Of a stretch of 64,000 nucleotides of DNA, positions 1 through 64,000 are shown piece by piece. Both the position numbers and the translations under genes were made by a program. The notes beneath the pieces are model-generated. The model had not been told where the DNA came from, searched no databases, and saw nothing but the letters and a program-made list of their open reading frames with translations. Every line of letters starts with the position of its first letter. The first letter of the stretch is position 1. This DNA is from Diplonema japonicum (Eukaryota > Protista > Euglenozoa: Diplonemea): assembly GCA_964019335.1 (NCBI GenBank), contig OZ025652.1, positions 248,001-312,000 on the forward strand, given 5' to 3'.

Positions 1-1797
1 AAACTCCAACCCTCGCTCATCAGCAAGCCTTGATAGCATCCTCCCCAACGACCCCTTCCGCGACAGGATCGACCGGTGCGTCCCACCCAGCGACCGCATC
101 GAGTTCTTTCTGGACATTGACATCCACACAGCAGGCGTCGTGCCTGTGGAGGACACCGTCGACGACGTCACGCGCATGGGGACAACATCGCTCATCACGT
201 CGGGGACGACCCTTATCCATGCATCGCCGTCCACCCACCTCACCTCCTTGTCGCTTGTCTCGCGGACTGCCACCCCGTCCATTACCAACTCAGTCCCCAC
301 CTGGCGGATCTCGTACGACGAAGACGACCCGCATGGCCGTGTGACGGTCGCTATCTTATCGCGCACCACCCAAGTGCATTCCCCGTTGTCCCTCCATTCT
401 CCTTGCAGCTGCCCCAGCACCTTGTCATGCAGCGACGGGGGGTTGCCAGGGGGCGTTGCCAGGTTAAGGCTCTCGACCTCATCGATGCACGCTGCAGGGG
501 GTGTGCTGGGTACTACTGCAGTTTCCGCGTTGTTAGTGAAGTGAATATGTCTCCCTGTCTTGCTTGAAGGTTGACGGGAGATACTTGGACTTGAGTCGTC
601 CTTGAGCGGTGTGTTATGCGAAGGGAAGTTGGACACTGGCGGCGTCTGGTTTGCGTATACTGACACAGATTCTTCCATTCTTATGCTGAGGCGGTCCAGG
701 ATGACCTCCTCTTCAGGGATGCTGGGTGGTGGCGGGGGAACGGGTGACGGTGGTGGTTTCATTTTCTCCTCTTCCTGTCTTTGCATAAGTGCTTCAAGCC
801 TGAACTCTTCTTCTTTGATCCGTTTGGTGAGCTCCTTGAGCCTTTCCTCTTCGGTCTTGATTGCGTTCTCAGCTTCTTTGACCTTTTCTTCCTCCCGCCG
901 GCGGTCTGCTTCCATGGCGGCCAATCGTTCTTCTTCTTCAGCCCGCAGTTTTTGCACCTCGCGTAGCTTTTCTTGTTCCTCTTGACGAAGCTTTTCTTCT
1001 TCCTCTTGTTTGCTGGGGCTGGGGACAGGAGGCGGGGGTTCATAAGAAGTTTCCGTGTCCTTGGAAGCGCTATGGATCAGGGAGACGGGGGACGGCGAGG
1101 GCAGGGGAGGAGTGTGCATCGGCGGGGGGTACGAAGCACCTAAGGAAGGTGTTGTTTGCACGCCATGCGAGAAAGTAGTGTGGATGGGTGTGGGGTTGTA
1201 GGTGACAGGAGGTGGCTGTGACGGTGTCGAGGAGGCCGAGGGCACATGTCTATGGGGGAGGGGCGTCACAGGGACGGGTGAAGTGTACATAGAAATGGGC
1301 ACAGGCGACGTGGCCACATCAGGGACACGCAATCCGGGCAGACTCGGTGCGTAAGGAGACCGCGTGATGTACGCAGTGCTTGGCGAGTGGTACTCTTGGA
1401 TGGGTTCGATGTCTGTGACAAGAACGTTGATGCGCCGTGTGCCGCCATCACGCCTGCAGTCCCAATGCACATTGATGCCGCCTTGCAGGGATGGATCATC
1501 GGAAGGGCCGTGCACTACTCCACAGTCACCCACAGCCACTGCTTGGATCCCGCGTACTGTAAGTTCAGACACTGCTCGGATCCGCGTGCCTGCGTTGATT
1601 CTGCGGTGTGATTCCCCTCTTAAGTTCGTTATCTGATCCCGCAAGGCTTCTGCCTTCCCACTCAACCTCGCTAGTTCCCCCGACCTTGTGTACCCTGCCC
1701 GGCTTGCATATTCCTGCGTCCTTGGTGGCGACAAATTTCTCACTACCCTCACCGGCGAGGCGGCCCTCCATCCCTCACCTTCCCCTTGGTGGTACAT
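1..1797 (-). CDS. Hypothetical protein, 3'-truncated by the window edge: SH3-like N-terminal domain, Pro-rich linker, Glu-rich coiled coil, small W-containing beta domain
   Basis: Manual translation from ATG 1797 (MYHQGEGEGWRAASP...) stays open for 599 codons to position 1 and is absent from the ORF track. It contains IRAVSELTVRGIQAVAVGDCGVV...INVHWD, EEEEKLRQEEQEKLREVQKL and LQGEWRDNGECTWVV...VRWVDGDAW. Confidence 0.75.
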   Translation of the reverse strand, partial: MYHQGEGEGWRAASPVRVVRNLSPPRTQEYASRAGYTRSGELARLSGKAEALRDQITNLRGESHRRINAGTRIRAVSELTVRGIQAVAVGDCGVVHGPSDDPSLQGGINVHWDCRRDGGTRRINVLVTDIEPIQEYHSPSTAYITRSPYAPSLPGLRVPDVATSPVPISMYTSPVPVTPLPHRHVPSASSTPSQPPPVTYNPTPIHTTFSHGVQTTPSLGASYPPPMHTPPLPSPSPVSLIHSASKDTETSYEPPPPVPSPSKQEEEEKLRQEEQEKLREVQKLRAEEEERLAAMEADRRREEEKVKEAENAIKTEEERLKELTKRIKEEEFRLEALMQRQEEEKMKPPPSPVPPPPPSIPEEEVILDRLSIRMEESVSVYANQTPPVSNFPSHNTPLKDDSSPSISRQPSSKTGRHIHFTNNAETAVVPSTPPAACIDEVESLNLATPPGNPPSLHDKVLGQLQGEWRDNGECTWVVRDKIATVTRPCGSSSSYEIRQVGTELVMDGVAVRETSDKEVRWVDGDAWIRVVPDVMSDVVPMRVTSSTVSSTGTTPAVWMSMSRKNSMRSLGGTHRSILSRKGSLGRMLSRLADERGLEF

Positions 1798-2111
1798 TTC
1801 TCCAACAAACGTTTGGCCTTCTATTTTCTTTCTCTTTTTCTTGCTGTATCTACTTCGTATTTCTTTATTTACGGTAAATCTTCTGCTTATTCTTCTCTTT
1901 TTCTTTTTGCTTTTCTTTTTTTATTATTTCCGGATGATGAAACGACAGTTGTTGGACTAGATCAGAATGTCATTTTTCGCTGCGAGGAGGTGTTTCTCTC
2001 TCTTATCTTTCTTTTTTGGAGATCTGGGGTGGGGGGGGGGGGGGGGGGGGGCTCCCTCTGTGGTGTACTTTGAATGGGCTGCACAAATAAAAAAAAAGGA
2101 AGAGATAAAAA

Positions 2112-2159
2112 ATATATGAGTTAAAGGAAGTCTTTGTGAGACGCCCCCTTGTTCTCATC
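2112..2159. repeat. 48-bp direct repeat, copy 1 (partial third copy at 2164-2185)
   Basis: ATATATGAGTTAAAGGAAGTCTTTGTGAGACGCCCCCTTGTTCTCATC is identical to 4036-4083. Confidence 0.95.
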
Positions 2160-2574
2160 TTCTAAAAAAAATATAAGAGTTAAGGCGACTGGTGTTGGCG
2201 GCGCCTTGCACAAGAACTGTCTACTTGATTAGAGGGGGCGTACCGCGGCCGAGTTGTAGCTTCTTCTGCGTTCCGCGTCGTGTCCTTAATGCGTCCGGTG
2301 TACAGCTCAACTCCAACCGGGGCGTCGGGTAACCAAGATTCGGCGCTCATGCATGTTTGCTGCCTGTTCGTCACCCTGAGCATCTGCGTTATGTTCTTCC
2401 ACTCGGGCGCTACCGGTGATGACCTATGAAGCGAACAACACATCTGATGTACTACTTATATTTCCATGTTTTTTCCACCACAAAAAAAAGATGTGGAGAG
2501 GAAAGTGCTTCCAGCTGAACACACTTCATTGTAAAGCGACTGTTACAAGAACGCTTCTGAAAAAAAAACCCCTA

Positions 2575-3913
2575 TCACCAATCGTTCTCTGACCTCCTAT
2601 CGTTTCTATGGCTGCGCTCGCTGCGGTTACTACGCTCCGACCTTCTGCTGTCTCCGTGATAGTCCCTGTGGCTGTCCTGGTTGTGATTGCGTCTCCTTCT
2701 CTCCTCTCTGATGTTCCTTTTGTGCACTTCACCAGACTTCCATTTTCCCATCAAGCCCTGTTTTCGAGTTAACGTAACAAAGTTTCCCTTTGTCGCATAC
2801 CTTTTTTGCGGTTTCCCAGTCATCTTCAGCTTCCTCCTCCCACACTGACAGTGCACGAGCCAGCTTGGTCTTGTCGAGGGCCTTTTTGCTCCTCAGCCAG
2901 TCCTTGCCATCTTTGATAAAGTGCTCCACCTTGTTGCTGTCCTGCAAAGCGTCGATCACCTCGTTCTCTGAGACATCGATGTTCTTCAGCCTCGGACCGT
3001 CAGTGACGTATTTCAAAGGGAGGGCTGCGCCCTTGAACTCATGAACAGTCCTCCCGTCCATGTTGAGGTTCTCCTCGCTGAGATAGAACTCAACCTGCTT
3101 CTTAATGAAAACCAACCTGTCCTGCGAAGGACGGGATCTTCTATCAACGTCCCTTCTACTCTGTCCTTCTTCTTTATGACCTCTTTCCTCTCTATGTCCC
3201 CTTTCCTCTCTATGTTCTCTTCTTTCCTCTCTGTTATGTCCTCCACTCTCCCTCCTTTCACTTCTCCTCCTCTCCTCTCTCCCGTTGTTGTTCCATCCCT
3301 CGTGTTCTTCACTGCGACTGTCGTCCCAGTCGCCGTCACGGTCCTGACGTCGAGAGCTTCTTTCCTCACTCACTCTTCTCTCGCTTTCCTCATATCTGTC
3401 GTCATTGTTTCTGTCACTCCTGCGGTGTCTGTGTCTTTCTTCACTGCGCTGTTCTTCTCTGTGCCTGTCCTCCCTGTCCTCTCTGTACCTGTCCTCTCTG
3501 TACCTGTCCTCCCTGTCCTCTCTGTGCCTGTCCTCCCTGTCCTCTCTGTGCCTGTCCTCCTTGTCCTCTCTGTGCCTATGCCTGTCCCCATTGGTTTGCC
3601 TGCTTTCCTCGTACCTTTCTTCACTGCCATCCCTGTAGGATCTGTCCCTGCCCCTGCTGTGGCTCCTTTCTCTTTCTCCCCCTTCGTAACCCCTACTATG
3701 GTTCATTTCTTTTTCTTCCCGTTCGTAACGGCCCCTGCTGTGGCTCCTTTTAGATCTGTCGTAGCTCTGCCCCCCTCTGTTCCTACCTTCCCACCTATCA
3801 TCGTGCCTGTCACTGCCTTTTCGGCCCTTACCGCCTTTCTTGCCACCTGAGGACCCCCTGTCCCCAGGGCCTTGGCTTCTGTCCCTTCTTTGACCTCCTT
3901 TGTTGCCACCCAT
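2575..3913 (-). CDS. La-motif (LARP-like) RNA-binding protein with long RE/RS/RD-rich regions; exons 3913-2801 and 2757-2575
   Basis: IKKQVEFYLSEENLNMD...VIDALQDSNKVE resembles the La HTH motif. A 43-nt GTATGC...AAACAG intron (2758-2800) joins ETAKK to GLMGKWKSGEVHKRNIREERRRR...ENDW*, which has the same low-complexity character as the N-terminus. Confidence 0.75.
2758..2800 (-). other. Predicted 43-nt GT-AG intron
   Basis: AAG|GTATGC...AAAACAG|GGC; splicing joins ORFs 2729..3913 and 2575..2856 in frame. Confidence 0.75.
3456..3586 (-). repeat. Coding tandem repeat (REDREDRH/REDRY)n
   Basis: Repeated CTGTCCTC(C/T)CTGT units. Confidence 0.85.
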
Positions 3914-4035
3914 TTGTTACCTTGCACCTGAGGAGGTTCTGTAGAAAATCATGCACGTGTGACTGGCCTTGATAACAGAGAAGAACCTGATCAGAGACAT
4001 AAAGCAGAAGGAGAAAAGGAGGAACAGAAAAAAAT

Positions 4036-4083
4036 ATATATGAGTTAAAGGAAGTCTTTGTGAGACGCCCCCTTGTTCTCATC
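4036..4083. repeat. 48-bp direct repeat, copy 2
   Basis: Identical to 2112-2159. On the minus strand it is directly followed by a pyrimidine tract and AG upstream of the La-motif gene. Confidence 0.95.
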
Positions 4084-4838
4084 AAAAAAAAAAAGGAGCA
4101 CTCCTCACTTTCACCCTGTCACTTTTTCTCTCTCTTTTTTGCAAGATAAAAAGAATAAACGAAGATATATCCATTGAAACTTTCTCTTTTTTTTTTGTCC
4201 CCTTCGATCCTCTCTGCGCAACGTATTCAAATAAAAAAAAACTGTTTTTTTTTACTTCTTTGTTCATTTCCTCCCGAGCACCTGTGTTCATTCTGGTTGC
4301 CTTTTTTATTCTCTGTTTTTTCTTTCTTCTTTTAACCAAAACTCCCAGAACCTTTATCGGCACTACGACTCTGGCTGTGGTGTATGCTTTTTTTTTTTTC
4401 TTTTTTTTTTTCTATTCTCGAAAAGAAAATTCTTCTTCTTTTTTAAAAGGAGTGTTTCCAAGCAAAAAAAATTCAGTGAACTGTGTGTGAGGAAGGGAAA
4501 ATACATGGGCATGCAGTTAAGGGCCATTCGCTTTTTTTTTTTTTCTTCTTCTTTTTTTATATTTTATCCCCTCCACTTTTTTCTGTTTCTCTTTTTAGAA
4601 TCCCTACTTCTTAATGGAACAACAAATAAAAACGAGTAAAAAAAATACATGTGCGAAAGAAAACGAAACGAAAGAGAAAAAGGAACACCACTGTACTTTT
4701 ATTTCCTCGTTCTTTTACCCCCCTAGCCTTGAGCACTCTGACCATTAAAGATCATTGCGCAGGCCTTTCTTTGAATTCTCCTTTTTTCTCTTTTTCCCCT
4801 GTTTCTCCTTCCTCCTTTCCCCCCTTTCTACTCTACGT

Positions 4839-7199
4839 TTACAACTCCTCCAACTCCCCATACTGCCCCTCCATTCTCCAGTCTGATGCATCCGCAAGGT
4901 CATCAAGCTCATCATCATCAAGCTCCTCGTCGATGGACTCGTCTTCTTCTTCCTGTTTTTTTTGGTTTTTTCTTTTTCTTGTGTTCCCCTTCCAAACCTC
5001 CATTCGCTTCTTAATGACATAAGCAACCGCCGCAGCCGCACCACACACCAACACCATGCACACCACAAGTACAATGATCCCAACAGGAGGAGACGAGCCC
5101 CCCCCTCCCGGCGATGGTGTAGCCGGTGTGTCTGTCACGCTACCCGCAGGCGACGGTGTCGAGTTCGTCATCACATCATCCGGGCTGATGTACACACTGG
5201 CATCGGCAGGCTCCGTGAACTGGTAGATGGTGTTGTCCAGAATGGAGTGCGTCATGAACGCCACAGCGCGTACCTGGATCAACCCGCACTTGTCTAGGTC
5301 CTGGCAATGCTCCATGTGTATTTCCAGGCCTTCCGCCTCCGAGCTGTAGTTGTAGGGGTATATGTTCCAGCTTGCGAAGTCGTTGTTGAAGCACGCGCTG
5401 TTGTTGTGCCAGTCGCACCAGATGTACCGCACGGCGATCACACACGCCTCGCACTGGTATGTGGGAATCACTGTGATGGGGATCTTCTCGCCAACACTCA
5501 GCCTGCAGTCCTGCTTATTCGCTGTGTGTGTGGCGTCGCATTGCCGCTGCACGGCGCTCTTGATGACGGGAGGTGCTGGTTTGTAGCTGCAAGTCGAATG
5601 GACAGAAACAGTCCACTCACATGGCGCGGTGCAGCTCTGCTGTGACAGGACGTCGCAGATGTCGGTCTTAACGGGGGGTGTCGGTGTATCGGGTGCATCC
5701 GTGGGCGGAACCGGGGGGGCAGCAGTCGCAAAGGGAGGCAAAGGTGTAGGCAAAGGCGTCTTGGGCAATGGTGTGGGGATGGGTGTGGGCGCGTCTGTTT
5801 CGGGTGCAGTGGGTACAGGGGTCGGCCCCGGCGTAGATGCACCAGGAGTCGGATTCGGCGTAGGCGGCGCAGTGGGCACTGGAGTGGGCATGGGTGTCGG
5901 GTTGGGTATGATCTCAAAACTCTTAGTAGCCATAGCGGAGTAGAATACGTCCCTGAACCTGCCGGCAAGGGACGCCTCTAGATGTGCGATGACCTTGATG
6001 GTAAAGTTCCCTGGTGACGACCACACAAGCGAGCATGGCACCTTGCAGACATAGGACTGTGGTCCTGTCGCTTTGGCATCAGGCATCGACGGTTCCATGG
6101 CGTCGCTCTCGTTGCTCCCGACCGTCCAGTAGAAGGCACGGACGGTCTCGAAGCCGCTGCCCCATGAGGGGAAGGAGAACTCAAAGAGAGCGTCGTCGAT
6201 GCCTATGCTGTCAGCAGTGGGGGTCACAGTGGGCGCCTTGTCGATGTTGCAGTTTGTACCGTTCCACGCGCAGGGACCTTGAGTACCTCCGTCGCGGTTG
6301 CAGGCAAAAATGTCGGCATGGTCATTACAGGGGTCGGCAGACACGGGGAGGCCTTTCCGCACAACGAGCTTCACGTCGTTGAAAGGGTGGATCATGCTGA
6401 CACCTTCCTGCTTGCGGATGTCGTTGTGGTAGGCAGCGGGGGGCGTGATGCCGGTGGGGTAACCTGCACGGATTCTGTTCTCAAGCTGGTAGCTCCAGAT
6501 TTGGTTGGCACCGCAGCCGTCGGGCAGCAAAGCGGGGTCCCAGTCGCACTTGAGACCGAAGGATGGAAGGCGGACGGTGACCCCGCCTCTGTACGAGTAA
6601 AGCTCCATGGCGACGGATATCTTGCCGTCACCAAGCGTGAGGAAGACGGACTCGTCTGAGACAGGGATCCAGTCCTCGGGGAGGCCTTGGACGGTGCAGT
6701 TACCACCAAGCTCTTTGAGCCCTGCCTTGTTAGAGGTCTTGGCGGAACCAGTACACATAGGAGAGCTGAGAGAGAAGACAGCAAGCATGGTACCCAAAGG
6801 GGGGTGGAATTCGAAGTTGGAGTCGGAGTCGGTACCAGCGGCCCATGTGAAGGCCAGACCGTCAGCGTCTGCAAGAGTCATGTTCAACTTCCCTTCGCAC
6901 TTCATCTGATCGTCGCAAGTGCTGGTAGTGGGCTTCGGGAGCGTGATGCCACCCATGCTCAGGTCCACGTACTCATCTGGGGAGAAGGTCAGCTGCGTTC
7001 CTAGAAACCGTTGGCATGTGTAGCCATCCCCGTTGCTCACCGGTGGGAACTGCACCGGGTCGGGGTATTTGTATGTCTTAGGCAAAGACTCGCAGTAGTT
7101 TTTAAACTTCTCTGGCTCCCACCTCATGTTTAAAACCGCCCCCTCCGCCCCCGCAACCAGCCCCATGCATATCAGCAAACCGTGCACGAATGAGTGCAT
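4839..7199 (-). CDS. Type I membrane/surface protein: signal peptide, Cys-containing ectodomain, Pro/Thr-rich stalk, single TM, acidic tail
   Basis: Likely start MHSFVHGLLICMGLVAGAEG at 7199 (the longer track ORF runs into a poly-T spacer). PTPMPTPVPTAPPTP stalk, TM IIVLVVCMVLVCGAAAAVAYVI and tail EEEDESIDEELDDD. Probable in-frame intron at 4953-4997. Confidence 0.85.
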   Translation of the reverse strand: MHSFVHGLLICMGLVAGAEGAVLNMRWEPEKFKNYCESLPKTYKYPDPVQFPPVSNGDGYTCQRFLGTQLTFSPDEYVDLSMGGITLPKPTTSTCDDQMKCEGKLNMTLADADGLAFTWAAGTDSDSNFEFHPPLGTMLAVFSLSSPMCTGSAKTSNKAGLKELGGNCTVQGLPEDWIPVSDESVFLTLGDGKISVAMELYSYRGGVTVRLPSFGLKCDWDPALLPDGCGANQIWSYQLENRIRAGYPTGITPPAAYHNDIRKQEGVSMIHPFNDVKLVVRKGLPVSADPCNDHADIFACNRDGGTQGPCAWNGTNCNIDKAPTVTPTADSIGIDDALFEFSFPSWGSGFETVRAFYWTVGSNESDAMEPSMPDAKATGPQSYVCKVPCSLVWSSPGNFTIKVIAHLEASLAGRFRDVFYSAMATKSFEIIPNPTPMPTPVPTAPPTPNPTPGASTPGPTPVPTAPETDAPTPIPTPLPKTPLPTPLPPFATAAPPVPPTDAPDTPTPPVKTDICDVLSQQSCTAPCEWTVSVHSTCSYKPAPPVIKSAVQRQCDATHTANKQDCRLSVGEKIPITVIPTYQCEACVIAVRYIWCDWHNNSACFNNDFASWNIYPYNYSSEAEGLEIHMEHCQDLDKCGLIQVRAVAFMTHSILDNTIYQFTEPADASVYISPDDVMTNSTPSPAGSVTDTPATPSPGGGGSSPPVGIIVLVVCMVLVCGAAAAVAYVIKKRMEVWKGNTRKRKNQKKQEEEDESIDEELDDDELDDLADASDWRMEGQYGELEEL
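4953..4997 (-). other. Predicted 45-nt in-frame, stop-free GT-AG intron
   Basis: GAG|GTTTGG...A-rich...AAACAG|GAA; removal gives KKRME-EEEDE. Confidence 0.55.
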
Positions 7200-8519
7200 T
7201 TGGCTCCCCTTCCTGCAGTTGATTTTCCCCCACCGATAGAACGCTGCTATTTTTTGAATAAAAAAAGGGAAACAATGGGGGAAGGGGGATGAGAGGTAAC
7301 TACTACAAGAGAGGGAGATAATAAAGGGAAACAAAAAAAAAAAAAAAACTAGCAGCAGCAACGGGAAAGCACGAGGGGATGTTTCTTTTTTTTCTTTTTT
7401 TTTCCCATCCTCATCCTCCTTGGTACCGATGGTCGGTTGTGGCTACATTGTGTTCCTCTTTTTTTTTTTACCCCCTACTTTTTTAAGCTCTTTGCTTTTT
7501 TTTTTTTCTTTTCCTTCTTCTTTGTCCGAGCACTGCCCATTACTTTTTTTTTTTTTTTTCCTTCCTTCCTTTTTTCTTTTTTTTTTCCTCTTTTCTTTTT
7601 CTCTTTTTTTTTTTTTTTTTCTCCAACAAAAAAAAAGGGAACGTTGGCAAACGTGGGTTTCGGGTTATAAACGACTTCTTTGTTTCTACCCGGCACGTAC
7701 AAGCAACTGCCAGTTCCTATTTTCTTTGTTTCCTCTTCCTCGTTGGGGCTTTTTTTTTTTTTTTCTTTTTTTTTTTCTTCTCCCCCTTCTATTCTCTCTT
7801 TTTTTCTCCCTATTTGCTCTTCAAAAACAAAAAAAATCAAGGAATAAGTCAGGGGGTGGGGAAATGAAGTAGTTGTATACACTAAAAGTTGTTCAAAAAA
7901 AAGTCATCAAAACAACCCATGGTGACCCATGGCGCGTTGTGATACCTCTTTCGTTTCTTTTCTTTCCCCCCCACCCAAAAATAAAAAAGCTAGCTGTAAA
8001 AAGTAAACTGCAACTAGCGATTTCTAGCAGGGGGGGGGGGGGGGGCTTGGGTTGCAACCTTCTCCCGGAAAAGGGAGAAAAAAATGTTGATTGTCCCTTT
8101 CCCCCCTCTTTTATTTTCTCTTCCCCTCTCCCTCCCCCTTTTTTTTCTTTTCTTCTTCATTGTGTGTGTGTGAGTGAGAGCATGAGGGAGATCCAAAAGA
8201 AAAAAATACCCCTTTTCTTTTTTTAAAACAAGCCGCTGAAGGAGGACGTGCCTCTACAAGGGGTTTCTTTTTTTTTTTTTCCTTCTTTTGAATAGCGACA
8301 AATGCTAACTTTTTTTTTTTAGAAAAAAATAAAAAGGGAGAGTGGGGGAAGGGGGAAGCAACCAAGTACTTCCTGTTTTTTTTTTTTTTTTTTTTTTTTA
8401 AATTATTTTTTTCTCTTTTTCTTTTTTTGAAAATGTCTTTTTTTTTTTTTCATTGAGGAAAATAAAAAGAAGGCTTTAGGGCGAGATACCATTCTTTTTT
8501 TTTTTTTTTTTTTTTTTGT

Positions 8520-8635
8520 TATTTCATAAACCGCAGCTATCAGCTGTTTGAGTCACCCCCCACCAGAACAAAAACAAACAACAGTGTGTTCACCTGCTTA
8601 ACAGGCTCTCGGATAACTCGCGGCTTAATGAAATA
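8520..8635 (-). other. Long imperfect RNA hairpin downstream of the KG-rich gene
   Basis: Minus-strand arms UAUUUCAUUAAGCCGCGAGUUAUC and GAUAGCUGCGGUUUAUGAAAUA pair over 22 bp with two G-U pairs and two single-nucleotide bulges; the stem continues inward. Confidence 0.6.
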
Positions 8636-8849
8636 TACCCCCTTTTGTAACCCCCCTTTTTTTGACTCTAAGAATTGTCTTTTTTTGTTCCTATGTTAGT
8701 CCCCTTTCCCTTTTATGTGCTATAAGTATGCGCTGCTTTCCTCTTTTTTTATATTTCTACCCCCCACGAGGCCTTTCTAGGGGGTTTTTTTATTCCTCCT
8801 TTTTTTTTTTTGTTCCCCCTTCCCCCTTTTAGATACACTTCCCCATCAT

Positions 8850-9488
8850 TTACTCATCGCTGAAGGCACCTTTCTTGCCACCTTTCTTGCCTCCCTTTTT
8901 GCCCTTTTTCCCGCCTTTCCCTTTTCCCTTGAAGCCTTTTCCGCCCTTCTTTCCTCCCTTGTAACCACCGTCTCCTGACCCTTTGCTGCCTTTGAAGCTG
9001 GACTTTCCTCCCTTGAATTCTCCCTTATGGCCTTTTCCACCTTTTCCCCTGCCCTTGCTCATGCCTCTGTGGCCGCCGTAGCTTGGCTCATAAGTAATCG
9101 CTGGGTAGGAAGCAGTTGTGTCCCAGTCATAGCTACTTCTGTGGCCTTTGCCTCCGTATCCGGACCCTTTGCTACCCTTACCCTTGCCTTTGCCCTTACC
9201 CTTGCCCTTTCCTTTACCTTTTCCTTTGCCCTTGCCTTCGCCCTTGTGGGTACTGCCATAACTGTTGTTGTTGCTTATAAATGAAGAAACCTCCTGTGGA
9301 GGGACTGCTACCTCCCATTCGGTGACGTGTCCCTTGTTTCCCTTGTGCCCCTTGTAGCCTTTTCCACCCTTCCCACTTCGTCCTCTGCTTTCCATGTTGT
9401 AGTTGCTGTGGCCGTACCCGTGGCTGTGGCTGTGCTCCCCCTTGCGGCCCTTGTACCCGAAGGTTTCCTCGTTCTCGTCGTGGACCAT
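8850..9488 (-). CDS. Gly/Lys-rich low-complexity protein (KG and KGG repeats), probably nucleic-acid binding
   Basis: 212-aa ORF with GKGKGKGKG and KGGKKGGKKG tracts, preceded by a U-rich tract and AG. Confidence 0.75.
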   Translation of the reverse strand: MVHDENEETFGYKGRKGEHSHSHGYGHSNYNMESRGRSGKGGKGYKGHKGNKGHVTEWEVAVPPQEVSSFISNNNSYGSTHKGEGKGKGKGKGKGKGKGKGKGKGSKGSGYGGKGHRSSYDWDTTASYPAITYEPSYGGHRGMSKGRGKGGKGHKGEFKGGKSSFKGSKGSGDGGYKGGKKGGKGFKGKGKGGKKGKKGGKKGGKKGAFSDE

Positions 9489-9595
9489 TTGGTGTAGTGT
9501 GTGGTAACCTTTATAGTTAGGTATTATGCGTTAAATATAAAAAAAGAAAAAATAACTCAGACAAAATGAAAGGAAATCCGACAAAATAAAGTGTT

Positions 9596-12500
9596 CTACA
9601 TGTCTACAAGTGGGCGGCGGTGCCTGCGTGTCTTTCTTTGTTGCTTCTTCACGTTGTAAGAGGATATGCACGACTCCACCTTGAGTGCCAGCGCCTCCAG
9701 AGAGTTGCCTACGAGAGGGAGCACAGGTGGCGGTGATGCTGGCAGCAGAGCGGGCGTTGCAAGAGCATGCTCGCGTGAGGACTTCAAGAACAGCTTCAAA
9801 ACAGCAATGTAAGCATGACGAGTGACCTTCTCGGCCTCCGATAGGAGGTGCCGCTCGCGGGACTCCTTTTCAATGTGTGCGATGTGTGCACGGTGCACCT
9901 TAGCCATGTCCTTCGTCTCTAGCATTGCTTCCTTCGCTATGAGCTGTGTTTTCAATTCTTCTACTTCTTCCACCTTTGCACGATAGTCCAGTTTCTGAGT
10001 GAGCTCCTTAGCGGTAGCCTCGGCGGTAGGGGTCAGCAGCCGCGCTTTAAGTTCCATTGCTGCCAATTTTCTCTTAACCTGTTCCATTTCTTTCTCGGTG
10101 CTTGTATCTGCGTTCCTTTGTAAATACTTACTTGCAGCTGCCAACCTAGGTCTCGCTCTTGGTGCGGGGGGCACCGGTATCGCCACCTCTAGCTCCTTGA
10201 CCCTGTGTGCCAGTGCGTCACGCTCCTCTTCGGCTTCCGCCAGTCGCGTCGATGCCTCATCTTTACCTTTTCTAAGGGCCTCGAGGTCCCCAGTTGCCTG
10301 AGCCTGCTCGCCCTCAAGCTTTGCTACAGTCTGTACCAGAGAAGGTACCCTGATAACTTGCTCCGAAAGCTGTTCCATCTCAGAGGTCAAGTATTCATTG
10401 CGTTTCTTCGCCGACCGCAGTGCTTGTTCTACAGCGTCCTTCTCACGCCGCATCTGTGCCATGTCGACCCCTGCGCCTTGCAGCCGTGTCTCCAGGCTCT
10501 TCTTCTCTCCTTCCACACCATTTAGCAGCCTCTCTAGCTCTGTCGCCCCTTGCTCCCCTTTCCGCCCTGTGCCTTCCTTCACCTTCACTGTTTTGCTATG
10601 CGCTTTTTCCAGTTCCGTACTCATGGTTTTATTCTCCTGCTGCAGCGCTTCGTAGTTGTATTTCACACCGTTCAGCTCTGAACGCAGCACTAGCATCTCC
10701 CTGTCGTCCTTCTCTATCCTGCTGATGAACCTCTCGCAAGCCTTCTCCAGTTGCTCTTTTTGCGCTTCCAGCTTCTCTGCTTCCTCAGCTTTCTCGAGTG
10801 CCACACCCACCTTTTCGTTCAGTTCCAACACCGTTTTGTTCGCCTTCTCCAAGTCGTTGGCAGTAAAGGCACGTCTTTCAATTTCTATAGTGAGGTCAGC
10901 CCGTAGCCCCTCCATGTCCTGCATCAGGGTAGCTGTCGTCGCCGAGTGATGTGAAGTTGCAATAGTAGTAGAAGCAGTAAAGACTTCCGCGGAGAGGACG
11001 ATGCGGGCGGACAACTCCTCCTGTTGCAAGAGGGACATGAACACGGTGTCGCAGTGCTCCCTAATGGATGCCCTGCCAAGTGTCTCAAGCTTCCCTACGT
11101 GGAACATGGACATCAGCCTGCGGTATGCCACCTTTTCCTCTTTCATGAACTCAAATGTGTCGTACTGGAAAGCTGTCACTAGCGAATACCTCCCGTCGAA
11201 TCTCGCCATCTCCTGCATCTCGAACCCCCTCCTTGCCTCCACGCACCGCTTCCCCCTAAGCCTTACCTCTCGTACCTTGTGCCCCCACATCTCCAATTCT
11301 CTAATACGGTTCATGGCGCTCTCCAGCCTCGTTGCGTCTTCCTTCCTCTTTCCTACCTCTTTCTCATACACTTCACGCAGTGCTTCAAAAGCTTCTTCGT
11401 CGTTCTTCATTTTGTTGTTGTCCTCCTGCAGCGATGCGGCTTCCTCTTCTGCATCTTTGCACTTTTGCTCAGCGCTTCTTGCCACGTCGAGGTGCTTGAG
11501 GCCCTCCTGCGAAAGCCGTTCGTTTTCTTCTGTTACACGCCGCAAATTCTGTAGTGCAGCGGCCTTGCTGTCTTGGAGGTCCTGGATCATCTGCAGTTGG
11601 GTTGCGTTCTCCTGTTGAAGGTCGGCCACCTGGTCCCTAAAAGCTTCAAGCTTCTCCGTGTGGGAAGTGTCGTGGAGCGAGGGATACGGATCGCCAATCT
11701 GCTCGAGTTCGTAGGAAAGAGAAGCTGCGTGCTCCTCCTGTGCATCAACAGGGGTCAAAGGGCTTGTAGTCAGTGACAATAATTCTTGTGGAAACACAGG
11801 ATCACCCTCTTCGTCAATGGGTGAAAGGAGGACACGCGAGGTAAGGTTGTCCACAAGTACGGGGAGGGGCTTAGTCACATCGAAGATGCTAGACATGGGT
11901 GGAAGCTCCATCGCAGGGCTGCAGCCGATGATATAATCGTCGACGTCAGGAGATGTAGTATGTATGATGGGGTTGCTCATCAGATCTAAAAACCTTTCGG
12001 TGGTGGCGATCTCCTCCCATACAGGGTCGTTCCCTTTCTCTTCCTCCTCCAGGATAGTGATCGACAGCTGCGTGGCATCCCCTTTGCAAAAGGAGTCGGG
12101 TCGTGACACCTCGCTGTCTGTGTCACGGTGTACCTGCAGCGGGTGTAGAGATGCAAGACAAGCCCCCAACACGCACAGCAGAAGGCCAATGTCGCCGGCC
12201 TCATCCTCAGGTTCCTTAGCGTCACGGATGCTCCGACTGTCTTGCGTGCTTGCGAGCAATACCTCCATGCTCTTGTCGCCCTGCGTGCTGGCGAACATGA
12301 CCTCAGTACCTTGCGTGCTGGCGAATACGACCTCAGTACCTTGCGTGCTGGCGAACATGACCTCAGTACCTTGCGTGCTGGCGAGCACTTCAGTAGTTTT
12401 ATCGCCCTGTGAGCTATCCTCCCCGCTAGCGAAGTCGACTGTCTCGTCCTCTGTGGTACCGACATGCTCCTGTTCAGGAGCTTCCTCGGGGTGGCCTTCC

Positions 12501-12862
12501 TCAGCCCCGCTCGCGGTTTCAGAATTCACAGCCAGTTTGGGCTCCTTTGGCGGGGCAGGAGATAAAGGAGCAGCAGTCAAGTCAGCACTCTTTGGCTGCC
12601 TCGGTGGGGACGGGGTCACTAGGTCAGGGTTGGTCTGTGTGACTTCTTCAGCTTCAAAGATCTCCTCGCTGTCCGAGCTTTCCAGATCAACGTTGCGCTT
12701 CCCCCACCGTACTGTTCTCTCGTCACCGTCGGAGCTCGTGTCAATGTCTGTGGTATTCCCTGTGTGCTCGTCCTCTTCCTCCCCACCCGGTCCCTCGTCG
12801 TCGCTTTCGTTCCATTGCCTTCTGGTGGGTCTTGATATGCTGTCGCTTTCAGTGTCGCTCAT
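9596..12862 (-). CDS. Large coiled-coil protein with an acidic disordered N-terminus
   Basis: 1088-aa ORF with extensive E/K/Q/L heptad segments. Confidence 0.85.
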   Translation of the reverse strand: MSDTESDSISRPTRRQWNESDDEGPGGEEEDEHTGNTTDIDTSSDGDERTVRWGKRNVDLESSDSEEIFEAEEVTQTNPDLVTPSPPRQPKSADLTAAPLSPAPPKEPKLAVNSETASGAEEGHPEEAPEQEHVGTTEDETVDFASGEDSSQGDKTTEVLASTQGTEVMFASTQGTEVVFASTQGTEVMFASTQGDKSMEVLLASTQDSRSIRDAKEPEDEAGDIGLLLCVLGACLASLHPLQVHRDTDSEVSRPDSFCKGDATQLSITILEEEEKGNDPVWEEIATTERFLDLMSNPIIHTTSPDVDDYIIGCSPAMELPPMSSIFDVTKPLPVLVDNLTSRVLLSPIDEEGDPVFPQELLSLTTSPLTPVDAQEEHAASLSYELEQIGDPYPSLHDTSHTEKLEAFRDQVADLQQENATQLQMIQDLQDSKAAALQNLRRVTEENERLSQEGLKHLDVARSAEQKCKDAEEEAASLQEDNNKMKNDEEAFEALREVYEKEVGKRKEDATRLESAMNRIRELEMWGHKVREVRLRGKRCVEARRGFEMQEMARFDGRYSLVTAFQYDTFEFMKEEKVAYRRLMSMFHVGKLETLGRASIREHCDTVFMSLLQQEELSARIVLSAEVFTASTTIATSHHSATTATLMQDMEGLRADLTIEIERRAFTANDLEKANKTVLELNEKVGVALEKAEEAEKLEAQKEQLEKACERFISRIEKDDREMLVLRSELNGVKYNYEALQQENKTMSTELEKAHSKTVKVKEGTGRKGEQGATELERLLNGVEGEKKSLETRLQGAGVDMAQMRREKDAVEQALRSAKKRNEYLTSEMEQLSEQVIRVPSLVQTVAKLEGEQAQATGDLEALRKGKDEASTRLAEAEEERDALAHRVKELEVAIPVPPAPRARPRLAAASKYLQRNADTSTEKEMEQVKRKLAAMELKARLLTPTAEATAKELTQKLDYRAKVEEVEELKTQLIAKEAMLETKDMAKVHRAHIAHIEKESRERHLLSEAEKVTRHAYIAVLKLFLKSSREHALATPALLPASPPPVLPLVGNSLEALALKVESCISSYNVKKQQRKTRRHRRPLVDM
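12282..12395 (-). repeat. 30-bp coding minisatellite, about 4 copies (ASTQGTEV[M/V]F)
   Basis: CCTCAGTACCTTGCGTGCTGGCGAACATGA repeated in tandem. Confidence 0.9.
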
Positions 12863-12949
12863 CTATTCCATCCTTCTGATGATCTCTATGTTTGCAGAAA
12901 TAAATGAAATTGCATGGATCTATTGTCTATTGTACAACCCCTTTTGAGC

Positions 12950-13297
12950 TTAAAGAGCAACACCCCTAGAGGGTGTTGTGGAAACCGTGACTATTAAGGG
13001 AAGAGGGTCGGGGGTGGGGGAGCGAACTTGCACTTCGATACTGCCGATAACAGGCTCGGGTGTTTCCTCCCTGAGGAAGGTGATGGAAAGATCATTTGCC
13101 CGGACGTGGCGCTTAACTGTATAAGTAGAGATGAACATTAACACTGCGCATCCCACGCACAGGACCAGGAAGATCACCAACAAGACAGGTAAGATATGTG
13201 TCTCGTCGTCGCTGTCCTTTATAACCAATGTCTCAGTAAGTGATTCACTCACTGTTGCCGTCCCCTGTGTCAGTGTTGCAGTCGCCGTCCGTGACAT
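12950..13297 (-). CDS. Small single-pass membrane protein (~115 aa)
   Basis: MSRTATATLTQG..., Thr-rich N-terminus and TM ILPVLLVIFLVLCVGCAVLMFI; U-rich tract + AG near 13320. Confidence 0.65.
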   Translation of the reverse strand: MSRTATATLTQGTATVSESLTETLVIKDSDDETHILPVLLVIFLVLCVGCAVLMFISTYTVKRHVRANDLSITFLREETPEPVIGSIEVQVRSPTPDPLPLIVTVSTTPSRGVAL

Positions 13298-13996
13298 GAC
13301 ATGGCTCAAACCCCCGACCTATAACATGCATGCAATAGAGCAACAAAGAAGAGAAAGAGAAAAAAAATTACTATGATAGGAAACGAAGTGGTTAGCAGCG
13401 GCCCACCGCGGTAATGATGCTCCCCTTTTGGGGTGCTACCTATTGTAGTGCCCAGCTGACGTTTATATCTTCTAACCGGTAATCTTCTCGGTTGTACTTC
13501 TTATCTTCCTCTTTCTCTTTTTCTTGCACCACGGAAGTGGTACTTCTTCTTAATTCTAACAAAATAAGCAAAATATAAAAATTTGATAAATTTCGGTGTG
13601 CGGGTGGGTGCTCACCGTTCAGGGAGAAATTCACACTAATCGGTCACCGTTCTGCGGTTGCTGTCTGGTGCCTGCGGTGGCTGTTTGTCGCGATGAGATG
13701 GACGGCATCTGAGCGAGAAACATTGCTTGGAGTCGTGCTAGGTAGGGGGCGGTTTGGCTCGAGGAGAAGAGTGGTCTCCTGTCGTAGCCGTGTGCCGTCG
13801 GGCCCCCAAGATGTCGAAGGGTGTGTACCCTTGTCTTTGCGTTGGGGAAAGCATTCTTCCCTAAAATACTTTTTAACCGTTACAAAGGTTGCCTACAGAG
13901 ATGAATCGAAACACACAACATTCTGTCCCCCCATACACACGTGTATCCTCAGACTTAAATCAAAATTAATTCAGTGTGCATGGGGGGTGCTCACGG

Positions 13997-16900
13997 TTAA
14001 TGAGATAGCAACAGGCCTTCTTGGTTAGAAGACTTCACGGAGCGCACCACGTGCGGGTTCACCTGTGACTGGTTAATAAGGTTACATAGATTGGTGAAGC
14101 CTTTCGAGTAAGCTATATCGGTAGCAGATTGATGCTCTGCGTTAGTAAGTGTCGTGTCTACGGATAACTCTAGGAAGAAGGCAACACATCTTTCAGCACC
14201 TGCTGAACATGCAACCATGAGTGGTGTGCTGCCAAGTGGGACGCGGGAGGGAAAGAGAATCTCGTCTATGTCACCACCATCAGTGAACATGACAGGTTCA
14301 GGCTCCTTCCCCACACGCACGTTTGCATCACACCCGTATCCCAGTAACATCTTCACTGCCTGCACATTGTCACACTCACAGGCTTCGTGTATTGCCATCC
14401 ACCCTCTTTTGTTTTGTTTTTCTAGTTCCAGCGTTCGCACAGGTGCCTCATTTGGCATCAGCATTGGCTCCAGCACACTCTTGTTATTTATTATGTTTGT
14501 TTTTGTGTGAAACAGCAACAGATAGTTTAAAATCGGCAGCGCTCTCACCGTCGTTGCCGCCATGTGCAGCAAGCTCCCCTCCGCGCCGTCTAACAACGGC
14601 ACCTTTGCATTCAGCATTGCGTAAGCCTCCTCGCAGTACCCTTCCAGAATGGCAATGTGTAGAGGTGTCCTCCCCTCGCAATCAGGCCGCGTCAACAGAT
14701 CCGGCAGTGACTCCGTCGCGTAGTGTATTAGCATCTTCGAAAGATGCAGATGTCTGGCGTGGAACGCCTCGATCAGTGGAGTGGCCTTCTGATAGTTACA
14801 CATCCAGATGTCCTTCATATTGTTGTTTAGTAAACGCTGCACCAGTACGATGTTGTTGTTCACGCACGCCAAGTGGATAGGCGCCATTCCAGTGTACGAC
14901 AGAGGCGCATCCAGAGTGCCGCCATACTCCTCCAACAACTGCACGGTATCTGCATACACATGGTTGCTGCATGCGAAATGCATATGTGTGTAGCCCTCTT
15001 TGATCACTTCGTTGGGACCGACGTGTTCATTGCGCAGCAAGAGTGTTATGATGCTCCCTGAGCAATGCTCAATAGCGCAGTGCAGAGCCGTGCTCCATCG
15101 GGCCGTTTCTTTTCGCACATCCACTCCGTATGTAATAAGGAACTTCGCCGTCGCAGGCATGTCATGCGAGATAGCAAGATACAATGGAGAAATACCTCGC
15201 TTCTGCTGGGACAGGAACTGCTTTAGTTCCATGACACAATTCATAGAACCGTGCAAACAAGCTGAGCTCACGGGGATGTGCCCCTTCTTGTTGTAGAGAT
15301 CAGGCTGTGCTCCGTAACAAAGAAGGATCTTCACCATGGCAAGGCTTCCGTGGATGCATGCTACGTGGAGAGGCGTGTTGCCGTCATCGCACGCGATGTT
15401 GGGGTCTGCCCCCAGAATCATGAGTTGTACTAGAGCAACTTCGTTGTTGGCCTGGGCTGCCACGAAGCACGCAGTCCCCCCACAAGGATCGTCGATATCC
15501 AAGCCAGCATTAACAAGAACAGGTATTGTGTTACTGAACAGCCTGTTGTCGGCACATCCCTCTCTCATGTGCATGATACTCTCCCATCGCCCATTAACGC
15601 AAACCTCAACACACTCTGCACTCTGCATGGGCGGTTCAACCTCGTACGCCATGACGTAGCTGCCTGGATCCAATGTGCATGTCGTGTTGCTCCATGACAG
15701 AACAATATCATGGTTGAAGATGTCATGCACGCGCATGGACGTTTTGGGTGTGCTGAACCTAAAAGCAGTTGTATACTTACTGCAAAACGGAGTTGCGGCG
15801 GCGGCGTACTGCAGCGGTCCATACCCAAAACAGCCCGTCGTTATCAAGGCCCCTTCTTCAAGCAGCGTTTTCACAATGGTAGAAGGGCCATGCATGCACG
15901 CATAGTGCAGGGGCGTGCTTCCCCATTTATTCGCAATATTCAAGTTCACCTGTTGAGATTCAAGCAGAATGTCGATCACATTTGAGTGTCCCCTGAAACA
16001 GGCCAAGTGGAGGGCTGTGTTGTCATTGTTGTCCACAGCATTTATCTGGAGGGAGTCACACGCGACAAGGGTCCGCGCGCACTCCGAGCCTGACACAGCA
16101 GCAGTGTGTAAAGCTGTTGCACCGAGACTATTTCTATGTTCAGTGCCTATACCGTGATGCAGTAGAAGCTTGAAGCACTTCGACGAGTCGAACTCACATG
16201 CAACGTGCAGCGCAGAAGAGCCGTCCGAAGCAAGAGCGTTAACTACAATTGAGCCACTGCCAACGAGGGTCTCGAGGAGGTCAGGTTGCTCACATGCCGT
16301 GGCGTAAAAGAGAGGTGTCCAGCGGTACTTCCCTCTGTCTCGGATGTTGTATTGGCCGCGAAACAGCCCTACAGTCGCGATGCACCCCCTCATGCATGCA
16401 AGATGTATTGGGTACTGTCCTGTGATTGTGGGTATCCTTTGCAGAGACATCATCATCAGTTCGCGACAGCATTTGCTGAAACCATTCTTCGTTGCTATAT
16501 GAAGAGCTGTCTGCCCGTCATTGTTCAGAATGCAGAACCACGTATCGATGAAGGTCATATGCTTCTTGTGCTGTTTCAAACATGTGGTGAGCTGTGTCAC
16601 CATCCCTTCGGCACAACTGGAGGCCGCGAGATGCAGAGCAGTGTTGCCGTCAACATCTCTTGCTTCAAGGAGCTCATCAAAGCAACCGACCTCTTCAGCA
16701 GCAGCAAGCAGCGGTAGCACATTCGAACAATGTCCGTCCTTAGCAATGGCATGCAGTGCTGTGCGTCCTAGGCTGGTTACTGAGAGGAGTTCCACGCGTG
16801 GGTTACCAGTCATGAGTGAGTCAAGAAAATCACAGTACCGAGCTGCGCCAGTTTTGAGACTCATGGTATGGAGGATACTTGCGTTCAGTTCCATGCTGAC

Positions 16901-19900
16901 GCAGCTCTGTGCCGCGTGCTCTTGCCTGAGAACCATGAGCAGTGAATTTAAAGTCGCACTAGGGCGTGCCGCGTTTGCGTTCTGTGCGAACCGTAAGGTA
17001 CCGAGCGTGAGGTAGGGCAGTCGAGGGTGGCGGACAAACCTCTCGACCATAGCAAGCCTGCCGTAGCTGACAGCGTTCTCCAACACAGACTTGCCATCAG
17101 CTGAGTACACAGACAGATCGATGTCGCGCGCTTCACACAACACATTCAAGCACTCCATTTGATTGTTGGCTATGCACATATGGATCGGTGGATTGTTTGT
17201 TGGTTTATTCGGGTTAGCACCATTTCGCAGCAGAATGCCCAGCAACTCCGGCCTACCCCAGTTGCACACGTATTCAACAGGAGCCATTCCACTGATGTTC
17301 ACATGGTTTATGTTTAACTCAGCGGGGAGGCTGCTGCAGAACAGGTCCACCTTGCCCATTTCCACAGAATCGGAGTTTACCCCTGCAACCTTGCAACGCT
17401 GCTTAACTGACAAGTGCCACTTTTTGTAGTACCTTCTTATTATGGCAATGGAAAGGATCTTCTGAACATGTTCGAGGATGGCGCTCTTCAACACTACTAC
17501 CTTAGCTTGCTTTCTGGCATCTTTTCCTGCTTCCTCATCCCCCCGGATCAGTTCTATTTGCTTGTGAAGATAGGCAATCTGCAGCCGAAGCCCTTTAAGC
17601 TGTTCGACGAACTCGTTGTTAGCAGACACAGTAATGGACGTGAACTTGACATGGAACTTTGACAGGATGTCCTGGTAAAAAGAAATGATTTTATTACGTT
17701 CCATATTCTCTGCTGTGGCAGCCAGGTCAAGCACAGAATAAGACGGTGCTGTGGGTTCGCTCGACTCGTTGGTGTCCATGTTTGTATTGAACACAGGTGG
17801 TATGTCTTCTACAAGATCGACCAGGTTTGCGCGCTCTTGGCACCATGTCCGCATCAGTAGCCTGCACGCCCTGCGCCCCTGCCGCACGACCATGTCTTCC
17901 GTGTCCGCGCTGTACCCTATCGGTGTCAGCCCGTGCGAGTTTTTCGCGTTTATGTTCCAACCTTTCTCCAGCAATTCCCTCGTGATGTCTAAGCACCCGC
18001 TCATCACTGACACATGCAGTGCTGTGTTCCCGTCGATATCGCAGTGCTGTATCAGCTTCGCGAGGCTCGTCCTCTCCAACTTCGCAGGTGCGTTCAGAAT
18101 GTACACCGCCACAGACAACGAAAAGTTCCGGCACGCTTCAAACAATGGTGTTGAGAGGGAGGGTGTGGCAGGTGTGTCGTAGTGCATGCCGAGCACCTCG
18201 ACGAGATACTTGAAAAGCTGCAGGTGGCCCCCTCTTGCCGCGTAGTGCGTGAAGGACATGCCGTCTTGATCTGCGTCGCCTTCAAAGCTGTGATCGTAAA
18301 ACGCTTCAATTACATTCAGTCTGCCTTGCTTTGCTGCTATCAAGAGAGGAGTAAGCCCGTCCTGTGTACGCGACCTTATAGTCGACTGGAGTAGTTTCAA
18401 CACCTCTTTGTGGCCAGAACCCGCTGCCATATGCGCGGCAGTCCTCCCAGCGCTGTCTGCTATTTTGGGGTCGAAGCCAGCATTCATAAAACACGAAACG
18501 ATATCCGTGCTCCCACGCAAAGCTGCGAGATGAAGAGCCAACTTTGAGTGATGAACATCAGGTAAAAGGGCCTCAACAAGAGGCAATTTCCCAGTGAACG
18601 CGGCCACGTCCAGAGCAGTCAGACCTTCACTGTCACGCCGGTCTAAGCTTATGCAGATAACGTCGAATGTCAGTAAGTACCTAACGATTCGCACCTGTTG
18701 TGCTCGTACTGCGATGTGCAGCATAGTTTCATTGTTATGCGTCACCATCTGCAGAACCTCTGGCGCTACATTCACCACTTCCCTCAAGCAGAACAGGGAA
18801 TTCTGTGCGGCACAGTGCGCACTGGAATAGCCTTTGATGTCTGTTGCTGTCAAACAAGCACCTTGCGCAATAAGCAGCTGTACAACCTTTGTCCGACCGC
18901 TAAAACAAGCTTTATGTAGCGGTGTTTGCTGACTGTTGTCAACAGTATCAACAGGTAAATACCTTAGCTTTCTGATCAGCTTTACTAGAGCTGTGTTTCC
19001 ATAGAATGCGGCCCAGTGCAAAGGAGTTGCTCCGTTGTTATCTGTAACCTTCTGTGCATAACACGATTTAAGTAACTTAAACGCTTCATTCCAACCGTAC
19101 CGTGCTGCGCAGTGCAGAGGGGAGATGGCACCAGCATCAGTAGTACACCAGTCCTTAATGAACTTAATTGTAGCGATATGGCCGCCCATTGCAGCAAGGT
19201 GAAGGCATGCGAAGCCCATTTTGTCTACCTGGATCAAAACATCGACAGGGTTCCGTTTCTTAGCTTGCAGATACGCAATGAACAGCTTGAGGATGTCAAT
19301 GCACCCCAGACGTGCTGCGTAGTGCACAGCTGTTTGACCTGTGGCAGGTGACGTGAGTTCTATCCGCGCACCAGCATTAATGAGCTGCTTGCAAGCTGGT
19401 ATGCACTTTTCCGACACAGCTTCCATCAAGGCTGTCTTACCATTGTTGCTGAAGGCGTTGGGATCTCCAAGGGCACCCATTAGCATGGAAAGCGTTTCAA
19501 GCGAACCCCCTTTAGTGGCATGATGCACTGCAGCTATAAGTCTTGGATCTTGTTTGCTAACGTTGGGTCCAAGCAGCATGTTTACGAGCGAGACAGCATT
19601 GCAGCGGCATGCAACTTCCAAAGGAGTGACGCTGCTGGTGCTACCTATAGCAGGGCTCGCGCCTGCATCCAGCAGCGCACGGCAACACGCCAATGAAGAT
19701 GACCTTGCTGCGAGGTATAAAGGAGTCATCCCCCGCGTGTCGACCAGGTTAACCTTGATGGACCACGGACCTCCGTTCAAAAGCACTTCAATGCAATGAG
19801 GGTGGTTGTACTGTGAAGCATAGTGAAGGGGGGTGCGCAGCAAGTACCTGCACCGCGTACTGGGGTTGCCGCTGTTGTACAGCAGCACATTCAAACAACT

Positions 19901-20656
19901 GGACTTTCCGTATATCGCTGCTGTGTGAATAGCGAGCCTGCCCGCTTTGTCATATGAGTTTGTCAAAATGTTGTGACGCAGCAGAAGGCATACTAACAGT
20001 TTGGAACCGCTGTAGCAAGCCCAGTGCAGAGCAGTGCAGTTCCAAAGGTCTGTGACGGACGGGTTTACCCTTCGAGCCAGCAGAAACCTTGTGCAGTCAA
20101 CAGAGCCTGTGAATGCAGCAACATGCAGACATTTGATGTTGTAAGGACCGTCAACTGAAAGGGGGATGCTTGGGGTGGCGTTGGAAAGGAGCTTAAGGGC
20201 TGAGGCCATTTTGCGTGAGGTCGCTTCGTGGAGATACGACCACCCAGTGCAAGGAGTCTTCGCTGCTATATGAGGCGTCGCCTGCAGTAGTTCCAGTATA
20301 CAACCGATGTTACCAAACTCCAGTGCTTTGTGAAGAGGTGATTTGCTCAGCTTGTCTATGGAGTCCCATGTCGCACCTGAAAGAAGGAGCGACCTACAAC
20401 ATTTCACAGCATTGTATTCACACGCCACATGTAAAGGTGTCCTCCCATCGTTGTCCTTCATCCCTGGGTCCGCTCCGTGGTGCAGCAGTGTGTTTAGAGC
20501 AACCCATTGCTTCTTCGCGCAGCAAAGATGGACTGCAGTAAAACCGCGATCATCTGTTAGATTGAGCCCTCCTGTGTGCCGCAGTATCGTCGGCACTAAT
20601 TCGACTTGCCCTGAAGACACCGCTTCGTGCAGAGAGGCTTGCGGCAGACACTCCAT
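13997..20656 (-). CDS. Very large ankyrin-repeat protein (2219 aa)
   Basis: Dozens of G-x-T-[PA]-L-H-x-A...LL..GA motifs (e.g. GRTPLHVACEYNAVKCCRSLLLSGA); non-ankyrin coiled/helical insert around aa 950-1100. Confidence 0.93.
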   Translation of the reverse strand: MECLPQASLHEAVSSGQVELVPTILRHTGGLNLTDDRGFTAVHLCCAKKQWVALNTLLHHGADPGMKDNDGRTPLHVACEYNAVKCCRSLLLSGATWDSIDKLSKSPLHKALEFGNIGCILELLQATPHIAAKTPCTGWSYLHEATSRKMASALKLLSNATPSIPLSVDGPYNIKCLHVAAFTGSVDCTRFLLARRVNPSVTDLWNCTALHWACYSGSKLLVCLLLRHNILTNSYDKAGRLAIHTAAIYGKSSCLNVLLYNSGNPSTRCRYLLRTPLHYASQYNHPHCIEVLLNGGPWSIKVNLVDTRGMTPLYLAARSSSLACCRALLDAGASPAIGSTSSVTPLEVACRCNAVSLVNMLLGPNVSKQDPRLIAAVHHATKGGSLETLSMLMGALGDPNAFSNNGKTALMEAVSEKCIPACKQLINAGARIELTSPATGQTAVHYAARLGCIDILKLFIAYLQAKKRNPVDVLIQVDKMGFACLHLAAMGGHIATIKFIKDWCTTDAGAISPLHCAARYGWNEAFKLLKSCYAQKVTDNNGATPLHWAAFYGNTALVKLIRKLRYLPVDTVDNSQQTPLHKACFSGRTKVVQLLIAQGACLTATDIKGYSSAHCAAQNSLFCLREVVNVAPEVLQMVTHNNETMLHIAVRAQQVRIVRYLLTFDVICISLDRRDSEGLTALDVAAFTGKLPLVEALLPDVHHSKLALHLAALRGSTDIVSCFMNAGFDPKIADSAGRTAAHMAAGSGHKEVLKLLQSTIRSRTQDGLTPLLIAAKQGRLNVIEAFYDHSFEGDADQDGMSFTHYAARGGHLQLFKYLVEVLGMHYDTPATPSLSTPLFEACRNFSLSVAVYILNAPAKLERTSLAKLIQHCDIDGNTALHVSVMSGCLDITRELLEKGWNINAKNSHGLTPIGYSADTEDMVVRQGRRACRLLMRTWCQERANLVDLVEDIPPVFNTNMDTNESSEPTAPSYSVLDLAATAENMERNKIISFYQDILSKFHVKFTSITVSANNEFVEQLKGLRLQIAYLHKQIELIRGDEEAGKDARKQAKVVVLKSAILEHVQKILSIAIIRRYYKKWHLSVKQRCKVAGVNSDSVEMGKVDLFCSSLPAELNINHVNISGMAPVEYVCNWGRPELLGILLRNGANPNKPTNNPPIHMCIANNQMECLNVLCEARDIDLSVYSADGKSVLENAVSYGRLAMVERFVRHPRLPYLTLGTLRFAQNANAARPSATLNSLLMVLRQEHAAQSCVSMELNASILHTMSLKTGAARYCDFLDSLMTGNPRVELLSVTSLGRTALHAIAKDGHCSNVLPLLAAAEEVGCFDELLEARDVDGNTALHLAASSCAEGMVTQLTTCLKQHKKHMTFIDTWFCILNNDGQTALHIATKNGFSKCCRELMMMSLQRIPTITGQYPIHLACMRGCIATVGLFRGQYNIRDRGKYRWTPLFYATACEQPDLLETLVGSGSIVVNALASDGSSALHVACEFDSSKCFKLLLHHGIGTEHRNSLGATALHTAAVSGSECARTLVACDSLQINAVDNNDNTALHLACFRGHSNVIDILLESQQVNLNIANKWGSTPLHYACMHGPSTIVKTLLEEGALITTGCFGYGPLQYAAAATPFCSKYTTAFRFSTPKTSMRVHDIFNHDIVLSWSNTTCTLDPGSYVMAYEVEPPMQSAECVEVCVNGRWESIMHMREGCADNRLFSNTIPVLVNAGLDIDDPCGGTACFVAAQANNEVALVQLMILGADPNIACDDGNTPLHVACIHGSLAMVKILLCYGAQPDLYNKKGHIPVSSACLHGSMNCVMELKQFLSQQKRGISPLYLAISHDMPATAKFLITYGVDVRKETARWSTALHCAIEHCSGSIITLLLRNEHVGPNEVIKEGYTHMHFACSNHVYADTVQLLEEYGGTLDAPLSYTGMAPIHLACVNNNIVLVQRLLNNNMKDIWMCNYQKATPLIEAFHARHLHLSKMLIHYATESLPDLLTRPDCEGRTPLHIAILEGYCEEAYAMLNAKVPLLDGAEGSLLHMAATTVRALPILNYLLLFHTKTNIINNKSVLEPMLMPNEAPVRTLELEKQNKRGWMAIHEACECDNVQAVKMLLGYGCDANVRVGKEPEPVMFTDGGDIDEILFPSRVPLGSTPLMVACSAGAERCVAFFLELSVDTTLTNAEHQSATDIAYSKGFTNLCNLINQSQVNPHVVRSVKSSNQEGLLLSH

Positions 20657-20751
20657 ATCATTTTCTCCCTGCTTATGAAATATTCCATCTTTACAAGTTG
20701 GGAAAGAAGAGCCTTGAAGTCATGTTTTTGGAGAATCGCTTAAACAATAAT

Positions 20752-23265
20752 CTACTCCGCCTTGCTGGACAAAGATGCGAAACCATGAAGGAGATAGCAC
20801 GTGTTCCTTCTGTTCTTGTAGTCGCTCATCTCAACAGGGTACGTTTTTGGGAGACGGAGACAGACTACTGAAGCACTGGGAAGTGCGATGGGGGAATCCC
20901 CTTTGACTAGCTCGTGTAGGGCCTGTGATGTGTGCATGGGGTGAGTGCAGCATACCTCATCTGTGTCAGTTGAGTGACACAAATCCCTTTTCAGTTGCTT
21001 CTCGCTTCTGTCTTTGCTCGTCCGGAAGAACGCGAACACAGGGTTCACATTCCACACAGCATCGCTGCTATCAGTGATGAAGTAGATGCGGAGAAGCTGC
21101 GAAATGTTCTCCCTGTTCCTCCTCTCCCTTTCGTTGAGCCCTGGTGGACTAAGCGCGAACAGTGGTATGTCACAAGCAGGCAGCGCAGCACCAGGGTGGT
21201 CGTCGGGCGTCAGTATCGAGTGCATGCTGGGCTCCGCCGCCCACCTCACCCCGCTTAGCAAGCATGCGTACTCCAGCATCACATAAAGCGTAGGGTGTAA
21301 CGGCTGCAGCGTTTTCGTGATGGTTTCCTTCATCTTTATCTGCAACTCGCCCTTCTTTTTCCTCGACCGTTTCCCGTCTCTCTTCCGTGCACCTTCTTGC
21401 TGCACCCTTGCAGGCAGTGACAACACAGAGTCCACTGCATCGAACAGCGTGTCCCCCACCACAGCACACCCTGCCAGCCTGTCACCAGTCTGCTGCGGTG
21501 ATTCTTCTCTCTCGTAATCCACGTATCTAGGCTTAGGTCCGTTATCACACACACATAAATAGACCCCTGTTCCTGATACCTTACCAACTACCTTCTGCAC
21601 GCCGCCTCTAAAGGTAGGTCTTGGTGGTTTATTCTTGTGAGGGAGTAACGATTCAAAGTACTCGCCAGCACTGTGCACGTTGAGGCCGGGCCTTGTCGCA
21701 GTGGGCGGTGTTGTAAGAGGCTCTGTGATACCTGTGATAGGCGGGCTGTATGAGTTATGAGAGGAGAAGGGCAAGTCGTTGGTGATCACAACGTAGGTGA
21801 CGTTCACAAGGTTCTGGTCGGCCACCTGCGTGCTGTGCAGTGACATGAACATTGCGTGCGACGAGTCCTTCAGCGTCACCTCGTGGTCGTCACGCTCATC
21901 GAGTGGCACGTGCACGATGGCAGTGCCACACGTCGATATCACAGGCCTCACCTGCTTGGGCGTCTTTTCCCCCTTGTTTTGTGTCACCTTGTCGCCCTCA
22001 TCGTCGTAGCGTGTCCTGTTCGAAGGCTCCTGTTGGCTCTCCTGCGTCCCTTGCCACGTTCGTTCAAAATCCTTCCGTAACTGTATCTTCAGCTCCTTCC
22101 GCAGTGGCCCTAGTGCGTACCTGCTATAAGTGGCAACCGACTGCTGCCACTGATGCTGCTTTGCTGCAGGGTCCTGTAGGACATCACGGCTGGCCCGCCC
22201 GAGAAACTGCTGCAGGTTCTCTAAAGCAACATGACTCGCATAACAGCTGCGTGAGTAAGAGTATTTAAAGAGCGGGTTGATCATGGGGTGCAGGCGTGCA
22301 AAAACATGTGCCTCGTTGCTCTTCTTGTCCAGCCGGAGAAGGGTGCTGATGATGGGGAGCTCGCGCATCCATGTTGCCGCGCTTGGGAGGACGTAGCGTT
22401 TACCACCAGTTACCATCTGGCGAAGGATGTACTGCGCTTGGCGTGAGATGAAGTCGGAGATGTTCTGCGCTTGCGAGGCTGTGGTGGAGGGGTCGTGTGC
22501 GTGGCGTGGGTGGTCGATCATGAAGGCACAACCCTGTGGGTCCAGCATCACAATAGGTGTGTCGAGACCGTCGCGATCAGCAGCAGTTCCCGAGAGACGG
22601 GCAGCTTTGAGAAGAAGACGAAGCTGCTGCTCCAACGCATGCTCGGAGAGGGTTTGGGTGGGCTTCTTCGTGTACACGAAGGCGGCAATAGGAAGCACGC
22701 GGCCTGGAGAGAATTGGGTCCCAGACAAGGCATCACGTGCCCTCGATCGCGTCAAGTCGAGAATGGACTGAGTGAGACCTGACCGGATAGTCTGTGTCAG
22801 CCGCATGATACGGAAGAGAGAAAGATCGACTTGGACCTGTCCCTGCGGGTGGATGAACAGCACTACATGACACACCATAAGCAGCAGTGTGAGGTTAAGA
22901 GTATACTGGATCTGACGGTCTTCAAGATAGTCTGTGACAGTCTCGGCAGTGATGTCAGAGGCACGGTGCCCCCCCATTATGTTTTGCGGTAACATGCTTC
23001 CAGCCGGTAAATACATGTAGATTCTCGACTGGTCTACCATGTGTGCGGTCTGTACTTCTGCAGGCCCTACTTCATCTCTAAAGACGTTGTTCCGAACTAC
23101 TACGTTGGCGAGGTCGGCACAGCCTTCCCCTAACCCAACCACACCCACTACCATTACTGAGCCGTCCATGCCTTCTTGTATGTGCTGTTGTTCTTCATGT
23201 TGCTTTCTTCCTTTTCCTCCCCAATGTTTCCCTCCACCTCCGCTTCCTCCTCCTCCGTGTTCCAT
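20752..23265 (-). CDS. SMG8: SMG8-like nonsense-mediated decay factor (SMG1 kinase regulator)
   Basis: Ordered motifs match SMG8 as I recall it: VVGVVG, LLLMVCHVVLFIHP, HALEQQLRLLLKAARL, YSRYALGP...DFERTWQG, YVMLEYAC, DIPLFALS, QLLRIYF and LP...VCLRLPKTY. Confidence 0.75.
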   Translation of the reverse strand: MEHGGGGSGGGGKHWGGKGRKQHEEQQHIQEGMDGSVMVVGVVGLGEGCADLANVVVRNNVFRDEVGPAEVQTAHMVDQSRIYMYLPAGSMLPQNIMGGHRASDITAETVTDYLEDRQIQYTLNLTLLLMVCHVVLFIHPQGQVQVDLSLFRIMRLTQTIRSGLTQSILDLTRSRARDALSGTQFSPGRVLPIAAFVYTKKPTQTLSEHALEQQLRLLLKAARLSGTAADRDGLDTPIVMLDPQGCAFMIDHPRHAHDPSTTASQAQNISDFISRQAQYILRQMVTGGKRYVLPSAATWMRELPIISTLLRLDKKSNEAHVFARLHPMINPLFKYSYSRSCYASHVALENLQQFLGRASRDVLQDPAAKQHQWQQSVATYSRYALGPLRKELKIQLRKDFERTWQGTQESQQEPSNRTRYDDEGDKVTQNKGEKTPKQVRPVISTCGTAIVHVPLDERDDHEVTLKDSSHAMFMSLHSTQVADQNLVNVTYVVITNDLPFSSHNSYSPPITGITEPLTTPPTATRPGLNVHSAGEYFESLLPHKNKPPRPTFRGGVQKVVGKVSGTGVYLCVCDNGPKPRYVDYEREESPQQTGDRLAGCAVVGDTLFDAVDSVLSLPARVQQEGARKRDGKRSRKKKGELQIKMKETITKTLQPLHPTLYVMLEYACLLSGVRWAAEPSMHSILTPDDHPGAALPACDIPLFALSPPGLNERERRNRENISQLLRIYFITDSSDAVWNVNPVFAFFRTSKDRSEKQLKRDLCHSTDTDEVCCTHPMHTSQALHELVKGDSPIALPSASVVCLRLPKTYPVEMSDYKNRRNTCYLLHGFASLSSKAE
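20923..20955 (-). other. Predicted 33-nt in-frame, stop-free intron in the SMG8-like gene
   Basis: GAG|GTATGCTGCACTCACCCCATGCACACATCACAG|GCC. Confidence 0.65.
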
Positions 23266-24214
23266 GCTATTCTTTTTTGCCTTCTGTCGTTTCAGTTTCT
23301 TTTTTTTTTTTTTTTTTGGCTCAAGCTTATTTAATTATTTATTTTCGATCCCCTCTTTTTTTCTTTAAGAAGACAGCCCGGCTAGGGGCAAAAAAAAAGA
23401 AAAGAAAAGAAAGAAAAGACAAAAAATAATAATAAAAATTATGGGAATATAAAAAAAAACGAAGAAAAACACTAGGGAAACTATGGGGAAAATAAGGGGT
23501 GGGGTATGTGTGTGAAAAAAGAGAGGCAGGGGCGAAACGGAAAAACAAAAAACCACGAGAAGCTAAAAAAAAGAGGGGGGGGTGAAGGGGAAAATTGAAT
23601 AAAAGAAAAAGCCAGATTTTGTTAAATCACAAACTTGATGGTGGGGAGGGGTTTTTTTATTTATTTTTTTTTAAATTTCTTTTTTTTTCTCTTTACTCTT
23701 TGAAAAAATTCGCTATGATGGGGAAGAAATGTTGTGTAACAACGACCCACGCACTTCGAAAAATTAAGTGATGACTGTACACAGGCAGTTGTGGGCTTTT
23801 ATTTCCTTTTTTTTTTTTTTTTTTTTTTTTTTTGGTCATAATTTTCTTTTCCCAGAAGTTCCTAACCCTTCTGTAAGGAAGAAGAAACTAAAAAAAAGAA
23901 AACAAAAAATACAGGCTAGGACTCAGGCCACTCATTCATTTCTTGGCACCTTTGCAACAACTTACACGGGGAGGGGGGAAAGGAACACCTGCCTTCTTAT
24001 TTTCCCAGAAAAAAAAAAAACGGAAAACAGGGGACTGAAAAAAAAATAACCCCTCGGGCTTCCGTGTACGGCTGCTTACTGGTTCTTTCTCTTCCCTCCC
24101 TATTTCTCTTCTGAAAAAAAAAAAAAGAAATCTATGGAAATCCAATGGAAAAGATGTGAGGAGGGGGGGGGGGAGGGGGGAGGGGGGAGAAAAATCTTGA
24201 ACTTTTTTCCCTTC

Positions 24215-25533
24215 TTACTGGTGCTGGCACGACGCCTGCTGCATGTCGTCCTCACCCATACCCATGTGGTGGAACCCTGCTTGGGGGTGGTGGTGGCCCG
24301 GATGCTTCTTGGCCTTCCTCTTAGGAACGTAAGGGGCAAGGTAACATTCTTCGTGTTCTGCTGTCTTTTCAAGCTCGTCGGGCTTGCCAAGGGCATCTTG
24401 AAGACCCTTAAGCTGGCTTGTGTTCAGCTTCTCGGGGAACTTGACACTGAGGTTGATGACAAGGGAACCCTTCTCACCACCGCCGGTGCCCTTCACAGGC
24501 ATGCCCTCTCGGTCGATCACCCACAGGCGCTGGGGGTCAAGAACCTGACCAGGTCGGGTTTTGATACAAATGTGCCTTCCGTCAAGGTGCTCGATGGGGA
24601 GGTTGAAGCCAGTCAGGGCCTCGTTCAATGTGACCTAATGGGTGGGTGGGTGGGGAGAAAAAGAAAAAAAGAAACACACCTCGTGATCGATGAACAAGTG
24701 GCGCCCACGGCGCTGGAAGAAGGCGTGAGGCTTGTGGCCCAGCACAATGAGGATGTTGCCCGACAGGCGCACTCCGGGTATCTGGTCGCCCTCACCCTCG
24801 AACGCAACGTGGTCGCCCCTCTTCATCCCCTTCTCGATGAAGACCTCGAGGATCTTCCTGTCCTTGACGATCTGCTTCCCGTGGCACGACTTGCACATGA
24901 TGTCCATCGGTATGGTGTACCCCTTCCCTGCACAGTCTCCGCACTGCACTTGCGTCTGCTGCACGAAACCGGGCGCAAGCTCCCTCAGAGCGACGACCGC
25001 TCCCTAGTTATTTTTTTTGGGGGGGGTGTGGGGGCAGCACATACCTTACCCTTGCACTTCATGCATTTGAACGATTCTCGCTCCTTGTTGGTGTCGGGGT
25101 TGATACCGGTGCCCTTGCAGGGTTCGCATAGCCTGTCACGGGTGGCGGCGATCTTGCGGGTTCTGCCTGTGTAGAAGTCTTCCAGCGAGACGGCAAGCTC
25201 ATGGACGATGTCCTTGGGCTTTGGCTCGCCTCTGGGTCTGCCGCCACCGCCGAAGAATCGGCTGAAGATATCAGATGCATCCATGCCGCCATGGCCGCCG
25301 CCGCCCTCTTCGAGACCCTTCTTGCCGTGCTTGTCGTAGATAGATCTCTTTTCGCTATTGCTCAACACTTCGTACGCCTCACCAACAGCCTTGAACTTAT
25401 TCTCACCATCGGGGTCCTTGCATTTGTCCGGGTGGTACTTGAGGGCCATCCTTTTGTAAGCTCTCTTGATTTGGTTCTCATCCGCGTCAACCGCCACGGA
25501 CAGCGTCTCGTAGTACTCGGTCTCCAAAGGCAT
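24215..25533 (-). CDS. dnaJ: Type I DnaJ/Hsp40 (DNAJA/Ydj1-like); exons 25533-25045, 25003-24680 and 24634-24215
   Basis: J domain with HPD, G/F region, CxxCxGxG zinc motifs, C-terminal domain and a CaaX-like CQHQ end. Two GT-AG introns (25004-25044, 41 nt; 24635-24679, 45 nt) join three track ORFs in frame. Confidence 0.95.
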
Positions 25534-26066
25534 CTTCTTTCCCTTTCTTTAGAAAAAAAAATTAGGGGGGGGTAACAGGAGAGAAAAACCAATAAAAAAT
25601 ATAAAATCGTAGTTTTCTTCTTTTTTGCAGGATATCTTTTTTTTTAAAAAAAAAAAGAGGGGTAAGGGGGAGCGGGAGGGGTGTAGAAGGCATCATGCGT
25701 CTCAGGGGCCTTCCCCCCCCCTTGTTGCAAGGAATCACTTGTTGAGGACTTGAAATTAGTCAGAAAGTTTATTGACACATTCCTCAAAAAAAAAATATAC
25801 AAGAATAAAAAAAAAAAGAGGAAAGGGAGGAAAGGGTTTAAAATAAAACCCCCTTTTTCTTTCACCTCCATCTTTTCTCTTTTTATTCTCTTCCCACGAT
25901 CCTTTTTTTTTTTTTCCCGCTCCCTTTTTTTTCTTCTTTTTTTTTCGTTCTTTATTTCCCTTCTAAAACTCTAGCATCGGAAAAAAAAAAAAAAAAAAAA
26001 AACCAAAGAGTAACAACCCTTATTGCAAAACTTCCTCCTTTTTTTTTTTCTTACCATTTTTTTTTT

Positions 26067-26788
26067 TTATCTCTTTTTTTTTTGTTTACCCCGGGCTTCG
26101 CTGCTGGTTTCATCTGCAGCAGGCGAGTTGTAGGTCCGGTCGAGGCGCGCGAGGAAGGAGTCGGGATCAGCCTCCTTTGATTCAGAATCTTCGTCCTCCA
26201 CTGCATGGACCGTTGAGGCAAGGGTGGAGAGAGCTGTACTTACTAGTGCTGTCTCTTTTCGCTGACGCTTTGGACGTGGCGTATCGCATGCCTCGCAATC
26301 ACTGACAGAGTTGGAGTTGTGCAGAGTGCACCTAGTGCAGACCCATATTGAGGATGACGACCGTGAAGTGCTCGACAGCTGTGAGTCGTTCCCCAGCGCT
26401 TCTAACCCAAAGGCTGAAGGGTCGAACACTTCTGTCAGTTCCCTCTCTTCTGCATCATTCACCACCTGCAGCGTTTCTAGTAGCGTCCAGTTTTTCGGAA
26501 AACTCGCCAGCTTCTTACAATCCCTTCCCATGTCCTTCCTGCAATGCGGGCACGACAGCTTTTGTTTCTTCTGCTTGCACCCCAACATGTGAATAATGCA
26601 CTTCTCGCACAAACAGTGCCCACACATTGGCAACACCCTCGGTATCACAGCCTACAAAAGAAGAAAGGGGGAAATAAAAAAAATTTTTTTTTTCTTCTTT
26701 CTTTTCCAAAGTATACCGTCGTGCTGAACTTCTCTAAACAAATCGGGCATTCTGGCATGCCTGTCACAATCTTACCTTCATCTTCCAT
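26067..26788 (-). CDS. RING (C3HC4) E3 ligase with a RanBP2/NZF-type zinc finger; exons 26788-26717 and 26651-26067
   Basis: Exon 1 MEDEGKIVTGMPECPICLEKFSTT, a 65-nt GTATAC...TTGTAG intron (26652-26716) and AVIPRVLPMCGHCLCEKC...CPHCR together complete the RING. WVCTRCTLHNSNSVSDCEACDTPRP is an NZF-like finger. Confidence 0.9.
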
Positions 26789-27331
26789 GACCTAATGGAG
26801 TGGTTGGTGGTGTGTGCATGGCGGGTCACCCCCTTTTTTTTTAAATTTCTTTTTTCTCGTTCCCCTCCCCGGGTTCTTCTTTTTTTTTTTTTTTTTTTTT
26901 TTATTCTTCGTTTTGCAAGAACAAGGGAAAAAAAAAAAAGAAGAATAAAAAACAACAAAGCACAAAACACTGCAAAAAAACCTTCGTGTTAACCCTTATC
27001 AGCCCAGGGGGGGTTGAATTGATTTTTGGATTTTCCCGATTTTGGTCCCTTGTTGGCATGGGTCGGACATGCACGTCTTGAGGTTATGTTTTGGTTCGAG
27101 GTACGCATTTGAAAGATATTGAAATCTGCGCTCATTCCACTAAAGATTCTGTGATTTCGATCAATAAGAAGCCAATGTTCAGGGGTCATGAGTACGTGGC
27201 CCCACAACAGTGATTTCAGCCTTACCAGCACTCAGAAATCTTCCCTTTCGTCCTGTGGTATTCTGCCACTGTCCTTGCACATCTGCCTCAAAACAAAGAT
27301 CTTGAAAATCTGCGTTCATTCCACCAAATGT

Positions 27332-28060
27332 TTAATGTTTTCGAGCCATGGAGGTGCATTGATCGGATGTCGCAAAACCTTGCCCAAACTCTTCGCCCAC
27401 AGGTAAGGTAGATAGGTGCACATCTCGTCTGCCCGACCAAGCAAGGTAGACCAGGCCAGCGTTGTTCCGATACGTCACGCTACCTGCTTCCATGGCACTT
27501 ACATTGGGCAGACCCCGCCTATTTTTGCAAATCGCTCCACAGCAGTGTATCCCCACGCCCTTCAACTCGTGGAAGAGCTGAACACTGCTATACCAGTTGT
27601 CGATATACAAATCATAACCTTTGTTCTCGTATGTGGAGAGGAGCCTTCCCACAACAGTCTTTGGTGTTTCCCTGTAGGTGTCGACCCCACCATCATGTCG
27701 GGGCAGTACCCCGTGCTGCTTTAGTTGAGAATAACCCCATTGATTACGTTCGTCGGGACAAACTGACGGAGGGGTGGTCCACTGACAAATTTTGTTCAGG
27801 GGTCAGAGCCTTCACCCATTTCCCTTTCACGAGATCGATGAACGGGCGGATCAGACGCAGCTTGTCGGTTTCTCTGGCAGCAGGATTGGCAAGTGCAGGT
27901 ACCGCAGGATCACTTTGAACCGGTTCTTCGACATTTCCGACCAATAGTCGGTCAAATCCCCCTTGATAGAGGCTGCTTCTTCCCCCTCCTCCTCCTCTTC
28001 CTCTTCCCCCTGCTCTTCATCATACTCTTTGTCAGAAATAGAGATTCACCAGACTCCTCG
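27332..28060 (-). pseudogene. Fragmented piggyBac (PGBD-type DDD) transposase
   Basis: Across frameshifts: acidic N-terminal tract, DYWSEMSKNRFKVILRYLH, DKLRLIRPF...PEQNLSVD, LRQFVP and GYDLYIDNWYSSVQLFHEL...CGAICKNRRGLP. Confidence 0.88.
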
Positions 28061-28415
28061 GAGATACGGGTGCCTAGTCACCGGCAAACAGGTCTAAAAA
28101 GCCTAAATGAGGCTGGGGGCTGTCCCCAATACGTTCGTTGTGTGCTGACTTGTTGATTTTGATAAGGACCTGCGAGTGACTCAAAAAGAAATTCATAGGG
28201 AAAAAAGTCAAGAGAAAATCAGGAAAATATACCCATATTTTGGGTGTCACCCAAGTATCTCGGTACCCCGTTCTGGGTTGAAGCTATGAAGTTTCAGATG
28301 GATACAAATAGCGCATTTAACGCAGATTTTCCAAATCTTTCCATTCCATTTTTTTTTCCATGGAAACCGGTCCGAGACTCAGGTTTGGATGGACACAGGG
28401 AACAACACCCCCATT

Positions 28416-28437
28416 AACGACTCATATATGAGTCGTT
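28416..28437. repeat. Perfect 22-bp subterminal palindrome of the piggyBac
   Basis: AACGACTCATATATGAGTCGTT, abutting the TIR. Confidence 0.95.
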
Positions 28438-28545
28438 GGGCGGATAAGGGTTAATAAAAAGGAAAAAAAAAACGTGAGATATCCCTATCGAGAGATTTAA
28501 AAAGGATTTAAAAAAAAAAAAAAAAAACAAAGACGATCAAGCATA

Positions 28546-30558
28546 TCAAGCATCTTTAGGCCTTCTGTAATAGAGAGGGAAGTCAGCGATGCTAGAAATA
28601 GGGAACGTGATCCAGCCAGTGGTGGTACGGGGGGTTTGAGACCACCAGTACACCCACTCATCAGCATCAGGAAGGGGAGGGAGGTAGACCTTCCATGACG
28701 TCGCGTTGGACGATGTTATAGGAGAGATAAGCCAGTCCGGCCCGAACATGAACTGCCTTTCAACATCACCTGTCTGACAGACAGCGTCGTTGGGGAACTG
28801 CAGGAACATAGGGCGCATCATGGGAATCCCGGTGTGGACCGTCTCGTTGTTCAGCCTCATCACATAGTCACGTAGGTCCTCACGGAGCATCATGACTGCC
28901 GCAATGGCATCGTAGTGCGTCTTGTCCTTCGCAAGGTTCCACACTTCGTTGTCGCCGTTGGTCTTCCAGCATTGGTCTTCAGGCGGACCGCCTTCTCGGT
29001 GCCCGTGTGTTCTGAATATTGGACAAAAGGCTCCAAACTGGAACCACCTCACGATCAGCTGCTGGAAGTCGGGGTCCTCTGGGTTGCCGTTGACGTAGCC
29101 CCCAATGTCAGTGGTCCACAGCGCCACCCCGGACATCATCGCACCTTGTCCCACCGTCACCGCGTCTGTGAGCTCGTCCCATGTGGACTCGATGTCGCCC
29201 GACCACAGTGCTGCCCCGTTGGACCATGTTCCTGCCCACGCGTTTCTTGATAGAATGAAGAAATCTCCCGGTTTTCTCCCGGCCGCACCCTCCAGCACCT
29301 TTCTGAACCCGCTTGACCAGTACTTCACCCACGCGGGTAGCATCTCACTGTCCAGCCCTGCATGGAAATTCCACTGCCCACCCGAAATATATTTTGTTGC
29401 ATCCGGTTCTGCCTGGTCCATCCAGATGGCTTTGATCCCGTACTTCCCGTACCCGTCGAACCAATGCGCTGCAGTGGCGTCCATGGCAGCAGGGTTTGTG
29501 GGGTCCACTAGAGGATTCCCTGTGGGTGTGTTGTACTCCCAGAAGTTCTCTGGTTTCCCTGTCGCCGTTGAGTTTACAAGGTATCCGTTTGTGAGGTACT
29601 GTTGCCAGTTTGTAGACACGTTCATGCCCACGTAGGGCCACAGCGTCACCATCAGCTCGATGCCCATGCCGCGAAGGTCGTCGACCATCTGCTGCGGGTC
29701 GGGGAAGCATGCAGGGTTGAAGTGCCAGTCACCCATCTGCGGCCAGTGGAACCAGTCTATCACCATCATGGAAATGGGGAGGCCACGAGTGATGTATTCG
29801 CGTGCCACCTCAAGCACTTGAGTTTGGTTTCTATATCTGTCCTTCGATTGGATGAATCCCGACGCCCAGAACGGCAGAGGGATGGCATGCCCTACCGCAT
29901 CTACATACTTGTGAAGCAGCTCTCCGAAATACGGCGTACCTGCTGGGTTCCCTGCCGTGGTCACAACCCAAAAGTCGAGGTTCCGTGTCGAGTCTGCGAC
30001 CCATCTGATCTCTGTTTCTGTGATGTTGACCGTTCCAAGGGAAGGGCTGTTCCACACGAAACCATATCCCCGATCAGAGCAGTACCAAGGAATGGATACA
30101 TCACCGCCTTGAGAATCGCCATAGAAGAGAGAGTCGGCGAAGACCTTTCCGTAGGGGAACTGGTTGAGGCGGAAGTTCTTATGCTCGCCAAGCCCGTAGA
30201 CTCTGTGGGTGTACCCTTTGAAGGCGACTGAAACTTTCGTGTTTCCGGGCCGTGATCCGTTTGTCAGGGCTGAAAACTGCACTCCTGTCCCTTCTAAGAG
30301 GGTCGCCCCATCGGACTTCCGCACAACAGTGACCACACCATTGCTGTCCGCCGTCACTCTGATGTTTCCGTTCTCCAGCATGTTTGCCTCTCCTCCTGCT
30401 ACGTCATCGTCTAGCAACGCCCCGATCAAAGGTCCTGTGATGTGCCCCCCATTGGGTGCAACACGCACGCGTATCCCATCACGTCCCACAGCCTTCAGAT
30501 CCACCACAACAGCACCGCACGTGCACAGCGCGCTCAGCGCGATGAGTCCTTTCAACAT
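28546..30558 (-). CDS. Secreted glycoside hydrolase family 31 (alpha-xylosidase/alpha-glucosidase-like)
   Basis: Signal peptide; YGLGE, VIDWFHW, FPDP, nucleophile WMDQAEP, acid/base WSGD, WTTDIGG, RWFQFGAFCPIFRTHG, PMMRPM and QFMFG motifs. Confidence 0.93.
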   Translation of the reverse strand: MLKGLIALSALCTCGAVVVDLKAVGRDGIRVRVAPNGGHITGPLIGALLDDDVAGGEANMLENGNIRVTADSNGVVTVVRKSDGATLLEGTGVQFSALTNGSRPGNTKVSVAFKGYTHRVYGLGEHKNFRLNQFPYGKVFADSLFYGDSQGGDVSIPWYCSDRGYGFVWNSPSLGTVNITETEIRWVADSTRNLDFWVVTTAGNPAGTPYFGELLHKYVDAVGHAIPLPFWASGFIQSKDRYRNQTQVLEVAREYITRGLPISMMVIDWFHWPQMGDWHFNPACFPDPQQMVDDLRGMGIELMVTLWPYVGMNVSTNWQQYLTNGYLVNSTATGKPENFWEYNTPTGNPLVDPTNPAAMDATAAHWFDGYGKYGIKAIWMDQAEPDATKYISGGQWNFHAGLDSEMLPAWVKYWSSGFRKVLEGAAGRKPGDFFILSRNAWAGTWSNGAALWSGDIESTWDELTDAVTVGQGAMMSGVALWTTDIGGYVNGNPEDPDFQQLIVRWFQFGAFCPIFRTHGHREGGPPEDQCWKTNGDNEVWNLAKDKTHYDAIAAVMMLREDLRDYVMRLNNETVHTGIPMMRPMFLQFPNDAVCQTGDVERQFMFGPDWLISPITSSNATSWKVYLPPLPDADEWVYWWSQTPRTTTGWITFPISSIADFPLYYRRPKDA

Positions 30559-30798
30559 ATCCTCCCTCTGTAGGCAAGGTGTCAGAGAAAGGACAGGTGG
30601 TGGGAATGGAAAAAAAAAAAAATACAGATCGCCTATTCAGAGATTTCTCTAAATAAAATCAACACACTGCATTACTTTCGACGCAAGTTAAGAATACCGA
30701 AGCCCCCCAAGCAAGGGGGGTTTTTTTCTTCTCCGTTTTTTTAGAGCCCTTAAGCAGGAAGAAGACATCGAATACAAAAAAAGAAATCTAAACAACAT

Positions 30799-31911
30799 CT
30801 ATACAATGACGGATCTAGGGGGGCTAGAGTGGGAGATGGTGCCATGGAAGCTATGAGACATGGACTGGGCCGCAAGTGCCCCCTGCTCCCATGGGGGTGG
30901 TTGCAGGTGGTGAGGCAACGCAGGCATGGGGACGCGTGTTGGTTTGGGTGAAATAGACTTCCGCGCTGGATCGCCAGTAGGGACGGGCGGGGACAGTGAA
31001 GCCACCACAGAATGAACCTTCGGTGGTGTCATGGGGGCTGCAGACGTCATTAGATAACCTGGCGAAGGTATATACGCCGCTGCAGCAGAGAACAAGGGTG
31101 CATGTGCGGGAGCAAGCGCAGCCGCCGGCACAGGTGCAGGAACAGACACAGGCACAGGTGCAGGGACGTGCGTGAGGCTTGTTGCCATCGAGGACTTCAA
31201 CTGCAGCAGCTCAGACCGCAAGCTACGTGCCTCATTTGAAGCGACCTCACCTCGCTGCTCGGCGACGCTCATCTTTTCCTTCAAGGCTTGCAGCTCCAGA
31301 CGTAGCTCTGAGATTTCATCCCTCTGAGGCAGGATCGACTGTTGGACAGGTGCGACAGCAGGGGGAACAGGGGAACCTGGCGGAGGTCGTTGCGCACTGC
31401 TCCCTTCGAAGGTCAGTGTGATCGAGCTGTTGGCAGACAGAGCGCGGGCTGCCATCTCGCGTGACCACACGGGCTGGCCGTCGACTTGGGTGAGCCGCAT
31501 GCCAATGAACTTACCAACCCCGCAACGCTCGGCAGGGCTGCTGGCACGCACACCACGAAGGACCATCTCGGAGAGAAGACAACCGAGGTCCTGCTCGCCA
31601 GATAACTTGGTGACAGTGATGGTGGTCGTGGCGAGGGACTGCCGCAGGTTGCTCGGGAGGATGGCCTTGGGTTCTGCCTCCCCATCGAAGACTACCAGGA
31701 TCTGATCCTCACCAGACCTGCCGAGCTGCTGTCCGATTACCTTCCCGCTTTTCCCATTAAACCTCGGGTTCTGGCTCAGCCCCACCACCATCACAACATC
31801 CCCAACCTTGTACTGCACCACAGGGACACCATGTGTAGGTGCCGGTAGCACCACAGGTCTGCTTCCTCCACTGCTATTCCCCCAAATATCACTTCCCGGG
31901 TGGTCCATCAC
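30799..31911 (-). CDS. Protein with an SH3/KOW-like domain, PDZ-like domain, coiled coil and Pro-rich tail
   Basis: YKVGDVVMVVGLSQNPRFNGKSGKV...LPSNL; LGCLLSEMVLRGVRASSPAERCG...RLTQVDGQPV...ITLTF. Confidence 0.75.
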   Translation of the reverse strand: MMDHPGSDIWGNSSGGSRPVVLPAPTHGVPVVQYKVGDVVMVVGLSQNPRFNGKSGKVIGQQLGRSGEDQILVVFDGEAEPKAILPSNLRQSLATTTITVTKLSGEQDLGCLLSEMVLRGVRASSPAERCGVGKFIGMRLTQVDGQPVWSREMAARALSANSSITLTFEGSSAQRPPPGSPVPPAVAPVQQSILPQRDEISELRLELQALKEKMSVAEQRGEVASNEARSLRSELLQLKSSMATSLTHVPAPVPVSVPAPVPAAALAPAHAPLFSAAAAYIPSPGYLMTSAAPMTPPKVHSVVASLSPPVPTGDPARKSISPKPTRVPMPALPHHLQPPPWEQGALAAQSMSHSFHGTISHSSPPRSVIV

Positions 31912-32973
31912 ACGCTCCTAAAGATGGATTATGGTTTGCGGATAAGAAAACTGTTTTTTTCTCTTTTTTTCTGAAAATACAATGAAAAAGAATGTTGGGA
32001 GAGGGAAGTGGGGGAAAAGAAGAATAACAGAAAAGAATAGAAAGAATGGAAAGGGAGGGGAGAACAATAAAAAAAAAAAAAAAAAAAAAAACATACAGGA
32101 GGGGTAAATTTAAAATAAAAAATATCTTGTCATCATTCTCATTTTTTCAAAATATTTTTTTCTTGTCATTCTTTTTTTTTTTGTGTGGGAGAGGGGAGTG
32201 TCTTTGTTTCATTTACATAACGTGGGTGAGAAAGAAAGGAAAAAAAAAATCAGTATAAGGATAGGGGAGATGTGGTAACGAAGTGGGGGGGGGGGGGGGG
32301 TAAAGCTGACGAAACAGCATTTCAAACAAGGATGTCCTGAACCTACATTCTTGCGAGCCATGAAGGAAAAAGAAGCTTTTCTAAGAACTTATTGTTCAGT
32401 GTTCAGCGTGCACTGCAACAGGGGACTGAGGGGGTGGGTCCGATCGAACAGAGAGCATTGCTGCGCTCCCTAACTTCCATAATTTATATTTTTTTTTAAA
32501 AAATAAAACTTTATAAAAATAAATAAAAAGAGAGAAGAAAGCTAAAGATTAAACATTACAAAACAAGAGTGGCTTTTTTTTTTTATTATTCCTTTTTTTA
32601 TTTTCTTTCTTTCCCTCCCTCTCTCCCTTTTTCTTTTTTTTCTTCGCTTCTTCTTTTGACCGTGTTTGCACGCGATTCTTTTCTTTTTTTTTTTAAATAC
32701 GTATTCTCTACCTTTTCTCCTTCTTTTTTTTCTCATTTTTTTTCCCCCTTCAAAACTTTAATTGGCCACCTAAAAAAAAAAAAAAAAAAAAAAAAAAGCC
32801 ACCCACCTTAACCTTCTTTTCTTTTTTTTCAGGGAAAAAAAAAATATAAAAAAAAATAAAATAAAAATCTATTGATAAAGAAAAGAGAGAAAGTAAAACA
32901 AAAAAAAAGGGGAGGGGGGAAGGAGAAAGAAACACCGCTTTACCCACGGTAAGTTCTTTCCACCACTTCACCT

Positions 32974-34290
32974 TCATCCCTGAACCTCTAAAGGGTAAAA
33001 ACCTACATTGACAGGCACCTCATGAAGGGTAGGGGGAGCAGATGCCATAGGGCTCTGTGACTGCTTGACGCTGCGACGCTGAAGCCGAAGCTTAAGAAGC
33101 GTTAAGGGTGAGGATTCTTCAGGAGAAAGAGGTGTTGATGGCAACGGGGGTGTGAGGGACCTTATCGTGTCTAGAAGCCTCTTCCCGGCAGCCCGTGCAG
33201 GCTGGTACCGGCTAGACACTGCAGCATGCCCTGCCTCAGATACAAAATCGAAAGTAATTTTACTCGTTTCCACATATTCGCAAAGCGCCTCAGCGCACTT
33301 AGTTTGAATAGCGAGCTGAGGTGATTTCTTAACCCACCCGGACACCACAGACACAGCCTCCACACATGACGCCACGCAGACCATCAGAGCACTGTACACC
33401 TCACTGCAAAGCCCTTTATTAGAAACATTCAATCTTTGTACCAACCCGCTCACTATGTTGCCTGCGATGGACGGCCACACTGGTGATACAGATAGTCTTT
33501 TAACTGCCGCACATGCTGCTTTTAAAACCTGCGAGCGGCTGTCTTTCAACTGTGCCAGAACAGCATCGGCCATCAAGGTTTCTCGTGATTCTAAATCGTC
33601 GCTTTGTATACTGTTTAAAACCTCAAGCCTCGCTCCGAAAGGTGTTCGCAAGGTGGACAGCAGTGTGAGATCGCCTAGCTCGACATCTTGTTCCATTTCC
33701 GTGCAACTGTTCATCATGTTGTCCAAGGTTTCTATGTTCAAGGTGTTCGTGGCTAACGCGGTCCAAACATGTGATAAGGAGGTGCTCGTTGCGATTGAGA
33801 TATTTTTTAAAACGGAGAAGAACTGCACTGCGAGCTCTGCCCATTTTCGCGCCATTTCAATGTCGCAGGCGTCCTCCACTTTGATACGCACAAGGGCGCG
33901 GAGGGTTTCGAGGGAGGATAGAAGTTGCGGGAGGTTTTCCTTGACCTGTTTCAGAACCCATTTCGAGTCCTTTACGATGTCGCAGTCCATCCTCAACACT
34001 CTGTTCGACCGATCGAGAACTTTGTTCTGGTGCATAGGCACCATGCCGTTGCCTGCTTGCTTGTCAAAGTCTGTGGCGGTGCCTACCTTTGTGAGCAGTG
34101 CCTGCACGATGTCCTCGACGCCGATGTCGAGCTCCCTTGCAGCGTTGTGGACATCTTGCATGAATAAGTGTATATTCCCGACGGCACCCGCAACAGCTTC
34201 CACATCCGCTGCGTCCTCCACTTTGGTGCGGAGCGACGCCTCAATCTCGCACTGGGCTTGCATCAGTTTTTCTATGCTTTGACCTTCCAT
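32974..34290 (-). CDS. Alpha-helical protein with a C-terminal HEAT/TOG (CLASP-like) region
   Basis: Start MEGQSIEK at 34290 (upstream poly-K comes from a poly-A spacer). QLKDSRSQVLKAACAAVKRL and QRLNVSNK resemble CLASP/TOG HEAT repeats. Confidence 0.65.
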   Translation of the reverse strand: MEGQSIEKLMQAQCEIEASLRTKVEDAADVEAVAGAVGNIHLFMQDVHNAARELDIGVEDIVQALLTKVGTATDFDKQAGNGMVPMHQNKVLDRSNRVLRMDCDIVKDSKWVLKQVKENLPQLLSSLETLRALVRIKVEDACDIEMARKWAELAVQFFSVLKNISIATSTSLSHVWTALATNTLNIETLDNMMNSCTEMEQDVELGDLTLLSTLRTPFGARLEVLNSIQSDDLESRETLMADAVLAQLKDSRSQVLKAACAAVKRLSVSPVWPSIAGNIVSGLVQRLNVSNKGLCSEVYSALMVCVASCVEAVSVVSGWVKKSPQLAIQTKCAEALCEYVETSKITFDFVSEAGHAAVSSRYQPARAAGKRLLDTIRSLTPPLPSTPLSPEESSPLTLLKLRLQRRSVKQSQSPMASAPPTLHEVPVNVGFYPLEVQG

Positions 34291-35150
34291 TTTTCTTTCT
34301 TTTTTTTTTTTCTTTTTTTTTTTCACCACTTTTTTTTTTCCCCCCGATCATGGAAGAGAATGAAACTGCATACAAAAAAAAAAAAAAACTCATTCGGGAT
34401 CCTCCCTCTTTTTTTTTTCTATTGTCGGGAAAAAAAAAAGAGGTAAGGGAGAAAAAAAGAAAGAAAGAAACAAAATCGACGTTGCAACGGCGTGCCTTAC
34501 AGACGGGGTGCAAAGCCGGGGGGAGGGGGGGGGGGGGGGGGGGGGGGGGCAAAACGGAAGAAGGAATAGTTTGAACATAGCCTCCACGTAAAAGGGGGAA
34601 ATAAAGAAGGGAAATACATTTAAAATTTGTGGGTTCCTGGATGGGGACACCGACGGTTGCACAACACACCCAACAAAGAAAGACCGTCTTTGTTTTTTTT
34701 TTGTTTCCTCTTTTTTATTTTTTGCTGTTTTCTTCATCACAACCGATAAATAAATACACTTTGAGGAAATGAATGAAAACCTTTAATCCTTGTTTCCCCA
34801 CCTACCCTTTCGTCTGTTTCCCCCCCCCCCCCCCCCCCCCTCCCCCCCGCTTATTTTTTCTTGTCATGCATATCTAATGTGACAGAGTAAAAAGAAAAAT
34901 TATTCCATTCGCTTTTTTTTTTCTTTTTTTTTTTCTTTTTCTAAACACGCACAAAAAGAAGAGAAATAAAAAGGAGTCGGTTGATTATTTGTGCACAGCC
35001 GGGGTTAACCCGGTTCTCTTTTCTTGTTCATGCACAATTTTCCCTCCTTGCTGGTGTCATCCACGTTCCTTTCGTTCGCCCCTTTGGTTTATGTTTCGCA
35101 CAAACTAAAGAGGGATGAAGAATGATGAGATTTATTGTATCTTTTTCTTT

Positions 35151-36893
35151 TTACAATCGTGCCGGAGCAGCAGGCGGCGCCCAACTGAAGGGAGTCGAAG
35201 GACGAGGGAGGTGGAGTCCTGGTATGAGCCTCTTGTTGACGTACTCCTTCGCCTTGTCGGCTTCCTTCCAAGCATTGGGACCGTTCAGCCTCCAGTGCAA
35301 ACCCACAACCGGACCAAAATGCAGATTGAAGTTGTAAAGGTCTTCAGGGTCCGTGGGAGGTTTAGGAGGAAGCAGCACGGACTGCTTCTTCCACTTAGGG
35401 TCCATCTTGATATCAGGAAGGCACCCCAACTCCTCCGCAAAGCTGTCCATGTACGCGACGTACCTTATGAACCTTGGGAAGTAGGGGTCCACAGACTGGA
35501 TCATTGCATTCCTCTCGGCAATGTATTTGTAGATGTCCTCCTTTGTCGGTTGGTTAGCCTTCCCGAGCAACACGGATGCTTGCCATCTCGCTTGCATCTC
35601 GCCCACCAGTGCTTCGTTGGCGTTTGTTGTCGCAAGGCCGCACAGACTGAGCGTCCTGTACCTCGGGTGCATGCACATCTTGTACAGGTTCACGTAGTAC
35701 TTCCCCGAGGGTGTGTGGTTCGACACATCACGCATGACCCCCTTGTCCATGAAGGACAGGGTCCCCTCCAGGTCGTACCCTGTGCAGAAGACCAGTACGT
35801 CGCAAGGGATCTCCCTCCCGTCCTGCAGCACCACAGTGTCCTTCGTCAGATGTTTCACACCTGTCCCAAGCTTGATCTTCCCGGACTCCAAGTGGCGGAG
35901 GCATGTCTTCTGGTCCTTGATCATTCCTGTCCCCACCTTCGAGGAGTCGGTGTTCGGGGGCGGCATCCCAGCCTTCAGGAATGCCTGGTGGATTGGCGAT
36001 TTGTGTAAGAAAGACGGTTCGATGCTTGCTGTGGAGTCGGTCCCTCTTGTCAGGAGCCACAAGTCGAAGGGGTTCCCTTTGAGGTCCTCCACGCACAGGA
36101 TGGCAGCCCCGTGTCGTGCTGAGATGAAGACGTTCTTGGCGCAGGCACCGCAATCAAAAGCGATGTCGAGGGCGGAGTTCCCGATGCCCACCACCACCAC
36201 GTTTTTACCAGCGGCGACATCGTTGTTCTTGTAGACATTGCTGTGCAGCACGGTGCCTTGGAAGACGTCGCGGCCCTTGACCTCGGGGACGAAGGGCCCA
36301 CCACCGTACTGCCCTGCGGTCGTGAAGACGGCGTCGAACTCTTCTGTGTAGGCGGGCTCCGAGAAGCGTGCTTGGATGACGCCATAGACATCATGGTCCT
36401 TAGGGGTGGCTTGCAGGGTGACCTTCCACTTGGTGTCGCGGTCTGTGGTGTCAACAGGGGACACGTCGACCACCTTGGTGCCGAACCTGATGTGCTGGTT
36501 GAGATTATAGCGTGCAGCGTACTCAGTGATGTAGGTGATGATCTCGGTGTAGTGCGGGAAAGGTGACGAGGGCTTGAAGGGGAACGGGTAGTCTGGCGCT
36601 GCTGTTGTCACTTCGCTAGAGTTAGTCCTCAGCACATCGTACGCGACACCCCCATACCCCTGCTTCCGCCACACACCGCCAAGACCTACATGTGACTGTT
36701 CAAACAGCACGGGCTTCAACCCTAGCTCTGCAAGCGTCTTCACAACGTACACCCCAGCACACCCCCCACCGACCACTGCCACCCTTGACCCTGGTTTCAA
36801 AACCTGCTCCCTCTTTCCGTGTGGTTTCTCTCCGACATCTGTCCCTTGCGTGTCGTAGCCCTTCACACCCCGGCTGTGCTTCTTCGGCGGCAT
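35151..36893 (-). CDS. Flavin-containing monooxygenase (class B FMO) with C-terminal PTS1 (ARL)
   Basis: GGGCAG FAD motif, GGVW, FQGTVLHSNVYK FMO fingerprint, GIGNSA NADPH motif and FCTGY. Confidence 0.93.
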   Translation of the reverse strand: MPPKKHSRGVKGYDTQGTDVGEKPHGKREQVLKPGSRVAVVGGGCAGVYVVKTLAELGLKPVLFEQSHVGLGGVWRKQGYGGVAYDVLRTNSSEVTTAAPDYPFPFKPSSPFPHYTEIITYITEYAARYNLNQHIRFGTKVVDVSPVDTTDRDTKWKVTLQATPKDHDVYGVIQARFSEPAYTEEFDAVFTTAGQYGGGPFVPEVKGRDVFQGTVLHSNVYKNNDVAAGKNVVVVGIGNSALDIAFDCGACAKNVFISARHGAAILCVEDLKGNPFDLWLLTRGTDSTASIEPSFLHKSPIHQAFLKAGMPPPNTDSSKVGTGMIKDQKTCLRHLESGKIKLGTGVKHLTKDTVVLQDGREIPCDVLVFCTGYDLEGTLSFMDKGVMRDVSNHTPSGKYYVNLYKMCMHPRYRTLSLCGLATTNANEALVGEMQARWQASVLLGKANQPTKEDIYKYIAERNAMIQSVDPYFPRFIRYVAYMDSFAEELGCLPDIKMDPKWKKQSVLLPPKPPTDPEDLYNFNLHFGPVVGLHWRLNGPNAWKEADKAKEYVNKRLIPGLHLPRPSTPFSWAPPAAPARL

Positions 36894-37002
36894 TTCTCTC
36901 TTTTTCCTTTCAGTTTAGTTAAAAAGGGCGACGACACAGACACAATATTTTCTTTTTTTTTAAAAAAAAAACTCAAACTATGGCACACCATAAGAACTAA
37001 CC

Positions 37003-37668
37003 TTATACCTCATACCCAGTCTGACGAAGGACGTTGTACCCCAAGGCACGGGAGGGGAATGGAACCCAGTTGTTTTCGTGGAGAGACATAATCTCTTGTA
37101 TATAATGAATAGCGGGGGATGTGTAGTGGGGCTGCAGCTGATCAAGGCGGCGGATGTAATAATGCGCACGGGTGGGGTCAAGGAGATCAGCGGTGAGGGA
37201 GAGAAGGGAGCATGCTAGCTGTATGGAGAGTGGGGTTGGGGTGGACGATTTGTCAACAGATGTTCCGAAAAGCAGTGTGATGAGGCAAGTGTGAATAATC
37301 TTCGACGACATCACATTGTTGCGGAGGAGGGCTGCCATGTACTTCACAAGACCATCGCTCACGGTGACATCTTGCTGCTGGTACATGTTGAAGTTGATCT
37401 CGCATTTGTTGTGCAGAACTCTTCTAACCAGTCTTGGGTCCTTCACCCCTTGTAGCACACCGCCGGTCACCTTGCCCCACAGCTCCTTGTCGCTGTGTAC
37501 CGCTCTGCTCAACAGAACGTCAATTACTTCTTGTACTTCTTCTTCTTTCATTTCATCAATCATTTCTACCAGAACAGCCACTTCAGTGTCTAGCCGTGCA
37601 TAAGTTACTCTATTCATTGCTAGCCTTGCCTTGCGCAGTGGGTGGTATGGGATAGTGGAGGTGTTCAT
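37003..37668 (-). CDS. Stand-alone eIF4G-type MIF4G-domain protein
   Basis: ARLAMNRVT, VIDVLLSRAV, IIHTCLITLL, IQLACSLLSLTADLLD and IQEIMSLHENNWVP follow the eIF4G MIF4G helix pattern. Confidence 0.65.
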   Translation of the reverse strand: MNTSTIPYHPLRKARLAMNRVTYARLDTEVAVLVEMIDEMKEEEVQEVIDVLLSRAVHSDKELWGKVTGGVLQGVKDPRLVRRVLHNKCEINFNMYQQQDVTVSDGLVKYMAALLRNNVMSSKIIHTCLITLLFGTSVDKSSTPTPLSIQLACSLLSLTADLLDPTRAHYYIRRLDQLQPHYTSPAIHYIQEIMSLHENNWVPFPSRALGYNVLRQTGYEV

Positions 37669-38636
37669 TTTATTTGTTGTAACTTTCCCCGCTGACTGCG
37701 GTGAATTCTACTAGAAGTTAAAAAAAAACTTTTTTTTGAAAAAAAAATAAATACCCCCCCCCCTTTTTTTTCAATCGCAGTCATTCAAAAGAAAAAAAAA
37801 ACCAAAAAAAAAAAACATATTCTCCCCTTTTTTTTAACTGTTAAAGGATAAGAGAAACTGTATTTTTTCTTTTTTTTTCTTTTCCCTCCTTGTGGAGAAA
37901 AAAAAATCTTTCTTCCCCTCTCGTTGAAGAAGTCGATTAAGAGGAAGATGTAGAAAAAATGTCATAAAGAATGACACAAGAAGAAGAAAAAAAAAAAGAA
38001 GAAAAGAATATAAGGAGGACTTTTTCGCAGGAGGTATAAAACCATAAATAGTTCATAAGTTCATCTGTATGTTTTTTTTTTTTTAAAGGAAGGAAAAAAA
38101 AAATGTTCGGGGAAACGAGTTTAACTTTACTACTAAAAAAAAGGGGGGGGGGGGGAAAGGGGGAGGGGAGAACGGAGATAATCAGATACAAAAAACAAAG
38201 TATAAAAAAAAGTTTTTCATATTAATTCAACAGTGACGAAGAGAGGAAAAAAAAAAAGAGAAAAAAAAAAAACCCCAAAGGAGAGAAAGAATAAGTTGAA
38301 ATTCTCGCAACGAGTGTTTCCCAGTCAGATTTTCCTCTTTTTCTTTTGGCTTTTTGTGCCCCGAGAAACTTTTTCTTTGAGTAATTTTGTTACTTTCTCT
38401 CACAAAAAAAGGGGGGGAAATAAAAAATAAATAAACTACGGAACCTCCAGGGGCAAAAAACACAGAAAGGGGTGTGGGAGAGGGAGGAGAGAGAAAGAGA
38501 GGTGCGGGAATAAAAAGAAAATAAAAAAAAAAAAAAGAAACCTCAAGAGCCCACAGATCTGTTTATTGCTAATAGATTTTAATGGACCACATCTTTTTTT
38601 TTTTTTTTTTTTTTCCTTTTTTTCTCTTCTTTTTTT

Positions 38637-41600
38637 TTACTTCTGCTTCTGGATGAATTTTCTGATAGCGTCTTGCTGCTGCTCGCCCTGAAGGTTCTGG
38701 ATCTTCATCGCCTCCATAGTACTGGGTGTGAGGACCTTGTTCAACCTGAAATCTTCCCTGTTCCCAGAAGGACGTTCCGAGAGGGATCCAGTTTTCGTGA
38801 AGAACAACTCCTCAGACAGAAGCTCAAACAAACCATAGAAGTTGTACATGAACTGAGGATCGGCATCATTGCAGCCCTTGTCAATGGTGCCGGCCATCAC
38901 GTGCGATAGGGTGTGGATGAGAACCATGCAGTACTCCCCGAGATTCGAGAGCTTTGTGTTACGAATGTACAGTGTTCTAGAAACAGCGTCCCAGTTAAAA
39001 GAGTTCCTGAAGGCTGTGTGGACATAAGGCGACTCCGCAAGCGAGCTCGCCACCGCGATCTGCACTTGTGGCATGTCACCACCCCTCATCTTCTTCAGTA
39101 CCTCTAGGACGTACTTCCCGTACTCGAACACCACTAGCTCCTCGGGTTTCAGCTGTGCTGTTGGCATCACCGCCAGCTTTCCTTCACACACTGTTTTCCT
39201 GTCACGCGGGTCTAAGTAGTAGCTCATGAACCCACCGCTGCTCCTCATCTCCCTCAGGATCGTTTCGATATCCTTCATCTTTTTCATTAGCGGGTCCACC
39301 AGCTGCAACGCCCAGTCCTGCGGTGTCGCCTTCACGCTCTTCTTCTTATCAAGCGATGTGTTCGACGACTTTCTCACATTCTGCACCGGCGTTCTCTGCG
39401 GTGTGTCGGGGTCCTTTTGATTCTGCGGAGCATCCTTCGGTTGTGTCTGCGGTGTTGCCGACACCTCCGTGTTCCTCAGAATCTCATCCTGGCGTCGCCT
39501 CTTCAGCGCCATTTGCTGTTTCTTCGCTGCCACACGCTTCTCATGAGCCTCCTTCTCCAACCTCTTCTGTTGAATATCCTGCTCCTCCAGATGTTGCTTC
39601 TTCGCTTGATACTCTTGGAATAGTCTCTCAGGTCTGTGTGGAGTGGTGTGTGGTGTATTTAAAAACAAGGCATACTCGTCTTCGTGGCGCATCTTTTCCT
39701 GCAGCTCCTTCTCGATCTCGTCCTTCTTGTGGTTCCTTTCTTTCTCGCGCCTCTCCTTCTCCTTGATGAACCTAGCGTTCTCCAGACGCATCTCTTCGTT
39801 GTGCTTCAGCTTGTCCGCTTCCTGCTCTTCGGCGATCTTGTTTTTGAGCTCCTGCATTTGCTGGTCGGCGACTTGCTTTTCCTTCTCCTTGTTCGCCTCC
39901 AACTCCTGACGGAATTTCTCGAGTTGCTGGCGAGTGCTCTCGGCCTCCTCGCGAGCGCGTCTTGTGGTGGCTGCTTGCAGTGCTGCAGTCGGATCCCCTT
40001 GGAGCTGCGAGGGTGGTGTGATGCAACATGTGGAACATACCTCCATGCAAGCGTCACCGATCTCTTCCCAGTGGCGGCACTTCATCTCCAGAAGCCTGGT
40101 GTTGTACTTCTCGTCCCAGATCTCGCTGAGCTCTTCTTTCACCTTCTCCTCCTCCTGATCGCTGGTTCTCTTCAGTTGCTGCTGCTCTTTCTTCACCTCT
40201 AAGAGCCATGAGTTCTTCAACTCGCTCAGCTCCTTCTCACTCTTGCTGGTGTCTAAGGTAGCGGCGTGAACCTTTTCGTCGTATGTGCTCTCCAGTGCCT
40301 GCTCTGTCGTCTTCAGAGCCTGGCGGAGATCTTGGCTTTTCCTGTAGAGTATTTTACTTTGCTTTTCTTAGTCATACTTTTGGATTGCTTCGTCCCTTTC
40401 GTTGTCACATGTTGTCTTCAGCTTCTCGAACTCTGCCTTGTGCCTCATGAACATGATGTGTTTGGCAGCAGTTTCTGCTTCAAGCTTATCAGACTCAACA
40501 GCCTCTTTAATTGCCGTCTTTTCTGCCTGTACAACGGCCTGGTGGTGGAATTCGTCCGCTTTCTTCTGTTGCACTTGGATGGCCTCTTTCATCTCGGTAT
40601 CGTGCTTTGCAGCAATGTCCTTCTTCTTCGCACGCTTCTTAGCTTCGATCTTCTCAAGCATTGCCCTCTTCTGGTTTTCCTTGTCAGTTGCGAGTCTCTT
40701 CTGCATCTCCGCAGACTGTGTCTTGTGCTCTTCCATGAGGCGCTGCTTCTCCTCATCAGTGGCCACGCTGTCGATCTTCGCCATTTGCTTGGATTTCATC
40801 TCCGTCATGATCTTGTTGTGCCCAGCCTTAAGCTGCTCTTCAGCACGGGCCTTTTCTTCTTCGAGCTCCTTGGCAATCTTCACTTCTAGGGCCTTCAAGC
40901 TGGCCTCTTGCTCTGCCTTAAGCTGCTCAATGTGGCGACGGTGCTCCTGCTGCATCCTGCCCTCCTCTGCCTGAGCTTCTTCCGAGATTTTCACCTGTGA
41001 GTGTATTTTCTTGCAGTGCCGCCACACCTGGTTGACATGCGACTTGTCAGTCTCCGGCTGTATGAGGATCGAGTTGATCTCCTTCTCGGACTTCGCGAGG
41101 TCCTCCTTCAGCTCTGCGTGCTGCTTGCGCTTGAGTTCTTCGGCCCTCTTTCTCCTCTTCTCCTCGAGCTTCTTGCGCACGGCATCACGCTGTTTGCGCA
41201 TTTCTTCCGACGCTTCAGCCATTTGACTGTAGTGTGGGTGGGTGTGGTTTGCGAGTGAGTCATACCTCTTTGTTTCTGCCATGTAACTCTGGTAGATGGC
41301 CTCACGTTCCTTCTCTGTCATCGGGCTCTTGCGCTGCTGCTCCTGCTTCTTGAGGCGGCGCTCGACTTCTTGCCTGAGTAGCTTCTCCTCCTCCTCCTTT
41401 GCTTCTCTCTGCAGCTCCTTCTCGATCTCACGCTTGGCCTGCGCCATGTCTTCATTGCGCTGCTTACGCTTTGCTTCGTTTTCGCGCAACTTGTCCTGCA
41501 GACGCTCTTTTTCACTCATGTACTCCGCCTGTGGGCCTGTCTCTGCACGCTGTTGTTCGATGATCTCATCGATCTGCTGCTTTTGATGTTCGATCTCAGC

Positions 41601-44600
41601 AAACTTTGCTGCCTGCTGCTTCGACGCAAGCTCGAGGTCCTTATGCTTCAAGCGATCGGCAAGCTGCTCTTCCGTAAGCTTCTCCTTCTCCGCGGCAGAC
41701 TGCTTCTGCTCATCCGCAAGCTTTGCGAGCTCATCATGCATCTCGTTCTCAAGCTTCTTTTTCTCTTCACTTGACAGCTCCCTTCCTCGAGAACGTGCCT
41801 CTTCTCTGAGCTGTTCCTTGTACCTCTCAGCAAGTTCTTTGGCCTCAATCTCGTCGAGCTCCTTCTGTTTTGCGGAAGCAAGCTCCATCTCAGCTTCCTT
41901 GGTCTGTTGCTTCTCGCGCTCAAGAAGCTCACGCTCCTTCTGCTGCTTCTTCTTCCTGCGGAACTCGCGCTGCCTGAGCTTGTCGTGCAGCATGCGGCGT
42001 TGCTTCTCAAACTCTTCCTCAAGCGACATGGTGCCAGCGTTCTTGCGTGCTTCGTACTCCGCGACGATCTTATCGACCTCCTCCTTTTCATCAATTTGGA
42101 TAGTCTTCTCGAGGCGCTGCTCGTCCTTGTGCTTGATTCCGAGCACCTTCTGCTTCTTCTCCTTACGTGCTTCAAGGTTACGGCGGATGACCTCCTTCTG
42201 TCCTTCGCGCACCTTCTTGTTCTCCATATTAATGAGCTCTAGGTCACGTTCGTACTTCTCCTTGAGTCTTTCACGCTCTTCGTCGCTAGTGGCATTACGC
42301 AGGTCTTCCTCTAGTTTCTTTGTCAGCTTGTCCTGAGCAATGCGCAGCTTGTCATCCATCGCCTCGTCGATGCGGTCGATCTCATTGTTTGCCTCGTGCT
42401 CAAGGAGCTCGAATTCGGCTTCACGCTCTTCGGCCTGCTTCGACTTCAATCCCTTCATTCGCGAGCGGTGCTCGCTCTTCAGCTCCTTCTGCTTGTCTGC
42501 TACCTCGGGGCTCTCCTCACCAACAATCTGCGGCTTATCAGGGCTGATAAGCGCCTTCTTCGTCTCTTCATTGGGCTGTTTGCCTTGCTCGCGTAGCCAC
42601 TGTTCGCGCTTCACCATCCTCTCCAGCCTCTCTTCTGCTGCCAATGACGGATCATCGCTGAGCTCAGCTGGCACATCGCCGGCTGCAATCTTGCTCCTTG
42701 CCTTCCCGGCTGCTAAGTGCAGAGTGGGGATCCTCTTGACCTCTTCCTCCTGAGATATCAGTTCTTGCGGCTCCTCAGGCTCCTTCATCAGTTTCGCTGC
42801 CTTGTACGCCGTCCTGGCCGCTGCTCTTGCGGTCCTTTCAGCCAACGGCAGCGACGGGTCGTCCTGCAGATCGCTGGGCAGTTGTGACATCTCCTCATGC
42901 GCTAGAAGGCCAGCCTTGAATGTGTCACGCAGGATAGCCCGCTTTTTCCTCTCCTCGGGAGACAGGTTGGGGTCATCGCGCAACATGCTGCTGATATTGT
43001 CCTCGAGGTTTTCTGCCTCCTTGGCACGCTTCACACCAGCTAGGAATGCCTTGCGTAGAAGCTCGCGTCGCTTCCTCTCCGTAGGTGCCAGGTCTTCATC
43101 ATCCTCCAGCTCTGCTGGCACGCCTGACTCTGGGTTGACAACGGCCACACGCCCCTTCTTGAAGGCCTCGATATTCGCCTCTTTCCTTTTCCTGTCCTCT
43201 TCCGACATATTCCCATCGAGGGCGATATCCTTTTGGGCGTCGATGCCCTGTCTCATTGCGTTGGTCATTTCGTTGGCCTGCACGCTGCCCCTTCTGAGGA
43301 GAGGGGCCACGCCTTCCTCCTCCTCAAGCTCAATAAGCATGCGCCCTGCCTTTCCAGCAAGACGTCCTTGCTTAGCAGCCTTCTGTGCAGAGCTGTCAGT
43401 AGCGTTCATGTCTTCAGGGAAGTCAGTTTCAGCTTCTTTTGCGGCAATACGCCCGCTTTGGAACGCTTCCGTGACGGCCTTTTTGTGCTCCTTCTGTTCT
43501 TGGGTCATTTCCGGGGTCTCCATCAGCTCTTCGCAGACGTTCAGCTGCTCCTGTGCGGCTTTACGGCCTTGCTTGAAGGCGTTCCTGAGGTGCCTTCTGC
43601 GTTCACGCTCCTCTGCGGGTAAGCTGTCGTCGTCAAGGATCTCTTTAGGGACGATGCTCGAGTCATCTCTGGCTGTTTGACCCTGGATGAACGCCTCCCG
43701 CTTTTCCAGTAGTTTCTGCCTTTCTTCACTAGAGAGCGTAGAGTCGTCCTGAAGCTCTTTAGGAACCTCGCCTGTTGGTGCAGCGCCGTCCCTACCATCC
43801 TTGAATGCGATACGCAGTGACTCCCTGTGCTTCAACTCCTCGGGCGTCAGACGGTCCTCCTCTGTTGTGAGCTCCCTGGCTGCCTCACCATGAAGGAAGG
43901 CCTCCTGGATGTCGTCGTCGAGTTCCACGATGTCCACAGGCGGCTTCTGGCCATCACGACCAGCCTTGAATGCAGCCTTCTTCGCTTCCAGTTTCTTCTT
44001 CTCCTCAGCAGACAGGCTCTCCGGTGCCTCTGGATCAAGAAGAGCGTTAGCGTTCTGTCCTTCGATGAAGGCCTCCTTCTGCGCCTGTCTCCTCCATCGC
44101 TCAGTGACAGACAGGGATTCGTCGTCCTCAAATTCGGGTGGCACAGCACCTTTCATGCCGCTCTCTCTGCCCTTTTTGAAGGCATCATTTAGCAACTGCT
44201 TGTGCTGCTTCTCCTTATCAGACTCAATTGTCTCAAGGGACGTGTATTTCTGTGCTGCTCTCCCTGTCTCGTAAGCTTCGCGCTGTGCAGCCAAGTCCTT
44301 CCTCTCCTCCGGCGACAGCTCCTCGTCGTCCTCAAGCTCGGGAGGCATGTTGGTGTCTTGCAAAGTAGAAGAGCGACCCTTCTTGAAGGCGTCTTTCATA
44401 GTCTGCATGCGCTTCTGCTCTTCATCTGACAATCCTTCCATCGGTGATAGGTCAGAGAGCATTGCTGCTTCTTGTCCCTTCTTGAAGGCAACAACCTTTT
44501 CGGGACTGTTCTTAAGGTCATCGGGCACAGGGCCTGTAGGGTTAACATCACGGCCACGGACAAAGGCTTCTTCAATCTCCTTCAGCTTCATATCGTTACT

Positions 44601-47600
44601 ATCTTGCGCTTCCGACATCGCCACACCCCTCCTGAACCACCTGAGCACTTCCTGTTTCGCTTCCGGTGGGCTGTCTGCAAGTTCATCTTCAAGTTCAGTG
44701 GGCAGCTCCCAAGAGCCGGTAGCGGCTTCACAACCCTTGGCGAATGCCTTCTGCAAGAGCTTGTTGCTAGCAACAGACTCATCCATGAGTCCGAGCCTCG
44801 CAGTTTCAGAACCTTCCATAAAAGCGTTGCGGAGCTCCTGTCGCATGGCACGTTCCGCTTCGGAAAGCTTAGGATCGTCCTTGTACGAGTCCGGCATCGG
44901 CTTGCCGTCCTTTCCAATGTTGAAAGCTTCTTTTACATTAGCAATGTGCTTGGTGTCTTCGGGAAGCAGCGTGGCAGCTGCTTGCCCCGCCCTGAATGCA
45001 CTAGCTGCCTCTTCATCCAGTTCCATAGGAGGGTTTTGAGCGTGGGGGGCAACTCTGCCACGCTTGAACGCAGCTTGAAGCTTCCCTCTCTGTGCCTGTT
45101 CAGCTTCGCTCAGCATAACAACCGGAGCCTCTGTGATGTCTCTGGCCAACTGTCCTTGCACGTAGGCCTCTAGAGCTTCTTTCTTGTACTCATCAGGAAC
45201 ATCCAGGTCTGGTGGCACTTCCCCATTGGGAAGTTTGCTGACTCTCCCTTGTAAGAAAGCGGCCTCAAGTGCTGCTTGTTTCTTCAGTTCATCTTGCGTC
45301 TTCCAAGTATTGGCATTCGTCAGATCTCTAGACGATCTCCCTTGTTCGTATGCCTCTACAAGATCCGTGTCCTTAGCGTACTCCGGCGGGCAAGGGGCAT
45401 CAGCAGATGGTGCCTGCAAACCTGCAATAAAGGCATTGCGGAGCTGGTCGTGCTTTTCCTTCAGGCTGCCTGTCAACGTGGTAGCCGATGAAACCTCCTT
45501 CTTCGACCACTGTCCTTGGCTGAAGGCAAGCGCAGCAGCTTGTCTCGACCATCTCTCTTGCACAGGCAAACTCTCGTCATCTGCGTACTTCTCAGGCACT
45601 TCTCCGAACGGCAAGTCGCTCTCCATGCCCTCCTTAAAGGCGTGCTTGAGAGCATCTTTGTTTTGCTGATCGTGCACATCCTTCAATGCAGCAGCATCAG
45701 AAGGTGTCAACATCGACAGTGGGACTCCCTTCAGCTCCACGGCCGCCTTGCCTTCGTTGAAAACTTGTTCGAGCTGCTGCTTCGCCTCGTCGTCGTCCTC
45801 AAGTTCTTCGGGGATATCAAGTGTGTTCTGCGCCTTGCGGCCCGTCATGAAAGCCTGACGCAGCTCGGCCCTCTTCTTCCTCTCTTCAGGAGCCAGCGTT
45901 TCGTCGTCGAGCATGGATTCAGGGATGGCTTGCTTTTTGTCAGCTTCTTGCTGCTGCTCAGCTGCCTTTTGCCAGATTTCTCTCAACTCAGCACGTTTCT
46001 CTCTTTCATCTGCAGGAAGCGTTTCATCGTCCAACAGCTCTTCAGGTATCTCCCCTGCCTGCACGACCTTACGCCCCTTCGCGAAGGCTTCACGCATTAC
46101 TTTCCTCTTCGCCCTCTCTTCCTCTGGCAGTGACGGGTCGTCCTCCATCTCCTTGGGGATCTCGACAGCGGGAACTGCTTCCTTTCTAAGCTCTGAAGCC
46201 TTGCCCTGCAAGAATGCCTCGCGCTGTGCCTGACGCAGCTCCGGATCACTGGCCATTACGTCCAGATCAGCATCCAGTTCTGCTGGAGCACTACCGTCAA
46301 GATCTGCCTTCTTCGCAGCCATCTCCCAGACCTCACGGAGCTCTGTGTTGTGTTTTATCTCCTCAGGGATAGCCTCCTCGGCAGCCTGTTTGCCCTGCTG
46401 GAAAGCAGTTTCCTGCCTCTCCATGATAGTCTGCTTCTCAGTAGCTGTGAGGGTCATGCCATCAGGCACAAGGGGTTTCGAGAATGAGATTCCTTTACCC
46501 TCCAGGACAGCATCGGTAGCCTGCTTGACGGGCGTAGTTGGCTCCTTCTCCTCAGCAGGAGCGTCGCGTGCAACAAGCAGGTTGTGCCAGTTGCTCTCTC
46601 GTTCAAGACCTGCCTTCAGCCTGTCTTCAGTAGAGGCCGAGCGGACATCTGTGATGTTGCTTGGAGTGAAGGCATTGCTTCTGGCCCACTGATGACGCCT
46701 CAGGAGGCGGTCCAGTCTCTCTTCCAAAGGCTGTGCTGCATCTTCAACGTCACCATCAGCGATGGACACAGCAACGGTACGTCTCCACTGGTCACGCTGA
46801 GCTGCTGTGTTCACGTAGTCCTCGTCAGAAGCAGACGGATCTTCTTTGAGCTCTGCAGGCATGTCTTGTTCCAAGCTGTGTAAGTTCAGGCCGGTCCTCT
46901 TGTGTTCACGCTTCTCTGCCCTGCTCCTGCGCTCCTGCACAGAAAGCGCCGTGTCATCTGCCAGTTTCAAATCGCACGAGATGCAAGTGTCATCAGGCAC
47001 CATGTCGTTAGCCCTCTTCCACTCTTCCCTCACAAGCATTCTGCTGACCCTGTCGTCCATTTCGAGGGACGAGTTGTCCTTCAGCTCCTCAGGTAGGTCG
47101 GCCTCGTCGGCAAGGTTATTCTGGTTCCTCCAGTTGTTGCAGGCAAGGACTCTCTCGATACGCTCGTTGCGGCTGGCTTCAGGGTCATCGAGCATCTCGA
47201 AAGGACACTGCCCGTTTCTCCTCCACTGCTCCCTGAGCAGCAGCCTGCGGAGCCTCTCCTCAGCAGGCAGGCTCTCGTCATCGATGATGCTTGTTGGCAT
47301 GACGTCTTCCTCGTTCTTCTTAACTTCTGCCAAGCGCTTCCATTCCTCACGCTTCTTCATGCGGTTGATGCGCTCCTTGTCGGAGATGAACTTGTCGTCC
47401 TTCAGCTCGTCGGGCATGTCTAGGTGCTCGAGAGCCTCGCCTGTGTCGTCTTCGGAAACAGGCGAGTCGGGTGGCGGGGAGCTGGCCTCGTTCTCGAAGA
47501 CCTGGAGGGCGGGAGGGCCGTCCTCGTAGAGCCCTTCCTCTTCATCACTCGAGACCTCCACATTGAGGTGCTTCTTCAGGACGTCCAGAAGCTCTTTCTT

Positions 47601-50600
47601 CATGTTGTCGGGGATGTCGGCGTCCTTGTTGCGGAGCTCTTCCTGATCAGTCTGCAGTTTGTTGAACATCTCTTTCAGCGCTTCGGTCTCACCGTAGATC
47701 TTGTCATACAGCATGACCTGCTGGTCCGCTTGGTTGGCAAGCTGCGACACGATATGGATAGTTTGGTCCTCCAGCTTGTCGTACAACGTGCGCACGTTGA
47801 AGCCCTCCAGATCGACCTGTCTCTCGTAGTCCCAGAACTCGTCTTCCATGGCCTCCAGGTCAACACCTGTGGGTTGAACCACAGCAGTGCTCCTGTCGAT
47901 GAGCCCTACATTGGTGATGTCCCCGTTGTTGGTGATGAGCTTTTCGTAAGTAGGCGAATTCTCGTCCATGCACTGCTTCACGAAGTCAGCTGCCATGGCG
48001 TCACTGTTTGGAACAGCGAACACGAAGTCAACAATGGCGGATCCTTGCGTCACAGAGAGAATCTCGACACACTTCTCTGAGACGCTCATGATGCTCGCTA
48101 CGTCGTTGATGAAGAGGTACCTGTCGAAGGCGGAATACTCCATGTTAAAGGTTAAAGTTACGGCCTTCCCGCCGTTTACCTTAGGAGCAGCCGTAGCTAG
48201 TTCCTCGAATTCAAGCGAGGCGGCGCTAACATCCGCCCTCACAGTGGCGGCAAAGGCCTGGCTTACGAGCTCGCCCGAGATGAAGTCCGCGTTCAGCACG
48301 ACAGCGTTTCCGCGGATGTCAGTGTCATCGACCTTGAGCAGCGTGAACGGCGGGACGATGTGTTCCGCCTCGTCGGGGTACTGACCGCACCCTGCAAGCG
48401 GGATGCTGTGCTGCAATCCTGTGAGGATGATACCCACAGATGAGTCTTCCTCCTGAATACTCCTGACCCCCCCCTGGTTGAACGTGAATCCTGTGGGACA
48501 GGTAAGTCCCACCTCTTTCGAAGGGATGACGTTCTCAAGCTCAGCACGGGGAACATTCTTGAAAACGGCGCAGATGGGCTGCAACTGAGCGGGCTCCGTG
48601 AGGGACAAAGTGGTCCCAAGGAACTTGCACCAGGCCTGCAGGTCGTCGCGTTCCATCGCAAGACGCTTGCGCATGATGTCATGAAGGACAAGAGAAACGC
48701 TAGTGTTCCTGCTCTTGTACTGCTCCCAATGGTCGTCCTGACACTGATCGTATGCAGGCGGTGCGTCGGTGAAACCAAGCAAACGGTCGACGTCAGCACC
48801 TTCTTGCGTGAGCAACACAATGCACAGTACTTCTATAGACGGCTTGTTCATTAGCTCCATCTCTGCCAGCTGATCGCAAACCACTGCAAGGACAGCCTTA
48901 GGATCAGACCTATCGGGGAAATTGAGATTTGCCGCAAGTTCGTCGATCACAGTTCCTGGTTTTTCAGCGTACATGCGCTGAACGGTAGCGCGGAGGTCGC
49001 TCATGGTCTCTTGAGCATCGCCCTCCTCCATGCCAGGGTGCAGCGGAGGGCCGCCTGAGTTCCACTTTGCACCAGAGCTGGGACCGCTCCCAGGATGTCC
49101 AAGAGTGCGGACGGCTTCCTTGATCCTGTCGACTTGCTCTGTGGTCACCTTGCCGGAAGCAACACATGCATCGATAGGCGATACAGACATAGGTAGGCCA
49201 CCACCCGCAATATGAGGCATACTGTCCGCCTTCAGTTGGATACGCTTCGTTGCCGATCCCTTTGAAGCAACAGCAGCAAAACCACCGTGCTCCAAAGCAT
49301 TCATTCCCAACGTGCGGTACTTGGGGACCGAAGAGCCAACCATGCCCCATGTCTGCACTCTGAAGTGCCACAATCCTGCAATGACACCAATCACCAGGAT
49401 GAAGAGCCCAACAAGCAGTACACCAATGAGGACCCAATCAGGTGCCAAGATGATGTTGTTACTCCTCGACACTCCGAAAGACACTAGCACCGTGTCAGTG
49501 ACGGGCTGCACCTGGGAGTTTGATGGACACCTTTGGTGCGGCTCCACAACACGGATAATAGTCAGAACGTTCTCGTCACAGAAGGCAGGGTGGGAAGTGC
49601 ACTGCATAAAGACATAGACACCAGCTTGGTTGAAGGTCGCTATGAAACTTGTTGGCGGGTTCTGACCATTGAGCTGTGAAACCAGCTCACGGAAAAGACC
49701 AGCATCGAAGAAGAGGTTCGTATTGAGAAGGGAGTCCTTGAAGTACTTAGGGTATGACACGCTAACGTCGAACAGTAACCCTTCACCGCTGTTGAGACAC
49801 ACGGCTGGGTTAGGGATGGACTTGACCACAGTGGTGGCCTGCAGGAGGCGCCTGCTTGTCGCAGAGTGAGCCGACGCAGTGGAACTGTTGCCACTGCTGG
49901 CTGTCCCGCCAAGCATGTTTTCGATGAGCCAGTCAGGAGGGTCGTATACGCCCTCGCTCTGTGTCGTCGATGCCTGCATGACACGCAATTTGCAGGTTGC
50001 GGTTGTCGAGCAATTGTGGCTCGACCCACCAAACAAGCCGCTGCTGGTCAGAGACATCGTCTTTTCCACGCCGTCCTTCGTGTACACGACCAGCCCATTG
50101 CGGATGGAGACTGTTGCCTCGCTTGCTCTGCATGCTTCATCGCACACGTCGTTCGGTAGCTTGATGGAATCACACTTGCATATACCGACAGTCGGGTCAG
50201 CTGTCCCTTGGGCGTTCGGACACGCCTTGCACAGCGTAGCCACATCAGTAACGCAGCTTCCGCCTGAGGCACGTACGGTGCCCGGTGCACACCTGTCGAG
50301 GATTCGCTCCTGGCAAGCAATAGTCGAGTCTTCGTCTGAAAGCCTGAAGTTCTCGTCATAGTAGATATAGTTCGGTTTGCAGATGCACGACTTGTCGCTC
50401 TGTTGGAAGACTCTGTTCAACCCCAAGCACTCGCACACAGTGGCACCAACCTGCGACGTGGACGACCTTCCGCAATCCTGGCAGCGGTCTTGCGCCCACA
50501 AACTATTGTAAGAATCCGCTGGGCAGTTGAGGCACGCTTCTCTTCCCTTACCTTTTGTATCCGGGAAGTACGTCCCTGGCGAGCAAGGCTCTTCCACGGT

Positions 50601-53600
50601 CGCACCTGCAATGCAGTAATGACCCACAGGACATGGATACCCGCCATCTCTGACACGGCTTTCGGGTGTAGGCGATGAAGCACCTTCAAGACAGATATAG
50701 CCTGCTTCGCACGTTGTGCACCACAGAGTGTTCGTGCTGTAAGTGCCTGCCGGGCAGATTGTGCAAGATTCGTTCAACTCGCCCCTGATAGCTGTGTCAT
50801 TGTTGCTTGCGTACCCGAACGGGCACAAGAAGGGAACACTGTTGTATCCTGGGCAGTACGTCCCGTTGGCACACGGTATGGGGTAGCTCGAAAGCGAGGG
50901 GCAATAGTATCCTGGCGGACACGGTTCTTTTGTCTTCCCGTCACTACAGTAGAAACCAGACGGGCAGTGAAGGGGGGCCGCCGACCTCTCAGGGCAGAAC
51001 GTACCCTCAGGGCACGCGTAAAACGTGGATGACTCGGGACCGCACCAGCTACCAAACGGACAAGGAAGGCATGCCGTAGAGGTCGTTGCTTTCCCACCCC
51101 CGTGTGGCTGGTAGGTACCAGCAGGGCAAGGGAAGTAGTTGACATGGCCTGCATCTGAATAGTGACCCGCTGGAGTGGGGAAATCTTCATATGTGACCGT
51201 TCCCTCGTTCGCACAGAAATATCCTGCTTTGCAGGCAAGACACCAACTCAGGTCTTCTGCTCTCGCCAGCCCATTGTAAGTACCTGGCGGACAAGGTTTC
51301 ATATCTTGACCCAACTCACAGTAGAACCCAAGCGGACATTCGTACTTCCCTGTGGCGTATTCGGGGCAGAAATACCCACTTGGACATATCTCACACTGCT
51401 CAGGCCAGCCAAGACCCTCCCTCAGACCTACTGTACCATTAGTGCAAGGCAGCATTCTGTCTGTCCCCTCTGGGCAATAGAAGCCTAGCGGGCAGATGTA
51501 TCCGACAGTTGTCTCAGTTGTGTTGCCCGTTTCCTCCTTGTATGGCAATCTGGGATCAGGTACGTAGTTGCCTTGTTTGCACAGGAAGCCTGCCGAACAG
51601 GGGCCTGTGATGGTACCGTTGTTGCAGTACATCCCAGGAGGGCATATGACGCATTCCTCGACCTTTCCAAGGGAGATGCCGTTCGGGTCCACAGGGGCGT
51701 ACGTCCCTCTCGGACAGATCAGAGGGTATGCGGTGCCGGCTGGACAATAGTGGTATGAAGGACACTCCGTAGGCTTCTCAGCAGCAGTGTTGCAGTAGTG
51801 GTGTGCAGGGCACGTTTTGCAAGTTTCTTGAACCATCTCATCGGTGTACGTGCCGTCGGGGCACGCCTCGGGACTGATCGAGCCAGCAGGGCAGTAGTGC
51901 CCGTACGGGCACATCTTGTCGGTGGGGTCCTCTCTCGTTTCACCGTGACCACAGTAAAAGCCTGCTTTGCAAGGACCTGTGCCCTGGTTTGTGGCAACAC
52001 CCATCTCGCTGCAGTACCTCCCTGCAGGGCATGGTTGGCATGTCAGGTCGTTCTCAGCCTGCCTTGCTTCCGAGAAAGTCGAGATGGGGCAACGCGTTCC
52101 GAGGTCGCCAGTGCCGGTGCGACAGTACCTGCCTGCCGGGCACCTATCACCAACGCTCGAACCCTGCACTTCAGCAAGCGGCGTCGGTGTTTCGGAACCC
52201 TGTAAGCAGTAGTATCCTTCTCTGCAGTCACCTGTCTCAAGGATGGCAGCAGGGTTCTTGCAGTACCTTCCGGGCGAGCACGGAAGACATTGCGATACGT
52301 CGTAGAGCGATGTGGTGTTCGAGTAAGTACCTCGCGGGCATGGGAACTGGTGCATAAGGGATGTCCCTGATGGGCAGTAGTACCCAGGCAGGCAGTACAC
52401 GGGTACAATAAAGTCCTGCCCAAGGTACCAAGGAGGACCTCGTTGTTCGTACAGATTGCAACTCGCACCTTGCGGACACTGATCACACGACCCACTGTTG
52501 TCACGCGCTGCTGGGACGTACGTGCCGTAAGCGCATTGTTGGGGGGCAGCGGACCCTTGCGGGCACTGGTACCCGCCAGGACACTCCAAACTTATCGGTC
52601 GTGAGTTGTTGTTACTGCCAGGGCAGTACCACCCAGCATCACACTCGCCATCAGGAGCACCTTTACCACCAAGGCAGTAGCTCCCAGGGGTGCACTGAGT
52701 GCAATCCGCCTCAGCTCCCAAGGCATTCCTTTGACCAAACGTGCCGATGGGACACGGCACCGGTGCTGTGGTTCCCTCAATGCAGTAGAACCCGATAGGG
52801 CACAAACCGCCGCTGCCCTTACTCGTGGATTGTGGGTTGCTGACATCAACTCCATTGTAGCAGATGTGACCCTTTTTGCAGTCCTCATTGGGGAGGGCAA
52901 GACCTTCAACCGAACACGCCTTTCCTGGGTCGCACTCGAGGCAGTCCAAGACGCTCGTTGCGTTCTGGTTTGGACTGTATGTGCCTGTCGGGCAGGGCTC
53001 TTCTGTCGGCGATGTCGAGTTGGTAGGGCAGAAGTAACCAGCGTCACATGGCCTGGGTATAGTGTAGGTACGGCTGGCCCAAGAGTCACTGGCGTCGGGA
53101 CGGCAGTAGTACCCAGCAGGGCAGTCCACACAGTCAGTCTGCCCTGGTTCAGGTTGATATTGTCCCCATGGGCACATGAGTGGCTCCGATGTATTCCCAG
53201 GGCAGCTGTAGCCCACAGGACACAAGTGCGCGGGGGGTTCCCTGACGGACTGTCCAGCCGGACAGTAAAATGTTGCTGCGCAGTCGCTGTCGGGTTTGGG
53301 AAGACCGGTTGTAGTGCACGATGCGCCAGGTGTACACGGCTCGCAGTCATTCACACTGATTCCGCCCTCTGCATCGAGCATAAACCCAATTGGGCAAGGA
53401 ACAGGGTCACCTGTGCCCGAAGGACAGTAGTGCCCCAGAGGGCACTTCTGCCCTGTGATCCCATCAACAGGTGAAGGTGTAGTTGCACTACCCGAACAGT
53501 AGTAACCCTCCGTACAGTGGTACTGAGATTGCCCGATCGTAGAAGAAATGATACCCGGACTTCCATCGCAGAATTTACCTGGGGGACACGACGCACAGTC

Positions 53601-56600
53601 ATTGGGAGTCTCCGCATTGCTTCGTACACCATATGTTCCTGGCAAACACGGGTTTGTTTCCGGGTTCCCAGTGCTTTCGGGGCAATAGAAACCTTCAGGG
53701 CAGTCCTTTGCAACTACATAATCACCCGATGAACAGAGTTCGAGGTTGTAGCAGTACTGACCAGCAGGACAGGGTTCACACGCAGCCCAACCAGTTCCAT
53801 TTGAGCGCGTCCCACTTTCGCAGCGCAACCATATTGCAGAACCAGCGGGGCAGTACTGACCAAATGGACACGTCAGATTCGTAGGTGCTGCTTCGTGCTG
53901 ACCTTCAGGGCAGTAGTACCCAGCGTCGCATTGTCCGGTGGGGGTAGAGAGCCCTGTTGTGGCACAATAGTTTCCAGGGGTACAGGGAATGCATTCGGTA
54001 AGTAACACACCACCTGTCGCTGAGAGAAGGGTCCCAATCGGACATGGGGTAGGTTCCGAACTTCCTTCGGGGCAGTAGTTCCCTACCGGGCAGATGTCAC
54101 CAACGGGGTCGCCGTTTTCCAAAACAGGAACACCCGGAGAGTTGGTAGGCATCGCTCTGTCCGAAGAGCGGGTGCAGTAGTAGCCTTCGTTGCATTGCGC
54201 TGTAGGAGCCAACAGACCTTCCGTCGCACAGTAGTGACCAGGGTCACAAGCTGTGCACGCCTCTACCGTTTCCAAACCTTCGGCATTGCTGTAAGTACCC
54301 AAGGGGCAGGGGAACTGTGTCGCGAACCGCGTGTTCAATGGGCAATAGTGGCCACGGGGACAGATCTCAGGTGACGTGTAGTTCGAATTCGGGCAGAAAT
54401 TGGCAGCATCGCAGTAGTACCCAGCAGGACAGATGGTGCAGTTGACCTGGCCAGTCTCAGACGTGAAAGTACCTGATTCACAAGGGAGTGGAGCACCGCT
54501 CCCCTCTGGGCAGTAGTGTCCCATGGGGCAGATGAACTCAGATGGTGCAGGAACCTGCGAGCCTGCTGCTGTTTTACCTGGGCAGTAATAACCCTCAGAG
54601 CATTTCAAGGCAGGCGTAACCAAAGCCAGCGTCGGGCAGTAATAACCTGGGGTACAAATGTGACAATCGACGAGAGACTTCCCGTATTTATTGGGGTTGA
54701 AGGTCCCGATCGGGCATGCAACAGGCGCCACCGACTCAGCCACGCAATAATGACCAGTAGGACAGGCATTGCCAGTCGTACCATCTTCGGGATTAGGGAT
54801 CACAGCAGAGCCCGTACAGTACCAACCAGCAGAGCACACATCTGTAGGCAGGCTCAGTCCAGCAACATTACAGTACTTTCCTGAGTCACACGGCTGCATT
54901 TCGCGGCTCCCTTCAGGGCAGTAGTTTCCAGGCGAGCACCTGCCGCCGGTCCCTGAGATCGTCGGCATGCTGTTCGATGCATTGATGGTGCAGTACCACC
55001 CCGCTGCACACAGCCCCGTTTTGTTTGACGACCCAAAACTACACCAGAAGCCAGCGTCACAGGCTAAACAGTCTCCTAACGAATCAATCATCGTGAATGG
55101 GTTGTACGAGCCAGCAGGGCAGTCAAGGGGCGCCGCTGATCCCTCAGGGCAGTAGCTACCTGAAGGGCACATTGCACCATCAGGTTTGCTATCAGTCCTT
55201 CCGCTGAGGCAGTACCACCCTGGTGCGCAATCACCTGTCACGGCAGACAACGCGGACTCTTTACAATACTTCCCAGCATCGCATGTGCTGCAGTCGCCCA
55301 GCAACTGTCCTTGCACAGCAGGCCTGTAGGATCCTGGAGGGCAGCCAGTAGGCAACGTTGATTTTGTGGGGCAATAATGACCAATTGGACAGATACCTGC
55401 CACACCACCGAGAACACCCACTCCTGCAGTCACCGTGCTCGCCCCCGATTGACAGTAGTATCCTGATTGGCACACAGCGTCAGGGTTTACCAACCCATCA
55501 GTGGTGCAGACATCGCCACCTGAGCAAGGGGTGCACTGGCTCTGCGAAATCAAGCTTGTCACGTTGCTGAAACTACCAGACGGGCACCTTGGGATATTGC
55601 TGTAGTCGCCTGTCCCTGTAGGACAGTACATGCCTTCCGGGCATGACGCGGGCACAGTCGTTGCAGAACCACAGTAGTATCCCTCGGGACACTGCGCACA
55701 TGAAGAGAAGCCTGGTCCAGTAGTGTACGTGCCCGCGGGGCACGGTGCAGGTGTGACTGTTGCAATGTCCGATGTCCAGCCATCGAGAAGCGTTTCCACC
55801 GACTTGTCGGGTTTTCCAAAGTCCGTCACTAAGTTCAACGTAGGACAAAAGTGACCGTGAGGACAGGCGCCGCCCTTCATGTTGCTGCACAACCCGTCGC
55901 ATGGATTCTTTGAGCACATCCTGTCTGTGCAACCTGTGGGGCAGTAGTATCCCGTCGAGCAAAACGACGTAACAGCACGATTCCCAGGGCCCTCACAGTA
56001 GTAGCCTGGAGAACATGGAACGCAAGCACTAATGTTGGTCGCTTGTTCATCAGGCTGGAAAGTACCCTCGGGACAAGGGCTAGTCACGTTTGACACAGTG
56101 CCCTCCAAGCAATAATGCCCTGGAGGGCATTTACCTGCCTCACCACCCAGGATACCTACCTCAGCCATTGCGTTCCTGGCACCAGAACTACAATACCATC
56201 CTGCAAAACATTTGCCAGACGTCTCATTTAAACCTGACTCCGCACAGTACATCCCAGCGTCGCACAACTGACACTCCGTCATGTTCTGCAACCCTCTGAG
56301 GGGGCTGTACGAACCTGAAGGGCATTCTGGAATTGCCACACCGGTGCCTTCAGGACAGTATTTCCCTTCGGGGCAAATCTCCGGCGTAATGCACTGCTGC
56401 TGACAGTAGTAACCTGCAGGACACGTATAGCACTTTGAGTGCCCTGTAGACGAAGCATACGTCCCATCGGGGCATGGGATGGGTGTCACTGTGCCGATAT
56501 CGGATGTAAGGCCGAGGAGTAGCGTCTCCACTGCGGGAAGAGGGTTCGTTTGTGTAGGGCAGTAATGCCCTCTTGGACAGGCACCCCCTTTCATGTTTTC

Positions 56601-59600
56601 GCAGAATTGGCTCGTGCACGGCAGGTTCTGGCATTGTTGATCGCTGCAACCCAGTGGGCAGTAGTACCCTGGCCTGCAAATCCCAGTGATGTTGATCTGA
56701 GCTTCTCCTTCACAGAAAAACCCAGGGGGGCACGTCAAGCAAGCGGTTTCATTGGTTCCACGAATTTCAGGCTGGTACGTCCCTGTCTGGCACGCGTTAT
56801 CGTTAGCACCCCTTGTCCCCTTCGGGCAAAAGTAACCCTTGGGGCATGGACCTGTGTTCCCGCCAAGCTCTCCCAACAAGCCTTGTGGATCCCCAGCACC
56901 ACTCGTGCAGAAGTATCCAGCGTCGCAAGGGCCAGTGGTTTCGTTGTTACCAGTATTTGCGCAGTACATTCCAGGGTCGCAAAGAGCGCAGTCAGTTTTT
57001 TGTACATTGTTATTGTTGGGGCTGTAAGAACCCTCGGGACACATCGGTTGATTCATGCCAGTACCGCTAGGGCAGTACCTGCCTGTGGGGCACGGACGTG
57101 CCTCGTACTCAGCATGGCCACAGTAGAAGGCCTGTGGACACGTCGCGCATGTGTCCTGTGCCGTCGAAGCGGTGTACGACCCCTCCGTGCATTCAACAGG
57201 TGTGATGGTTGACCTTGAAGTGATGGTCCCGCTGCCCATCGTGACAGTGGAAGCTACTCCAGTTTCAGTGGGGCATTTGTGACCCACAGGACATGCACCA
57301 CCTGCCATGTGCCCGCAGTTGGTGTTGCAGGGGTTGTTCGAACACTTTGAGTCGGCGCATCCACTAGGTGCGTAATACCCTGTTTCGACCATGTCGGTGA
57401 CGGTGTAGAGCGCTGTTGTTTCACAATAATACCCAGGTGTACAGGGAAGACACGAATCGATGGAAACCCCCCCTAAGTTGGGGTTGTAGGTCCCGATAGG
57501 GCATGGGTGTGTGGTTGCCGTGAGCGTTCCGTATTCACAGTAGTAGCCTCTGGGGCAGACACCACCAACGCCACCCATCTCGCCTACAGTACCATCTGCG
57601 CCTGCTGCACCCGCAGTACAATAGTAACCGCGGGAGCACCATCCGGTGACGTTTCCAGCACCAGGTGAAAGGCAGTAATTACCAGGGTCGCACATAGTAC
57701 AGTCAGTGATGTTGTGGAGTCCTGTGCTCGTGGAGTATGTCCCAGGTGGGCACGGGGTGTATGTGGGCTCGGGAGTGCCCTCATTGCAGTAGTACCCGAC
57801 AGGGCACGGCTCGGGCGTGTGAGCCGATGACGGCATGATTGCGTAACTGCACCAGCTGCCGTATGGGCAAATCAAACATTCTGAGAAGCCTTCCGCTGGA
57901 GCATAGGTACCAGCAGGGCACGCGACGGGATCGATTGGACCACGGACCTCGGTGTTGCCAGTCCTGTCGTTCGTCCACGAACCCGAAGGGCAGTAGTGAG
58001 CCTTGGGGCATACACCACCTGCAGCGTACGGAGGAGTCTCGTAAGGTGAAGGATGTGCACAGTTGGTGAAACAAGGTTGGTTCGAGCACGTGTCGTCAGA
58101 GCAACTAGTGGGGCAGTAGTATCCTGCCTTACATGGTCCAACAGGTTCAGCCAGACCGCTACCAGTACAGTAGAATCCGGGTGTGCAAGGCAGACATGAA
58201 GTTTCATTACTCTGCATTTGGTACGGATTGAAGGTACCAGCAGGGCAGGGGTTCGATATGTTGGACGGCGTCCCCTGCGGGCAGTAGTGGCCAGCAGGAC
58301 ATGCACCTCCGTACCCGCCTAGCTCACCGGCTTCACCGTAGTGATCAGCAGCACCAACAGCACAATAGTATCCCTCCTGGCAGAAGGCTGCATCTGGGAT
58401 CGCCGTCATGGCTTCGTCTTTGCAGTGAAGACCTTCAGGGCACAGTTTGCAGTTTGTGATGTTCTCCTGTCGCGTGAGGTCGAGGTACGTACCAGGCGGG
58501 CATTTCGGAATGTCCAGCGTCGTACCTGGAGGGCAATAATGCCCCTTCAAGCAGTCCGTCGGTACCGATATCCCAGTCCCGCAGTAATACCCAGTAGGGC
58601 ATTCGATACATGATACGAAACCGTTCCCGGGGGAGTACGTCCCCTCGGCACATGGCGTTGGCGTGATGGCGCCTAAAGTGCCTGGTGTGACCTGCGGGCA
58701 GTAGCTTCCAGGTGGGCAAGCCCCGCCCGTTGCGCCCGCTGCACCAGGTGTGTTGCTGCAGTATTGGTCAGAGCACCCAAACGGACAGTAATACCCAGGA
58801 GCGCAAGGTCCTGTGGGCTCAGGTAGCCCCTCTGTTTCACAGTGCATTCCAGGCAAGCAGGGAAGACAAGCGGTTTCATCCACTCCCAGTTTTTCGGGGT
58901 TGTAAGTTGCAATAGGGCAGGGGTGGGAGATGTTGATTGCAGTCCCGTTGGGGCAAAAGTGTCCAGTAGGACATGGCCCACCTTCACCACCAAGGGAGCC
59001 GACTTCACCCCTACCAGTGTACGCTCCTGATGTACAGTAGTAACCGGCAAAGCAGTCGGGAGTAGTCGAGTCGATGGACCCATGGCCATCTTCTGGACAA
59101 TAAAGCCCCGCCGGACACGGGAGGCAGTCTGTGCTGTTTTCGTTATACAGTGTGTGGAAGTACGATCCCTTGTCGCACAAGGGCATTTGAAAGTGTGTTC
59201 CTTCAGGACAGAACCTACCAGGCTGGCAAGGCTGAGGTTGGCGAGCAGACATGACTCCGTTGGGGTCAACTGCACCACGGTCGCACCAATGTCCTGCGGG
59301 GCATATTTTGCAGCTTGCCTTCCCCATCTCGTTTTGATACGTCCCATACAAGTTGAGATACCAATTACCGAAAACATCGGCCACCTTTTCGCAAGGAATA
59401 GGCCAATCCGTACCTGTAGGACAGTGGTATCCACGAGGGCACTTTCGAGGGCCCTGTGACGCCAGGACTGTGTCCAACACCGCGTACTCTGTCGTCTCTC
59501 CCGGATAATTCGAACACGTGGACGTGTAGCAGCCGCACCCTATATATCCAGAGGGGCACACTTCACCAGTGGCAGCTCCAGGGCAGTAGTATCCTTCCTG

Positions 59601-62600
59601 GCACCGTTGTGGTTGTGAACCAGGAATCCTAAATGCCATTCCTGTGCTGTCACAGTAATACTGTGGAGGGCACGGTCGGCATGCGATTTGTTTGTCCGCT
59701 CCGAGAGTTTGATCTCTGAAAGTCCCTGCGGGGCATGCAAGCGGTGAGCCTGTTGCATTAGGGCAATAGTGACCAAAGATGCACTCACCACCATACGGGT
59801 TGAGAAAACCGCTGGAAAAGGTGGCAGGGAGGTTATCTTCGACATCTGTGGTACCCGGAACAACATACTGAGAGCATGTGGACGTGACGCACCCTGTTGC
59901 GCAGTAGTACCCTGTGGAGCATGTTCCTGTTGGTTCAGAGGCGTTAACGAACTCGCAGTGGTAACCAGACCTACACGGCAGGCAGTCCGTGATGTTCTGG
60001 CGTCTCGTCACCGGCTGGTATGTCCCGGAAGGACAGCTCTCAGGAACGATCGACCCAGCAGGGCAGAACGAACCAGGTGGACACGCAAGGTATGTAATCA
60101 TTGCCCGCTCGGGGCAGTAGTTCCCTAAAATACACGGCTGGCAGTCACCCTGCCCTACTGAAGGGTTGAATGTCCCAAGGGGACATTCCACAGGGGCAGA
60201 GGCACCCGGTCCCGTGTAATGGCCAGCAGGTGTTCTGAACTGTGTCGGCAGCTTCGCTTTACCAGTGCAGTAGTACCCTGCACTGCACGGTCCTGTGGGG
60301 TACGGCAGGTTGGACCCACTGCAGTAGAACCCTGGTGTACAGTCAATGCAATCCTGCTGACTTGAGCCGCCCGTGAAGTTGTTGAAGGTGCCCTCGGCAC
60401 ACGCTGTAGGGTACGACGATCCAACAGGGCAGTACCCACCCTTGGGGCAGAGCCCCCCAGTAGGAAGTCCAGAGGGAGCAGACGTAAACGCTCTCGAGAT
60501 GCAGTAGTAGCCAGGGTCGCACAGACCAGTTGGGTGGGTCAAACCCATCCCATCGCAGTAGTACCCAGCTGTACACGGCGTGCATTCTTCTTGGCTCCTC
60601 AGATCTGTCGAGTTACCGAAAGACCCAAGCGGACAGGGTTCCGGCTTGCTGCTACCTGCCACGCAGTAGTAACCCCGCGTGCATGAAACGGGCGATGCTG
60701 TTCCTTCGGGACAGTATGAACCGCGAGGACACACAGCACAGAATTCTTCGCTCTCGGCTTTCGGTTGTAACCTGTAGTACCTTGCCGGACACGCTTGCTG
60801 CTTCGGACCTGTCGACCCTTGCGGGCAGTAGTACCCCGGTGAACACTCACCTGTGACATTGGCCATCCCTTCGAAAGCACAATAGTACCCCGCCTCACAC
60901 ACAGTGCACTCTGTAACACTTGCCTTGCCGATGAGGGGGTTGTAGTAACCAACAGGACAAGCGACTGGGTCAGGAGTTCCGGTAGGGCAGTAGTGTCCTT
61001 CAACACAAGAGTGGTGGTCGGCCTGAGGGACATGGTTCGTGCCATTACCACAAAACAGCCCAGCAGGGCACAGGAATAAGCGCTCCTTGTGCTCTTTAGT
61101 AGTGGTATCCAAGGGACAGTAGTACCCCGCCTCGCACAGCGAACACTCACCCCATCCTTCGTCAGAGTAGTACCCGATCCCACAGGGCACAGGGTCGTCG
61201 GACCCCTGAGGGCACGCATACCCAGCAGGGCAAGTCAAGCACATGCGAGCGTCAACGTCCTTTGTGGGTCCAGGACCGATGGTGTTGTTGCGCGAAGAGT
61301 ACGTTCCCATTGGACAGGGTTGCATCGCACTGCTACCAGCAGGGCAATGGTGCCCCGGCAAGCAAGCCTTGCACTCAGACTCAAATCCAAGACCTGTCTG
61401 GTCGTTATATGTCCCCTGCGGGCACGGGACCTGCGTAAGTGTAAAAGACTTAACAGGGCAGTAGTGGCCGAGACCGCAAAGTGCGGTAGGCTGAGATTCA
61501 CCACCAAGACAGTAGTAGCCCTGCGGGCAGTCAGTACACTGGTCTGCGGTCCACAAAGAAGTGGAATTCGTATATGTTCCTTGCGGACACGGGAACTCGG
61601 TGGCACTCCCAGCACGTTCTCCGGTGTAGGAAGCAAGGTAGAATTCGAGTTGGTTACCAGGAGTCGGTACACCGGGGCAGTAATGGCCTTGCGCACAGAC
61701 AACAGGCTCGTCGTTAGGGGAGATACCCGTACCGGCAGGACAGGCATAGCCTCGCCAGCAGATCTCACAATCTTGCATTCTCTTCAAATCGGTTCTGAAC
61801 GAGTACGCACCAGCAGGACATGCGTTCGCTGTGGCCAGTGCCGTACCTGTTGGGCAGTAGTGTCCGGCAGCACAAGGTGTTAGGTGCGAGTCGGTTTGCT
61901 GCGTTGCTTCACAAGCCCATCCAGCCTCGCAAGGCCTGCACCTCGTGGCACCGTTCAATGGTTGGAACGAACCAGCCAAACATGGTGTTGCAGCTATCAT
62001 TCCGCTTGTCGGGCACTGATGCCCAGCTGTACATTGCCTGCACTGACTAACTGACACCAACCTAGTAAAAGCGTTGAACGTGCCCGGTGGACACGGATTC
62101 TCATATTCGCTGCCCGTACCGGTGGGGCAGTAGAACCCAGGGGGGCAGTCGTTGGCAGCATAGCTAGCTGTTCCCGCTGCGCAGTAGAATCCTTCTGGGC
62201 ACAGCACGCACACGGTCCTTGTAACTGCACCTTGAGTACCACTGTACGTTCCGCTAGGGCAAGGTGTCGGCTGCGCTGACCCTTCAGGACAGTAGAACCC
62301 TTCAGGACATTTGATAGAATCACTGATGCCAGCAGTTCCTTCGGCACACGAATAACTGGCAGGGCAGTCATAACAGGCCTGGTTCACTGACTCACCATGT
62401 GTCATGTTTCCGTAGGTACCTGCTGGGCAAAGAGTAGCTACGACAGCTGCAGAGGGGCAGTATGACCCTACTGGGCATTCGTGGCCTTCTGGGGTAGGTG
62501 TGGTGCCACCAGCTGGGCACAAGTAACCTCCGTTGCAAGGTTGGCAAGCAACAGAGCCAACATAACTCCAGTACCCAGCTGAACAAGGTGTTGGTGCTGC

Positions 62601-64000
62601 ATTCGTTGTAGGGCACATGGAGCCAGCGGGGCATAGCGTGCAACTTGTTTGGCTCTGGGCGCTGGTGTATGTCCCAGAGTCGCACGTCTTGGGCGATTCA
62701 TAAGGTGTCGTGCAGACCTGTCCTGCCGGGCACGGGACGCAGGACACAGCACCCGAAACGACGAAGGTCGTTCCGACCGCAGGATACGTTCCAGACGTGC
62801 AGAGGGTCTTTCCACCATCTGGGAGGGTAGGCGTAGGGCACTGGTACCCAAGAGGGCACTTAGTGCACGCGATCGACCCTGCTGGCGCGTACTCACCGGC
62901 AACACATGCAACTTGCCTTCCTACGCCTAGAGGACCGATCCAAGGTTGGGAAGCAGCAACAGCAGTCTTCGGGCAGTAGTAGCCCGGGTCACAAACGTGG
63001 CACGTAGTTTCGCCTGGCTGCGTGAAGGAACCGTTGATACAGGGGGTGACAATGTCCTGTGTGGTGCTTGGGCATGCTGAACCAGCAGGGCACTCAACGC
63101 ACGCGGATTGCGCACCAACACTGTAAAACCCAGGGGAACATATCACTGGTGCGAACTGCTCGCGATTAGCGTTGGGGCATTCATGCCCAGGCGGGCACGC
63201 TGTGCAGTTTGTTTGTTCCCTTTCAGAGAAATACCCCGAGTCACACGGGATCATCACAGAGTCTTCGGTCGTAGGGCAGTAGAAACCAGGGCTGCAGGAA
63301 GTGCATTTTATTTGTCTCCCTGCAGAAAAAGTACCAGGCTGGCACTCTCTTGCTGTTTCGAATCCCGTCGTGGACGGGCATTCAAAGCCAGGAGGGCAAT
63401 CCGTGCAGTTCAGCGACTTTGCATAGCTGTAGCTCCCCTGAAAACAGGGCTCCGGTGCAGTCCATTTGTTCGGAGAATACCATCCAGCCTCAACTAAGTG
63501 GCACTCGTCGTCCAGTTCTTCGCTGTAGTACCCCGAAGGGCACCATACGGGACTTGTCCCGTTATAGCATGCCTTTCCTGCTTGGCATGGTGAGCACTCC
63601 GTCTGCCTTGCGAATGAGTAATGACCCGGGGGACAGCTAACGGGCGCCATTGAAACGATCGGGCACTTGGACCCAGGGGGGCAATCCAAACATTCAGTAT
63701 TACCCGGGATCCTGTACATCCCCGACAAACAAAGCTCGATGGTGTAGTTCTGAGAGAGAGCATCGAACTTGCAGCTGGCACCACGGGGGCACTCGGAACA
63801 GAAGGACTCACCTTCAGGTGAGTAGTACCCCTGCTCTAAGTCACAAAGCTGAGGAACAGTGGAAGTGTTTGCGCACCTGTAGTTGGCAGGGCAAATCGAG
63901 CATCCGGTACTGCCTTCGAGAGAGTACGTATTGAGGGGGCAGTCAACTGGAGACGAAGTTTTACTGGAGCAGTACTGCCCAGCCGGGCACAGAGTGCAGT
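38637..64000 (-). CDS. Giant (>8300 aa, 5'-incomplete) single-pass membrane protein: GCC2/GCC3 (ephrin-receptor-like) Cys-rich ectodomain, TM ~49363-49437, multi-domain cytoplasmic tail
   Basis: Frame stays open from 63998 through the 7786-aa ORF, with very many CPxGxYCP/CxxC repeats and TM WVLIGVLLVGLFILVIGVIAGLW. A 36-nt intron at 40342-40377 (GTATGA...CTACAG) removes the apparent stop and joins ORF 38637..40220 in frame. Confidence 0.92.
39634..41265 (-). other. Cluster of five predicted mini-introns in the giant gene: 41227-41265 (39 nt), 40995-41027 (33), 40342-40377 (36), 40005-40040 (36), 39634-39675 (42)
   Basis: Each has a GTATG or GTGTG donor, a C/A-rich body and a CAG acceptor. 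Each interrupts coiled-coil sequence with an off-composition peptide (e.g. LANHTHPHY, VCSTCCITPPSQ, LNTPHTTPHR). Confidence 0.75.
42600..47450 (-). repeat. Degenerate ~35-aa protein repeat array (P-x-E-L-x-D-D-x-S-L-x-x-E-E-R...R-x-A-F-x-x-G)
   Basis: Examples: IPEELLDDETLPADEREKRAELRE, IPESMLDDETLAPEERKKRAELRQAFMTG, VPKEILDDDSLPAEERERRRHLRNAFKQG. Confidence 0.85.
55380..59250 (-). repeat. Higher-order super-repeat (~225-250 aa, about six copies) in the Cys-rich ectodomain
   Basis: Marker (G/A)-x-x-G-x-(L/M)-G-G-x-x-G-x-C recurs near 58990, 58320, 57575, 56865, 56148 and 55410. Confidence 0.8.

What the first reader, a model, noticed from the sequence alone, without database searches (positions are those of the whole stretch)
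38637..64000. Giant surface receptor with a multi-module cytoplasmic tail (ART-like, SEA-like, repeat array, coiled coil, HxxxH domain)
Seen: after splicing, one >8300-aa protein has over 4700 aa of Cys-rich ectodomain, an RRLL site before the juxtamembrane domain, one TM and ~3500 aa on the other side. Recalled knowledge: the motifs EFWDYERQVDLEGFNVRTLYDKLEDQ and AFRNSFNWD...TLYIR...VLIHTLSH resemble an uncharacterised family of giant Cys-rich proteins found in diverse eukaryotes. Here extra modules sit between those conserved blocks. Inference: a receptor coupling a very long extracellular rod to intracellular (pseudo)enzymatic and cytoskeletal modules, possibly flagellar. Annotation from the ORF track alone would split it into two genes and miss the architecture.
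Basis: partly seen in the sequence, partly recalled or inferred. Interest (0 to 1): 0.8.

Follow-up and report, generated by a model that had tools for sequence, protein, structure and literature searches.

The report
Giant surface tether with dead enzymes
This is one spliced gene in a likely diplonemid (marine flagellate) for a membrane protein of more than 8,400 residues from an ancient, barely studied family that reaches from protists to birds; it likely works as a cell-surface tether, ending in a predicted inactive metalloprotease fold and, in this lineage, carrying an added, likely inactive ADP-ribosyltransferase-like domain.

Summary
Spliced RNA-type contigs from two close relatives remove the stop-bearing GT-AG intron at 40342-40377. 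They also remove three more short introns, and the Diplonema papillatum orthologue has gaps at each. The result is one reading frame of about 8,400 aa, 5' end outside the window: Cys-rich rod, RRLL site, juxtamembrane domain, one TM, and a 3,500-aa tail.

The protein belongs to a widespread eukaryotic family (692 representatives). It is very likely the 'CAST multi-domain protein' family, found in one paragraph of one paper. The family core is the rod, a dibasic site (104 of 148), one TM, the EFWD block, a charged helical tail and a C-terminal domain. That domain folds as a Wss1/minigluzincin-type zincin, but its HxxxH lacks the catalytic Glu.

The extras are lineage-specific: ART-like in 2 of 150 homologues, a ferredoxin-fold 'SEA-like' domain in 4, and 36-38-aa repeats in 3. 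The ART-like domain lacks the R and STS motifs.

Best reading: a convertase-cleaved, non-enzymatic transmembrane tether with pseudo-enzyme binding modules. A flagellar role is untested and the evidence is mixed.

The parts
50199..64000 (-). Cys-rich rod (aa 1-~4600 of the 5'-open frame), GCC2/GCC3 (Ephrin_rec_like)-type repeats; the N-terminus lies outside the window
   Evidence: about 10% Cys, 119 CxxGx[YFWH]C motifs; PF07699 E 9e-4, below the gathering cut-off; window aa 1 aligns to aa 261-557 of three long homologues
49842..49853 (-). RRLL, candidate proprotein-convertase site (aa 4716-4719)
   Evidence: RR/furin-like motif just before the JM domain in 104 of 148 homologues vs 3.1% of 2260 control windows
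49434..49838 (-). conserved juxtamembrane domain, fold unknown
   Evidence: 148 of 150 hits; no Pfam or PDB match; Atlas look-alikes unnamed (on homologue P0011)
49377..49433 (-). single transmembrane helix (aa 4856-4874)
   Evidence: only hydrophobic segment; one TM in 62 of 66 homologues that hold JM and C-terminal domains
48189..49043 (-). ART-like (ADP-ribosyltransferase-like) domain, R and STS motifs not conserved, ExE present in 2 of 3 sequences
   Evidence: Atlas 0.96 to PF03496/PF01129 clusters; PDB profile hit E 0.21 over the ExE region only; alignment; present in 2 of 150
47904..48182 (-). ferredoxin-fold 'SEA-like' domain with GSAIV motif
   Evidence: model block pLDDT 50-73; best Z 9.2, generic ferredoxin folds; FAZ1_cons E 0.005; 4 of 150 plus L002
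47649..47843 (-). EFWD...VRTLYDKLEDQ block and short helix, family hallmark
   Evidence: 117 of 150 by iterated HMM, 0 in reversed control
42609..47441 (-). acidic helical repeat region, including 31 copies of a ~36-38-aa unit (aa 5840-7006)
   Evidence: window 31 copies, P0002 16, P0001 12, P0004 4, none in the other 147 of 150
39483..42581 (-). E/K/R/Q-rich predicted coiled-coil/helical tail, interrupted by the introns
   Evidence: 40-55% EKRQ; median 0.39 in 55 homologue tails; coiled coil inferred from composition, not modelled
41227..41265 (-). intron, 39 nt, GTATG..AG
   Evidence: skipped in X2; 13-aa gap in P0001
40995..41027 (-). candidate intron, 33 nt, GTGTG..CAG
   Evidence: pattern scan; 10-aa gap in P0001; not covered by the listed RNA contigs
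40342..40377 (-). intron, 36 nt, holds the in-frame TAA that splits the ORF track
   Evidence: skipped in X1 and X2; 12-aa gap in P0001
40005..40040 (-). intron, 36 nt
   Evidence: skipped in X1 and X2; 12-aa gap in P0001
39634..39675 (-). intron, 42 nt
   Evidence: skipped in X1 and X2; 14-aa gap in P0001
38778..39242 (-). C-terminal zincin-fold domain (Wss1/minigluzincin-like); HTLSH at 38901-38915, no Glu after the first His
   Evidence: model pLDDT 84; Wss1 Z 9.6, rmsd 3.1, 108 aligned; Foldseek top hits selecase and Wss1, E 0.065-0.1; motif counts
38637..38639 (-). stop codon; the X1 contig has a further piece at 38280-38474 (3' UTR, inferred)

Best explanation
One intron-containing gene encodes a single-pass membrane protein of more than 8,400 residues, likely of the 'CAST multi-domain' family, that likely acts as a non-enzymatic transmembrane tether. 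Shown: splicing, one frame, one TM, conserved order of modules. Inferred: the Cys-rich part faces outward as a disulfide-linked rod of some 200 nm or more (own estimate from repeat size). Inferred: a secretory convertase cuts at RRLL, so the rod can be held by, or released from, the membrane-anchored half. Inferred: the EFWD block and its helix oligomerise the protein under the membrane, and the long charged helix is a spacer. Inferred: the C-terminal zincin fold, lacking its catalytic Glu, is a metal- or peptide-binding anchor rather than a protease. Euglenozoans added a ferredoxin-fold domain and repeat arrays; diplonemids added an ART-like pseudo-enzyme, likely a binding module.
For: Splicing in two related RNA-type runs and gaps in the orthologue. 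47 of 60 listed strain variants in the frame are synonymous. N-glycosylation sequons number 51 in aa 1-4750 and 9 in the remaining 3652 aa, and five long homologues begin with signal-peptide-like segments, judged by eye. A dibasic site precedes the JM domain in 104 of 148 homologues vs 3.1% of controls. The distance from EFWD block to C-terminal domain ranges from 114 to 3645 aa in 63 proteins, with unrelated repeats in some, as expected of a spacer. The zincin fold is conserved (H 55/67, H 52/67), but Glu is not among the six commonest letters (65 of 67 rows) at the catalytic position. The ART-like domain lacks R and STS in all three sequences. Pfam finds no catalytic domain in 30 of the homologues scanned.
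Against: No localisation, binding or cleavage data exist here. Vertebrate members have a short tail (114-158 aa) and have lost the His pair, so a long internal spacer is not universal. Two His and a downstream Asp (47 of 60 rows with a letter) are conserved and could support Glu-independent chemistry; YbeY is a zincin-like hit. ExE is kept in 2 of 3 ART-like domains. The ART-like part was not modelled with confidence (pLDDT < 50).
Confidence: 0.55

Rival explanations
1. A signalling receptor: ligand or force on the rod, or shedding at RRLL, switches on an intracellular activity, either Glu-independent metal chemistry in the zincin domain or NAD/ADP-ribose handling by the ART-like domain.
For: Receptor-like topology with a conserved processing site; conserved H-x-x-x-H...D; ExE retained in 2 of 3 ART-like domains; the ART-like domain sits directly under the membrane.
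Against: The catalytic Glu is essentially absent from the family and both His are lost in the vertebrate rows shown. ART R and STS are not conserved, and the domain is in only 2 of 150 homologues.
Confidence: 0.2
2. A flagellum-specific structural part (hair, coat fibre or attachment-zone link).
For: All 22 of the 30 looked-up homologues that carry an organism name come from lineages with a flagellated stage (flagella from own knowledge). The zebrafish gene of the name that P0111 carries is in a list of testis-upregulated genes (10.1101/650218, passage). The SEA-like part has a weak FAZ1_cons match (E 0.005).
Against: PMC4501334 (passage) reports the family absent from Tetrahymena and Paramecium, which are heavily ciliated. 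The 30 look-ups were hand-picked from 150 of 692 hits. Most eukaryotic lineages are flagellated. The FAZ1 match is below the cut-off.
Confidence: 0.2
3. Two genes, or a nonsense-disrupted gene, with the last 1.7 kb transcribed separately by trans-splicing.
For: The raw ORF track shows a stop at 40368-40370. Diplonemids make monocistronic mRNAs by spliced-leader addition (PMC10161547, passage). No contig spans the whole gene.
Against: The stop lies in an intron removed in two studies' contigs, and one contig runs 38655-40909. The D. papillatum orthologue and 66 of 150 homologues hold both ends on one chain.
Confidence: 0.03

Closest known systems
'CAST multi-domain protein' family (PMC4501334, appendix section on extracellular proteins; examples OXYTRI_15408, Cvel_3066)
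   Same: Cys-rich extracellular region, single TM, conserved cytoplasmic coiled-coil region; stramenopile and chromerid members (two Vitrella proteins are among my hits)
   Different: The passage names no C-terminal zincin fold, RR site, ART-like, SEA-like or repeat modules, and no discoban, metamonad or vertebrate members. The two named example proteins could not be fetched for direct comparison.
Uncharacterised vertebrate genes si:ch211-286b4.4 / 'zonadhesin-like' (P0111, P0143, P0099, P0121, P0104)
   Same: JM domain, TM, EFWD block and C-terminal domain in the same order
   Different: Tail of 114-158 aa between EFWD block and C-terminal domain; His pair lost in the rows shown; no ART-like, SEA-like or repeat inserts
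Apicomplexan CRMP / GCC2-GCC3 domain proteins (PMC9843837, passages)
   Same: Large surface proteins with PF07699-type Cys-rich repeats
   Different: 8-10 TM segments there, one here
Wss1/WLM and minigluzincin (selecase) metalloproteases; YbeY
   Same: C-terminal fold (Z 9.6 to Wss1, 7.6 to a YbeY-type protein)
   Different: HExxH is H-[A/C/S/T]-x-x-H here; about 10% identity; sits at the end of a membrane protein's tail
R-S-E class ADP-ribosyltransferases (PF01129, PF03496)
   Same: Language-model features (0.96) and the ExE-strand region
   Different: R and STS motifs not conserved; below Pfam detection

Membership tests
CAST multi-domain protein family | Cys-rich extracellular repeats | tested here: met
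CAST multi-domain protein family | single transmembrane domain | tested here: met
   62 of 66 homologues
CAST multi-domain protein family | conserved cytoplasmic coiled-coil region | tested here: met
   EFWD block plus helix in 117 of 150; EKRQ-rich tail; coiled coil inferred from composition
CAST multi-domain protein family | homology to the named examples Cvel_3066 / OXYTRI_15408 | not testable with these tools
   not fetchable by name; Vitrella proteins P0072 and P0085 share the JM domain (E 1e-42), P0085 also the EFWD block (4e-6); neither shows the C-terminal domain
Zincin metalloprotease (Wss1/minigluzincin) | zincin fold | tested here: met
Zincin metalloprotease (Wss1/minigluzincin) | HExxH with catalytic Glu | tested here: not met
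   HTLSH here; A, C, S, T, V, I fill 65 of 67 rows
Zincin metalloprotease (Wss1/minigluzincin) | zinc binding and proteolysis | not testable with these tools
   needs an assay
R-S-E ADP-ribosyltransferase | ART fold | tested here: inconclusive
   Atlas 0.96 with recognition 2143, below 2300; PDB profile E 0.21; model not confident
R-S-E ADP-ribosyltransferase | conserved R and STS motifs | tested here: not met
   alignment of three sequences; motif positions placed by eye from recalled ART consensus
R-S-E ADP-ribosyltransferase | (Q/E)xE motif | tested here: inconclusive
   present in the window and P0001, altered in P0002
SEA domain | ferredoxin-like fold | tested here: met
SEA domain | specific match to SEA structures or profile | tested here: inconclusive
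   no SEA chain among the rows shown; no Pfam SEA hit; GSAIV resembles the recalled GSVVV motif
CRMP (apicomplexan) | multipass C-terminal membrane region (8-10 TM) | tested here: not met
   one TM vs table in PMC9843837

The most novel reading that the evidence does not exclude
An ancient, probably pan-eukaryotic class of giant convertase-cleaved surface receptors, kept from discobans and metamonads to birds. It passes a mechanical or adhesion signal from a rod hundreds of nanometres long to a Glu-less zincin domain with its own metal-dependent chemistry, and in diplonemids has been wired to NAD/ADP-ribose sensing by a captured ART-like domain.
Probability: 0.17. Interest if true: 0.8.

Novelty: new variant of a known kind. 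Interest (0 to 1): 0.5.

Why it matters
This family spans many eukaryotic supergroups, including fish, frogs, lizards and birds. My searches found one descriptive paragraph and one gene-list mention, and its members carry misleading automatic names. Defining its core (dibasic site, JM domain, EFWD block, Glu-less zincin) makes it nameable and testable in a diplonemid and in zebrafish. The diplonemid version shows a hot spot under the membrane where new modules are inserted. The gene also shows how short in-frame introns hide inside, or falsely split, long ORFs in these genomes.

Tried and rejected
No whole genome is held for this window, so paralogues and genome-wide intron statistics could not be examined. 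The run search listed no holder on record as RNA; X1 and X2 are treated as RNA because they skip GT-AG introns. Cover of 44100-64000 by X1 and X2 was sparse (13 small pieces, no joints), which says nothing either way.

Three word-indexed protein searches gave nothing: C-terminal domain against 381-2000 aa, ART-like domain against 192-613 aa and 614-2000 aa. These are weak negatives. The single-sequence fold of the ART-like part failed (pLDDT < 50 for residues 1-295). PDB sequence searches for the ART-like, C-terminal and JM parts gave no significant hit. A cupredoxin-like fold for the JM domain was guessed by eye and not supported by any search. The EFWD pattern scan of prokaryote genomes found no relative.

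Whether the EFWD block binds the C-terminal domain was not tested; no complex prediction was obtained. Three look-ups of earlier scan findings returned nothing. Paper searches without a relevant description. each returned only PMC4501334, and only 10.1101/650218. A rule that all introns in this organism are multiples of three was considered and not supported: other intron-like candidates in the window are 41 and 43 nt (not RNA-checked).
Full report
Setting. The long ORFs that match Pfam families all lie on the minus strand. The closest named homologue is from Diplonema papillatum: P0001, 55% identical over 901 aa. The introns are 33-42 nt, start GTATG in four of five cases and are CA-rich. This fits what PMC12621601 reports for diplonemids ((G)/GTATG donors, medians of 41-42 nt in two species, CA-rich motifs; passages). 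One-strand gene clusters fit PMC10161547 (passages). The source is therefore inferred to be a diplonemid. No whole genome was available.

One gene. The ORF track shows 7876 aa (40368-63998, 5'-open) and 576 aa (38637-40367) in the same frame, split by one TAA. Contigs of two runs from related organisms (X1, X2; about 98% identical; RNA status guessed by the tool) skip 40342-40377, 40005-40040 and 39634-39675, and X2 also skips 41227-41265. One X1 contig runs from 38655 to 40909. Two DNA-type runs cover 38655-50000 without gap or difference. The D. papillatum protein has gaps of 13, 12, 12 and 14 aa at these four places and a 10-aa gap at a fifth, 33-nt candidate. P0002 diverges and ends at the position of the first intron, which suggests the same annotation break in another genome. 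With four introns out, the frame is 8402 aa. Of 60 strain differences inside the frame, 47 are synonymous. These are 26 of the 40 rows shown (14 lay outside the gene; 70 more rows were not shown) and 34 of 35 rows (one row adjacent to another was dropped). No contig bridges the full 25 kb, so the single mRNA is shown for the last 2.3 kb and inferred for the rest.

Anatomy. About 4600 aa with 10% Cys and 119 CxxGx[YFWH]C motifs come first, then RRLL (4716), a ~135-aa juxtamembrane (JM) domain, one TM (4856-4874) and 3528 aa of tail. Sequons are 51 before aa 4750 and 9 after, so an N-out topology is inferred. Window aa 1 aligns to aa 261-557 of three long homologues, so a few hundred residues are probably missing at the 5' end.

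The family. A 901-aa query from JM to EFWD block found 692 representatives at E <= 0.001; I analysed the 150 listed. Iterated HMMs found the JM domain in 148, the EFWD block in 117 and the C-terminal domain in 66 of 150, many of them fragments; reversed sequences gave 0 for the four HMMs tested. Of 66 proteins with JM and C-terminal domains, 62 have one hydrophobic segment between them and 4 have two. A dibasic motif lies just before the JM domain in 104 of 148 (strict RR[LM]x in 37), against 3.1% and 0.4% of 2260 control windows. Of 30 hand-picked hits, 22 carry an organism name: diplonemid, euglenid, jakobid, heterolobosean, ancyromonad, metamonads, ichthyosporean, oomycetes, Incisomonas, Vitrella, crinoid, fishes, frog, lizard and turkey. 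An unrooted FastTree of 64 sequences and 382 columns (the 63 hits with all three domains plus the window) places the window with D. papillatum (1.0), then with P0004/P0008 and Entosiphon (0.97), in a group with Percolomonas (1.0). The two Chromosphaera proteins fall apart, which suggests old paralogues. An origin near the eukaryotic root is inferred, not tested.

What is in print. An appendix passage of PMC4501334 describes a 'CAST multi-domain protein' family: Cys-rich ectodomain, single TM, conserved cytoplasmic coiled coil. It reports the family in chromerids, Oxytricha, stramenopiles, choanoflagellates and coccidians, and absent from Tetrahymena, Paramecium, Cryptosporidium and Plasmodium. 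It was the only paper returned. I could not fetch its two example proteins, so membership rests on architecture and on two Vitrella hits. The zebrafish gene name appears in one preprint, in a list of testis-upregulated genes (10.1101/650218, passages). I read passages only and opened no supplements; supplements of PMC4501334 and PMC10161547 may list these proteins. The library lacks most subscription journals.

What is extra here. The JM-to-EFWD distance has a median of 80 aa in 116 proteins and is at most 225 in all but two; it is 499 and 542 in P0002 and P0001 and about 530 in the window. The gap holds two domains. The first scores 0.96 to ART clusters in the Atlas, with recognition just under the tool's bar, and gives a weak PDB profile hit to an ART over the ExE strand only (E 0.21). 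Pfam does not see it and its single-sequence model failed. In the three sequences that have it, the R and STS positions (placed by eye from the recalled consensus) are not conserved and ExE is kept in two. It occurs in 2 of 150 hits and none of four metagenome loci. The second domain models as a ferredoxin fold (best Z 9.2; generic hits, no SEA chain shown), with a GSAIV motif and a weak FAZ1_cons match. It occurs in 4 of 150 hits and in L002, with a degraded look-alike in L001 by eye. A ~36-38-aa repeat is found 31 times in the window and in 3 of 150 hits. P0078 has a different repeat at the same place. It is met for the helical tail and the HxxxH domain.

The C-terminal domain. Folded with a 33-row alignment it reaches mean pLDDT 84. 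The best structural matches are Wss1 (Z 9.6, rmsd 3.1, 108 aligned; second Wss1 8.1), a YbeY-type protein (7.6) and minigluzincins (7.4). Foldseek ranks the same proteins first but not below E 0.001. The two His are present in 55 and 52 of 67 rows, but the position of the catalytic Glu holds A, C, S, T, V or I in 65 of 67, and the vertebrate rows shown have lost the His pair. It has a zincin fold but fails the HExxH test. My searches found no paper that describes this domain in this family.

How it likely works. The two enzyme-like domains lack key catalytic motifs. The tail length varies thirty-fold (114-3645 aa in 63 proteins), while the dibasic site, JM domain, TM, EFWD block and terminal domain are kept. 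The simplest reading is a structural one: a cleavable extracellular rod tied through an oligomeric membrane anchor and a helical spacer to an intracellular binding domain (0.55). A signalling receptor with unconventional chemistry (0.2) and a flagellum-specific part (0.2) remain open. The flagellar idea has the named taxa and the testis listing for it, and the reported absence in Tetrahymena and Paramecium against it. Two genes is very unlikely (0.03).

Verdict. New variant of a known kind; interest 0.5.

Noticed in passing
window 39634-41265: All five introns of this gene (four RNA-supported, one candidate) are multiples of three (33-42 nt), four lack a stop, and all cluster in 1.6 kb near the 3' end of a 25-kb frame. 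Other intron-like candidates in the window (starting at 25044, 41 nt; 26243, 43 nt) are not multiples of three and were not RNA-checked.
   Followed up: partly
window 27332-27802 (-): Transposase fragment, DDE_Tnp_1_7, E 5e-14.
   Followed up: no
window 13997-20719 (-): 2240-aa open frame made largely of ankyrin repeats.
   Followed up: no
window 20752-23334 (-): Smg8/Smg9-like protein (E 4e-11), with an intron-like stretch starting at 20955.
   Followed up: no
window 28546-30636 and 35151-36914 (-): Glycoside hydrolase family 31 and flavin-containing monooxygenase genes.
   Followed up: no
window 37720-38240: Stretch just downstream of the gene where many contigs of all four runs pile up with loose ends and high summed depth, i.e. 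a repeated or low-complexity element.
   Followed up: no
protein P0078: A homologue with the same TM and EFWD block followed by about 2000 aa of a different tandem repeat rich in D, G, P and Y; the tail seems to be a hot spot for independent repeat expansion.
   Followed up: partly
L001 ~7700-8050; L002 2577-2862: Metagenome homologues with an open frame from JM domain to EFWD block, with a ferredoxin/SEA-like insert (L002 by HMM, L001 degraded, by eye) but no ART-like domain.
   Followed up: partly
window 4839-7442 (-): 867-aa frame encoding a secreted-type, Pro/Thr-rich single-pass protein with no Pfam match.
   Followed up: no
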